Shown one piece after another: positions 1 through 45,640 of a DNA stretch of 45,640 bases. Both the position numbers and the translations under genes were made by a program. This stretch comes from an uncultured Gammaproteobacteria bacterium (GTDB taxonomy: Bacteria > Pseudomonadota > Gammaproteobacteria > Magnimaribacterales > D2472). The stretch lies in contig CAYVYQ010000002.1 of the NCBI GenBank assembly GCA_964455855.1, positions 1-45,640 of the forward strand, written 5' to 3'. Each line of letters opens with the position of its first letter. Position 1 is the stretch's first letter. The notes beneath the pieces were generated by a model. It searched no databases. It was not told the DNA's origin and worked only from the letters and a program-made list of their open reading frames with translations.

Positions 1-51
1 ACCATGCATGAGTAGGGTAAATAGATTAAAATCGAGGATTGGCTAAAAGAA

Positions 52-126
52 TGGCTCCCTGACGTGGGATCGAACCACGGACCAATTGATTAACAGTCAA
101 CTGCTCTACCGCTGAGCTATCAGGGA
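52..126 (-). tRNA. tRNA-Asn (anticodon GTT)
   Basis: The reverse complement folds as a cloverleaf. Acceptor TCCCTGA/TCAGGGA, D stem GCTC/GAGC, anticodon stem GTTGA/TCAAT with loop CTGTTAA (anticodon GTT), T arm CGTGG-TTCGATC-CCACG, discriminator G and an encoded CCA. Confidence 0.93.
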
Positions 127-172
127 ACAAGTTGAGAATTATAAATTAAAATTCATAAAGTAAAACAAGATA

Positions 173-2182
173 ATGACAAAAAATTTAACCGTTACATCTC
201 CGTTTGAGCCTGCAGGGAGTCAACCAAAAGCAATAGAAACTCTGGTTAATGGTTTAAATGATGGGTTATTACATCAAGTTTTACTTGGTGTAACAGGTTC
301 GGGCAAGACTTACACAATGGCTAAAATTATTGAATCAACTCAAAGGCCTGCGGTAGTTATGGCCCCTAATAAGACCTTAGCAGCTCAATTATATGGAGAG
401 CTTAAAGATTTCTTTCCTAAAAATTCCGTTGAATACTTTGTTTCTTATTATGATTACTATCAGCCTGAAGCCTATGTGCCAACTTCAGATACTTACATCG
501 CTAAAGATGCATCTGTGAATGAGCATATTGAACAAATGCGTCTTTCTGCAACCAAAGCATTGCTCGAACGAAATGATACTATTGTTGTTGCTACTGTATC
601 AGCAATATATGGCTTAGGCGCTCCTGAATCCTACCTAAATATGATCCTCCATTTAGATAGAGGTGAAACAATCGATCAAAGAACTATTTTGCGTCGCTTA
701 TCTTCGATGCAATATACCCGAAATGATATTGATTTTAGGCGTGCAACTTTTAGGGTTAGAGGTGATGTAATTGATATTTACCCCGCTGATTCAGATAGAG
801 ATGCTCTGAGAATTGAATTATTTGGAGATGAAGTAGAGCGTCTATTATGGATTGATCCATTAACTGGAGAAGTCATTAATGAAACTCCTCGAGCGACGGT
901 TTATCCAAAAACGCATTACGTGACACCAAAAGAGACGGTCCTAGATTGCCTTAAAACCGTTCGGGAGGAGTTGAAAGAAAGAATTAAATTCTTACAAGCA
1001 AATAATAAATTGGTTGAGGCTCAAAGATTGCAAGAGAGAACAACTTACGATTTAGAAATGATGCAAGAGCTTGGTTATTGTCAAGGCATCGAGAATTATT
1101 CACGCTATCTTTCAGGTCGCAATCCAGGCGAGCCACCCCCATGTCTTTTTGATTATTTGCCTAAAAATGCAATAGTCTTTATGGATGAGTCGCATGTTTC
1201 AGTTCCTCAAATTGGAGGGATGTACAAAGGCGACCGATCACGAAAGGAAACACTGGTTGATTATGGGTTTAGATTGCCATCCGCTTTAGATAACCGCCCA
1301 CTCAGGTTTGAAGAATGGGAGGATGTAACACCTCAAAAAATATACGTTTCTGCCACTCCTGGTAAGTATGAATTAGAGCATTGTGACAATATGGCAGAGC
1401 TATTGGTTAGACCAACTGGATTGATTGATCCAGAGATTGAAATTAGACCTGCAACCTCTCAAATTGATGATGTAATTGGTGAATGCAATGAAAGAGCTGC
1501 TCTGAAAGAAAGGGTTTTAATAACGACTTTAACCAAACGCATGGCCGAAGATTTAACAGACTATTTAGAAGAAAATGGAATTAGAACGCGCTACATGCAT
1601 TCTGATGTAGATACGGTAGAGAGAACTGAAATTATTAGAGATCTAAGGTTGGGTCATTTTGATGTTTTGGTTGGAATTAATTTATTAAGGGAAGGTTTAG
1701 ATATTCCTGAGGTTAGCTTGGTTGCAATCTTAGATGCCGATAAAGAGGGTTTTTTACGATCAGAGGTTACTCTTATTCAAACTGTTGGACGAGCGGCAAG
1801 AAATATTCGTGGAAAGGCAATTTTGTATGCTGATAAGATCACAGGCTCCATGCAAAGGGCCATGGATGAGATGTCTAGAAGAAGAGACATTCAAGTCAAA
1901 TACAATAAAGAGAATGGCATCACCCCAACATCAATTGTTAAAGATATCAAAGATATCATGGAGGGGGCTCGAGTCACCAAGCAGTCAAAGAAAACAAAAC
2001 CTCAGCACTTTGAAAAAGAACTACCCTTTAAAATTAATAGTGAAACACCAGACAAGATCTCAATATCAATTACCAAGCTAGAAGAGCAGATGTATATTTA
2101 TGCAAAAGAAACTGAGTATGAAAAAGCTGCATTTTGCAGGGATCAAATTAAAAATCTTAAATGGCAACTTCTTAATTCTTGA
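173..2182 (+). CDS. uvrB: Excinuclease ABC subunit B (UvrB)
   Basis: 669-aa ORF with Walker A GVTGSGKT, the [10 protein letters not shown] beta-hairpin region, helicase motifs ([27 protein letters not shown]) and a C-terminal UVR motif ([14 protein letters not shown]). Confidence 0.97.
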
Positions 2183-2184
2183 TG

Positions 2185-2904
2185 CTAATTTTCTTCGCAA
2201 TTTTGAGCTAACAAAAGATAATAATAATCCCTAACTCTTTCTACAAAATCAACGGTTTGTTGGCCTCTTGAATAATTCTCTGAATCCATTGAGGTCTTCA
2301 AATTAAGCAAATACTCTTCTAGATCTAACCAAGTTACCTCAACAGTTTTTTTATTTATAGCATCGATAGCATTTTTTACATTGGTAGTGCCTAAATTATA
2401 TGACGCTAATACAAAAGCAATTTTGTCGCCAGAGGACGTTCCAAAGTTTGTGCTTGCTTTTAGATCTGAGAGGTATTGCGCGCCTCCATATATACTTTGA
2501 ATCGGGTCAAGTCTATTTGTGACACCCACAGATGCCGCAGTAGGAAGTGTTAACATCATCATGCCTTTAACTTGCGTTGCTGAGCGTGCTTTTGGATTCC
2601 ATTGAGATTCTTGAAATGCAACAGCAGCTAGGAGCTCCCATTCAATATCAAATGTTTGCGCAGCCTCAACAAAATCACCCTTAAATTTTAGAAATCTTGA
2701 TTTTTTTAGCTCATCAAATTTCTTTTTCTCAAAATCACTTAGCCTTGAGAAGGAATATAATTTTTCGTTAATAAGATTGCAGTAAACTGCTACTGGTGTA
2801 TTTATAGGCTCCTTTGTGCAAGCATAAAGACCAGACATTAGGATGAAAATTGTTAAGTTTTTTGCAAGGAATTGCATTGTTTTTATTTTTTTAATTTTAA
2901 ACAT
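2185..2904 (-). CDS. SLT-domain lytic murein transglycosylase, probable lipoprotein
   Basis: N-terminal signal with lipobox (SGLYAC). SLT catalytic region AFQESQWNPKARSATQVKGMMMLT followed by YNLG. Convergent with uvrB, only 2 nt between the stops. Confidence 0.8.
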   Translation of the reverse strand: MFKIKKIKTMQFLAKNLTIFILMSGLYACTKEPINTPVAVYCNLINEKLYSFSRLSDFEKKKFDELKKSRFLKFKGDFVEAAQTFDIEWELLAAVAFQESQWNPKARSATQVKGMMMLTLPTAASVGVTNRLDPIQSIYGGAQYLSDLKASTNFGTSSGDKIAFVLASYNLGTTNVKNAIDAINKKTVEVTWLDLEEYLLNLKTSMDSENYSRGQQTVDFVERVRDYYYLLLAQNCEEN

Positions 2905-2943
2905 CCTTATAATTAATTATTACAATATTTTACTAGAGAGCTA

Positions 2944-5900
2944 GTGTCAAAAAATCTTAACTTGCTACTTCAAGGCCCCTCTAGTTTTTCGCCGTCTAAA
3001 ATTTCATCTCTCAGCGCAGATATCAAGCTCATTAATAATAATTCTTCTATTGAGCTGAATAGTTTTGAATTTTACTCAGTAGATGTAAGTCAAGGTTTTG
3101 ATGATCATGCGAAACTATTTGAGTTATTAAGAGCAGATGAGCCTCATGAGCTTCCTAGTTTTTTTATTGGTCCAAGGTCTGGAACTCTTAGCCCATGGGC
3201 GTCTAAGACAAGCGAAATAATTACCAATGTTGGTATTGAAGGAGTCTTAAGTCTTGAAAAGTATTTTGGCTATTTTATTAATGAAAATATCCATGTTAAA
3301 GATTTAGATTTGTCATGTTTATTTGATCGAATGACTCAAGAGGTTTTTATGAGCGAAAAGGATATTGCATCACTTGGCGCCGCTCCAAAAAGAAAACCTT
3401 TAATACATATTGATACTTCTATATCCGCTAGTGATCCTTTATTTAAAGCAAATCAGGATTTGGGTTTAGCATTATCTGATGAAGAAATTAACTACTTAGT
3501 AGATTTCTATTCATCGGCTGAACGTAATCCCACTGACGCCGAGCTTATGATGTTTGCACAGGCTAACTCAGAGCATTGCAGACATAAAATATTTAACGCT
3601 GCTTGGGTATTAGGTTCTGCGGTTCAAGAAGAATCTTTATTTGATCTTATTAAAAAGACAAGCAAAGGCAATAAACCAGACTTAATTTCAGCCTATAAGG
3701 ATAATGCTGCTGTTATTGCAGGAGTTGACGTAATGACGCTCAATAGAAATTTAAAAAATAATTACAGCTTTTCCTCTGAAAAAATAAACTCAACTTTAAA
3801 AGTTGAAACACATAATCATCCTACTGCCATTTCTCCATTTCCTGGAGCAGCTACTGGATCTGGGGGAGAGATAAGAGATGAGGGAGCCACAGGTTCTGGT
3901 GCAAAACCTAAAATGGGATTGGTGGGATTTAATGTTTCCAACCTTAGATTAAAAGACTTCCCCCGTGCTTGGGAAGGGATTTCATATAAGCCTTCAAGAA
4001 TTGCTTCACCACTTCAAATCATGACAGAAGGACCAATTGGCGCCGCTGCATTTAACAATGAATTTGGTCGACCAAGTACTGTCGGTTACTTTAGAGTCTT
4101 TGAACAGCCCTTTGTTCACAATCAGGCTTACGGATATCACAAGCCAATTATGCTGGCCGGCGGTATTGGAGAGGTAAAAGATAGAAATAGCATTAAAAAT
4201 CCTATTGAAGCCAATGATTTGGTAGTTGTTTTGGGTGGTCCCTCAATGCTTATAGGATTAGGTGGCGGGGCTGCTTCATCTATGTCATCTGGGGAAAGTG
4301 ATGAAGATTTAGATTTTGCTTCTGTGCAAAGAGAAAATGCTGAAATGGAAAGAAGATGCCAAGAAGTTATCAACCAATGCGCATTTGAATCTCCTAATCT
4401 TATTGAATTTATTCATGATGTTGGTGCTGGTGGACTTTCAAATGCAATTCCAGAATTAGCTAAAGACTGCAATTTAGGTGTTGCCATAGACTTGAGTAAG
4501 ATACCTGTTGCTGACCTTAGCCTTTCCCCAATGGAAGTTTGGTCCAATGAGTCTCAAGAGCGATACGTTTTAGCAATTAAAAAATCTAATAAAGATATAT
4601 TTGAAAATATATGTCGACGTGAGAGATGCCCTGTTGCTTTTGTTGGGCAAACAACCTTATCTAATGCAGTAGAGGTTTATGACCCCGAGAGAGATGAATA
4701 TCCTGTGCAAGTTCCTTTATCAATGTTATTTGGTGATTTGCCTATTTCAAATATGGTCCTTGATAATCCAAAAATTAACCAAGCAACTGACTCTTACAAT
4801 TATGATTTAGATTTACCTGAGTTAATTCAGAGAGTGCTGTCGCATCCATCTGTAGCTTCAAAATCTTTTTTAATTACTATTGGTGATAGAACGGTTGGCG
4901 GGCTGGTTGCTCGAGATCAGTTGGTGGGCAGATATCAAGTGCCTACTTCAAATTATGCAATGTCTACTAAATCATTTCTTAGCAATGAAGGAGATGCTTT
5001 ATCAATTGGAGAAAAGCCAACGCTAGCAGTTAAAAACCCAGCAGCCTCACTAAGAATGGCTTTGGCTGAAGCATTAATGAACTTATGCTCTGTTCCGATT
5101 AAGAGTTTGGATCTGGTAAGGTTGTCTGCAAATTGGATGGCTGCATGTGGAGACGAAGAGGATAATTATGCTTTACTTTTGGGGGTTGAGGCATTATCAA
5201 ACATGTGTATTGAGCTCGGTGTAGCTATACCAGTCGGCAAAGATTCTTTATCTATGAGAACCAAATGGAATGAAGGTGACGAAGAGTATGAGGTTAAGAG
5301 CCCTTTGTCTGGTGTTATTACTGCCATGGCTCCAGTTGAAGATGTTTCATTAGGAGTGACCACTGAATTTAAAGAGAGCGGTTCACAAAATTTATACCAT
5401 TTATTTTTAAATAACCAATGTAGATTGGGTGGTTCAATCCTTGAAGAGGTTACCTCCTCAAGCATTCAAGAGGTTCCTGATATTGATGATGTTGAATTAT
5501 TTAACAACCTCTTCCATTCAATTCAAGAGTTGATTGTGCGAGGCTGGATCGTTGCATTGCATGATGTTTCTGATGGAGGATTATTTACCACCATCACAGA
5601 ACTATCTTTTACCAATAAGTTAGGGATAGAAATATTTATTCCAGAGAACTTTCAAAAGAAGAGCATGATTCAATATCTCTTCGCCGAAGAAACAGGGGTA
5701 GTCATTCAGTTTCAAAGTGAATTTGAGATTGACGCCCTTGAGTTTTTAAAACAAAACAATATTCAATATCGAAAATGCGCTACTCATAGATCTGATGCGC
5801 AGGTGGTAATTTCATCAAACCATAATATTGAATTTTCTCAGTCAGTAGTCAATTTAGAGAAAATCTGGAGCGAAACTTCCTACTCAATTAAGTCCAGTAG

Positions 5901-6798
5901 AGATAATCCAGTTAGCGCAAAAGAGGAGCATGATTTAATTGAAAGGTTTGATGATCAGGGGTTAGTGGCTATAGATAATTTTCAATTTTCTGATCAATTG
6001 CCGGCATTCAATAAAAATTTAAGGCCCAAGGTAGCAATTTTTAGAGAGCAAGGAGTTAATGGTCAAAATGAAATGGCTGCTGCTTTTATGTTAGCCGGGT
6101 TTGAGGCTTTAGATGTTCATATGCAAGATTTGCTTGATAATCCCAGTTTGTTATTAGAATTTCAGGGTTTGGCAGCCTGCGGTGGCTTCTCTTATGGTGA
6201 TGTGCTTGGAGCTGGAGGCGGTTGGTCTTCAAGTATCAGCTATAACAATGCAGTTAGAGAATCATTTGAACACTTTTTTAATCGAGCCGAAACCTTTACC
6301 TTTGGTGTGTGCAATGGTTGTCAAATGTTATCCAATTTAAAGGATTTAATACCTGGTGCTGAAGATTGGCCTGAGTTTTTGTGGAATGAATCAGATCAAT
6401 TTGAAGCACGTTTATCTCAAGTTACTATTACCCAATCTCAGTCAGTCTTATTGGATGGTATGGAAGGATGGCAAATTCCCGTGGCTGTTGCACATGGAGA
6501 GGGTCGAGCATCATTTAAAGAGGGAACTTTACAGAGCCTTTCAAAACATAATCAGGTAGCCGTTCAATTTACTGATAATAAGGGAGCTGTGGCTTCATCG
6601 TATCCATTGAACCCAAATGGATCTCCTGAGGGTATTACTGGTCTTACATCCAGGGATGGTAGAGCAACCATCATGATGCCTCATCCAGAAAGAGTGTTTA
6701 GATCTCAGCAGTTATCTTGGAAGCCATCAGATTGGATGGAGTATTCTCCCTGGATGCAAATCTTTTTAAATGCTTATAAATTCACCCAAGAATCATAA
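2944..6798 (+). CDS. purL: Phosphoribosylformylglycinamidine synthase, single-chain large form (PurL)
   Basis: 1284-aa ORF with GTG start. AIR-synthase-like repeats (ETHNHPTAISPFPGAATGSGGEIRDE) and a C-terminal glutamine amidotransferase domain (GVCNGCQM, MPHPER). Confidence 0.97.
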   Translation: MSKNLNLLLQGPSSFSPSKISSLSADIKLINNNSSIELNSFEFYSVDVSQGFDDHAKLFELLRADEPHELPSFFIGPRSGTLSPWASKTSEIITNVGIEGVLSLEKYFGYFINENIHVKDLDLSCLFDRMTQEVFMSEKDIASLGAAPKRKPLIHIDTSISASDPLFKANQDLGLALSDEEINYLVDFYSSAERNPTDAELMMFAQANSEHCRHKIFNAAWVLGSAVQEESLFDLIKKTSKGNKPDLISAYKDNAAVIAGVDVMTLNRNLKNNYSFSSEKINSTLKVETHNHPTAISPFPGAATGSGGEIRDEGATGSGAKPKMGLVGFNVSNLRLKDFPRAWEGISYKPSRIASPLQIMTEGPIGAAAFNNEFGRPSTVGYFRVFEQPFVHNQAYGYHKPIMLAGGIGEVKDRNSIKNPIEANDLVVVLGGPSMLIGLGGGAASSMSSGESDEDLDFASVQRENAEMERRCQEVINQCAFESPNLIEFIHDVGAGGLSNAIPELAKDCNLGVAIDLSKIPVADLSLSPMEVWSNESQERYVLAIKKSNKDIFENICRRERCPVAFVGQTTLSNAVEVYDPERDEYPVQVPLSMLFGDLPISNMVLDNPKINQATDSYNYDLDLPELIQRVLSHPSVASKSFLITIGDRTVGGLVARDQLVGRYQVPTSNYAMSTKSFLSNEGDALSIGEKPTLAVKNPAASLRMALAEALMNLCSVPIKSLDLVRLSANWMAACGDEEDNYALLLGVEALSNMCIELGVAIPVGKDSLSMRTKWNEGDEEYEVKSPLSGVITAMAPVEDVSLGVTTEFKESGSQNLYHLFLNNQCRLGGSILEEVTSSSIQEVPDIDDVELFNNLFHSIQELIVRGWIVALHDVSDGGLFTTITELSFTNKLGIEIFIPENFQKKSMIQYLFAEETGVVIQFQSEFEIDALEFLKQNNIQYRKCATHRSDAQVVISSNHNIEFSQSVVNLEKIWSETSYSIKSSRDNPVSAKEEHDLIERFDDQGLVAIDNFQFSDQLPAFNKNLRPKVAIFREQGVNGQNEMAAAFMLAGFEALDVHMQDLLDNPSLLLEFQGLAACGGFSYGDVLGAGGGWSSSISYNNAVRESFEHFFNRAETFTFGVCNGCQMLSNLKDLIPGAEDWPEFLWNESDQFEARLSQVTITQSQSVLLDGMEGWQIPVAVAHGEGRASFKEGTLQSLSKHNQVAVQFTDNKGAVASSYPLNPNGSPEGITGLTSRDGRATIMMPHPERVFRSQQLSWKPSDWMEYSPWMQIFLNAYKFTQES

Positions 6799-6810
6799 AT
6801 TTTTTCTTAA

Positions 6811-7347
6811 TTACCAAAGTTTTAGGGCCTCCTCTCTAAAGGGGAAGTTACCCGAATCCATATCATCAAAATAATATTTCAATGTTTTGGTGACTGTTGG
6901 AAATGCAATTTCATCCCAAGGAATTTCTTCTTGAGTAAATAGTTTTACTTCAGAGCTTTCTGCAGTAGGGCCAAATTTTTCATTGCCCAATTGAGCTAAA
7001 TAAAAAAAGTGGACTTGACTGATATGAGTCAAGCTAAATGCCGTATAAGGGGCAATGATTTTTGGTGATGCCTGAGTCTCTTCTTTCGTTTCTCTAAGCG
7101 CTCCCTCCTGAAGAGTTTCTGCATTCTCCATAAAACCAGCAGGCAATGTCCAACGACCAAAGCGAGGTTCTATATTTCTTTTGCATAAAAGCACTTGCTC
7201 ATCTTTGATGCATATGGTCCCGACAATGAGATTGGGATTAGTGTAAAAAATTGAGTCACAAGCAGAGCAAATATACCGCTTTAAATTATCATCAGCTGGA
7301 ACTTTAAAATCAATTTGATCGCTTCCGCATTTTGAACAATATCTCAA
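6811..7347 (-). CDS. Nudix hydrolase with N-terminal zinc ribbon
   Basis: CxxC...CxxC (CSKCGS / CSACDS) N-terminal ribbon and a Nudix box GFMENAETLQEGALRETKEETQA. TTG start, preceded 4 nt upstream by AAGGAG on the minus strand (7352-7357). Confidence 0.85.
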   Translation of the reverse strand: MRYCSKCGSDQIDFKVPADDNLKRYICSACDSIFYTNPNLIVGTICIKDEQVLLCKRNIEPRFGRWTLPAGFMENAETLQEGALRETKEETQASPKIIAPYTAFSLTHISQVHFFYLAQLGNEKFGPTAESSEVKLFTQEEIPWDEIAFPTVTKTLKYYFDDMDSGNFPFREEALKLW

Positions 7348-7375
7348 AAGTGCTCCTTTCCTAGAGAATTAAATG

Positions 7376-7397
7376 GCGTAAGAAGTTAAACTTACGC
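7376..7397. repeat. Perfect 7-bp inverted repeat GCGTAAG-N8-CTTACGC in a divergent Nudix intergenic region
   Basis: Read directly. It ends 1 nt before the ATG at 7399, inside a 51-nt divergent intergenic region. Confidence 0.6.
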
Positions 7398-7398
7398 A

Positions 7399-7977
7399 AT
7401 GATTGAAGACATCAAGTATAAACTAAATTTAAATAATTCTGAAAAGCCAAGCGGCAGACCTCAAGCCTCTGTATTAATAGCTATTTTAAATTATGGTGAA
7501 TTTATTGAATCTCCTGAATTAATTTACACACAACGCTCCAGTCATCTTTCAACTCATTCTGGTGAAGTGAGTTTTCCTGGAGGCAAAGCAGATAAAACAG
7601 ATCCAAATCTTTTTGGAACAGCCTTGAGAGAATCTAATGAAGAAATAAGCCTTAATAGCAAGGATGTTACTGAATTAGGGAAATTAAATTATTTAATCTC
7701 CCGTCATAAGATAGAGGTTAATCCATTTGTGGCTTCAGTTGATCAGCCTCAAACCTTTGAGCCCAATGAGGAGATTCAAGAGATATTTACTGTCCCGCTC
7801 AATTTTTTACTTGATTCAAGAAACATACAAAGGGAAAGCATTGAAAGACAAGGTAGTGTTTGGCAAGTGCCAACTTGGAACATCAAGAATCAAAAAATAT
7901 GGGGTCTAACCGCAATGATTACCGTAAACTTTTTAAATGTATGTTTTGATGCGAATATAGAGATTCTAGAGGGTTAA
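7399..7977 (+). CDS. Nudix hydrolase, CoA pyrophosphatase-like (NudL family)
   Basis: Nudix box FPGGKADKTDPNLFGTALRESNEEISL. Length and N-terminal region are typical of the CoA pyrophosphatase subgroup. Confidence 0.75.
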   Translation: MIEDIKYKLNLNNSEKPSGRPQASVLIAILNYGEFIESPELIYTQRSSHLSTHSGEVSFPGGKADKTDPNLFGTALRESNEEISLNSKDVTELGKLNYLISRHKIEVNPFVASVDQPQTFEPNEEIQEIFTVPLNFLLDSRNIQRESIERQGSVWQVPTWNIKNQKIWGLTAMITVNFLNVCFDANIEILEG

Positions 7978-7982
7978 TTGAA

Positions 7983-8498
7983 ATGATAATTGATATTAAT
8001 AATAAAACTTTAAGCACTGAAAATGATGATTTTTGGATAGCTCCAGATGCAACAGTTATTGGAGATGTGCAAATGGCAAAAGATTCAAGTGTTTGGTTCC
8101 ATTGCACTCTTAGAGGAGATAATGAGCCAATTATTTTAGGTGAAGGTACGAATATCCAGGATAATTCTGTAATACATACTGACCCAGGGTTTGCATGCAC
8201 AATAGGTAAGTTTGTTACGGTTGGGCACATGGCAATGCTGCATGGATGTGAAATTGGCGATGGCACCCTTATTGGTATTGGTGCGGTGATTCTTAATGGA
8301 GCAAAAATAGGAAAAAATTGCATCATAGGAGCAAAGGCACTGGTTACAGAGGGCATGGAAGTGCCTGATGGGTCAATGGTATTGGGTGTTCCAGCTAAAA
8401 TTAAAAAAGAGCTTACTCTTGAAGAACAAGCCATTCCCTCCTTAAATGCCCATCATTACATTGAAAACTATAAAAGATATAAGGCCGAGCTAGGTTAG
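7983..8498 (+). CDS. Gamma-carbonic-anhydrase-like / hexapeptide-repeat (LbH) protein
   Basis: 171 aa with left-handed beta-helix hexapeptide repeats and the YrdA/PaaY-like pattern (FIAPDATVIGDV-like start, NIQDNSVIHTD, VTVGHMAMLHGC). Confidence 0.85.
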   Translation: MIIDINNKTLSTENDDFWIAPDATVIGDVQMAKDSSVWFHCTLRGDNEPIILGEGTNIQDNSVIHTDPGFACTIGKFVTVGHMAMLHGCEIGDGTLIGIGAVILNGAKIGKNCIIGAKALVTEGMEVPDGSMVLGVPAKIKKELTLEEQAIPSLNAHHYIENYKRYKAELG

Positions 8499-8502
8499 CT
8501 AA

Positions 8503-9222
8503 ATGTCAGGAAGAATAGTAAATTATTTTCATGAGTCAACAGAGTGTGAGGGATATCTCTCCATCCCTGAATCTTCTCTGCCTGCGCCTTTGGTTTTGGT
8601 TGCTCATACTTGGAAAGGCAGATCTGAGTTTGAAGATCATAAAGTGGTGGCGCTAAATAATTTAGGTTATGCAGCTTTATCAATCGATATTTTTGGTGGG
8701 GGTATTAATGGCACCAGTGTTGAGGAGAATCAAGCTTTAATTACGCCCTTTGTTCAAGATAGGCAGCTATTTAGACAACGTCTCATAAGCGCAGTTGAGT
8801 TTGGCAAAACCATTGATGGTGTTGATGCATCAAAAATAGCATTGATAGGTTTTTGTTTTGGTGGTCTTGCTGCCATAGAGCTCGCTCGCTCAGGGTATCA
8901 GCTCTCAGGCTGCGTTAGTTTTCATGGGCTTTTAAATCAATCCGATGAACCCTTTCAAAAGGTAAACACTAAATTATTGGTTTTACATGGAGATAAAGAT
9001 CCCATGGTTTCCTCGGATCAGATACTGGCTTTGCAGAATGAAATGACAGAATCAGAGGCTGATTGGCAATTTGTAAGCTATGGCAATACATACCACGCAT
9101 TTACGAATCCTGCAGCTAACGATATTGAAATGGGAACAGTTTATAATCATGATAGTGATATGAGATCGTGGACCGCAATGTCTAATTTTTTAGAGGAAAT
9201 TTTTAGCAATGTTAACAAGTGA
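8503..9222 (+). CDS. Dienelactone hydrolase family protein
   Basis: Alpha/beta hydrolase with nucleophile motif GFCFGG, then HGDKDP and a C-terminal His (YHAF). The 3' end overlaps the alaS start by 14 nt. Confidence 0.8.
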   Translation: MSGRIVNYFHESTECEGYLSIPESSLPAPLVLVAHTWKGRSEFEDHKVVALNNLGYAALSIDIFGGGINGTSVEENQALITPFVQDRQLFRQRLISAVEFGKTIDGVDASKIALIGFCFGGLAAIELARSGYQLSGCVSFHGLLNQSDEPFQKVNTKLLVLHGDKDPMVSSDQILALQNEMTESEADWQFVSYGNTYHAFTNPAANDIEMGTVYNHDSDMRSWTAMSNFLEEIFSNVNK

Positions 9223-11779
9223 ACTAAGAGCTAAGTTTTTAGAGTACTTCAGTAACAATAATCATGAGGTTGTTGAGTCTAGTCCATTGATACCAGCTAA
9301 TGACGAAACCTTGTTATTTACCAATGCTGGTATGGTTCAATTTAAAGATGTCTTTTTGGGGTCTGATAAACGTCCTTATAAAAGAGCAACAACAACTCAG
9401 CGATGCATTCGGGCAGGCGGAAAACATAATGATTTGGAGAATGTAGGTTATACCCTCAGACATCATACGTTTTTTGAAATGTTGGGCAATTTTAGCTTTG
9501 GCGATTATTTTAAAGAAGAAGCGATTCAACTGGCATGGAATTTTTTAACAAATGAATTAAATTTAGAAAAAGAAAAGTTATGGATCTCTGTCTTCAGAGA
9601 AGATGATGAAGCGGCAGAAATATGGCTATCAAAAATTGGCATAGATCCAGAGAGGATTGTTCGACTGGATGAAGAAGATAACTTCTGGTCTATGGGTGAT
9701 ACAGGTCCCTGTGGGCCTTGCTCTGAAATTTACTATGATCATGGCGAGCAATATGAAGGCACACCTCCAGGATCACCTGGGGATGATGGAGATAGATTTG
9801 TAGAAATTTGGAATTTAGTTTTCATGCAGTTTAATAGAGATGCTGCTGGTGAATTAACACCTTTACCCAAACCATCGGTTGATACCGGCATGGGCTTGGA
9901 GCGAGTTGCTGCGGTGATGCAAGGCGTAAATTCAAATTATGAAACAGATCTTTTTCTAAACCTTATTCAAGCCTCTGAAGATGCCATTCAGTCTCCTGGA
10001 GCACCATCTCATAAAGTAATTGCAGACCATATCAGAAGTGTTAGCTTTTTAATTGCCGATGGCATCACACCTTCTAATGAAGGAAGAGGGTATGTGCTCA
10101 GAAGAATCATGCGAAGAGCTATCCGTCATGGATACAAGCTTGGAGCCAAGGAACCATTTATGCATGCATTGGTGAAACCATTAGTAAAAGAAATGAAATC
10201 TGCCTTTCCAATGCTCGTATCTAATCAAAAACATATTGAGGAAACTATTCACAACGAAGAGAATAAGTTTCTTGAAACTTTAGATAAAGGGATTGAAATT
10301 TTAGAAAAAGAAATTGCAGGCATGAGTTCAAAGGTTATCCCTGGCGAAATTGTCTTCAAACTTCATGATACATTTGGCTTCCCTTTTGATCTAACTGCAG
10401 ATATTGCTCGTGAACAAGATTTAGAGTTAGATGAAGGGGGTTTTAAAAAATGCATGGAAGAGCAAATTAAAAATTCAAAATCAGCCAGTAAATTTAAAGG
10501 CACTCAATTAGATCTATCTGCAATTGATGAAACTCAATTTTTAGGCTACGACAGATTAAATGCAGAGGGGAAAGTTTTAGGATTATGGGATGATGATCTG
10601 CAGGTAGATTCTGCAACTCCAGGAAAAGAATATATTCTTGCCTTGGATCAATCTCCATTTTACGCAGAGTCAGGTGGCCAGGTTGGGGATCAAGGAGAGT
10701 TTTCGGGTTCTAATGGAAGCGGGCAAGTGGTGGATTGCATTAAACAAGGAAAAATTTTTCTCCATAAGGTTAATTTGGAAAAGGGCTCAATTAAATTAAA
10801 TGATACTTTGAAACTTTCAGTCGCACCTATGATGAGAAGTGATGCAGCTTCTAATCATTCAGCAACTCATTTGATGCATGCAGCCTTAAAGCATGTGCTT
10901 GGTAATCATGTTGAGCAAAAAGGATCCCTGGTAGATTCTTCAAAGTTACGTTTTGATTTTTCACATCCCAAGGCTGTCACCAAAGATGAGCTTAAACAAA
11001 TAGAATTATTGGTTAATCAACAAACTCTAAGTAATGCTGAGGTAAAAACAGAATTAATGCAGCTTGAGGATGCTATAGCGTCTGGTGCAGAGGCAATGTT
11101 TGGAGAAAAATATGACGATGAAGTCAGGGTTTTATCAATGGGCGATGGTTTCTCGGTAGAGCTTTGCGGCGGGACCCATGTATCAAGAACAGGCGATATT
11201 GGGATGTTTGCAATTTTAAGTGAATCCAGTGTTTCTTCCGGAGTGAGAAGAATTGAAGCCGTTACTGGCTTGAAAGCCGTGGAATTAATGCTAGACATTC
11301 GATCTCAACTTCAAGATGTTCAAGGAATATTAAATGTTGGGGCTCCTCAGGTTAGCTCTAAAGTTGAGGATTTAATCAAAGAAAATAAATCTCTTAAAAA
11401 AGGAAATAAAATTAAAGATCAATCTTCCGTTGAGATTAATGAAGTCATTCATAAAATTAATAACTTTGATTTAGTCCTCATTGAAGCAGACACGCAAAAC
11501 ATTCAAGATTTGAGGCAGTTGGTTGATAGCTCCAAAAAAAGTCAATCTGAAAGATGCGTTTTAATTTTAAGCCACCATGACTCAAAATTGCTTATGGTCT
11601 GCGGGGTAACAGATGATATTCAAGAATCTCTTAGTGCTCATGATGTGATTCAAGCAATCGCAAAAGCAACTAATGGAAAAGGGGGCGGACGCAAGGATTT
11701 TGCCCAAGGCGCAGGCGAGGCTGAAAATTTTAAAGAATTTGTTAATTCTATTCCTGATATCGTACAATCCATCGCTTAG
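9209..11779 (+). CDS. alaS: Alanine--tRNA ligase
   Basis: 856 aa. Class II core (FTNAGMVQFKD, RCIRAGGKHNDLENVG, FFEMLGNFSFGDYFK), editing domain HxxxH (HSATHLMHAAL) with CGGTHV, and a C-terminal DHHA1-like domain. Confidence 0.97.
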   Translation: MLTSELRAKFLEYFSNNNHEVVESSPLIPANDETLLFTNAGMVQFKDVFLGSDKRPYKRATTTQRCIRAGGKHNDLENVGYTLRHHTFFEMLGNFSFGDYFKEEAIQLAWNFLTNELNLEKEKLWISVFREDDEAAEIWLSKIGIDPERIVRLDEEDNFWSMGDTGPCGPCSEIYYDHGEQYEGTPPGSPGDDGDRFVEIWNLVFMQFNRDAAGELTPLPKPSVDTGMGLERVAAVMQGVNSNYETDLFLNLIQASEDAIQSPGAPSHKVIADHIRSVSFLIADGITPSNEGRGYVLRRIMRRAIRHGYKLGAKEPFMHALVKPLVKEMKSAFPMLVSNQKHIEETIHNEENKFLETLDKGIEILEKEIAGMSSKVIPGEIVFKLHDTFGFPFDLTADIAREQDLELDEGGFKKCMEEQIKNSKSASKFKGTQLDLSAIDETQFLGYDRLNAEGKVLGLWDDDLQVDSATPGKEYILALDQSPFYAESGGQVGDQGEFSGSNGSGQVVDCIKQGKIFLHKVNLEKGSIKLNDTLKLSVAPMMRSDAASNHSATHLMHAALKHVLGNHVEQKGSLVDSSKLRFDFSHPKAVTKDELKQIELLVNQQTLSNAEVKTELMQLEDAIASGAEAMFGEKYDDEVRVLSMGDGFSVELCGGTHVSRTGDIGMFAILSESSVSSGVRRIEAVTGLKAVELMLDIRSQLQDVQGILNVGAPQVSSKVEDLIKENKSLKKGNKIKDQSSVEINEVIHKINNFDLVLIEADTQNIQDLRQLVDSSKKSQSERCVLILSHHDSKLLMVCGVTDDIQESLSAHDVIQAIAKATNGKGGGRKDFAQGAGEAENFKEFVNSIPDIVQSIA

Positions 11780-11797
11780 TTAGTAAGCTTCTTAATT

Positions 11798-13009
11798 ATG
11801 GAAACGATAGTATTAAAATTTGGCGGCACTTCTGTTGGGTCAACCGATAGGATTACTGCTGTTGCAAATTTAATTAAGTCAGCCACTGAAGAAGCATCCC
11901 CAGTTGTTGTTGTTTCTGCCATGAGCGGAGAAACAAATCGTCTTATTGATTTAGCTAAATCCTTTGGTTCTGAGCCAAATAAAAGAGAATTCGATGCGCT
12001 TGTTTCAACTGGCGAGATGGTTAGCGCGTCATTGGTTGCCATTGCCTTGAATCAATTAGGTCTTAAGGCTAAATCATTATCAGCTGCTCAATTTGGAATG
12101 AAAACAACTTCTAATTTTTCACGCGCAAAGATCCTTGATCTCGATAAAAATATTATTTTTAAAACCATTGAAGATGGCTATATCCCAATCATTACTGGAT
12201 TTCAGGGGGTTACTAACGAGGGTGATACTACTACCATGGGCAGAGGTGGCAGCGATACTACTGCAGTGGCAATAGCAGCCTCAATCAAATCTAAGCGCTG
12301 TGATATATACACCGATGTTGATGGCATCTATACAACTGATCCTAGAATAGTGCCTGATGCAAAAAAACTTGACTCAATCAGCATGGAGGAAATGTTGGAA
12401 CTAGCAGGTCAGGGTGCTAAAGTTATGCAGATACGCGCTGTTGAATTTGCAAATAAATATAAAGTTTTAGTTAGAGTTTTATCAAGCTTTGAGCCAGGTT
12501 CAGGCACACTTATTTTACAGGAGGAAGATGGAATGGAAGATGCTGTTATTACAGGCATTGCTTCTCAAACAGATCAGACTAAGTTTACTCTTCATGGAGT
12601 GGTAGATACGCCAGGGATTGCCTCTGGTATTTTAAGTCCAGTCAGCGAAGCTGGCATTGAAGTAGATGTTATTGTTCAGAATGTTAGTGTCTCGGGAAAA
12701 ACAGACTTTACATTTACTGTCGGAACTTCTGATAGGGTTGAAGTTGAATCTGTTTTAAAAGAAAAAATGCAAGGCATTTCCTTTGATGAGTTAATTATTG
12801 ATGAAGGCATAGGCAAGGTTTCGTTGGTGGGTGTAGGGATGCGTTCACATGCTGGAATAGCAAGTACAGCATTTAACGCCTTGGCTGATGCTGGTATTAA
12901 CATTCAAATGATTAGCACCTCAGAGATCAAAATTACAATTGTAATTTCTAAAGAGCAATTAGAGGACGCAGTTAAGACTTTGCACGAAGCCTTTAATTTA
13001 GGAGACTAA
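11798..13009 (+). CDS. lysC: Aspartate kinase
   Basis: 403 aa. KFGGTSV N-terminus, GRGGSDTTA motif and two C-terminal ACT domains. Only 18 nt after alaS. Confidence 0.93.
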   Translation: METIVLKFGGTSVGSTDRITAVANLIKSATEEASPVVVVSAMSGETNRLIDLAKSFGSEPNKREFDALVSTGEMVSASLVAIALNQLGLKAKSLSAAQFGMKTTSNFSRAKILDLDKNIIFKTIEDGYIPIITGFQGVTNEGDTTTMGRGGSDTTAVAIAASIKSKRCDIYTDVDGIYTTDPRIVPDAKKLDSISMEEMLELAGQGAKVMQIRAVEFANKYKVLVRVLSSFEPGSGTLILQEEDGMEDAVITGIASQTDQTKFTLHGVVDTPGIASGILSPVSEAGIEVDVIVQNVSVSGKTDFTFTVGTSDRVEVESVLKEKMQGISFDELIIDEGIGKVSLVGVGMRSHAGIASTAFNALADAGINIQMISTSEIKITIVISKEQLEDAVKTLHEAFNLGD

Positions 13010-14343
13010 TGTACGATCTAATTATAAAAAATGGAACCCTCGTAAATGAAGGGTCAATCTATGAATCTGATGTTGCTATTAAAGGAGATCGAATTGAAAA
13101 AATTTCTTCTTCGATAGACGCAGAAGCAAAAAAAATAATAGACCTTGATGGCAAATATATTCTGCCAGGTTTAATCGATGATCAGGTCCATTTCAGAGAA
13201 CCAGGTCTTACACACAAAGGCAATATTCAATCCGAAAGCAGAGCAGGCTTAGCAGGAGGTGTCACCAGTTATTTTGAAATGCCTAATGTTAATCCAACCA
13301 CAACCAATCGAAAGAATTTACAGGCTAAATTTGATCTTGCAGCAACTAAATCGCATGCAAATTACTCCTTTTATATGGGTGCAAGCAATACAAACATTGA
13401 TGAAATCAAACAATTAGATAACACCCTTGCTTGTGGGCTTAAAGTTTTCATGGGGGCTTCAACTGGAGACATGCTGGTCGATAATCAAGATACCCTTGAA
13501 GCCATATTCAGAGAAGCACCTGTTAATATTGTTACGCATTGCGAAGACACTCCAACCATTATTGAAAATGAGAAGGCAATTATTGCCCAATACGGTGAAG
13601 ACATTGATGCAACGTTCCATCCCAGAATAAGAGATGCGGCATCGTGTCTAAAATCATCACAATTGGCTTATGACTTAGCAACAAAACATGGCTCAAATCT
13701 TCATATTCTGCATTTAACCACTGCAGATGAGATGAAATTATTCACAGAGGGGGAAATAACAGATAAAAAAATTACGGCTGAGGTCTGTGTGCATCACTTA
13801 TTTTTTAGTGAAGCTGATTATGAAACGCGTGGAAATTTTATTAAATGCAACCCTAGCGTTAAATCAGAGCAAGACAGGTTAGCGCTGATAGATGCTGTGC
13901 AAAAAAATAAGATTGATATTATTGCAACAGATCATGCTCCCCATACACTTGAAGAAAAACAACAACCATATTTACAAGCTCCAAGTGGACTACCTCTCAA
14001 TCAACATTCATTGCTTGTTTTGTTAGATTTTTATAACAAAGGAATATTTACTCTGGAACAAATTGTTCAAAAAACCAGTCATAACATTGCTGAGCGCTTT
14101 CAAATAAAAGATAGGGGTTATATAAGAGAGGGATCTTTTGCTGACCTTGCTATCGTAGACTTAAGTGCAAACACTTTGGTTACCAATGAAAATATTTTAT
14201 ACCATTGTGGTTGGTCTCCGTTCATGGACTATACTTTTCCTGCTGCTGTTGTTCATACAATAATCAATGGCGAGATTGTTTTTGAAGATGGGGTTTTGAA
14301 AGAGCAATTGCCGATTGGCAGTCGAATTGAATTTAATAGATAG
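13009..14343 (+). CDS. pyrC: Dihydroorotase-like cyclic amidohydrolase
   Basis: 444 aa amidohydrolase fold: PGLIDDQVHFREPG, GLKVFMG (carboxylated-Lys position), THCED, HILHLTT, ATDHAPH. The first His of the HxH motif reads Gln (QVH). The start overlaps the lysC stop (TAATG). Confidence 0.75.
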   Translation: MYDLIIKNGTLVNEGSIYESDVAIKGDRIEKISSSIDAEAKKIIDLDGKYILPGLIDDQVHFREPGLTHKGNIQSESRAGLAGGVTSYFEMPNVNPTTTNRKNLQAKFDLAATKSHANYSFYMGASNTNIDEIKQLDNTLACGLKVFMGASTGDMLVDNQDTLEAIFREAPVNIVTHCEDTPTIIENEKAIIAQYGEDIDATFHPRIRDAASCLKSSQLAYDLATKHGSNLHILHLTTADEMKLFTEGEITDKKITAEVCVHHLFFSEADYETRGNFIKCNPSVKSEQDRLALIDAVQKNKIDIIATDHAPHTLEEKQQPYLQAPSGLPLNQHSLLVLLDFYNKGIFTLEQIVQKTSHNIAERFQIKDRGYIREGSFADLAIVDLSANTLVTNENILYHCGWSPFMDYTFPAAVVHTIINGEIVFEDGVLKEQLPIGSRIEFNR

Positions 14344-14387
14344 TATTATTTTATTCTTTTAAAGCGTTATAATCCTTGTCCAAAATC

Positions 14388-14478
14388 GGAGAGTTGGCTG
14401 AGTGGTCGAAAGCGCCTCCCTGCTAAGGAGGTATATGGGTATACTGTATCGAGGGTTCGAATCCCTCACTCTCCGCCA
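14388..14478 (+). tRNA. tRNA-Ser (anticodon GCT), long variable arm
   Basis: Acceptor GGAGAGT/ACTCTCC, anticodon stem CCTCC/GGAGG with loop CTGCTAA, long variable arm, T arm GAGGG-TTCGAAT-CCCTC, encoded CCA. Confidence 0.93.
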
Positions 14479-14481
14479 GTT

Positions 14482-15015
14482 TTATATATCCTTTTCCATT
14501 CTAACCATTGGAACAGTTTTACCCGAATTTGCCTCATAGAGGATGCTTTCAATAGGTTTGTATCCCTGGGTTTCATAAAGCAGTTTGCCCGATTGAGTAG
14601 CCATCAATTCACATTTTTTAAAACCCAAATTTTTTGCAGCTTGCTCTCCTAAACTCATTACTAGAGAACCAACACCCATTCTTATCCAGTTAGGATGAGT
14701 ATACATAGCTCTAATTCGAGCTGAATCTGAAGTCGGATTAAGAAACTTATCATCTCTATTGGGCGTATGATTGCCACCAAATAAAGTCTCTCTGTTGCTC
14801 CATCCACCACATCCAACAAAATTTGTATCACTGAAGATCATAAAATAAGTTTGATCTTTAATAAGTTGATCATCTAGCCCCATGCTATCGAATGAAGCCT
14901 CTAATTGATCAGAATTAAGTAATGGCCCCAAGAGTTGGGTGATTGATAGTTTCATCAACTTTTGGATAGCTGGAATATCATCAAGTTCGGCTATTCTATG
15001 GGTAAACTCATGCAT
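14482..15015 (-). CDS. GNAT family N-acetyltransferase
   Basis: 177 aa with an acetyl-CoA binding region (IRAMYTHPNWIRMGVGSLVMSLGEQAAKNLG) and a C-terminal YxxxGY-like motif. Its stop lies 3 nt from the tRNA-Ser 3' end. Confidence 0.8.
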   Translation of the reverse strand: MHEFTHRIAELDDIPAIQKLMKLSITQLLGPLLNSDQLEASFDSMGLDDQLIKDQTYFMIFSDTNFVGCGGWSNRETLFGGNHTPNRDDKFLNPTSDSARIRAMYTHPNWIRMGVGSLVMSLGEQAAKNLGFKKCELMATQSGKLLYETQGYKPIESILYEANSGKTVPMVRMEKDI

Positions 15016-15093
15016 ATTTTTTGTATTTTAATCTCCATGATTATTATAGTAACTGTTAAAATATTTTTATAAATTTCTCCTATTTTTTATTGC

Positions 15094-16401
15094 ATGAGCT
15101 CATCAAACTCAGAAAATCCTGTATCTGCTTTCGATAGTACTCTGGATGATATCTTGGAATTGCTTGAGGAGGATACCCAGCATTTTATTTATCTAACTGG
15201 TGCAGCTGGAACGGGTAAAACAACTCTGATAGAGAGAGTGAAAGATGAGTGTTTACTTAAAAAAATGGTTGTTGCCCCAACCGGGGTTGCAGCATTAAAT
15301 ATTGGTGGGAGTACTATTAATTCAGCATTTAGAATTGGCTTTGATACCTTTCCGGTGATTCAAGAATCAAAGGATCCACGCTTTAAAAAATTATTAAAAA
15401 ACCTTGAGTTACTCATTATCGATGAAATTTCTATGGTTAGAGCGCCCATGCTTGATGCCATTTCTGAGACATTACAAATACATCGTAATTCATCCAAACC
15501 ATTTGGCGGAATCCATGTGCTGGCTTGCGGTGATCTATTTCAGTTACCCCCGGTAGTTAAAGAGAATGAAGAAACTGCAATTTTTGAAAGATATGAATCG
15601 GTATATTTTTTTAGTGCAGATAATTTTCAAGCCATTGAAAAACCATCTTTTTTTGAATTGGTGAGCTCATTCAGGCAACAAGATGATAAAGAGTTTTATG
15701 ATTTATTGAATAATGTTCGTCTTGGTCAGAACCTTGAAGCCTCAATCAAGAAAATTAATCAGACCTGCCATAATCCAGAATTTGATACTGAGTCATCACT
15801 TATTATTACTTCAAGAAAATATCGAGCCGAACAAATCAATGAAGAAATGTTGAATTTAATCGATGGTCCAGCGACTGCTGCAAAATCAAAAGAGCAAGGC
15901 GAGCTCAATGAAAATGATCTGCCTGCTCCAAGAGAGCTCCGTGTAAAAGAGGATGCCAAGGTCATGTTTATTAAAAATGATCCTGATGGAAGGTGGGTCA
16001 ATGGCACAATTGGAGTGGTGATTGATTGTTCGGATAAAAATAAGAAGGTGATCAAGGTAAAAGTTGGAAAAGAAGTATTTAAGGTTAAAAGGGAAGAATG
16101 GAATAAAGTTAGATACGTCTATGACGAATTTAATGATGAAATGGAAGAAGAGGTTGTCTCATCTTTTAAGCAATTTCCTCTTAAATTAGGTTGGGCGGTT
16201 ACCATCCACAAGGCTCAAGGTTTAACTCTTGAAAGTTGCTCTGTAGACCTAGGGGACGGAGCTTTTGCTACTGGTCAAGCATATGTAGCTCTAAGTAGAT
16301 GCAAAACCTTAGACTCTTTAAATTTATATAGAGAACTCAAAGTCAGAGATGCTTTGGTTGATCCAGATATTCAAGATTTTCATGCAGAACACTTTGGATA
16401 G
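15094..16401 (+). CDS. Pif1-family (RecD-like SF1B) DNA helicase
   Basis: Walker A GAAGTGKTT, Walker B IIDEISMV, Pif1 signature stretch KPFGGIHVLACGDLFQLPPV, and C-terminal TIHKAQGLTLE ... YVALSRCKTLDSL. Confidence 0.85.
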   Translation: MSSSNSENPVSAFDSTLDDILELLEEDTQHFIYLTGAAGTGKTTLIERVKDECLLKKMVVAPTGVAALNIGGSTINSAFRIGFDTFPVIQESKDPRFKKLLKNLELLIIDEISMVRAPMLDAISETLQIHRNSSKPFGGIHVLACGDLFQLPPVVKENEETAIFERYESVYFFSADNFQAIEKPSFFELVSSFRQQDDKEFYDLLNNVRLGQNLEASIKKINQTCHNPEFDTESSLIITSRKYRAEQINEEMLNLIDGPATAAKSKEQGELNENDLPAPRELRVKEDAKVMFIKNDPDGRWVNGTIGVVIDCSDKNKKVIKVKVGKEVFKVKREEWNKVRYVYDEFNDEMEEEVVSSFKQFPLKLGWAVTIHKAQGLTLESCSVDLGDGAFATGQAYVALSRCKTLDSLNLYRELKVRDALVDPDIQDFHAEHFG

Positions 16402-16436
16402 TTCTACAATAGAATTTTACTTTTCTAATTGAGTGC

Positions 16437-17807
16437 ATGGAAAATCTGATATCTCATATTGCTGAATTAATAATTAAATTTTCTGATTTTGTTTGGGAGT
16501 GGAATGCTCCGTTTTTGGTTGGGGCAGGAATATACTTTCTTATCTTTTCAAAACTTACCCCTTTTAAATATATCCGTCATGCTTTCGACTTAATTAGAGG
16601 CAAGCATACAAAACAAGAAGACATTGGAGAAGTTACGCATTTTCAAGCTTTAACTACAGCATTATCCGGCACCATTGGGCTAGGAAATATTTCTGGTGTT
16701 GCTCTCGCCATAGGTTATGGTGGCCCAGGAGTAATTTTTTGGATGTGGGTGACTGCAATCGTTGGCATAGCAACTAAATTTTTTACTTGCACCTTATCTG
16801 TCATGTATCGAGATGTGGATGAGGATGGCACAGTTCGTAGCGGACCTATGTACATTATTAAAAATGCACTTCCTAAGTCTATGATGCCATTGGCCTATTT
16901 TTTTGCAGCGGCTGGTTTAATTGGTGCCTTACCCGGATTTCAGAGCAATCAAATGGTTCAAATGCTTGAAACCATCCCAGTATTTGATTTCAAATATTTT
17001 AATTTAATAGCTGGAATAGTTTTAGCTGCAATCACTGGAGCTATAATTTTTGGTGGATTGGTGAGAATAGCAAAGGTTTCTCAATGGCTTGTCCCTTTCA
17101 TGAGCATCTTATATTTTGGCTCTATCATGGTTGCTCTAATATTAAATTTTGACGCGGTTATTCCTGCATTTCAAATTATTATCAAAGATGCTTTTACAGG
17201 CTCAGCAGTTGCCGGGGGAAGTGTTATAGCTGTAATTATCATGGGTGTTAAAAGAAGTGCTCATTCCAATGAAGCAGGCATAGGAACAGAGTCACTTGTT
17301 CATGGTGCTGCGAAGACTTCAAATCCAGTCAAACAAGGCTTAGTTGCCATGCTTGGACCTATTTTTGATACTTTGATAATGTGCACATCTACTGCATTGT
17401 TAATTATTATTTCAGGTGTTTGGTTAAACATAGGCTCGGGTGTTGAGGGTGTTAAATTAACTGCCGAAGCATTTAGCGTTCTTCTAGGTCCGGTGGGATA
17501 TGCAATTTTGCTTACCTGTGTCGTCAGCTTTGGAGCCAGCACTATCTTTACTTACTCATTTTATGGCTCTGCTTGCGCCCAATTTTTATTTGGTAAAAAA
17601 GGAGTAAAAGTTTATCAGTGGGTCATTATTTTCTTTGTTGTCGTCTTTGCAGTCATACCCGTGAAGACCGCCATTGCTGTTATTGATCTTTCATTTGCAT
17701 TTATGGCAATACCAACATTAATTTCATCAGTTTGGTTGGCTCCGAAGGTAATTGAAAAGGCAAAAGATTATTTTGCAACTCTGGAGCCTAAGACTTCTTC
17801 TGTTTAA
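16437..17807 (+). CDS. Sodium:alanine symporter family (AGCS) transporter
   Basis: 456-aa polytopic membrane protein with the family signature GLGNISGVALAIGYGGPGVIFWMW. Confidence 0.88.
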   Translation: MENLISHIAELIIKFSDFVWEWNAPFLVGAGIYFLIFSKLTPFKYIRHAFDLIRGKHTKQEDIGEVTHFQALTTALSGTIGLGNISGVALAIGYGGPGVIFWMWVTAIVGIATKFFTCTLSVMYRDVDEDGTVRSGPMYIIKNALPKSMMPLAYFFAAAGLIGALPGFQSNQMVQMLETIPVFDFKYFNLIAGIVLAAITGAIIFGGLVRIAKVSQWLVPFMSILYFGSIMVALILNFDAVIPAFQIIIKDAFTGSAVAGGSVIAVIIMGVKRSAHSNEAGIGTESLVHGAAKTSNPVKQGLVAMLGPIFDTLIMCTSTALLIIISGVWLNIGSGVEGVKLTAEAFSVLLGPVGYAILLTCVVSFGASTIFTYSFYGSACAQFLFGKKGVKVYQWVIIFFVVVFAVIPVKTAIAVIDLSFAFMAIPTLISSVWLAPKVIEKAKDYFATLEPKTSSV

Positions 17808-17809
17808 GT

Positions 17810-19408
17810 TTATCCGTCTTTTAAAATTTCTCTAGCTGCATTTTTTCCAGGAAGGCCGGTGACACCGCCACCTGGGTGAGTGCCTGAGCCACACATATAC
17901 AATGATTTTAGCGGCCCTCTGTAGTTTCCATAATTCATTAAGGGTCTCGCAGCCCACATTTGATCGAGAGACATTTGTCCATGCATAATATCTCCACCAA
18001 TTAATCCAAATTTTTCTTCTAAGTCTAATGGCGACAAAATCATCATTCCTAAAATAGACTCCCTAAAATTGGGCGCATGCTTTGTCACAGTTTCTATAAT
18101 TGTATCTGCAGCAGCCAATCGATGATCATGCCATGAGCTGCCATCTGGTAGAGTAGGAGAGAATTGCTGACAGAATAGAGATGCAACATGTTGACCTTCT
18201 GGAGCTAAAGTAGTATCCATGGTTGAGGGAATTAACATTTCTACAATTGGTGCAGAAGACCAGCCATGAGACTTAGCATCGATATAAGCTTTGTCCATGT
18301 AATCTAAAGTAGGCGCTATAACAATACCGCTTTGATGATGCTCAGCTATTTCTTTACCAGGTAGAGCAGAAAAATCTGGCAATTCAGATAGAGCAACATT
18401 CATCCTAAAAGTCCCAGATCCACATTTATACCCATCCATGCTGCGATTAAACTCAGGATCTAATTCATCCTCAGAGATTAATTTTTTATATAGGAGCTTA
18501 GGATTGAGATTTGAGATTATTTTTTTAGCTTTTCTTGTGCTTCCATCATCTAATTGAATTCCAATAGCGGCGCCATCTTCAACAATCACTTTATCCACCG
18601 ATGCATTTGTAAAGATCTCAACTCCATTTTCCTTGCATGCTTTTTCCATAGCCTGAGTGATTGTGCCCATGCCACCAATAGCATGTCCCCAGGCGCCTTT
18701 TTCTCCATCAACCTCGCCAAACACATGATGTAATAATACATATGCTGAACCTGGTGTATCTGGACTAGCAAAATTACCAACTATTGAATCAAAACCAAAA
18801 GCAGCTTTTATGTGTTCGTTTTCAAACCATGCATCAAGAAAAGACCGCGCGCTTTTGGTAAAAAGATCATACACATCTCTATGCACTTGATTGCCTTTAG
18901 TTGCTATTGGCCAAAGTTGTAAAGCAGCATTTAGTGCTGCCCTAAGGCCTTGTTTTGGATTGGGCGGTGTTTTTATCGAAAGGTCTCTTAATACATCAGC
19001 CACTGCCTCTATTCGTTCATAATATTCTGGCAATCGAGCAGCATCTTTTTCAGAAAATTTTTTAAATTCATTTTGAGTTCTTTCTAAGCCACCGCCTAGT
19101 TTTAAATAGGTCTTATTATCAATGGGAAGGAAATTTGAAATAGGGCGCTTTACAATTTTCAAGCCATATTCTTTTAGCTTCATATCTTTGATGATTTCTG
19201 GATTCAATAAACTGACTGTATAACTGGCAACTGAGTTTCTAAATCCAGGATGAAATTCCTCAGTTACTGCTGCGCCTCCTACAATAGATCTTCTTTCATA
19301 GACATGAACTTTTAAGCCCTTTGTTGCTAAATAATATGCGCATACCAAACCATTGTGTCCGCCGCCAATAATGATCGCATCTGATGATAAATTTTGAGAA
19401 TTAGGCAT
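17810..19408 (-). CDS. Phytoene-desaturase-family (CrtI-like) NAD(P)/FAD-dependent oxidoreductase
   Basis: 532 aa. N-terminal dinucleotide fold IIIGGGHNGLVCAYYLATKGLKVHVYERRSIVGGAA and a C-terminal GSGTHPGGGVTG motif typical of the family. Specific substrate unknown. Confidence 0.8.
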   Translation of the reverse strand: MPNSQNLSSDAIIIGGGHNGLVCAYYLATKGLKVHVYERRSIVGGAAVTEEFHPGFRNSVASYTVSLLNPEIIKDMKLKEYGLKIVKRPISNFLPIDNKTYLKLGGGLERTQNEFKKFSEKDAARLPEYYERIEAVADVLRDLSIKTPPNPKQGLRAALNAALQLWPIATKGNQVHRDVYDLFTKSARSFLDAWFENEHIKAAFGFDSIVGNFASPDTPGSAYVLLHHVFGEVDGEKGAWGHAIGGMGTITQAMEKACKENGVEIFTNASVDKVIVEDGAAIGIQLDDGSTRKAKKIISNLNPKLLYKKLISEDELDPEFNRSMDGYKCGSGTFRMNVALSELPDFSALPGKEIAEHHQSGIVIAPTLDYMDKAYIDAKSHGWSSAPIVEMLIPSTMDTTLAPEGQHVASLFCQQFSPTLPDGSSWHDHRLAAADTIIETVTKHAPNFRESILGMMILSPLDLEEKFGLIGGDIMHGQMSLDQMWAARPLMNYGNYRGPLKSLYMCGSGTHPGGGVTGLPGKNAAREILKDG

Positions 19409-19495
19409 TAATCTATTATACCTTTCAATGAATCTTACAAATAAATAATGTATATTAAATAGATAAATATATTTTTTTATATGAGGTAATAAAAA

Positions 19496-20311
19496 ATGAA
19501 CAAAAAATTTAAATTAGCTCTGCTGTCTGTACCTTTTTTATTTGTTATTTCGTGCTCTCAGTCAAATGAGGTACAGGAATCTAAGCTGGCCTGGGATGCA
19601 ACAAATTACACTATGTACAACGAGTTTATGCAATGCACAGCTGGAGAAGAATATAGTCAAGATGCGCTTGATAGCATGATTAAATCATGGAGAGATCTTG
19701 GATTGTCTGAATCTTTGCTTGGTGGCTGGGGTTATGTATCAGTATCTCCAGAACAAAGTGATTTTAACAACTATTGGGAATTGAGTTGGTCCTCAAAAGA
19801 AGAAGCTGATGCAGCTTGGGCGCAATGGATAGCCAATGAAGATGCTATGGCATGGAGTGAGGGGTCCTCTAAGATTCTTCAATGTGATGGTGAAAATAGA
19901 GATGGTTATGATTTTATTTTTCCATATGACCCTTATGCTTTTGGTGAAGCTCCAGAAGATGGTTCTTTTGCTGCAGCGTTTAGCCCTTGCACACTAAATG
20001 AGGGTATGGGGCAGGAAGATCTTAATCAAGCTTTGATTAGCTACAATGCTTGGCTTGATGCAATAGACCAATCTCAAGTAAGTGGTTTTTATGCATATGG
20101 ACTTTATATTCCAGAAGATAAAACTCAAGCAGAAGATTTCTGGTTTGGAAATTTTCATGAAAATCTTGCAACCATGACTGAAGGCAACGAGTTATGGGAG
20201 GCTACTGGAGGTGATGCCAAGATTGAGCTCGAGTCTGTTAGTACATGTGGCGAACCTGAGGTGTCTAATGGCCAGGTATTTTTTGATCCAGCTAAGCCAG
20301 ATTTCTCTTAG
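19496..20311 (+). CDS. Acidic, Trp-rich lipoprotein of unknown function with apparent internal duplication
   Basis: Signal peptide plus lipobox (FVISC, Cys20). SD-like GAGGT sits 8 nt upstream. Two roughly 105-aa halves each carry a Cys pair (C47/C130 and C165/C251). Confidence 0.6.
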   Translation: MNKKFKLALLSVPFLFVISCSQSNEVQESKLAWDATNYTMYNEFMQCTAGEEYSQDALDSMIKSWRDLGLSESLLGGWGYVSVSPEQSDFNNYWELSWSSKEEADAAWAQWIANEDAMAWSEGSSKILQCDGENRDGYDFIFPYDPYAFGEAPEDGSFAAAFSPCTLNEGMGQEDLNQALISYNAWLDAIDQSQVSGFYAYGLYIPEDKTQAEDFWFGNFHENLATMTEGNELWEATGGDAKIELESVSTCGEPEVSNGQVFFDPAKPDFS

Positions 20312-20325
20312 CCTTTAGATCATAG

Positions 20326-20356
20326 AAAAAAGAGTTGCATTTGCAGCTCTTTTTTT
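20326..20356. terminator. Putative bidirectional intrinsic terminator between convergent genes
   Basis: AAAAA, then AGAGTTGCA/TGCAGCTCT (8-9 bp stem with one G-U wobble on the plus strand), then TTTTTT. It lies between the lipoprotein gene stop (20311) and the hflX stop (20355-20357). Confidence 0.55.
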
Positions 20357-21653
20357 ATGGAGAGACAGGTTTTAAATTTTTAAAAATCTCAATTTCTTCA
20401 AATTGTTCCAGCATGCTTCGAGAGATTGAAACCAATGATTGATGTTGGCCATTTGAACCCATCTTTTCTTCTAAGATGCAACCCGAATCAAATAACTTCG
20501 AGCGAACAGATGCTTGCACGGGCGGGAAATGAACCCAGCCACATAATAACCCCCCAAAGAGCATCTCAGAGATTATATTTTTTAACTCATCAAGACCTTC
20601 GCCTGTCTCGCTTGATATTTTAATTTCAGGATGTAAATTATTTGCAGGCCATATATCTTCATTTGCAATTAAATCAATTTTATTTAATGCCCTAATTTGT
20701 GGCATAGAAGTAACCCCCAAATCATCAAGAATTAAATCCACCTCTTTAATTTTATAATCTCTGTTTGTATCTGCAGCGTCAATAACATGGATCAAAAGAT
20801 CAGCAGAGGCCAAATCATCCAATGTTGCTTTGAAAGATTCAACCAATTTAGTTGGAAGGTTTGATATAAAACCTACAGTGTCAGAAAAAAGAACTGTTTC
20901 AAGCGTTTTGAATTTAAAGTCAGCCCGCCTGGTAGTAGTATCCAATGTTGCAAACAATTTATCTTCAGCCTCAAGACCACCTTTAGTAAGCATATTAAAT
21001 AATGAGGTTTTGCCAGCATTTGTATAACCAACCAAAGCCACTAATTTATTGCTACCTTTTTTTCTTGAGTACCTATTTAAATTTTTTTGATTGTGTTGTT
21101 TGTCTAATTTTTTTTTGAGTTGTTTAATTCGATTGCCAATCAATCTTCTGTCAGTCTCAAGCTGAGTTTCCCCTGGACCTCTTAAGCCAATTCCACCTTT
21201 TTGCCTTTCAAGATGACTCCACCCTCTGACTAATCGAGTTGATAAAAAACTCAGCTGAGCAAGTTCAACCTGAAGTTTTCCAATATCACTCTGAGCCCTG
21301 GCAGCAAAAATATCTAAGATCAGGCCTGTTCTATCAAGCACTCTTGCACATAATAATTTTTCCAAATTTCTTTCTTGAGAGGGGGAAAGTTCACAATCCA
21401 AAACTACCAACTTAATGTTATCTAATTCGACGATATTTTTGAGTTCATCAGCTTTTCCTTTGGTAAGAAAGTGGCTAGCAGACACAAAGTTTTGTTTTGA
21501 AAAAATATGATGCTCAACTGTCAGTCCAGATGATCTAGCAAGCTCAATAAATTCACTAGAGTTAAATTGTTCAAGATCATCTTGATTCGATCTTAGCAAA
21601 TCAATAGAAACAATTATTGCTCTTTGATCGTCTGGGGGTAAAGTTTTTTCCAA
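20355..21653 (-). CDS. hflX: GTPase HflX
   Basis: 432 aa. HflX N-terminal domain followed by G-domain motifs GYTNAGKTSLFN, DTVGF and NKID. Confidence 0.93.
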   Translation of the reverse strand: MEKTLPPDDQRAIIVSIDLLRSNQDDLEQFNSSEFIELARSSGLTVEHHIFSKQNFVSASHFLTKGKADELKNIVELDNIKLVVLDCELSPSQERNLEKLLCARVLDRTGLILDIFAARAQSDIGKLQVELAQLSFLSTRLVRGWSHLERQKGGIGLRGPGETQLETDRRLIGNRIKQLKKKLDKQHNQKNLNRYSRKKGSNKLVALVGYTNAGKTSLFNMLTKGGLEAEDKLFATLDTTTRRADFKFKTLETVLFSDTVGFISNLPTKLVESFKATLDDLASADLLIHVIDAADTNRDYKIKEVDLILDDLGVTSMPQIRALNKIDLIANEDIWPANNLHPEIKISSETGEGLDELKNIISEMLFGGLLCGWVHFPPVQASVRSKLFDSGCILEEKMGSNGQHQSLVSISRSMLEQFEEIEIFKNLKPVSP

Positions 21654-21781
21654 ATTTTGAAAGTTACATTATCTTTTGAAGACTTCTATTGTACGAAATT
21701 ACAATGCAAAAACATACTTTAAGATTTGCAAATTTGGTTCGAGTTCTCCACAATCCATTCTTTTCATTAATAATAAAAAAT

Positions 21782-22255
21782 ATGAATGACTTATTTCCAT
21801 ATGTAGGTAAAACAGTGACAGTCACTAAAGACATGTGTGATTTTAATGGCCACATGAATGTTAATTATATTAAAGAGGTCTTTGAGCAAGCTTGGGAGTT
21901 TGCAAATGAAGAATTTGGTTTAAATGAAGAATATTTAGCAAGTGGTTTTTCAAGCTTTACTCTTGAAGACAACTACAGATTTCAAAAAGAATTTCTCTTG
22001 GGAGACAAGATTTTTCCTAGATTTAGATTATTTAATGTTAACGAAAAACTTTTTCATATGATTGGAGTTCTGTTTGATAAGGATGGGATAATTTCAGCAA
22101 TGTATGAAACAGTCGAGGGCCATATCGACATGAAACAAAGAAAAATTGCGCCCATGGATCCAAAAAGACTTGCAAAGGTATTGGCAATCAAAGAAGCACA
22201 CGATCTAACTGGTAAAGTTCCTTATGACATCAGACTCAAAATTAGAGATTTATGA
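21782..22255 (+). CDS. Hotdog-fold acyl-CoA thioesterase-like protein
   Basis: 4HBT-like pattern (MCDFNGHMNVNYIKEVFEQA). The internal ATG at 21782 is preferred over the 21689 start. The 31-aa extension looks like translated AT-rich intergenic DNA. Confidence 0.6.
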   Translation: MNDLFPYVGKTVTVTKDMCDFNGHMNVNYIKEVFEQAWEFANEEFGLNEEYLASGFSSFTLEDNYRFQKEFLLGDKIFPRFRLFNVNEKLFHMIGVLFDKDGIISAMYETVEGHIDMKQRKIAPMDPKRLAKVLAIKEAHDLTGKVPYDIRLKIRDL

Positions 22256-22274
22256 ACCATCGACAGGAGATCTT

Positions 22275-23072
22275 ATGAATAAAAAATATGCATTAATTAC
22301 AGGGGGAACTGCTGGAATAGGTCTTGATATTGCTAGAGAGCTTGCTAGGCAGGGACATAATATTCTTCTAACCGCAAGACGAGAAGAAAGACTCAAAGAA
22401 ATATCTGCTTCCCTAATAGAAGAATTTAATATTGATTGTAATTATATTGCTGCAGATTTAGCTCAAGTTTCAGCACCAGAAATTATCTATAACTTTTGCT
22501 GTGAAAATGATTATGTAGTTGAAATATTGGTTAACAATGCTGGATATAGCATTAATAAGAAGTTTCATGAAACTGATGAAGAAGAAGAAGAGAAATTTCT
22601 AAGAGTATTAGGTATAGCAGTTGTAGCTCTTACGAAAAAATTTATTCCAAGTATGCTCGAGCAAAAACATGGGAAAATTATGATGGTTTCCTCTCTTGCT
22701 TCCTTTGCACCTCCATCATCTGGGTGGGGCGCCCTTTATGGACCTGTCAAAACTTTTGTTAATAGATTTGGAGATGCAATAAATATTAATTATCGTTCAA
22801 AAGGAATCAGTGCTACAAATGTATGCCCCGGATTCACTGTTACCGAATTTCATACAGCTAGTGGAATGCAAGACGCTATGGACAAAGTACCAGCTTTTAT
22901 GAAAAAGGATTCAAAGACGGTTGCTGTTGGAGCAGTTCAAGCCATGATGAAAGGAAGAAGTGTATGGGTGCCTGGAATATTAAATAAAATATTGGCATTT
23001 TTATGCAATATATTGCCCACAAGCATTGTTATTAAAATGAGCTCTAGCTTAGCTGGTGGTCGCTATGAATGA
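22275..23072 (+). CDS. Short-chain dehydrogenase/reductase (SDR)
   Basis: ALITGGTAGIG cofactor motif, NNAG, and YGPVK catalytic Tyr/Lys. The ATG at 22275 is preceded by AGGAGA at 22265-22270. Confidence 0.85.
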   Translation: MNKKYALITGGTAGIGLDIARELARQGHNILLTARREERLKEISASLIEEFNIDCNYIAADLAQVSAPEIIYNFCCENDYVVEILVNNAGYSINKKFHETDEEEEEKFLRVLGIAVVALTKKFIPSMLEQKHGKIMMVSSLASFAPPSSGWGALYGPVKTFVNRFGDAININYRSKGISATNVCPGFTVTEFHTASGMQDAMDKVPAFMKKDSKTVAVGAVQAMMKGRSVWVPGILNKILAFLCNILPTSIVIKMSSSLAGGRYE

Positions 23073-23301
23073 GGCCGTAAATATTTCAGAAAAAAGAATT
23101 CTACCTACATTTTTGCTTTTTATCGTATTGTCTTGGCCGCTTGGAGCGCATAGATTTTTTTTAAGGCGGTATGCATCTGCTATTCTATTTATTATCACAA
23201 TTGGTGGTTGTGGTATTTGGTGGATAGTTGATTTTATTTTGATAGTGACTGGTTCCATGAAAGATGATCAAGGAAAATTAGTGAAGCTATGGGTAGATTA
23301 G
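23056..23301 (+). CDS. TM2 domain-containing small membrane protein
   Basis: Two TM helices with TM2-type motifs (GAHRFFLRR ... GGCGIWWIVDFILIVTG). The start may instead be the ATG at 23065. Overlaps the SDR 3' end. Confidence 0.7.
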   Translation: MVAMNEAVNISEKRILPTFLLFIVLSWPLGAHRFFLRRYASAILFIITIGGCGIWWIVDFILIVTGSMKDDQGKLVKLWVD

Positions 23302-23954
23302 GCTGGGTTTAAGATTGAGTCAGCCACAAAAGCATTATCTTTTCTCTCTTGTCCAAATGTAGAAACTGGTCCGTGACCTGAAATAAATAAAGTCTCCTCT
23401 CCGAGAGGCCAAAGTTTTTTAGTTATTGAGTCTAATAAATCTTGATGGTTACCTCTAGGTAGATCGGTTCTTCCAATTGATCCACGAAATAAAACATCAC
23501 CAACGGCAGCTAGTTTTGATTCAGGGTGATAAAAAATAATATGTCCTGGTGTGTGCCCTGGACAAAAAATAACTTTAAGGGTTTCATGGCCTAGCTTTAC
23601 CTCATCTCCATCCTCAAGCCATCTATCAGGAGTACAGTTCTGAGCTTGCATTCCAAACATTTTCCCTTGAGATTCCAGTGACTCAAGAAGAAATAAATCT
23701 TCTCGATGTGGCCCCTCAATTTCCAAGGACAGTATGTTTGCTAGTTCATTAGCCGCACCAGCATGATCAGCATGACCGTGAGTGAGGAAAATTTTTTCTG
23801 GAATTAAATCATTGTCTTTTGCAGCCCCTAAAAGAATATCTATGTCACCACCTGGATCAATAAAAGCGCATCTTTTTGATTCTTCGCAATATAAAATAGG
23901 TGCATTTTGTTGAAATGGTGTAACCGGATGAATTAAGGCTTTGATGAGAGACAT
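23298..23954 (-). CDS. MBL-fold metallo-hydrolase (glyoxalase II-like)
   Basis: THGHADHAG metal motif, then CPGHTPGH and GHG. Its stop codon overlaps the convergent TM2 gene stop (TTAG at 23298-23301). Confidence 0.85.
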   Translation of the reverse strand: MSLIKALIHPVTPFQQNAPILYCEESKRCAFIDPGGDIDILLGAAKDNDLIPEKIFLTHGHADHAGAANELANILSLEIEGPHREDLFLLESLESQGKMFGMQAQNCTPDRWLEDGDEVKLGHETLKVIFCPGHTPGHIIFYHPESKLAAVGDVLFRGSIGRTDLPRGNHQDLLDSITKKLWPLGEETLFISGHGPVSTFGQERKDNAFVADSILNPA

Positions 23955-24113
23955 TAGACCATTTTATAGAATTTCTACAGAAGAATGGATACTTTTATAG
24001 TTTTCATGATAGTTCGTAATTAATAGCTGAATAATTATGTATAAATAAATTGAATGATAGAATTAATAATGAAAACATAAGATATTAATTAATTTTTTTA
24101 TTGAGGGAGAGGC
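23955..24113. promoter_or_regulatory. Divergent AT-rich control region upstream of the catabolic cluster
   Basis: At 159 nt this is the longest intergenic region in the window. It holds direct repeats TTTTATAG (23962 and 23993) and ATGATAG...AATTAATA (24006 and 24053), and SD GAGGGAGAGG before the ATG at 24114. No transcription start can be assigned by eye. Confidence 0.4.
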
Positions 24114-25016
24114 ATGAAAATACAATCACTAAGTTATCTGCTAATCGAAACAACGGATCTGCAGGAATGGGCCGATTATGCAAAAGATGTTGTTGGTTTA
24201 ATGAAAAATGATTCTCTAAGCGATGAGAATAATCTTTTTCTTCGAATGGATGAAAAATCTTTCAGATTTCATGTGATGACTGGTGATTCAAAAAGGTATC
24301 TTGCTGCCGGTTTCTCATTATCAGATAAATCTGCATTTGAAGATGCTAAAAATGAATTGGAGAAAGCAAATATTGCTTTTGAAGACTTGGGTGATGAAAT
24401 AGCAAAATTAAGATGTGTTGAGGAGTGTATTGGGCTAAATGATCCTGCAGGCAATAGACTGGAGTTATCTTATGGGAGCAAGGATTCAACTGAACCTTTT
24501 GTATCGACTCAGAATATCAAAGGGTTTATTACTAAAGGACTTGGTTTTGGTCATGTGGTTTTTGCTGCGCCTGACCTAGAGACTGCGCATAGATTTTATA
24601 TAGATGTTTTAGGTTTTGGAGATTCTGATTATATGAATTTTCCAATGGGGCCAGCTCCAGATGCACCCGAAGTTAAATTAAACTTTATGCATTGCGATAA
24701 CCCAAGACATCACACGGTTGCCTTGTATGAATCTCCAATTCCACCATCAGGACTCATACATACCATGGTTGAGGTGAATGACATTGATGAAGTTGGTTAT
24801 GGCCTTGATAGAGCCATGCAAAATAATATTCATATATCTTCTTCCCTAGGCAGGCATTCTAATGACATGATGGTTTCATTTTACATGCAGACACCATCAG
24901 GTTTTGACTTAGAATTTGGTTATGATGGATGGCAGGTAGATTGGGATAACTTTGAAACTCAAAAGAGCAAGATTCCAAGTTTTTGGGGCCATGCCTTCTC
25001 ACCGCCAGAAAATTAG
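24114..25016 (+). CDS. hsaC: Type I extradiol (vicinal oxygen chelate) dioxygenase, HsaC/BphC-like
   Basis: 300 aa with two VOC modules. Candidate metal ligands are in GFGHVVF, RHHTVAL and DLEFG. The steroid-specific assignment rests on context. Confidence 0.8.
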   Translation: MKIQSLSYLLIETTDLQEWADYAKDVVGLMKNDSLSDENNLFLRMDEKSFRFHVMTGDSKRYLAAGFSLSDKSAFEDAKNELEKANIAFEDLGDEIAKLRCVEECIGLNDPAGNRLELSYGSKDSTEPFVSTQNIKGFITKGLGFGHVVFAAPDLETAHRFYIDVLGFGDSDYMNFPMGPAPDAPEVKLNFMHCDNPRHHTVALYESPIPPSGLIHTMVEVNDIDEVGYGLDRAMQNNIHISSSLGRHSNDMMVSFYMQTPSGFDLEFGYDGWQVDWDNFETQKSKIPSFWGHAFSPPEN

Positions 25017-25018
25017 TA

Positions 25019-25888
25019 ATGAATAAAATAGTTTCTTACAAAGACATAATCGATCAGATATCCGATGGAATGACCATTGGTATTGGGGGTTGGGGTGCAC
25101 GTAGAAAACCTATGTCTTTAATTAGGGAGATTTGTCAATCAAATTTAAAAGATTTAACTATTGTTAGTTATGGCGGCCCTGATGTTGGGTTATTGTGCGC
25201 CCATAAAAAAGTTAAAAAATTAATTTTTGGCTTTGTTTCATTGGATATGATCCCTCTGGAAGCACATTTTCGACAAGCTCGTCAAAAAAATGAAATTGAA
25301 GTCATGGAACTAGACGAGGGAATGGTGCAATGGGGCTTGCGAGCAGCTGCCATGAACTTACCCTTTCTGCCAACTCGGGTTGGTCTAGGCACAGATGTTT
25401 TAACCCACAATCCTGAATTAAAATATGTGACATCTCCATACAACGATGCTGAAAAACTTGTTGCAATGCCAGCACTCAAACTTGATGTTGCATTAATTCA
25501 TGCCAATAAATCTGATGAAAAAGGCAATACTCAAATAGTTGGGCCTGACCCATTTTTTGATGAGCTCTTTGCAAGAGCTGCTAGCAAAACTTTTGTATCC
25601 GCTGAAGAGGTTGTATCCACTCAAGATTTAGGTGGTAAAGATGGTGCAATATTCAACAGATTTGAAAGAAGCCTTGTTACAGGAGTTTTGCATGCACCTT
25701 GCGGCGCCCATCCAACATCTTGTGCTCCAAACTATGGTTTTGATATTAAACATCTAAAAGAATATTCAGAAGCAGCTAAATCTTTTGATGAATACAGCTC
25801 TAAGTATTTGAATAAGAGCCATCAAGATTATATTGACTCTGTTGGAGGCTCTGAAGCAATTCTACAAATACCTTTACCACAATTTTAA
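25019..25888 (+). CDS. ipdA: CoA-transferase-fold ring-D hydrolase subunit A (IpdA-like)
   Basis: GMTIGIGGWGARRKPM, YGGPDVGLLC, FGFVSLD, MELDEGMVQWGLRAAAMNLPFLPTRVGLG and LVAMPALKLDVALIH closely follow the IpdA pattern as I recall it. Internal ATG preferred: the 24983 extension overlaps hsaC. Confidence 0.8.
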   Translation: MNKIVSYKDIIDQISDGMTIGIGGWGARRKPMSLIREICQSNLKDLTIVSYGGPDVGLLCAHKKVKKLIFGFVSLDMIPLEAHFRQARQKNEIEVMELDEGMVQWGLRAAAMNLPFLPTRVGLGTDVLTHNPELKYVTSPYNDAEKLVAMPALKLDVALIHANKSDEKGNTQIVGPDPFFDELFARAASKTFVSAEEVVSTQDLGGKDGAIFNRFERSLVTGVLHAPCGAHPTSCAPNYGFDIKHLKEYSEAAKSFDEYSSKYLNKSHQDYIDSVGGSEAILQIPLPQF

Positions 25889-25890
25889 AA

Positions 25891-26646
25891 ATGTCAGAAT
25901 CGATTACATTAGCAGAAATTTGTATTAGCGCATCTTCCAAGGCCTGGGAGGGTGAGGGAGAAATTCTTGCTACAGGCATTGGTTTGATTCCAAGAATTGC
26001 AGCTGGTCTAGCTAAGCTTACACATAATCCAGACTTGATGATGACAGATGGGGAAACTTATCTAATTTCTAAGCCAGCACCTATGGGCAAAAGAGATATT
26101 TCTCACGATCAAGTTGAGGGCTATATGAGTTACAGTCGTGTATTTGAAAATCTTTGGGGTGGCAAAAGACATGCCATGGTCACCCCAACGCAAATAGATT
26201 CCTTTGGGCAAACGAATATTAGCGCTATTGGCGATTACGATTCTCCAAAAGTGCAGCTGCTTGGTGTAAGAGGTTTTCCAGGTAATTTTATTAATCATAA
26301 AAATTCTATTTTTATCCCCAATCATTCTGTAAAAACCTTTGTGAAAGGCAAGGTAGATATGATTTCCGGAATGGGTTACCAGAACAAAGAGCTATCAAAT
26401 GGAAAGTTTGAAATTAAGCTTGTGGTAACTAATCTTGGTGTTTTTGATTTTAATGGAGAAGATAATAAACTTCAGCTACTTAGTTTGCATCCAGGTGTAA
26501 GTGTTGATGATGTTATTCAAAATACAGCTTTTGATGTAATTATTAACTCAGATACAGCCACACCAATGCCTTCGAATGAAGAACTTATTTGTATTCGAGA
26601 AGTCCTTGATCCTCAAGGGATTCGCAACTCAATTTTTGGAGAATAA
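25891..26646 (+). CDS. ipdB: CoA-transferase-fold ring-D hydrolase subunit B (IpdB-like)
   Basis: 251-aa beta-subunit-like protein 2 nt after ipdA. The pairing and size are typical of IpdAB. Confidence 0.75.
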   Translation: MSESITLAEICISASSKAWEGEGEILATGIGLIPRIAAGLAKLTHNPDLMMTDGETYLISKPAPMGKRDISHDQVEGYMSYSRVFENLWGGKRHAMVTPTQIDSFGQTNISAIGDYDSPKVQLLGVRGFPGNFINHKNSIFIPNHSVKTFVKGKVDMISGMGYQNKELSNGKFEIKLVVTNLGVFDFNGEDNKLQLLSLHPGVSVDDVIQNTAFDVIINSDTATPMPSNEELICIREVLDPQGIRNSIFGE

Positions 26647-26650
26647 CAAT

Positions 26651-27562
26651 ATGCCTAGAAGCAAACCTACAATCACATACAAAAAGAAAGATGAAATTGC
26701 CGTCATTTCTATGAATAGGCCTGAATATAATAATGCGCAAAATGGCAAGATGACTTATGACCTAGATAAAGCTTTTAAAAGAGCAATAGACGATGATGAG
26801 ATTAAGGTTATTGTGCTTAAAGGCAATGGCAAGCATTTTTCAGCAGGTCATGATATCGGCACACCTGGAAGAGATGTTGATGTTGAGTACGATCGAAAAT
26901 CTATGTGGTACGACCACACCAATAAGCCTGGTGGGGAGTTTTGGTATGTCAGAGAACAAGAAGTTTATTTAAACATGTGTAGGCGCTGGAGAGATATGCC
27001 TAAACCAACGATTGCCATGGTGCATGGTGCTTGTGTTGCAGGTGGGTGCATGTTGGCGTGGGTATGTGATCTTATTATTGCATCTGAGGATGCTTTCTTT
27101 GCTGATCCAGTTGTGCGTATGGGAATTCCAGGAGTTGAATATTTTGCTCATCCATATGAGTTAAATCCAAGAATTGCAAAAGAATTTCTATTTCTTGGTG
27201 AAAGGATGTCTTCATCAAGAGCTTATGAAATGGGCATGGTTAATAAGGTTGTTCCAATTGAGAATCTTGAGTCAACCGTTATGGAGATGGCCAAAAAAAT
27301 ATCTGCAATGCCAAGACTAGGTTTAACTTTAACCAAACAAGCCATCAACCATGTAGAGGATCTTCAGGGTAAACGCAACGGCATGGAAGCTGCTTTCGCA
27401 TGGCACCATTTTTCTCATGCGCATAATGATTTAACTACTGGTAATGTTTTATCAGGTTTTGATGCAAAGAAGATGGCCAAATCTCAACGTACTAAAACTA
27501 AAAAAACTCCTTCTAAAAAAACACCAGTTAAAAAGTCTGCTGCCAAAAAGAATAAAAAATAG
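26651..27562 (+). CDS. Crotonase-fold enoyl-CoA hydratase/hydrolase (EchA20-like) with lysine-rich C-terminal tail
   Basis: Crotonase motifs (LKGNGKHFSAGHDIG; MVHGACVAGGCMLAWVCDLIIAS). Sits next to ipdAB/ipdC as echA20 does. The last roughly 31 aa are KKMAKSQRTKTKKTPSKKTPVKKSAAKKNKK. Confidence 0.75.
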   Translation: MPRSKPTITYKKKDEIAVISMNRPEYNNAQNGKMTYDLDKAFKRAIDDDEIKVIVLKGNGKHFSAGHDIGTPGRDVDVEYDRKSMWYDHTNKPGGEFWYVREQEVYLNMCRRWRDMPKPTIAMVHGACVAGGCMLAWVCDLIIASEDAFFADPVVRMGIPGVEYFAHPYELNPRIAKEFLFLGERMSSSRAYEMGMVNKVVPIENLESTVMEMAKKISAMPRLGLTLTKQAINHVEDLQGKRNGMEAAFAWHHFSHAHNDLTTGNVLSGFDAKKMAKSQRTKTKKTPSKKTPVKKSAAKKNKK

Positions 27563-27571
27563 AAGAGAAAA

Positions 27572-28630
27572 ATTATTAATAAATTAACTGACATTTTAGG
27601 TTGTGATTATCCCATTATTCAAACAGCAATGGGTTGGGTGGCTATGCCTCAATTAGTTGCCGCAACTTCAAATGCTGGAGCTTTTGGATTTTTAGCTTTA
27701 GCTACTGCTGGACCTCAGGAAGCAATTGAAATGATAGATGAAACAATGAGCTTGACGGATAAACCCTTTGGAGTAAATTTTCACATGTTCCAACCAGGGG
27801 CTGATGAGATCGTTCAAGCAGTTTTGGATAAAAAAATTAAAGCTGTTAGTTATTCAAGATCTCCAACGCCAGATTATATACAAGCCTTTAAACAGCAGGG
27901 AGTTATCTGTATACCAACTGTTGGTGCGCTTAAACATGCAATAAAAGCAGAGCAGCTAGGTGCTGATGCTCTTGTCATACAAGGCTCAGAGGGAGGCGGT
28001 CATACCGGATCAACACCCACAACCTTGTTGCTTAGTTCTGTTCTTGAGCATGTTGATATTCCAGTCGTCGCTGCAGGTGGGTTTAGAGATGGATCAGGTT
28101 TAGCTGCATCTCTTGCATGGGGCGCATGCGGCATAGCGATGGGAACTCGCTTTATGATGACTCGAGAAAGTCCTGTTCCAGGTGAAACAAAGAAAGCATA
28201 TGTTTCAGCAGAGGTTGATGAAATCAAAATAACAAAAAAATTTGATGGCATGTCTCATCGCCTTATTTTCAACAAATACATAAAAAAAATAGATCGATCC
28301 AACCCCATTTCATTATTTTTAATGTCGGTTACTTCTGCCTGGAAATATAAGCAAATTACCAAAGCATCTTTTGGTGATCTCATTAAGTCTTTCTTTGCAA
28401 TGCTTAAGGGAGATGATTTAACTATTTCACAATCAATTATGTCTGCGAATAGCCCAGCAATTATTCAAAAGGCAATGGTGGAAGGTTCTCCTCATGAAGG
28501 CGCTATGCCATCTGGTCAAGTTGCTGGAATCATTACTAATCTACCTTCATGCAAAGAGCTGATTGATCAAATCATGGGAGAATTTAATATCGCTGCTGAA
28601 AACTTTAAAAAGATTGAGGAGAAATCATGA
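27572..28630 (+). CDS. ipdC: Nitronate-monooxygenase-fold enoyl reductase (IpdC-like); start codon uncertain
   Basis: YPIIQTAMGWVA, DKPFGVN, VIQGSEGGGHTG, AAGGF.DG.GLAA, GTRF and SGQVAGIITNLPSCKELIDQI match the IpdC/NMO family. The conserved N-terminal motif lies upstream of the first ATG (27629). The ATT at 27572 is only a tentative start (see findings). Confidence 0.8.
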   Translation: MINKLTDILGCDYPIIQTAMGWVAMPQLVAATSNAGAFGFLALATAGPQEAIEMIDETMSLTDKPFGVNFHMFQPGADEIVQAVLDKKIKAVSYSRSPTPDYIQAFKQQGVICIPTVGALKHAIKAEQLGADALVIQGSEGGGHTGSTPTTLLLSSVLEHVDIPVVAAGGFRDGSGLAASLAWGACGIAMGTRFMMTRESPVPGETKKAYVSAEVDEIKITKKFDGMSHRLIFNKYIKKIDRSNPISLFLMSVTSAWKYKQITKASFGDLIKSFFAMLKGDDLTISQSIMSANSPAIIQKAMVEGSPHEGAMPSGQVAGIITNLPSCKELIDQIMGEFNIAAENFKKIEEKS

Positions 28631-29388
28631 GTGTTGAAACTTCCATAAGTAATAATGTTGCTGAAATTATTTTAGATTGCCCTCCCGTAAATGCATTAAC
28701 TTCAACTGAATGGCTAGATTTAGCAATTAACATTGATAATCTTGCTCATAATAATGATGTTAGAGTTATTTTAATATCAGCTAGGGGTAAAGGTTTTTGT
28801 GCTGGTGCTGACATTAAAGAATTGCAAGAGGATCCAACAAAAATTACAGATGTTAATGATGGTTGTTGGAAAACAGCAAGAGCAATTCATGTTTCAAATG
28901 TTCCTGTAATATCAGCCTGTCATGGATTTATTCTTGGAGGAGGAATTTTACTTGCGGGAGCATCTGATATTGTTTTATCAACCGAGGATTCCTATTTTGG
29001 CTTACCTGAAATTGATAGAGGTGCGCTGGGTGGTGGAGCTCATCTAAGTAGGCTGTTTCCTCTTCAGGCAGTTAGAAAAATGATGTTTACTGGAAAGCCT
29101 ATTTCTGCTCAAAGAGCTTATGAATACGGTTCGATTGAGTCGTTGCATCCAGACCTAGAATCTGTGCGTGAAGCGGCACTTGTTATTGCAAATGATATAG
29201 CCTCAAAAAGTCCTACAGCAATGAATTTAGCTAAAAAAGCATTGAATGAAATTGAGAATGGCAATGTCGATGAGCATTATAAGTCAGAGCAAACCTTTAC
29301 TCTTGAGCTATATAAATCTAGGGATTCTCAAGAAGCTCGAGATGCATTTGTTGAAAAAAGAGACGCAGATTTTAAAGATGAAAATTAA
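28627..29388 (+). CDS. Enoyl-CoA hydratase/isomerase family protein
   Basis: 253-aa crotonase fold (ARGKGFCAGADIKE; ACHGFILGGGILLAGASDIV). ATGA overlap with the ipdC stop. Confidence 0.85.
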   Translation: MSVETSISNNVAEIILDCPPVNALTSTEWLDLAINIDNLAHNNDVRVILISARGKGFCAGADIKELQEDPTKITDVNDGCWKTARAIHVSNVPVISACHGFILGGGILLAGASDIVLSTEDSYFGLPEIDRGALGGGAHLSRLFPLQAVRKMMFTGKPISAQRAYEYGSIESLHPDLESVREAALVIANDIASKSPTAMNLAKKALNEIENGNVDEHYKSEQTFTLELYKSRDSQEARDAFVEKRDADFKDEN

Positions 29389-30529
29389 TTTTACAAAGGA
29401 ACAAAACCTATTTAGAGACGAGGTGCGCACTTGGTTAGAGAGCAATGTTCCCGAGACACCACTTTTATCATTGGATACTAAAGAAGGTTTTGAGCAACAT
29501 AGAGAGTGGGAAAAGACATTAAATCAAGGAAATTGGTCAATGGTTACTTGGCCCAAAGAGTATGGAGGAAGGGGCCTAGACCTAATTCAATGGTTAATAT
29601 TTGAAGAGGAGTATTATCGAGCCGAAGCTCCTACAAGAGTGAATCAAAATGGAGTTTTTTTACTTGGTCCAACTTTGATGGAATTTGGAACTCATGAGCA
29701 GAAATCTAAATTTTTAAACGCCATGGCTACTGGTGATCATATATGGGCACAAGGTTGGTCTGAGCCGGGTGCTGGAAGTGATATGGCTGCTATCAGAACA
29801 ACAGCAGTGCTAGAAGGCGATCATTACAAAATTAATGGGCAAAAAACTTGGTCTTCAAGAGCAGCATATGCTGACTGGACCTTTGGCTTATTCAGAACAG
29901 ATTTAGACTCCGAAAGACACAGAGGTTTATCTTTTATACTAGTGCCTTTGGATTTGCCTGGCATTACTGTAAGACCCATACCTCAATTGGATGGCGAACC
30001 AGGTTTTGCTGAAATATATTTTGATGATGTAAAAGTTCCTGTAGAAAATCTGATTGGTGGTGATGGTGAGGGCTGGAAGATTGCAATGGCAACAGCAGGA
30101 TTTGAGAGAGGTCTAATGCTAAGAAGCCCAGCACGTTTTCAACAAACAGCCGCAAAATTATTAGAGCTTTATCTTGCAAAGCAAGACCATTGCTCTCCAA
30201 TGATTCAGGCTAAGGTTGTTGAGGCTTGGGCTCAATCAGAGTCATATGCTTTAAGCATCTATCATACTGCATCAAAAATGCTTGATGGAGGCTCCATTGG
30301 CTCAGAATCTAGTTTAGGCAAGATTTTCTGGTCCGAACTTGATCACATGATGCATCAAACAGCATTGAAAATCTTGGGAGCTAGCGCAGAATTATCTCAA
30401 GAATCTAAAAATGATGCTGCTAAATGGATCAAGGGCTTCATGTTTTCTTATGCAGGACCAATTTATGCTGGCACCAATGAAATTCAAAAAAATATAATTG
30501 CTGAAAGGTTACTAGGGCTTCCTAGGTAG
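29378..30529 (+). CDS. Acyl-CoA dehydrogenase, catalytic (alpha-type) subunit
   Basis: WSEPGAGSD, GQKTWSS, and C-terminal YAGTNEIQKNIIAERLLG carrying the catalytic Glu. Internal ATG at 29378 chosen; it overlaps the upstream gene by 11 nt. Confidence 0.85.
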   Translation: MKINFTKEQNLFRDEVRTWLESNVPETPLLSLDTKEGFEQHREWEKTLNQGNWSMVTWPKEYGGRGLDLIQWLIFEEEYYRAEAPTRVNQNGVFLLGPTLMEFGTHEQKSKFLNAMATGDHIWAQGWSEPGAGSDMAAIRTTAVLEGDHYKINGQKTWSSRAAYADWTFGLFRTDLDSERHRGLSFILVPLDLPGITVRPIPQLDGEPGFAEIYFDDVKVPVENLIGGDGEGWKIAMATAGFERGLMLRSPARFQQTAAKLLELYLAKQDHCSPMIQAKVVEAWAQSESYALSIYHTASKMLDGGSIGSESSLGKIFWSELDHMMHQTALKILGASAELSQESKNDAAKWIKGFMFSYAGPIYAGTNEIQKNIIAERLLGLPR

Positions 30530-30533
30530 ACAA

Positions 30534-31571
30534 ATGAACTTTATATTTACAGAAGAGCAAATCCAATTTAAAGATGCCATCAAAGCTTTTTTGTCTGAAG
30601 AATGTACTCCCTCTTCAATCAGAGATGGCTGGCAAGCGAATAGTTCTTTTAATCTCGACCGATGGAAAAATTTAATTGAGCTAGGAGTCTTGAACTCCAA
30701 TCTTCCTCAAGACAAAGGTGGTTTAGGTATGGATCAAGTCACATTAGCTTTGATGGTTGAAGAGATGGGTTATGCTGGATTACCTGAACCAGTGGCAGAG
30801 CAAACTTTTTTAGTAAACGATGTAATTCCTTTCCTACCTAAAAATATTACTGAAGCTATTGAGAGTAATTACAATGATGGTACTCAATACATAGCTCTTG
30901 CGCATCCTTTAGCTCCAAATTCACTGTTTTTAAATAACTCAGCCGGACTTATTCTGCTTGATAATTCTGAATGCAAGTTCATTGCAAAAGATGATATAGA
31001 TTTTGAAATCATGTCCTCTAATGATCCTTCTAGAGAGCTCTTCAAGATAAATTCTATTAATAATGCCATTTGTGCATCTGAAAATTTTGATGAGATTAAT
31101 TCTGCCATTTCAGCAAGAGGAGCATTAATGACAGCAGCTTTGTTGATTGGATTGGCCCAAAAAATGATAGATTTAAGCTCAGTTTATGTTTTAGATAGAA
31201 CTCAATTTGGAAAACCCATCGGATCCTTTCAGGCTGTTAAACATATGTTAGCTGATGTGGCAGTTAAAATTGAGTTTGCAAAACCTGCTGTTTATAGAGC
31301 AGCTTATTCTTTGTCTGAAAATAATCCAAAATCCGCTTTACATTGCGCTCACGCAAAATTGATGTGTTCCCAAGCTGCTGAACTTGCATGTAAAAATAGT
31401 ATTCAGGCTCATGGAGCAATGGGCTATACCTGGGAGATGGATCTTCATATATATATGAGAAAAGCCTGGTCGATGATGGCTTGTTGGGGCAATGAAGACA
31501 GGCAACAAGATATAATTTTTAAGACACTGTCTTCCACCAGTGAAGAGCTTGGTGTTTTATATACTTTTTAG
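30534..31571 (+). CDS. Acyl-CoA dehydrogenase family, beta-type subunit lacking the C-terminal catalytic Glu motif
   Basis: 345-aa ACAD fold (FGKPIGSFQAVKHMLADV; QAHGAMGYTWEMDLHIYMRKA) without a GTNEIQ-type catalytic base segment. Paired 4 nt after the alpha subunit, as in steroid alpha2beta2 ACADs. Confidence 0.75.
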   Translation: MNFIFTEEQIQFKDAIKAFLSEECTPSSIRDGWQANSSFNLDRWKNLIELGVLNSNLPQDKGGLGMDQVTLALMVEEMGYAGLPEPVAEQTFLVNDVIPFLPKNITEAIESNYNDGTQYIALAHPLAPNSLFLNNSAGLILLDNSECKFIAKDDIDFEIMSSNDPSRELFKINSINNAICASENFDEINSAISARGALMTAALLIGLAQKMIDLSSVYVLDRTQFGKPIGSFQAVKHMLADVAVKIEFAKPAVYRAAYSLSENNPKSALHCAHAKLMCSQAAELACKNSIQAHGAMGYTWEMDLHIYMRKAWSMMACWGNEDRQQDIIFKTLSSTSEELGVLYTF

Positions 31572-31583
31572 GGAGACTTAGGT

Positions 31584-32738
31584 ATGCGAGATGCATTTAT
31601 AGTTAGCGCGTTGAGAACACCGATAGGTAAGAAGAAAGGCACTTTATCAAATATGCACCCTGCTGATTTAGGGGCTGTGGTTCTTTCTGCAACCTTTGAT
31701 CAGGTAGATTTAGATCCTGAGTTAGTTGAGGATGTAATTTTTGGTTGCGTTGATACAGTTGGACCTCAAGCTGGTGACATAGCAAGGACCTGTTGGTTGG
31801 CTGCAGGTCTTCCTGAGCATGTTCCAGGAACAACCGTTGACCGTCAATGTGGTTCATCTCAACAAGCTGTTCATTTTGCTGCTCAAGCTATTATGTCTGG
31901 TACCTCAGATGTAGTTATTGCTGGAGGCGTTCAAAACATGAATTTGATTCCTATATCTTATGCAATGATTGCTGGGCAAGCGCTAGGTTTTGCAGACCCA
32001 TTTTCTGGATCAAAAGGCTGGGTCAAGCGCTATGGTAATAAAGAGGTAAGTCAGTTTAATTCAGCACAGATGATTGCAGAAAAATGGAATATATCTAGAT
32101 TAGAGATGGAAAACTATGCATACCAAAGCCACCAAAAAGCCATGAGTGCTATTGAAAAAGGCTTGTTTAAAGATGAAATTGTTTCAGTTGAAGGCTTTAA
32201 TACCGATGAGACTCCAAGAGCAGAAACTTCATTGGAAAAAATGGCTTCCTTGAATCCATTGATTGAGGGCCATGATATTACAGCCGCTATTTCTTCGCAA
32301 AATGCAGATGCATCTTCAGCTATTTTGATTGTTTCAGAAAAAATTCTTAAAGAGCATAACCTTACTCCCTTAGCAAGAATAGCGCATATAAGTGTTAGAG
32401 CCGATGACCCAATCTGGATGCTTACCGCGCCTATGCCTGCAACAGAATATGCAGTCAAAAAGTCAGGCATCCAATTACATGAAATTGGTTTGGTTGAGAT
32501 AAATGAAGCGTTTGCATCTGTTGCTATGGCTTGGCAGAAAGAAATGGAGTACCCAATGGATCAAATTAATATAAGCGGGGGAGCAATTGCTCTTGGCCAT
32601 CCACTTGGAGCAACCGGCGCCCGATTGATGACTACCATGGTTCATAATATGAAAAGAAATAATATTAAATATGGTTTGCAAACAATGTGTGAAGGCGGAG
32701 GCCAGGCAAACGTTACAATCTTAGAGAATTGCTCATGA
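31584..32738 (+). CDS. Acetyl-CoA C-acyltransferase (thiolase), FadA6-like by context
   Basis: Active-site VDRQCGSSQQA, NEAFA, GHPLGATG and CEGGGQA. Confidence 0.88.
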   Translation: MRDAFIVSALRTPIGKKKGTLSNMHPADLGAVVLSATFDQVDLDPELVEDVIFGCVDTVGPQAGDIARTCWLAAGLPEHVPGTTVDRQCGSSQQAVHFAAQAIMSGTSDVVIAGGVQNMNLIPISYAMIAGQALGFADPFSGSKGWVKRYGNKEVSQFNSAQMIAEKWNISRLEMENYAYQSHQKAMSAIEKGLFKDEIVSVEGFNTDETPRAETSLEKMASLNPLIEGHDITAAISSQNADASSAILIVSEKILKEHNLTPLARIAHISVRADDPIWMLTAPMPATEYAVKKSGIQLHEIGLVEINEAFASVAMAWQKEMEYPMDQINISGGAIALGHPLGATGARLMTTMVHNMKRNNIKYGLQTMCEGGGQANVTILENCS

Positions 32739-33517
32739 ACAATTTAATGAATCCAAAATATCCTGAGGGAAGAAATCTTTTTCAAGATAAGAATATCTTA
32801 ATAACTGCTGCTGCTGGGTCTGGAATTGGTTTTTCAACCGCAAAGCGATTTCTTGAGGAGGGGGCCAATATTTTTATTTCTGATGTTCACCAGGGAAGAT
32901 TAGATGATGCAATAGAAAGTTTACGAAAATTGAAGATGGGTGATGTTCAAGGTTGTCTTTGTAATGTCACGAGTGATGAAGAAATTGAAGCAATGTTCAA
33001 AGAGGCTATTGCTTGCTATTCATCATTAAATGGAGTGATTAATAACGCCGGGCTTGGGGGAGAGTCCTTGTTAGAAAATATGACCAACGATGCTTGGGAT
33101 CTAGTAATGGACGTTACCCTTAATGGTGCGATGAAAATTATGAGAGCTGCCATTCCAGTGCTTAAAGACACACAAGGCGTAATTGTTAACAATGCATCTG
33201 TATTAGGCTGGAGAGCGCAAGCAGGTCAATCTCACTATGCTGCCGCAAAGGCTGGAGTAATGGCTTTAACAAGGTGTGTTGCATTAGAAACCGTAGATCA
33301 TGGAATTAGAATAAATGCAGTAGCTCCGAGCCTTGCAATGAATCCACATCTGTCCAAGACTAGCTCAGATGAATTGATAGCTGAATTAGAATCTAAAGAA
33401 GCTTTTGGAAGAGGGGCAGAGCCATGGGAAATTGCGAATATTATTTTATTTTTAGCATCAGATCTTTCTTCATATATGACTGGTGAGGTAATATCTGCAT
33501 CATCTCAAAGGGCATAG
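32735..33517 (+). CDS. SDR family oxidoreductase (IpdF-like by context)
   Basis: ITAAAGSGIGF cofactor motif, NNAG, YAAAKAG. The ATG at 32735 forms an ATGA overlap with the thiolase stop. The TTG at 32729 is an alternative. Confidence 0.8.
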   Translation: MNNLMNPKYPEGRNLFQDKNILITAAAGSGIGFSTAKRFLEEGANIFISDVHQGRLDDAIESLRKLKMGDVQGCLCNVTSDEEIEAMFKEAIACYSSLNGVINNAGLGGESLLENMTNDAWDLVMDVTLNGAMKIMRAAIPVLKDTQGVIVNNASVLGWRAQAGQSHYAAAKAGVMALTRCVALETVDHGIRINAVAPSLAMNPHLSKTSSDELIAELESKEAFGRGAEPWEIANIILFLASDLSSYMTGEVISASSQRA

Positions 33518-34210
33518 ATGGAAAAGCTAGCCTATCAACTTTGGAAAAAAGATGATGACAGTCTAGAAAATTTTAAACAATTACTTCTTCAAAACCTTAG
33601 TAAAGATATTAGCGAGCTAGTTTCAGAGTTACAAATTAATATCGCTGATGCTGATGTTGAACCGGCAAATACTCTAGCTCAATCAAATTACCCACCCTCA
33701 CCAAATGCGGTCATTTTCATCAAAGTTAAGAGTTATTTTTATATGGATTCGCTTGCAAGCCATCTAAAAAAAATTTCAAAAAAAATTCAAGGCTTTGTGG
33801 TGAGTGAGTCAATAATTTTAGATGATTTGGACAAAAGTCCCTTGGGTCTTAGAGCTGAGGGGTTTTCGCAAGTAGTTTTTTTAGAGAAACCAGAAACTAT
33901 GTCTGCATTTGATTGGTTTGATCACTGGACTAATCATCACACAAAAATTGCTATTGAAACCCAATCTAATTTTATTTACGTTCAAAATACAGTTGTTAGA
34001 TCTTTGCAGCAAACCTCACCAACTTTTATTGCTATTATTGAGGAGTGTTTTCCATCGTCTGCTATGACAGATCCAGCGATTTTCTATGCAGCAGAGAATG
34101 ATCCAGAGCTCCTAGCTAAACATACAAAGATAATGATGGATAGTTGTGAGAAATTTATTGATTTTAATAAGATCGAGGTAATTCCTACAAGTAGGTATAG
34201 AATAATTTAA
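33518..34210 (+). CDS. Uncharacterised 230-aa protein, possibly EthD / dimeric alpha-beta-barrel-like
   Basis: Starts on the nucleotide after the SDR stop. The second half (VVFLEKPETMSAFDWFDHWTNHHTKIA) resembles the EthD pattern. No catalytic motif recognised. Confidence 0.4.
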   Translation: MEKLAYQLWKKDDDSLENFKQLLLQNLSKDISELVSELQINIADADVEPANTLAQSNYPPSPNAVIFIKVKSYFYMDSLASHLKKISKKIQGFVVSESIILDDLDKSPLGLRAEGFSQVVFLEKPETMSAFDWFDHWTNHHTKIAIETQSNFIYVQNTVVRSLQQTSPTFIAIIEECFPSSAMTDPAIFYAAENDPELLAKHTKIMMDSCEKFIDFNKIEVIPTSRYRII

Positions 34211-34240
34211 CTAAATTAAAAATTTAAAAGTGGGGAAAGT

Positions 34241-35014
34241 ATGAGTGAATTAAAAGTTGCATTGGTCACTGGAGCTGCAAGTGGCATGGGTAGAATCTCT
34301 TCTAAAAGATTGGCTGCTGATGGTGTGCACGTTGCAGCTGTAGATGTGAATGAAAAAGGATTAAGTGAGCTAAAGCAAGAATCAAACAATATCTCTACTT
34401 TTCCATGTGATTTATCTGATTCAAATGCAGTTAAATCTATGGTTCAGCAAGTTCAATCAGAAGTCGGTTCGATTGATAGGGTGACAAATGCAGGCGCCAT
34501 AATGCCTTTGGGTAGGGTGGCTGATTTATCAGCTGAGTCGATCAATCAATTAATGAGAATCAACTATGAGGGCACGGTCAATATTGTGGCTAATGTCTTG
34601 CCACAAATGATCGAGAGAGATTCAGGGCAAATAATTTTATTTGGCTCAATTGCTGGAACATGTCCGGTTGAACATATGTCTGCATACAGCGCCTCAAAAG
34701 CAGCAGTGAATATGTATGGAGAAATCTTGGCTAAGGAACTTGAAGATACAAACATACGAGTGATGCTGGTCTGTCCCGCCATAACTGATACTCCTTTGAT
34801 GAGGTTTGTAGATGAGACTGACGCACCTCAATCTATCAAAAAATCTGTGATGGGTGGAAAATTAAACAATCCCGAGGATGTGGTTAGTGCTATCGAGAGA
34901 GATATTTTAACTGATAAGGTAATCTGCTATCCGACGCCTGATGCATTGTATGCTACAAGGATCAGAAGGTTTTTTCCAAATTATTGGTGGAAATTAGTTG
35001 AAAAAAATTCATAA
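34241..35014 (+). CDS. SDR family oxidoreductase
   Basis: VTGAASGMG cofactor motif and YSASKAA catalytic Tyr/Lys. SD-like GGGGAAAG upstream. Confidence 0.85.
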   Translation: MSELKVALVTGAASGMGRISSKRLAADGVHVAAVDVNEKGLSELKQESNNISTFPCDLSDSNAVKSMVQQVQSEVGSIDRVTNAGAIMPLGRVADLSAESINQLMRINYEGTVNIVANVLPQMIERDSGQIILFGSIAGTCPVEHMSAYSASKAAVNMYGEILAKELEDTNIRVMLVCPAITDTPLMRFVDETDAPQSIKKSVMGGKLNNPEDVVSAIERDILTDKVICYPTPDALYATRIRRFFPNYWWKLVEKNS

Positions 35015-35025
35015 TGAAATAGACC

Positions 35026-36375
35026 ATGGAATATATTGATAAACTCCCACCAGATAATAGAGATCTTTCTATGTTTCCAGGTCAATACGGATGGCCCTTT
35101 CTTGGTAAAACTGTTGAGCTTGTAAAAGATACATTGGCAATGTGCAACAAACATTATGATAAATACGGTCCTGTTTCCAGGCTTGATATGGTACGCAATC
35201 AAAGAGTGTTGATGTGTCTTGGACCAGAATTTAATGAAGCCGCTTTATTCGATCCTCAGGGTAATTTCAGCGTAGCTGGCGGCTATGCGAGTTCATTGGG
35301 CACACTATATCCAGAAGGCATGTTGCTAAGGGATGACAAAAAACATAAAAAGACAAGAAGAGCATCCCAACCAGCATTTAAGACAGATGCTCTTAAGTCA
35401 TATGTTGATATGTTAATTCCTATTCAAGAGCGCCGTATTCAAGCACTTCCCATCGATGAGGAATTTGTATTCTATGACAATATTCAAGAAACATTAATGG
35501 ATGTCGCTGCAAGAGTGTTCATAGGCTTAGATGAAAAAAGTCCAGAAGCACAAAGATTGAGTTACCTTTTTTCAACAATTAATGAGGGCTTGGTAACTCC
35601 CTTGCCCTATGATCTGCCATTTTTAAAATTTAGAAAATCTATGCAGGCTCGCGAAGAGCTTAGAGAGTTTTTTATTTCAAATATCCCTAAAAGAAGGGGC
35701 TCTGATGCTCAAGATATGTTTACAAGATATTGCAATGCTCAAGATGAGGATGGTGAGTATCTAGAAGATGTCGATATTGATGGGCATATGGCATTTTTGT
35801 TATTTGCAGCTTTTGATACCACAACAAGCGCACTGACAAATATTCTTTATTACCTGGGTAAAAATCCTCATTGGCAAGAAAAAGTTCGGGATGAAATTTT
35901 TAGTGTGAGCAATGAAATGCCTACATTTGAAGACATGACAGAGATGACTATGACCGAATATGTTTTTCAAGAGACGTTGAGATTCTATCCATCAGTTATG
36001 ATTTTAAATAGGCGCACTACCAGAGATGTAAATGTTGCCGGATATGACATACCTGCAAATACTGTTGTTATGCTTAGCCCGCCATTTACTCACCGTATGG
36101 AAGAATGGTGGTCAAACCCTTTAGAGTTTGATCCTATGAGATTTTCTCCAGAAAGAGCCGAACATAAAAAACATGGTTTTAGCTATGTGCCATTTGGTGG
36201 CGGTGCGCATAAATGCATTGGTATGCATTTTGCAATGATGAATGCAAAGCTTTATTTATTTAGATTACTTAAAAATTATAAAGTAAATCTTAGATCTAAT
36301 TACGATCCTGCATTCTTGCATGTGCATCTGCCAAGGCCCATTGATGGCTTGCCATTAACTTTAACTAGGATTTAG
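35026..36375 (+). CDS. Cytochrome P450 (CYP120/CYP26-like features)
   Basis: ExxR (ETLRFYP), heme-thiolate loop FGGGAHKCIGMHFA, I-helix AAFDTTTS, and N-terminal PGQYGWPFLGKTVE motif. No membrane anchor. Confidence 0.9.
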   Translation: MEYIDKLPPDNRDLSMFPGQYGWPFLGKTVELVKDTLAMCNKHYDKYGPVSRLDMVRNQRVLMCLGPEFNEAALFDPQGNFSVAGGYASSLGTLYPEGMLLRDDKKHKKTRRASQPAFKTDALKSYVDMLIPIQERRIQALPIDEEFVFYDNIQETLMDVAARVFIGLDEKSPEAQRLSYLFSTINEGLVTPLPYDLPFLKFRKSMQAREELREFFISNIPKRRGSDAQDMFTRYCNAQDEDGEYLEDVDIDGHMAFLLFAAFDTTTSALTNILYYLGKNPHWQEKVRDEIFSVSNEMPTFEDMTEMTMTEYVFQETLRFYPSVMILNRRTTRDVNVAGYDIPANTVVMLSPPFTHRMEEWWSNPLEFDPMRFSPERAEHKKHGFSYVPFGGGAHKCIGMHFAMMNAKLYLFRLLKNYKVNLRSNYDPAFLHVHLPRPIDGLPLTLTRI

Positions 36376-36379
36376 TTCG

Positions 36380-37189
36380 ATGATTCCACATGGCTCCTAT
36401 TTAGAAGTCGAGAATGACTTTAATTTTCATTATTATGACGAGGGAGATGGGGATGTTGTGGTTTTATTGCATGGCAGTGGAACTGGTGCATCCGGGCATA
36501 CAAATTTTAAAAATAATTTTATAGCTTTGAAAGAAGCAGGATATAGAGTAATTTTGCCTGACCTTCCTGGGTATGGTTTCTCAAGCAAGCCAGAGGATGA
36601 AACCTATTCACTGGAATATTTTAATACCAAAATACTCCAGCTCCTTGATGCACTAAAAGTTGAATCATTCTCGTTAATTGGAAATAGTTTAGGGGGGGCA
36701 CTGGCCTTAGGTCTTGCTTTGAGTCATCCCAAAAGAGTAGAGAAATTAATTCTTATGGCTCCTGGCGGCGTTGAAGATCAAGATACTTATAACAAAATGC
36801 CTGGTATTCAAAAACTTCTATCTGATTTTCTAGGCGGGGAGATGACTCAAGAAAAAATAGAGGGCTTGCTTTCGCTGTTTCCATATGACTCTTCAATTAT
36901 TTCTGATGAAATGGTGTCAGATAGAATGGAGATACTTCCATTGATGAATTCGCAAGTCTTAGCATCAATGACAATTCCAAATATGGAAAAAGATCTCTCT
37001 AAAATCCAACATCCCATCCTTGCTTTTTGGGGCATCAATGATCTATTTATTCCTGTATCAGGCTCTATGAAGATTGGTGAAAAATGTCCAAATGCTCAGA
37101 TCATGCTTTTTAGCCAGTGTGGACATTGGGTTATGATTGAGAAAGAGCAAATTTTTAATGAGGCCTGCATTAATTTCTTATCAGCTTAA
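36380..37189 (+). CDS. hsaD: Meta-cleavage-product (C-C bond) hydrolase, HsaD/BphD-like
   Basis: Alpha/beta hydrolase with LLHGSGTGASG, nucleophile elbow GNSLGG and a C-terminal CGHW motif. Confidence 0.82.
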   Translation: MIPHGSYLEVENDFNFHYYDEGDGDVVVLLHGSGTGASGHTNFKNNFIALKEAGYRVILPDLPGYGFSSKPEDETYSLEYFNTKILQLLDALKVESFSLIGNSLGGALALGLALSHPKRVEKLILMAPGGVEDQDTYNKMPGIQKLLSDFLGGEMTQEKIEGLLSLFPYDSSIISDEMVSDRMEILPLMNSQVLASMTIPNMEKDLSKIQHPILAFWGINDLFIPVSGSMKIGEKCPNAQIMLFSQCGHWVMIEKEQIFNEACINFLSA

Positions 37190-37191
37190 AT

Positions 37192-37977
37192 ATGAATTTA
37201 AACACTATAAATGATATAGCTTCAGAGCTATTTTTGGCTTTAAAAAACCAAGAAACAGTTCAGCCACTCTCTGACAAATATGTTGAGATAGATATTAATG
37301 ATGCTTATCAAATTTCTCGAAAGTTTCTTTCATTACGAGAAGACCAAGGTGAAAAGGTTATTGGAAAGAAAATTGGCGTTACAAGTCCAGTTGTTCAAGA
37401 AATGCTTGGGGTCAACCAACCAGATTTTGGTTTTTTAACAGACAATATGCAAGTTAAAAATAAATCAAATTTCTCAATAAAAGATTCTTTGATTCAACCT
37501 AGAGCAGAAGCTGAAATTGCTTTTATTTTAAAAGAAGATATTCAAGGACCTGGAATTACAAAGGAAGATGTCATTTTAGCAACTGACAAAATTATGCCAT
37601 GTTTTGAAATTGTTGACTCACGAATTGATGATTGGAAAATTAAAATTCAAGATACTATCGCTGATAATGCATCATGTGGAATCTTCGTTTTAGGGGAAGG
37701 ATCATCTTCTCCTGAAAAGTTTCCAATGGATGAGTTGGAGGTAATTGTTCATAAGAATGGAGAATTTTTGTCATCAGGCTTTGGTTCTGCGGTTCAAGGT
37801 CATCCAGCAGAAGCAGTTGCATGGCTTGCAAATACTTTGGGTGAGTATGACATCCCGTTGCTCAAAGGTGAGTTTATTTTATCTGGATCTTTAGTTCCTC
37901 TTGAGCCTGCAATAGCTGGGGATAGTTTTTCATTAGAACTCAAAGGTGTTGGAACCTGTGAAATTAATTTTATTTAA
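37192..37977 (+). CDS. hsaE: 2-keto-4-pentenoate (2-hydroxypentadienoate) hydratase, HsaE/BphH/MhpD-like
   Basis: 261-aa FAH-fold hydratase pattern ([21 protein letters not shown]), 2 nt after hsaD. Confidence 0.82.
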
Positions 37978-37979
37978 TT

Positions 37980-38903
37980 ATGAGTAAAGTCAAATGTGCA
38001 ATTATTGGATCTGGAAATATAGGCACGGATCTGATGTTAAAAATTATCAAAACCTCTCAATCATTATCTCTAAATGGAGTAATAGGAATTGACCCTGAGT
38101 CTGAAGGCCTAGCAATGGCAAAATCTCAAAATATTGCGATTTCATCAACAGGCTTGGAGGGCTTTATGGAAATGGATGAATACCAAGAAACTGAAATATT
38201 TTTTGATGCAACATCTGCTGGTGCTCATAAGAATCATCACGACTTAATTATCAATGATGGCAAGCAGATGATAGACCTTACCCCAGCAGCAATAGGCCCA
38301 TATTGCGTCCCAGTTGTTAATTTAACTGAACATTTAAAAGAAAAGAATGTAAATATGGTGACCTGTGGAGGCCAAGCCACCATCCCAATGGTTGCAGCGG
38401 TTAATCAAGTTTCTAGTGTGAAATATGCTGAGATAGTTGCATCTGTTTCTTCAAAGTCTGCCGGGCCAGGAACGAGAGCGAACATCGATGAATTTACTCA
38501 AACAACTAAGCTAGGGCTTGAAAAAGTTGGAGGAGCAGACAGAGCCAAGGCAATCATAGTGCTTAATCCTGCTGAACCCCCTCTATTAATGAGAAATACT
38601 GTTTTTACTTTGTGTGATCCTGTTGATCAACAGTTAGTTAAAGATAGCATTGAGGCAATGGTAGAGCGTGTTCAGTCTTACGTACCAGGATATCGATTAA
38701 AGCAAGAAGTTCAATTTGAAAGATTTGGTTCTAATAATCCATGCCTTATTCCTGGCTATGGTGAGTTTGAGGGATTGAAAGCGTCCATTTTCCTAGAAGT
38801 TGAGGGTGCTGGGCACTATTTGCCAACCTATGCAGGAAATTTAGATATTATGACTTCCGCTGCTATGGGAACCGCACAGGAATTAATCAAACTGAACTCA
38901 TGA
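37980..38903 (+). CDS. hsaG: Acetaldehyde dehydrogenase (acylating), HsaG/BphJ/MhpF-like
   Basis: [13 protein letters not shown]-terminus, active-site region [10 protein letters not shown], and length of 307 aa. Confidence 0.9.
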
Positions 38904-39916
38904 GTAAGCTTTATATACAAGATGTCACGCTAAGAGATGGTATGCACGCAATCAGACATCAATATGGTTTAGATCATGTAATTGAGATTGCAAAAGCATT
39001 AGATGAGGCTAAAGTTGATGCCATTGAGGTAGCTCATGGAGATGGTTTGTCTGGATCTTCTTTTAATTATGGTTTTGGAGCTCATACAGATAAAGAATGG
39101 ATTGGAGCAGTTGCTGAGAAATTAAATCATGCAAAACTTACAACTCTTATTTTGCCTGGAATTGCAATTAAAGAGGATCTTAAGTGGGCATGGGATCTTG
39201 GGGTTAGATCGGTCAGAGTTGCAACTCACTGCACCGAGGCAGATGTTTCTAAGCAGCACATAGAGTTTGCAAGAGAATTAGGCATGGATACCATTGGTTT
39301 TTTGATGATGTCACATATGACCTCACCATCAAACTTAGCTGAGCAAGCAAAATTAATGGAGTCCTATGGAGCTGAATGTGTATATGTTGTTGATTCGGGC
39401 GGCGCATTGAGCATGGAAGATGTAGCAGATAGATTTAAAGCTTTTAAAGATACCTTAGATTCTAAAACTCAAACAGGCATGCATGCCCATCATAATTTAT
39501 CTTTAGGAGTTGCTAATTCAATTATTGCTGTTGAAAATGGAGCAAATAGAGTTGATGCAAGTCTTGCTGGGATGGGTGCCGGAGCAGGGAATGCCCCTCT
39601 TGAAGTTTTTATTGCTGCAATTGATAGGTTGGGGTGGGAGCATGGAACAGATCTCTTTAAATTAATGGATGCTGCTGAAGAGCTTGTTCGCCCATTGCAG
39701 GATAGGCCCGTTAGAGTAGATAGAGAAACTTTAACATTGGGTTATGCTGGGGTTTATTCATCCTTTTTAAGGCATGCTGAATCAGCTGCTGAAACTTATG
39801 ATCTTGATACAAGAGAAATTCTTGTTGAGCTAGGAAAGAGAAAGATGGTGGGCGGTCAAGAAGATATGATTGTCGATGTAGCCTTAGATTTATTGAAAAA
39901 GAAATCTCAATCATGA
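38900..39916 (+). CDS. hsaF: 4-hydroxy-2-oxovalerate aldolase, HsaF/BphI/MhpE-like
   Basis: [11 protein letters not shown]-terminus and [12 protein letters not shown] metal site. ATGA overlap with hsaG. Confidence 0.9.
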
Positions 39917-40785
39917 AAATTGGCATGACCCTCCCGGTCATGGAACCTGATTTATCCAGGCAAGACCTAGAAGATTGGACCTTGCGAGTAGACGCTGGCC
40001 CATGGTCGCATATTGCTTTAGGAGAAAGAATTTTATTTCCCAACCCTGAATTCATCTCTACTTTAAGTGCAGTAGCTGCATGGACCAAGCGTGTGGAGAT
40101 CATTGCAACCATATCTGTTTTGACAATGCATAACCCAATATTGAGCGCTAAACAGTTTGCAACAATTGATATGATCTCAGAGGGTAGGTTTACCCTTGGT
40201 GTAGGGGTTGGGGGCAGAGAAGAAGACTATAATGCTATTGGTTCCACATGGTCTGATAGAAGGTGGGCTACACTTTCTGATCGTGTTAAAACCATGCAAT
40301 CAGTTTGGTCAAAGGAATATCATCCTAGTTTAGGGCCAACACCCTTTTCTATGAATGGACCTCAAATATTGGCAGGCGCAGTAGGTCCTAAGGCCATGGA
40401 AATGTCAGCTGATTTTGCAGATGGCTTGGCTGGATTTTCATTTAATGCAGATATTGAAGAAATTAAAGATTCATTTAATCGAGTGCAAAAAGCATTTAAG
40501 GAAAAAAATAAATCTCCTAGATTGGTCACCAGTTTCTGGTTTGGGCTAGGTGAATCTGCTCGACCAGACATTCAAATCCACCTTGAACGGTATTTAAGTT
40601 GGATGGGTGATGATCTTGCAAGAGATTTAGCAAAAACAGCAGGTTTTTCAGGTAGTCAAAGTGATTTGAACGATTTTCTCTTATTGGTCAAAGCTGCTGG
40701 CGCAACAGATGTAATTTTGGTGCCTACATCAAAAAACATTGAACAACTAATCTTAGCAGAAGAGGTGATTGCTGGATTTAGCTAA
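39913..40785 (+). CDS. Luciferase-like monooxygenase (LLM) class flavin-dependent oxidoreductase
   Basis: 290-aa TIM-barrel LLM pattern ([18 protein letters not shown]). ATGA overlap with hsaF. Confidence 0.7.
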
Positions 40786-40897
40786 AAAATAATTATTTTT
40801 ATAAAAATTGACAAATTAAATCCATCTGTTACTCGTTGATTATTTAATGTATTTATATAATAGTTATTACTAGTTTTATAAATATAGGGAGAATATT
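40786..40897. promoter_or_regulatory. Internal AT-rich control region of the cluster
   Basis: This 112-nt gap is the only sizeable gap inside the cluster. It holds the 16-nt all-AT palindrome AAAAATAATTATTTTT (40785-40800), TTTTATA at 40797 and 40874, TTGACA at 40808, TATAAT at 40856 and SD AGGGAGA before the TTG at 40898. The TTGACA/TATAAT spacing is non-canonical. Confidence 0.4.
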
Positions 40898-41335
40898 TTG
40901 ACCGATCAAGAGCTAATAGCACCTGAGCTTCCAGAGCAAAAAGATCCTTCGACTAGTAGTTTAGAGCCTGGTTGGTACAAGGTTGCAAATAGCGATGATA
41001 TTGCTTCAAAGTCAGCAGTTCAAATTGATGACTTCCCAACTCAAATCGTGGTTTGGAGAGGAGAAGATTCAGTTTTAAGAGCTTTAGATTTGTATTGCAA
41101 GCATATGGGAGCTTCTTTAGCTTGTGGTGAGGTTGATGAAAACAGCATTAGATGTCCATTCCATGCTTGGCGCTGGGCAGGAAACGGGCAATGCGATCAA
41201 ATCCCTTATGCAAAAAAAATTCCTACCAAGGCTGTAACTCGCTCATGGGAAGTAAGTGAAGATAATGGGTTGGTATATGTTTGGTTTGATAAAGATCAAA
41301 ACCCAGCAGATCCAGATGGAAAAAAGTTTAATTAA
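40898..41335 (+). CDS. Stand-alone KshA-type Rieske [2Fe-2S] domain protein
   Basis: 145 aa, TTG start with SD AGGGAGA. Rieske ligands C67-x-H69 ... C86-x-x-H89 (YCKHMG ... RCPFHAWRW, nt 41096-41164). GNGQCDQIPYAKKIP...TRSW...VWFD resembles the KshA N-terminal domain and ends at the domain boundary. Confidence 0.8.
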   Translation: MTDQELIAPELPEQKDPSTSSLEPGWYKVANSDDIASKSAVQIDDFPTQIVVWRGEDSVLRALDLYCKHMGASLACGEVDENSIRCPFHAWRWAGNGQCDQIPYAKKIPTKAVTRSWEVSEDNGLVYVWFDKDQNPADPDGKKFN

Positions 41336-41350
41336 AGATAGGAGATAGCA

Positions 41351-42196
41351 ATGAGTGATTTACCAGATAGGTTTCCAAGAGGGTGGTTTGTTTTAGGTCA
41401 TCAAAGAGATTTTCCCATTGGAGAAACAAAAATAATTTTTGGGTTCAATAATAAAATATCAATTTCAAGAAATGAGGATAGATCTGTATCGGTGGATGTT
41501 GGAGGAGATTCCTCATGGCCAGTATTGGAATTAAATCAAATGGTTATGGTATGGCATGATGTTGAGAAGAAAGCTCCTGATTTCACTCCTGATAAAATAG
41601 AAGAATGTTATTCAGATGATTGGTCAGACTATGGTATGGCAAGTTTCTTGGTCAAGAATAATTGTCGAGAGCTGATTGATAACATGGCTGATAAAGGTCA
41701 TTTTGGTCCGGTTCATCAAGCTCCATTTGAGGGGTTTTGGAATGAGGCCAAAGACCATACTTACACACAAGAAATGACAGCAGATAGCCCTATCTTAGGA
41801 AGAGACTTATTTTCTCAAGCAAGATATGAAGGACCTGCATACATGACGACTTACATGAGTGCTGTTCATGATGGAGCAAAGGTTGAGAGCAGGCTTTTGG
41901 TGAGCCACATACCCTTAACGCTAACTTCTTTTGTAATTAATTTTGGAGTGATGGTAAAAAAAGTACCTGGTATGTCTGCTGAAGATGAGGCTGCCTTTAT
42001 CCAAGGTTATGTTGATGCTAATAATTTTGCTTTTGGCCAAGACGTAGCCATTTGGGAAAATAAGATCTATATTCCTGATCCTGTAGTTTGTGATGGAGAT
42101 GGACCTTTGCATAAGCTCAGAAAATGGTACGGACAGTTCTTGGTTAATAGAGTTGATATTCCTCCTGGCTTAGATTTGGAAAAAAGAGAATTTTAA
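41351..42196 (+). CDS. KshA-like catalytic (non-heme iron) subunit with a ligand-less remnant Rieske domain
   Basis: 281 aa with SD TAGGAGA. The N-terminus RFPRGWFVLGHQRDF is KshA-like, but the following roughly 50 residues contain no Cys-x-His / Cys-x-x-His. The catalytic region NCRELIDNMADKGHFGPVH and QDVAIWENK keeps the 2-His-1-Asp positions. C-terminal LHKLRKWYGQF. Confidence 0.78.
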   Translation: MSDLPDRFPRGWFVLGHQRDFPIGETKIIFGFNNKISISRNEDRSVSVDVGGDSSWPVLELNQMVMVWHDVEKKAPDFTPDKIEECYSDDWSDYGMASFLVKNNCRELIDNMADKGHFGPVHQAPFEGFWNEAKDHTYTQEMTADSPILGRDLFSQARYEGPAYMTTYMSAVHDGAKVESRLLVSHIPLTLTSFVINFGVMVKKVPGMSAEDEAAFIQGYVDANNFAFGQDVAIWENKIYIPDPVVCDGDGPLHKLRKWYGQFLVNRVDIPPGLDLEKREF

Positions 42197-42219
42197 TCTC
42201 TCAACTAATTTATTAAAAA

Positions 42220-42687
42220 GTGAAGCTCTCACTCGACGACCTTGATCATAAGATTCTGCAAATTCTTGAAGAAGATGGACGTGCACCAGCAAAATTTATT
42301 GCAGAGAAACTATCTGTAAATGAAGTAACCGTTAGCAAACGACTGACAAAAATTATTGACGGCGGTTTTTGCAAAATTATTGCAATCGCTGATTTTGAAA
42401 AATGTGGTTATGACTACTTACTCCCAATCGGCATAAGAGTTCAGGGTGATAAGTTGGAGGAGGTTGCAGAGATTCTTTCTCAGCAAAAAGAAGTATTTAG
42501 TGTAAATGTTGTTAGTGGAATTCAGGATATTGAAATTCTGTGTGCTACGCAAAGCTTAAATGAGACAAAACTATTTTTAGATGAAACCTTGCCATCTATT
42601 GTTGGAATTAAAAGCATTGCTCCTGCAATTGCATCAAATGTATACAAATTTGAAACAGATTGGACTCCTTTTGCAAATGAAGCTTGA
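42220..42687 (+). CDS. Lrp/AsnC family transcriptional regulator (copy 1)
   Basis: GTG start. LDDLDHKILQILEEDGRAPAKFIAEKLSVNEVTVSKRL HTH followed by a RAM/ACT-like C-terminal domain. Confidence 0.85.
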   Translation: MKLSLDDLDHKILQILEEDGRAPAKFIAEKLSVNEVTVSKRLTKIIDGGFCKIIAIADFEKCGYDYLLPIGIRVQGDKLEEVAEILSQQKEVFSVNVVSGIQDIEILCATQSLNETKLFLDETLPSIVGIKSIAPAIASNVYKFETDWTPFANEA

Positions 42688-43132
42688 TCAAACTGATAAA
42701 AAAATTATTCAATTGCTCGGTGCTGATGCAAGAATGTCAAACAATCAAATGGCTAAGGTCATTGGCGTAACCGAAGGTACAGTTCGCAATAGAATCCAAA
42801 AACTTATTAAAAATAAAGTTATTAAAATCTCCGTTATAAATAATATAAATCGCATGGAGAATCCATCACTTGCTTTCGTGGGATTAGATGTTGAAACTCG
42901 AGCAAAAGATTCTGTTGCCAAAGCTCTTTCAAAAATGAAGGAGGTAAGGTTCGTTTCAACTCTGTTGGGCCGTCATGATCTTATGGTCTTCATTCTTGCT
43001 GAAGATGTAACCAAGCTTTCTAAAGTTTTATATGAAGAAATTTCTTCTTTGCCTGGTGTAAGATTTTCAGAATCATCTATTGGATTAAAGTATTACAAAT
43101 ATGATTATCGATGGGCCAGGATATTAGATTGA
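42677..43132 (+). CDS. Lrp/AsnC family transcriptional regulator (copy 2)
   Basis: The ATG at 42677 gives MKLDQTDKKIIQLLGADARMSNNQMAKVIGVTEGTVRNRIQKL plus a RAM-like domain. Overlaps copy 1 by 11 nt. The longer 42581 start adds only out-of-frame overlap with copy 1. Confidence 0.85.
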   Translation: MKLDQTDKKIIQLLGADARMSNNQMAKVIGVTEGTVRNRIQKLIKNKVIKISVINNINRMENPSLAFVGLDVETRAKDSVAKALSKMKEVRFVSTLLGRHDLMVFILAEDVTKLSKVLYEEISSLPGVRFSESSIGLKYYKYDYRWARILD

Positions 43133-44676
43133 AGACATTAAATACATTCACTATTCCTGCGCTCATTAAATTGCAGGCTGAGAATTTTTCTGCAAAGCCT
43201 GCCCTAATTTCTGAGAATGAGACATTATCTTTTGCAGATCTAGATAATCTATCAACCAATATTGCTACCCATTTGATAAATCTTGGGATCTTGCAGGGTG
43301 ATAGGGTAGCGATCTGGGCACCTAACATGAATGAATGGGTGCTAGCAGCTATCGCTATTCATAAAGCTGGAGGAGTTTTAGTTCCAATTAACACGCGAAT
43401 GAAAGGCAAAGAAGCTGCCTATATTTTGAATAATTCTGAAGCTAAAATATTATTCAGTGTCAAAACTTTTCTTGGTATAGATTACTTTAAGTTACTTGAA
43501 AAAGAGGACTTGCCCCATCTAGAACATCAAATTGCCCTTGATGAAGATAATGCCGAAGACTCTAATCTAGCTTTTTCATATTTAAAAGAACAAACCTTGA
43601 ATCTTGAAATGCCTGAAGTCAGTGAAACAGACATGGCTGATATTATTTTTACTTCTGGAACTACCGGTAAGCCTAAAGGAGTAATTTCTTCTCATTTACA
43701 AAACATCAAAGTATTTGATTATTGGTCAACATACATTGGCTTAACTGAAAATGATCGCTATTTAATTGTAAATCCATTTTTTCATACCTTTGGCTATAAG
43801 GCTGGATGGCTTGCTGCTGTAATGAAGGGTGCAACAGCATATCCATGCCCAGTATTTGATGCAGATAAAATCATTGAGACGATCAATGAGCAAAAAATAT
43901 CAATGCTACCAGGCCCGCCAACTCTTTATCAGTCAATTCTCACGAGCAAATTAATAAACACCCTGAACATTTCTTCTCTGAGATTAGGGGTAACTGGAGC
44001 AGCATCTATTCCAGTTCAGCTAATCAAAGATATGAAAGAAAAATTAGGCTTTGAGACTGTAATTACGGCATATGGGCTTACAGAAAGCACGGGCGTTGTA
44101 ACCATGTGCACACCCAATGATGACTATGAGACCATTGCTACAACCTCGGGTTGTGCTATTGCAGATGTAGAAGTTAAATGTGTGAATCAGGATGGGGAAG
44201 AGGTTGGGATAGATGAGCCTGGAGAGATATTGGTAAGAGGTTATAACATTACTCAAGGTTATTTTAATAATCCAGAGGCCACTCAAGAGGCGATAGACAG
44301 AGATGGTTGGTTACACACTGGCGATATTGGAATGCTCGATGCTAATGGCTATATAAAAATAACCGATAGAAGCAAGGACATGTTTATTGTGGGTGGATTT
44401 AATGCATATCCTGCGGAGATAGAAAATATTCTTTGCGATCATCCCGCAATCTCTCAAGCAGCTGTAGTTGGTATTGAGGATGAAAGGATGGGTGAGGTTG
44501 CCAAAGCTTTTATTATCCTGAAACCCGATCAAGATTTAGATGCTGATTCTCTGCTCCAATGGTCCAAAGATAATATGGCTAACTATAAGGTTCCAAGAGA
44601 GGTGGAGTTTGTGAGAGAATTACCCACAAATGCTGCTGGAAAAATAATGAAATACCTTTTAAAGGATGAATCATGA
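43111..44676 (+). CDS. AMP-dependent acyl-CoA synthetase (FadD3-like by context)
   Basis: 521 aa. AMP-binding motif TSGTTGKPKGV, YGLTE, GWLHTGD, and a C-terminal PxxxxGK motif. Overlaps Lrp copy 2 by 22 nt. Confidence 0.85.
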   Translation: MGQDIRLKTLNTFTIPALIKLQAENFSAKPALISENETLSFADLDNLSTNIATHLINLGILQGDRVAIWAPNMNEWVLAAIAIHKAGGVLVPINTRMKGKEAAYILNNSEAKILFSVKTFLGIDYFKLLEKEDLPHLEHQIALDEDNAEDSNLAFSYLKEQTLNLEMPEVSETDMADIIFTSGTTGKPKGVISSHLQNIKVFDYWSTYIGLTENDRYLIVNPFFHTFGYKAGWLAAVMKGATAYPCPVFDADKIIETINEQKISMLPGPPTLYQSILTSKLINTLNISSLRLGVTGAASIPVQLIKDMKEKLGFETVITAYGLTESTGVVTMCTPNDDYETIATTSGCAIADVEVKCVNQDGEEVGIDEPGEILVRGYNITQGYFNNPEATQEAIDRDGWLHTGDIGMLDANGYIKITDRSKDMFIVGGFNAYPAEIENILCDHPAISQAAVVGIEDERMGEVAKAFIILKPDQDLDADSLLQWSKDNMANYKVPREVEFVRELPTNAAGKIMKYLLKDES

Positions 44677-45640
44677 GAATTGTTATTTCCAAAGACAATG
44701 ACAAGTTATATAGATCTAAGTTACTTTCCTTTGATCCTTCAATGGAAATTATTGCACTTCACCCTCTAGACTCTAATGATCCAGACTGGGAGACGATCCC
44801 AGAATCAGATGCTTTATTTATGTGTTATCAGTTTTTATTTGCGGCTAGAGATAATCCAAAAATTCATGATGCTTTATTAAGTTTAGCCAAACGAATGAAA
44901 TTTCTTCAAAGTGGCTTTGCTGGAATGGATGCACCAATACTCCAAGATGTTTTGAAAATAGAAAATGTTCACATTGCTAATGCAAGCAGTGTTTATGCAA
45001 TTCCAATTGCCCATTATGTTTTCTCACAAATCCTAAGATGGAACAAGAGAATCGATCATCACATTGAATATCAGCAATCTAAAAACTGGGCTCCAATAGC
45101 AGGAGATGGCGAGCTTACTAATAAAACTCTAGTCATTCTTGGTTATGGGGGCATTGGCAGCCAAGTGGCAAAGATAGGCAAAGCTTTTGGAATGAGGGTA
45201 ACTGGGATAAGACGCAATCCTCAAGATGATGAGCATGCTGATGAAGTGTTGGGACTGGATCGGTTTGAAGAATTGCTTCCTCTAACTGATTACTTAGTAC
45301 TTTCATTGCCAGATAGCTCTCAAACAAGAGATATTATCAATGCAGATATCCTAGAAAAACTTAATAGCTCTGCCATGATAATTAATGTGGGTCGGGGCAC
45401 TGCAATTAATGAGGATGATCTTACCCACGCATTGAATGATGGAAAAATTGCTGCTGCAGCATTAGATACCACTAAGGTTGAACCTCTTGATGCTAACTCT
45501 TCACTTTGGACGGCTAAGAATTGTTTTATTTCAGCCCATGATTCAGCCCACTCTCTGTTATCTTTAGAGCGAGCATTTGAGTTATTTTTTCAAAATATTA
45601 AGAATATTCAAAATGGCCAACCAATAAAAAACCTTTACTC
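44673..45640 (+). CDS. D-isomer-specific 2-hydroxyacid dehydrogenase family protein (3' partial, runs off window)
   Basis: Not in the supplied ORF track because there is no stop in the window. My own translation from the ATG at 44673 (ATGA overlap with the ligase stop) gives MRIVISKDN..., NAD motif LGYGGIGSQVAKIG, INVGRGTAINEDDL and a catalytic-His region SAHDSAHS. Confidence 0.8.
   Translation, partial: MRIVISKDNDKLYRSKLLSFDPSMEIIALHPLDSNDPDWETIPESDALFMCYQFLFAARDNPKIHDALLSLAKRMKFLQSGFAGMDAPILQDVLKIENVHIANASSVYAIPIAHYVFSQILRWNKRIDHHIEYQQSKNWAPIAGDGELTNKTLVILGYGGIGSQVAKIGKAFGMRVTGIRRNPQDDEHADEVLGLDRFEELLPLTDYLVLSLPDSSQTRDIINADILEKLNSSAMIINVGRGTAINEDDLTHALNDGKIAAAALDTTKVEPLDANSSLWTAKNCFISAHDSAHSLLSLERAFELFFQNIKNIQNGQPIKNLY

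Follow-up and report, generated by a model that had tools for sequence, protein, structure and literature searches.

Comparison with described steroid-degradation systems

The closest described systems are the KstR2 (HIP) regulon of Mycobacterium tuberculosis and Rhodococcus jostii RHA1, together with hsaADCB, hsaEGF and kshA, and the tes/scd genes of Comamonas testosteroni TA441. At approximately 100 kb or more, the Comamonas cluster is far larger; tesA1A2 (hsaAB), tesH (kstD) and tesI are part of it, and it carries LuxR/LysR-type regulators. SAR86, a bacterium that is abundant in the ocean and uncultured, was assigned in 2016 to the proteobacterial version of the pathway, of the C. testosteroni TA441 type for testosterone and cholate, and SAR86E was included among the putative steroid degraders (Bergstrand et al., PMC4810484). 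In 2024, KO calls placed kstD, hsaA, tesI and KSI in the same SAR86 genera (PMC11582366, Table S5); kshA, hsaC and fadD3 were counted in the Suzuki-family SAR86 genera, and hsaD in almost none (K16050 at 0, 0.2 and 0 per genome; PMC11582366). The portions of these two papers used here report presence or absence only, from BLAST or KO counts, and hold no description of the operon structure, a two-gene KshA, an Lrp/AsnC pair or the accessory genes.

The stretch of DNA analysed here (45,640 nucleotides, the window) holds a region that is most probably a native chromosomal steroid-nucleus catabolic cluster of SAR86 (Magnimaribacterales) organized as two operon-like units. The preliminary description had proposed a 9,10-seco steroid-nucleus cluster, and both family assignments and synteny point to this function. 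Counterparts of FadD3, IpdAB, EchA20, IpdC, IpdF, an α/β acyl-CoA dehydrogenase (ACAD), a FadA6-type thiolase, HsaC, HsaD, HsaEGF and a KshA-type oxygenase are common to the SAR86 cluster and the M. tuberculosis/R. jostii RHA1 system, and the local ipdA-ipdB-echA20-ipdC adjacency is alike, resembling Rv3551–3553. The SAR86 cluster differs in that two Lrp/AsnC genes stand in place of the TetR repressors KstR/KstR2, KshA is split in two, and hsaAB, kshB, kstD and fadE31/32 are absent from the cluster. It also contains an extra P450 (not CYP125/142-like), an EthD-like protein, an LLM oxidoreductase and a 2-hydroxyacid dehydrogenase, and it lies on a single strand with near-zero spacing. The likeness to the C. 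testosteroni TA441 tes/scd system, which was compared by description, lies in ring A meta-cleavage followed by CoA-dependent degradation of rings C and D; at approximately 21.5 kb, however, the SAR86 cluster lacks tesA1A2, tesH and tesI.

Organization of the cluster and its host

As previously described, and as reproduced from the ORF listing and junction table, 18 co-directional genes (24114–40785) are followed by a 112-nt gap (40786–40897) and six coupled genes, giving 24 genes, all on the + strand. The widest overlap among the first 18 genes is 11 nt (29378/29388), the widest gap is 30 nt (34211–34240) and four junctions are ATGA overlaps (28627, 32735, 38900 and 39913); the junctions within the downstream six are +15, +23, −11, −22 and −4 nt. 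The junction range of −11 to +30 nt given earlier for the first 18 genes therefore stands, with a qualification at the EchA20 and IpdC genes, which are 66 nt apart if ipdC begins at its first ATG (27629) and 9–12 nt apart if it begins at a conserved ATT. The G+C content of the cluster is 38.2%, compared with 37.4% for the remainder of the window; the AT-richness is therefore that of the genome itself, and by composition the cluster shows no sign of foreign origin. Housekeeping genes flank the cluster on either side: those for UvrB, PurL, AlaRS, aspartokinase and HflX lie upstream, and in relatives that for ThrRS lies downstream of the 2-hydroxyacid dehydrogenase gene that forms the cluster boundary.

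The organism had been guessed to be a streamlined marine planktonic gammaproteobacterium, and the host is indeed SAR86 (order Magnimaribacterales). Host, gene content, family membership, synteny and selective constraint are all results of this analysis. The identical 24-gene order is present in approximately 28 species-level SAR86 genomes. Nucleotide identity between the window and its nearest genome representatives is approximately 85–90%, which places them in different species, and the P450 is 98% identical to its counterpart on the SAR86E contig AMWX01000005. The whole cluster was also found at an identity of at least 95% in marine metatranscriptome assemblies; since the coverage is flat and extends across the flanks, this signal may include DNA.

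Candidate genes for degradation of rings A and B

The first gene (24114–25016) encodes an HsaC/TesB-like type I extradiol dioxygenase, predicted to carry out meta-cleavage of a catecholic ring A. Its NCBIfam scores are 286 bits for BphC and 263 bits for HsaC, each under the respective cut-off, and among solved structures it is closest to HsaC of M. tuberculosis (PDB entry 2ZI8; 207 bits, versus 177 for BphC, 1HAN). The HsaD/TesD-like meta-cleavage-product hydrolase (36380–37189) was assigned in the same two ways, by NCBIfam (HsaD 181, BphD 175, each under its own cut-off) and by comparison with solved structures (BphD 158, HsaD 143). These scores do not separate either putative steroid enzyme from the biphenyl type. 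The three genes that follow encode an HsaE-like 2-oxopent-4-enoate/2-hydroxyhexadienoate hydratase (37192–37977; TIGR03220, 355 bits, under the cut-off of 409), an HsaG-like acylating aldehyde dehydrogenase (37980–38903; TIGR03215, 441 bits, cut-off 282) and an HsaF-like 4-hydroxy-2-oxoacid aldolase (38900–39916; TIGR03217, 589 bits, cut-off 286), the last two of which pass their equivalog models.

Candidate genes for degradation of rings C and D

The IpdA-like α subunit of a predicted COCHEA-CoA (ring C) hydrolase (25019–25888; Pfam CoA_trans) scores 262/240 bits against solved IpdA (6CO6/6CON) and 104 against glutaconate CoA-transferase, and the IpdB-like β subunit (25891–26646) scores 189/188 bits against solved IpdB and 64 against GctB. 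With 262 and 189 versus 104 and 64 bits, the pair aligns with IpdAB, as had been claimed, and not with the glutaconate/3-oxoacid CoA-transferases. Beside it lie EchA20-, IpdC-, IpdF-, IpdE1/E2- and FadA6-like genes. The EchA20-like crotonase, a predicted ring D hydrolase (26651–27562; NCBIfam PRK08290, 445 bits, cut-off 280), has a Lys-rich C-terminal tail that is present in all relatives. The IpdC-like FMN enzyme of the NMO/FabK family (27575–28630; Pfam NMO, 235 bits) has FabK as its top NCBIfam match (205 bits); among characterised homologues of IpdC, too, FabK is the closest (PMC5380842). Comparison of relatives indicates that the N-terminal stretch before the ATG at 27629 is conserved and translated; the start of ipdC is probably an ATT, at 27572 or 27575, which the comparative data favour.

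A second crotonase (28627–29388; NCBIfam PRK07938, 305 bits, cut-off 260) is a candidate enoyl-CoA hydratase for the β-oxidation round. It is followed by the subunits of a predicted steroid-type α2β2 ACAD. The IpdE1/ChsE4-like α subunit (29378–30529) has all three ACAD Pfam domains, and its best solved relatives are ChsE4 (4X28_A, 186 bits) and IpdE1 Tcur3483 (159 bits). The IpdE2-like β subunit (30534–31571) lacks the middle domain, retaining the N- and C-terminal ACAD Pfam domains only; its top NCBIfam match is IpdE2 (116 bits, under the cut-off of 450). A FadA6-like thiolase (31584–32738; NCBIfam PRK07801, 644 bits, cut-off 591) and an IpdF-like SDR (32735–33517; NCBIfam PRK07831, 382 bits, cut-off 336, a model that we take to be linked to Rv3559c) complete this stretch. 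In the downstream unit, the ligase previously called FadD3-like (43111–44676) passes the curated NCBIfam equivalog NF005801 for the FadD3 family of HIP-CoA ligases (693 bits, cut-off 657).

A two-gene KshA-like oxygenase

Characterised KshA (PDB entries 2ZYL, 4QCK, 4QDC and 4QDF) is one polypeptide with both metal centres. In SAR86, by contrast, the [2Fe-2S] and catalytic domains are separate proteins. The earlier KshA-like call was correct as to family but did not single out this two-gene make-up. The first ORF (40898–41335; TTG start) encodes a stand-alone KshA-type Rieske [2Fe-2S] protein of 145 residues (Pfam Rieske, 80 bits) that aligns with residues 24–141 of KshA (111 bits) and conserves the CxH...CxxH ligands. 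The second (41351–42196) encodes a Rieske-less catalytic protein of 281 residues (Pfam KshA_C, 195 bits), consisting of a remnant β-domain, that is, a cluster-less Rieske stump, and the KshA_C mononuclear-iron domain; a segment of approximately 50 residues that binds the cluster in fused homologues is deleted. The His-His-Asp iron ligands (His117, His122 and Asp231, all invariant) and the DNxxDxxH motif lie on this ORF. KshA is the best solved relative of both ORFs by sequence. The catalytic protein is approximately 28% identical to characterised KshA by structural alignment, and its predicted fold (AlphaFold/Foldseek) has a TM score of 0.88–0.91 to KshA, compared with approximately 0.68 for the next Rieske oxygenases. 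These comparisons do not place the pair among unrelated Rieske oxygenase clades.

Two neighbouring ORFs that jointly span one known protein could reflect a single gene interrupted by a stop or frameshift, whether as a pseudogene or through an error of sequencing or assembly. The comparative data refute this explanation, which we regard as extremely improbable. Two ORFs are present at 30 independent loci, in relative frames 0, 1 or 2, with differing stop codons and spacers of −17 to +76 nt; both are under purifying selection (median dN/dS of 0.15 for the Rieske ORF and 0.06 for the catalytic ORF); the second has its own deletion and its own ribosome-binding site; and more than 100 metagenome protein clusters are 280–281 residues long. 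The split is conserved and is present outside SAR86 too. A functional pair might instead attack a sterol or seco-steroid at a different position, by hydroxylation or demethylation, or act on another substrate, and this deserves some weight, although we consider it unlikely. The pair forms a separate lineage whose nearest fused homologues are at most 42–55% identical, KshA_C proteins without a Rieske domain are also found where the gene context does not look steroid-related (L041, L043 and L045), and the Rieske ORF weakly matches a sterol 4-β-methyl monooxygenase model (44 bits). Against this, no other solved enzyme comes nearly as close in sequence and fold as KshA, the pair in every relative directly adjoins fadD3 inside the ring-degradation cluster, and the K15982 tables count no further kshA-type gene in these genera. 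The 1.6–2 copies of K15982 tabulated for SAR86 genera (PMC11582366) are read here as the two ORFs.

Regulators and accessory genes

No TetR regulator is encoded in the cluster, as had been stated, but two Lrp/AsnC-family regulators that went unnamed are (42220–42687 and 42677–43132). Both have Pfam HTH_AsnC-type and AsnC_trans_reg domains, and the first also has NCBIfam Lrp-type matches. They are likely to be the local regulators of the cluster, and the pair is missing from loci L023, L028 and L030. Alignment of the 112-nt spacer from approximately 25 relatives revealed a conserved promoter/operator-like element (TTGACA ... TACTCGTTGATTA ... TATATAATAGT; 40808–40860), the 13-mer of which occurs exactly once in the window; a consensus promoter scan made no call at this element.

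The extra members named earlier are all backed by Pfam matches and, with a second SDR, are conserved accessories and candidate pathway members. The EthD-domain protein (33518–34210; Pfam EthD, 39.9 bits, residues 127–216) keeps its position in all relatives and is fast-evolving in sequence, with homologues of SAR86 type only among the 120 matches listed. The second SDR (34241–35014), with generic SDR matches only, is a candidate 3-hydroxyacyl-CoA or hydroxysteroid dehydrogenase. The cytochrome P450 (35026–36375; Pfam p450, 234 bits) is distantly CYP120/CYP51/CYP170-like and not CYP125-like, its best solved relatives being another cytochrome P450 (9WAT, 154 bits), CYP120A1 (149) and CYP51 (140). 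The luciferase-like (LLM) oxidoreductase (39913–40785; Pfam Bac_luciferase, 101 bits) scores 104 bits against TIGR03619, under the cut-off. The final gene, for a D-2-hydroxyacid dehydrogenase family protein (44673–45640; Pfam 2-Hacid_dh_C, 158 bits), crosses the window end and is incomplete; in relatives the protein has 324–326 residues and unrelated genes follow.

Proposed pathway

All catalytic steps and substrates are predicted from homology and synteny, by reference to the pathways characterised in Mycobacterium/Rhodococcus and in Comamonas, with enzyme roles taken from PMC5380842. KSI, TesI and KstD, presumably encoded elsewhere in the genome, would yield a 3-keto-Δ1,4 steroid. The two-polypeptide KshA-like oxygenase with a reductase would then perform 9α-hydroxylation, leading to ring B opening and ring A aromatisation. 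After further hydroxylation by HsaA, reported elsewhere in the genome, ring A would be cleaved by the HsaC-like dioxygenase, and the HsaD-like hydrolase would release 2-hydroxyhexadienoate and HIP. The dienoate may be converted to pyruvate and propionyl-CoA via the HsaE/G/F-like enzymes. HIP would be activated by the FadD3-family ligase and its propionate side chain shortened via the α/β ACAD, crotonase, SDR and thiolase. IpdF-like and IpdC-like enzymes would form the enone, with ring D opened by the EchA20-like crotonase and ring C by IpdAB.

Profile searches of the window ORFs found no KshB, HsaAB, KstD, FadE31/32, ferredoxin or uptake genes, and tesI and KSI are likewise not in the window; the earlier statement that hsaA/hsaB, kshB and kstD are absent from it holds. 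The cluster might act on an alicyclic or terpenoid substrate other than a steroid, or do no more than scavenge steroid fragments that are already opened, with no complete 9,10-seco pathway. Such fragments would be HIP-like hydrindanone acids and seco-steroids from dissolved organic matter. Besides the missing KstD, HsaAB and KshB, this reading can draw on the HsaC- and HsaD-like proteins being indistinguishable from BphC and BphD, on the P450, LLM, EthD and 2-hydroxyacid dehydrogenase proteins having no counterpart in the model pathway, and on a related split-KshA/FadD3/2-hydroxyacid dehydrogenase module, with the dehydrogenase gene again after fadD3, in a different gene set at a distant locus (L039). 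We nevertheless judge it improbable: FadD3, IpdAB, EchA20, IpdC and IpdF together are the set characterised for HIP catabolism (PMC5380842), the FadD3 equivalog is passed, and in the published KO tables the same genera have kstD, tesI, KSI and hsaA (PMC11582366). General reading of the literature turned up no orthologous cluster described as acting on anything but steroids.

A predicted capacity of SAR86 for steroid-ring degradation is already published (PMC4810484, PMC11582366). The conserved two-gene KshA, the Lrp/AsnC genes as the only regulators of the cluster and the probable ATT start of ipdC appear to be features of this predicted steroid-nucleus pathway that are described here for the first time.

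Organization and conservation of the cluster

The genes of the cluster form an unbroken plus-strand run from 24114 to the end of the window. With start codons picked by homology, the first 18 genes (24114–40785) are joined by junctions of −11 to +30 nt that include four ATGA overlaps. A spacer of 112 nt separates them from six further tightly packed genes, the last of which is truncated by the window end. Both the open-reading-frame listing and the junction table closely match the 18 + 6 layout and tight spacing given in the preliminary description. The G+C content of the cluster is 38.2%, compared with 37.4% upstream, and the cluster is therefore compositionally native. The upstream part of the window carries housekeeping genes for UvrB, PurL, AlaRS, aspartokinase and HflX.

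With the cluster P450 as query, species-representative genomes yielded 29 SAR86 or SAR86-like loci (79–98% identity), among them SAR86E and a complete 1.33 Mb SAR86 chromosome. Mapping of all of the window proteins onto these loci gave an identical gene order, the sole difference in gene content among the SAR86 loci being the loss of an Lrp/AsnC pair in three of them. The 2-hydroxyacid dehydrogenase gene marks the end of the cluster in these relatives and is followed by ThrRS or by variable genes. At the nucleotide level the nearest representatives are ∼85–90% identical to the window, which therefore represents a further species of the same SAR86 group.

Predicted enzymes of ring C/D degradation

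We consider it likely that the region is a SAR86 cluster for catabolism of the steroid nucleus, covering ring A meta-cleavage and HIP degradation. This interpretation, put forward in the preliminary description, is supported by the FadD3 equivalog, the IpdAB scores and the associated ring C/D families. At 693 bits, the FadD3-family HIP-CoA ligase clears the 657-bit cut-off of the NCBIfam equivalog NF005801. The IpdA-like and IpdB-like proteins score 262 and 189 bits, respectively, against the solved IpdAB chains, compared with 104 and 64 bits against glutaconate CoA-transferase. These scores rule out placement of the pair within the CoA-transferases, which the preliminary description had named as an outcome that would refute a steroid cluster; by score the pair is distinct from the class I CoA-transferases.

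The EchA20-type, MenB-like crotonase encoded directly 3′ of ipdB scores 445 bits (cut-off 280) against PRK08290, which we take to be the model for Rv3550, and also matches MenB. A second crotonase passes NCBIfam PRK07938, the thiolase passes PRK07801 (644 against 591) and the short-chain dehydrogenase/reductase (SDR) that is the IpdF candidate passes PRK07831 (382 against 336). The larger subunit, α, of a putative IpdE1–IpdE2-type α2β2 acyl-CoA dehydrogenase (ACAD) is nearest to ChsE4 and IpdE1 among solved structures, and the smaller β subunit lacks the middle domain and has IpdE2 as its top NCBIfam match (116 bits; cut-off 450). The idea that the α subunit is a mis-called HsaA was ruled out, as no HsaA match was found in NCBIfam or among solved structures at E ≤ 1e-20. 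The IpdC candidate scores 235 bits against Pfam NMO and has FabK as its top NCBIfam match. FabK is the closest characterised homologue of IpdC (PMC5380842), and this NMO/FabK-family gene fits a predicted IpdC. The roles of the ring C/D enzymes follow Crowe et al. (2017) (PMC5380842).

Predicted enzymes of ring A/B degradation

The HsaC-like protein scores 263 against the NCBIfam HsaC model (cut-off 450) and 286 against BphC (cut-off 366); against solved structures the values are 207 for HsaC and 177 for BphC. The HsaD-like protein scores 181 against HsaD (cut-off 400) and 175 against BphD (cut-off 462), with 158 for BphD and 143 for HsaD among solved structures. Judged by family membership, the former is clearly a type I extradiol dioxygenase and the latter clearly a meta-cleavage-product hydrolase. 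The steroid and biphenyl scores are nearly equal and all lie below the equivalog cut-offs, and the putative specificity of the HsaC-like protein for 3,4-DHSA, and that of the HsaD-like protein for a steroid substrate, is therefore read from context only. An HsaE/HsaG/HsaF set is also present. Equivalog cut-offs are exceeded by the HsaF-like 4-hydroxy-2-oxoacid aldolase (589 against 286) and by the HsaG-like acylating aldehyde dehydrogenase (441 against 282), and the best match of the HsaE-like hydratase falls under its cut-off (355 against 409). Such enzymes occur in meta-cleavage pathways generally and do not point specifically to steroids.

The KshB reductase, KstD and HsaAB are encoded neither in the 45.6 kb window nor directly downstream in the relatives; the absence of hsaAB, kshB and kstD from the window, as previously described, is confirmed by whole-window gene annotation. 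In the part of the 2024 study used here (PMC11582366), Table S5 gives per-genome counts of ∼1 for kstD, 1–2 for tesI, ∼2–3 for KSI, ∼0.75–1.07 for hsaA, 0.5–1 for fadD3 (present in about half of the genomes of one genus) and 1.6–2 for kshA; the same part of the table makes no mention of kshB or hsaB. On these counts kstD and hsaA, which are missing from the window, are reported elsewhere in these genomes. The study also describes a few genera of the 'Suzuki' family that hold nearly the full gene set for turning androstenedione-like compounds into HIP and 2-hydroxyhexadienoate. SAR86E is among the putative steroid degraders listed by Bergstrand et al. (2016) (PMC4810484), who report a proteobacterial testosterone/cholate-type pathway in each of the three SAR86 draft genomes.

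In four marine metatranscriptome runs, the whole region is spanned by contigs of at least 95% identity. These contigs show the presence of the cluster in RNA libraries and not its regulated expression. They were not counted as proof of expression because their depth is flat and extends across flanks and spacers, and because the assemblies carry no strand information.

A KshA-like oxygenase encoded by two genes

In canonical KshA the Rieske [2Fe–2S] and KshA_C domains lie on one polypeptide, whereas the SAR86 cluster encodes the same domains, both intact, on two. ORF1 (40898–41335; 145 residues) comprises a complete KshA-type Rieske domain with both Cys/His pairs and aligns to KshA residues 24–141. 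ORF2 (41351–42196; 281 residues) carries the mononuclear-iron KshA_C domain. It aligns to KshA residues ∼24–61 and 121–352 and, compared with fused homologues, is missing exactly the ∼50-residue cluster-binding segment; His117, His122 and Asp231 are invariant and the DNMAD motif is kept. In the AlphaFold model of ORF2 (pLDDT 80, pTM 0.81) residues 11–69 are confidently a small β-domain. The best six structural matches to this model are all KshA (TM-scores of 0.88–0.91), followed by SxtT and GxtA at ∼0.68. The two-polypeptide pair probably works like KshA.

Across 30 loci, the relative frames of ORF1 and ORF2 are 0, 1 or 2, the spacers range from −17 to +76 nt and the stop codons differ. Pairwise dN/dS has a median of 0.15 for ORF1 and of 0.06 for ORF2, and in metagenomes over 100 clusters of 280–281-residue proteins hold the KshA_C domain only. 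Taken together, these observations rule out a sequencing error or a decaying gene. Fused relatives of ORF2 occur among the metagenomic protein clusters only at ≤42% identity over the full length. The fused KshA-like proteins nearest to ORF1 and ORF2 are the same two (P0112 and P0118), and ORF1 shows weak colinear similarity to the N-terminus of ORF2; a putative origin of both from one ancestral fused kshA-like gene, by partial duplication and fission, fits these two features.

Rieske and KshA_C pairs also occur outside this cluster. At L039/L040 (1–13364; 51% identity) the pair lies in a different cluster together with fadD3 and a 2-hydroxyacid dehydrogenase, and L039 also encodes a BphC-like dioxygenase and a 1179-residue POR/DUF6537 oxidoreductase there. 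In another setting (L041, 9496–10849; 60% identity) it lies beside a TonB receptor. A search of 1.84 billion representative proteins found ∼20 further clusters of 250–337-residue proteins with end-to-end alignment to ORF2, and no Rieske ORF adjoins the ORF2-like gene in either of the two such loci examined (L043, 6001–6951; L045, 6001–6912). To our knowledge, every characterised Rieske oxygenase α subunit has its Rieske and catalytic domains on one chain, and a search for split or Rieske-less KshA found no description of such an architecture in the literature covered. On balance we lean slightly towards the view that the 40898–42196 pair is an obligate heteromeric Rieske oxygenase, probably derived from the fused gene as outlined, and that it belongs to a broader, unrecognised family of KshA_C enzymes that lack the Rieske domain, not all of which have a Rieske partner next to them.

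Regulators and the conserved spacer

The only regulators in the cluster are two Lrp/AsnC-family genes, which the preliminary description did not name; its statement that TetR-family genes (KstR/KstR2) are absent from the window holds. The KstR/KstR2-regulated actinobacterial regulons are under TetR repressors; the SAR86 cluster has the two Lrp/AsnC genes only. This pair is missing between the KshA_C and FadD3 genes at three otherwise syntenic loci (L023, L028 and L030), one of which is the complete genome CP097973.1.

The 112 nt spacer between the LLM oxidoreductase and Rieske genes contains a strongly conserved element (40808–40860) consisting of TTGACA, then TACTCGTTGATTA and then TATATAATAGT. 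The element supports a putative separate promoter or operator for the second gene unit. Because its hexamer spacings do not fit a standard σ70 promoter, it may be an operator and a promoter in one. No second copy of the conserved 13-mer was found upstream of hsaC or elsewhere in the window. A σ70 promoter and terminator scan, uninformative in such AT-rich DNA, called promoter-like sites less often than in shuffled sequence and gave no terminator that was convincing.

The ipdC start and the EchA20 tail

The N-terminus of the IpdC-like protein (…IINKLTDILGCDYPIIQTA…) is encoded upstream of the first ATG and is kept, with synonymous changes, in all relatives. Upstream of that ATG (window 27560–27631) no ATG, GTG or TTG is available for this conserved and evidently translated segment; at the start position some relatives have GTG, and in one a second stop immediately precedes ATT ATT. 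Because of these features, the simplest reading is that ipdC probably starts at an ATT at 27572 or 27575, in the same frame as EchA20 and 9–12 nt after its stop. The two genes are in frame in all relatives, as an EchA20–IpdC fusion by stop-codon read-through would need. Such a fusion was ruled out: the stop is TAA or TAG, a second stop is present in one relative (L029) and GTG directly follows the stop in some others. At its C-terminus the EchA20-like protein carries a Lys-rich tail of ∼30 residues (KKMAKSQRTKTKKTPSKKTPVKKSAAKKNKK; window ∼27470–27559) that occurs in all SAR86 relatives, is variable in length and lies outside the PRK08290 profile match.

Accessory and neighbouring genes

The P450 is distant kin of CYP120, CYP51 and CYP170 and is not CYP125-like. 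Its sole match in a non-SAR86 genome (L036; 43% identity) lies among housekeeping genes and is uninformative. The 120 listed of 420 matches to the EthD-like protein are all near-identical SAR86 sequences and give no functional lead. The EthD-like and second SDR genes (33518–35014) are only 76–84% identical at nine homologous loci (L008–L011, L018 and L024–L027), at which the neighbouring genes are mostly 90–99% identical; this divergence suggests local recombination, or replacement of alleles, within the cluster.

In one SAR86 sublineage, the stretch from the 2-hydroxyacid dehydrogenase gene to thrS holds two inserted genes, for a DUF4440 (SnoaL-like) protein and a 380-residue FAD_binding_3 monooxygenase (L005, 15111–16932; L006, 5766–7587), which are candidates for extra ring-modifying enzymes. 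Upstream of the cluster, the window encodes a 532-residue CrtI/CrtO-family flavin oxidoreductase (17810–19408, minus strand), whose CrtO score of 270 bits lies far under that model's cut-off, and a 271-residue protein with no Pfam or NCBIfam match (19496–20311, plus strand). Just upstream of the cluster, with an MBL-fold hydrolase gene on the opposite strand in between, a 4HBT_2 thioesterase-like gene overlaps an SDR gene (21689–23072). The best match of this SDR is mycolate reductase-like, with a weak match to 7α-hydroxysteroid dehydrogenase, and the pair could be peripheral lipid or steroid enzymes.

Implications

SAR86 accounts for a few percent of the bacteria in the surface ocean, and the presence of a conserved and compact pathway for steroid rings in part of this group bears on who recycles marine sterols and related alicyclic carbon. 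That point is already in print: the cluster is a compact version of a known system whose occurrence in SAR86 has been published, and the window adds organization rather than discovery. It shows a minimal 21.5 kb ring-degradation layout, a non-TetR regulatory arrangement and conserved accessory enzymes. The naturally split KshA is the one item that a specialist might not expect and the part of the cluster worth follow-up. A functional Rieske oxygenase of two proteins, if that is what the pair forms, would show that both metal centres can be provided in trans, which would bear on the evolution of cross-subunit electron transfer and on the engineering of KshA-type hydroxylases.
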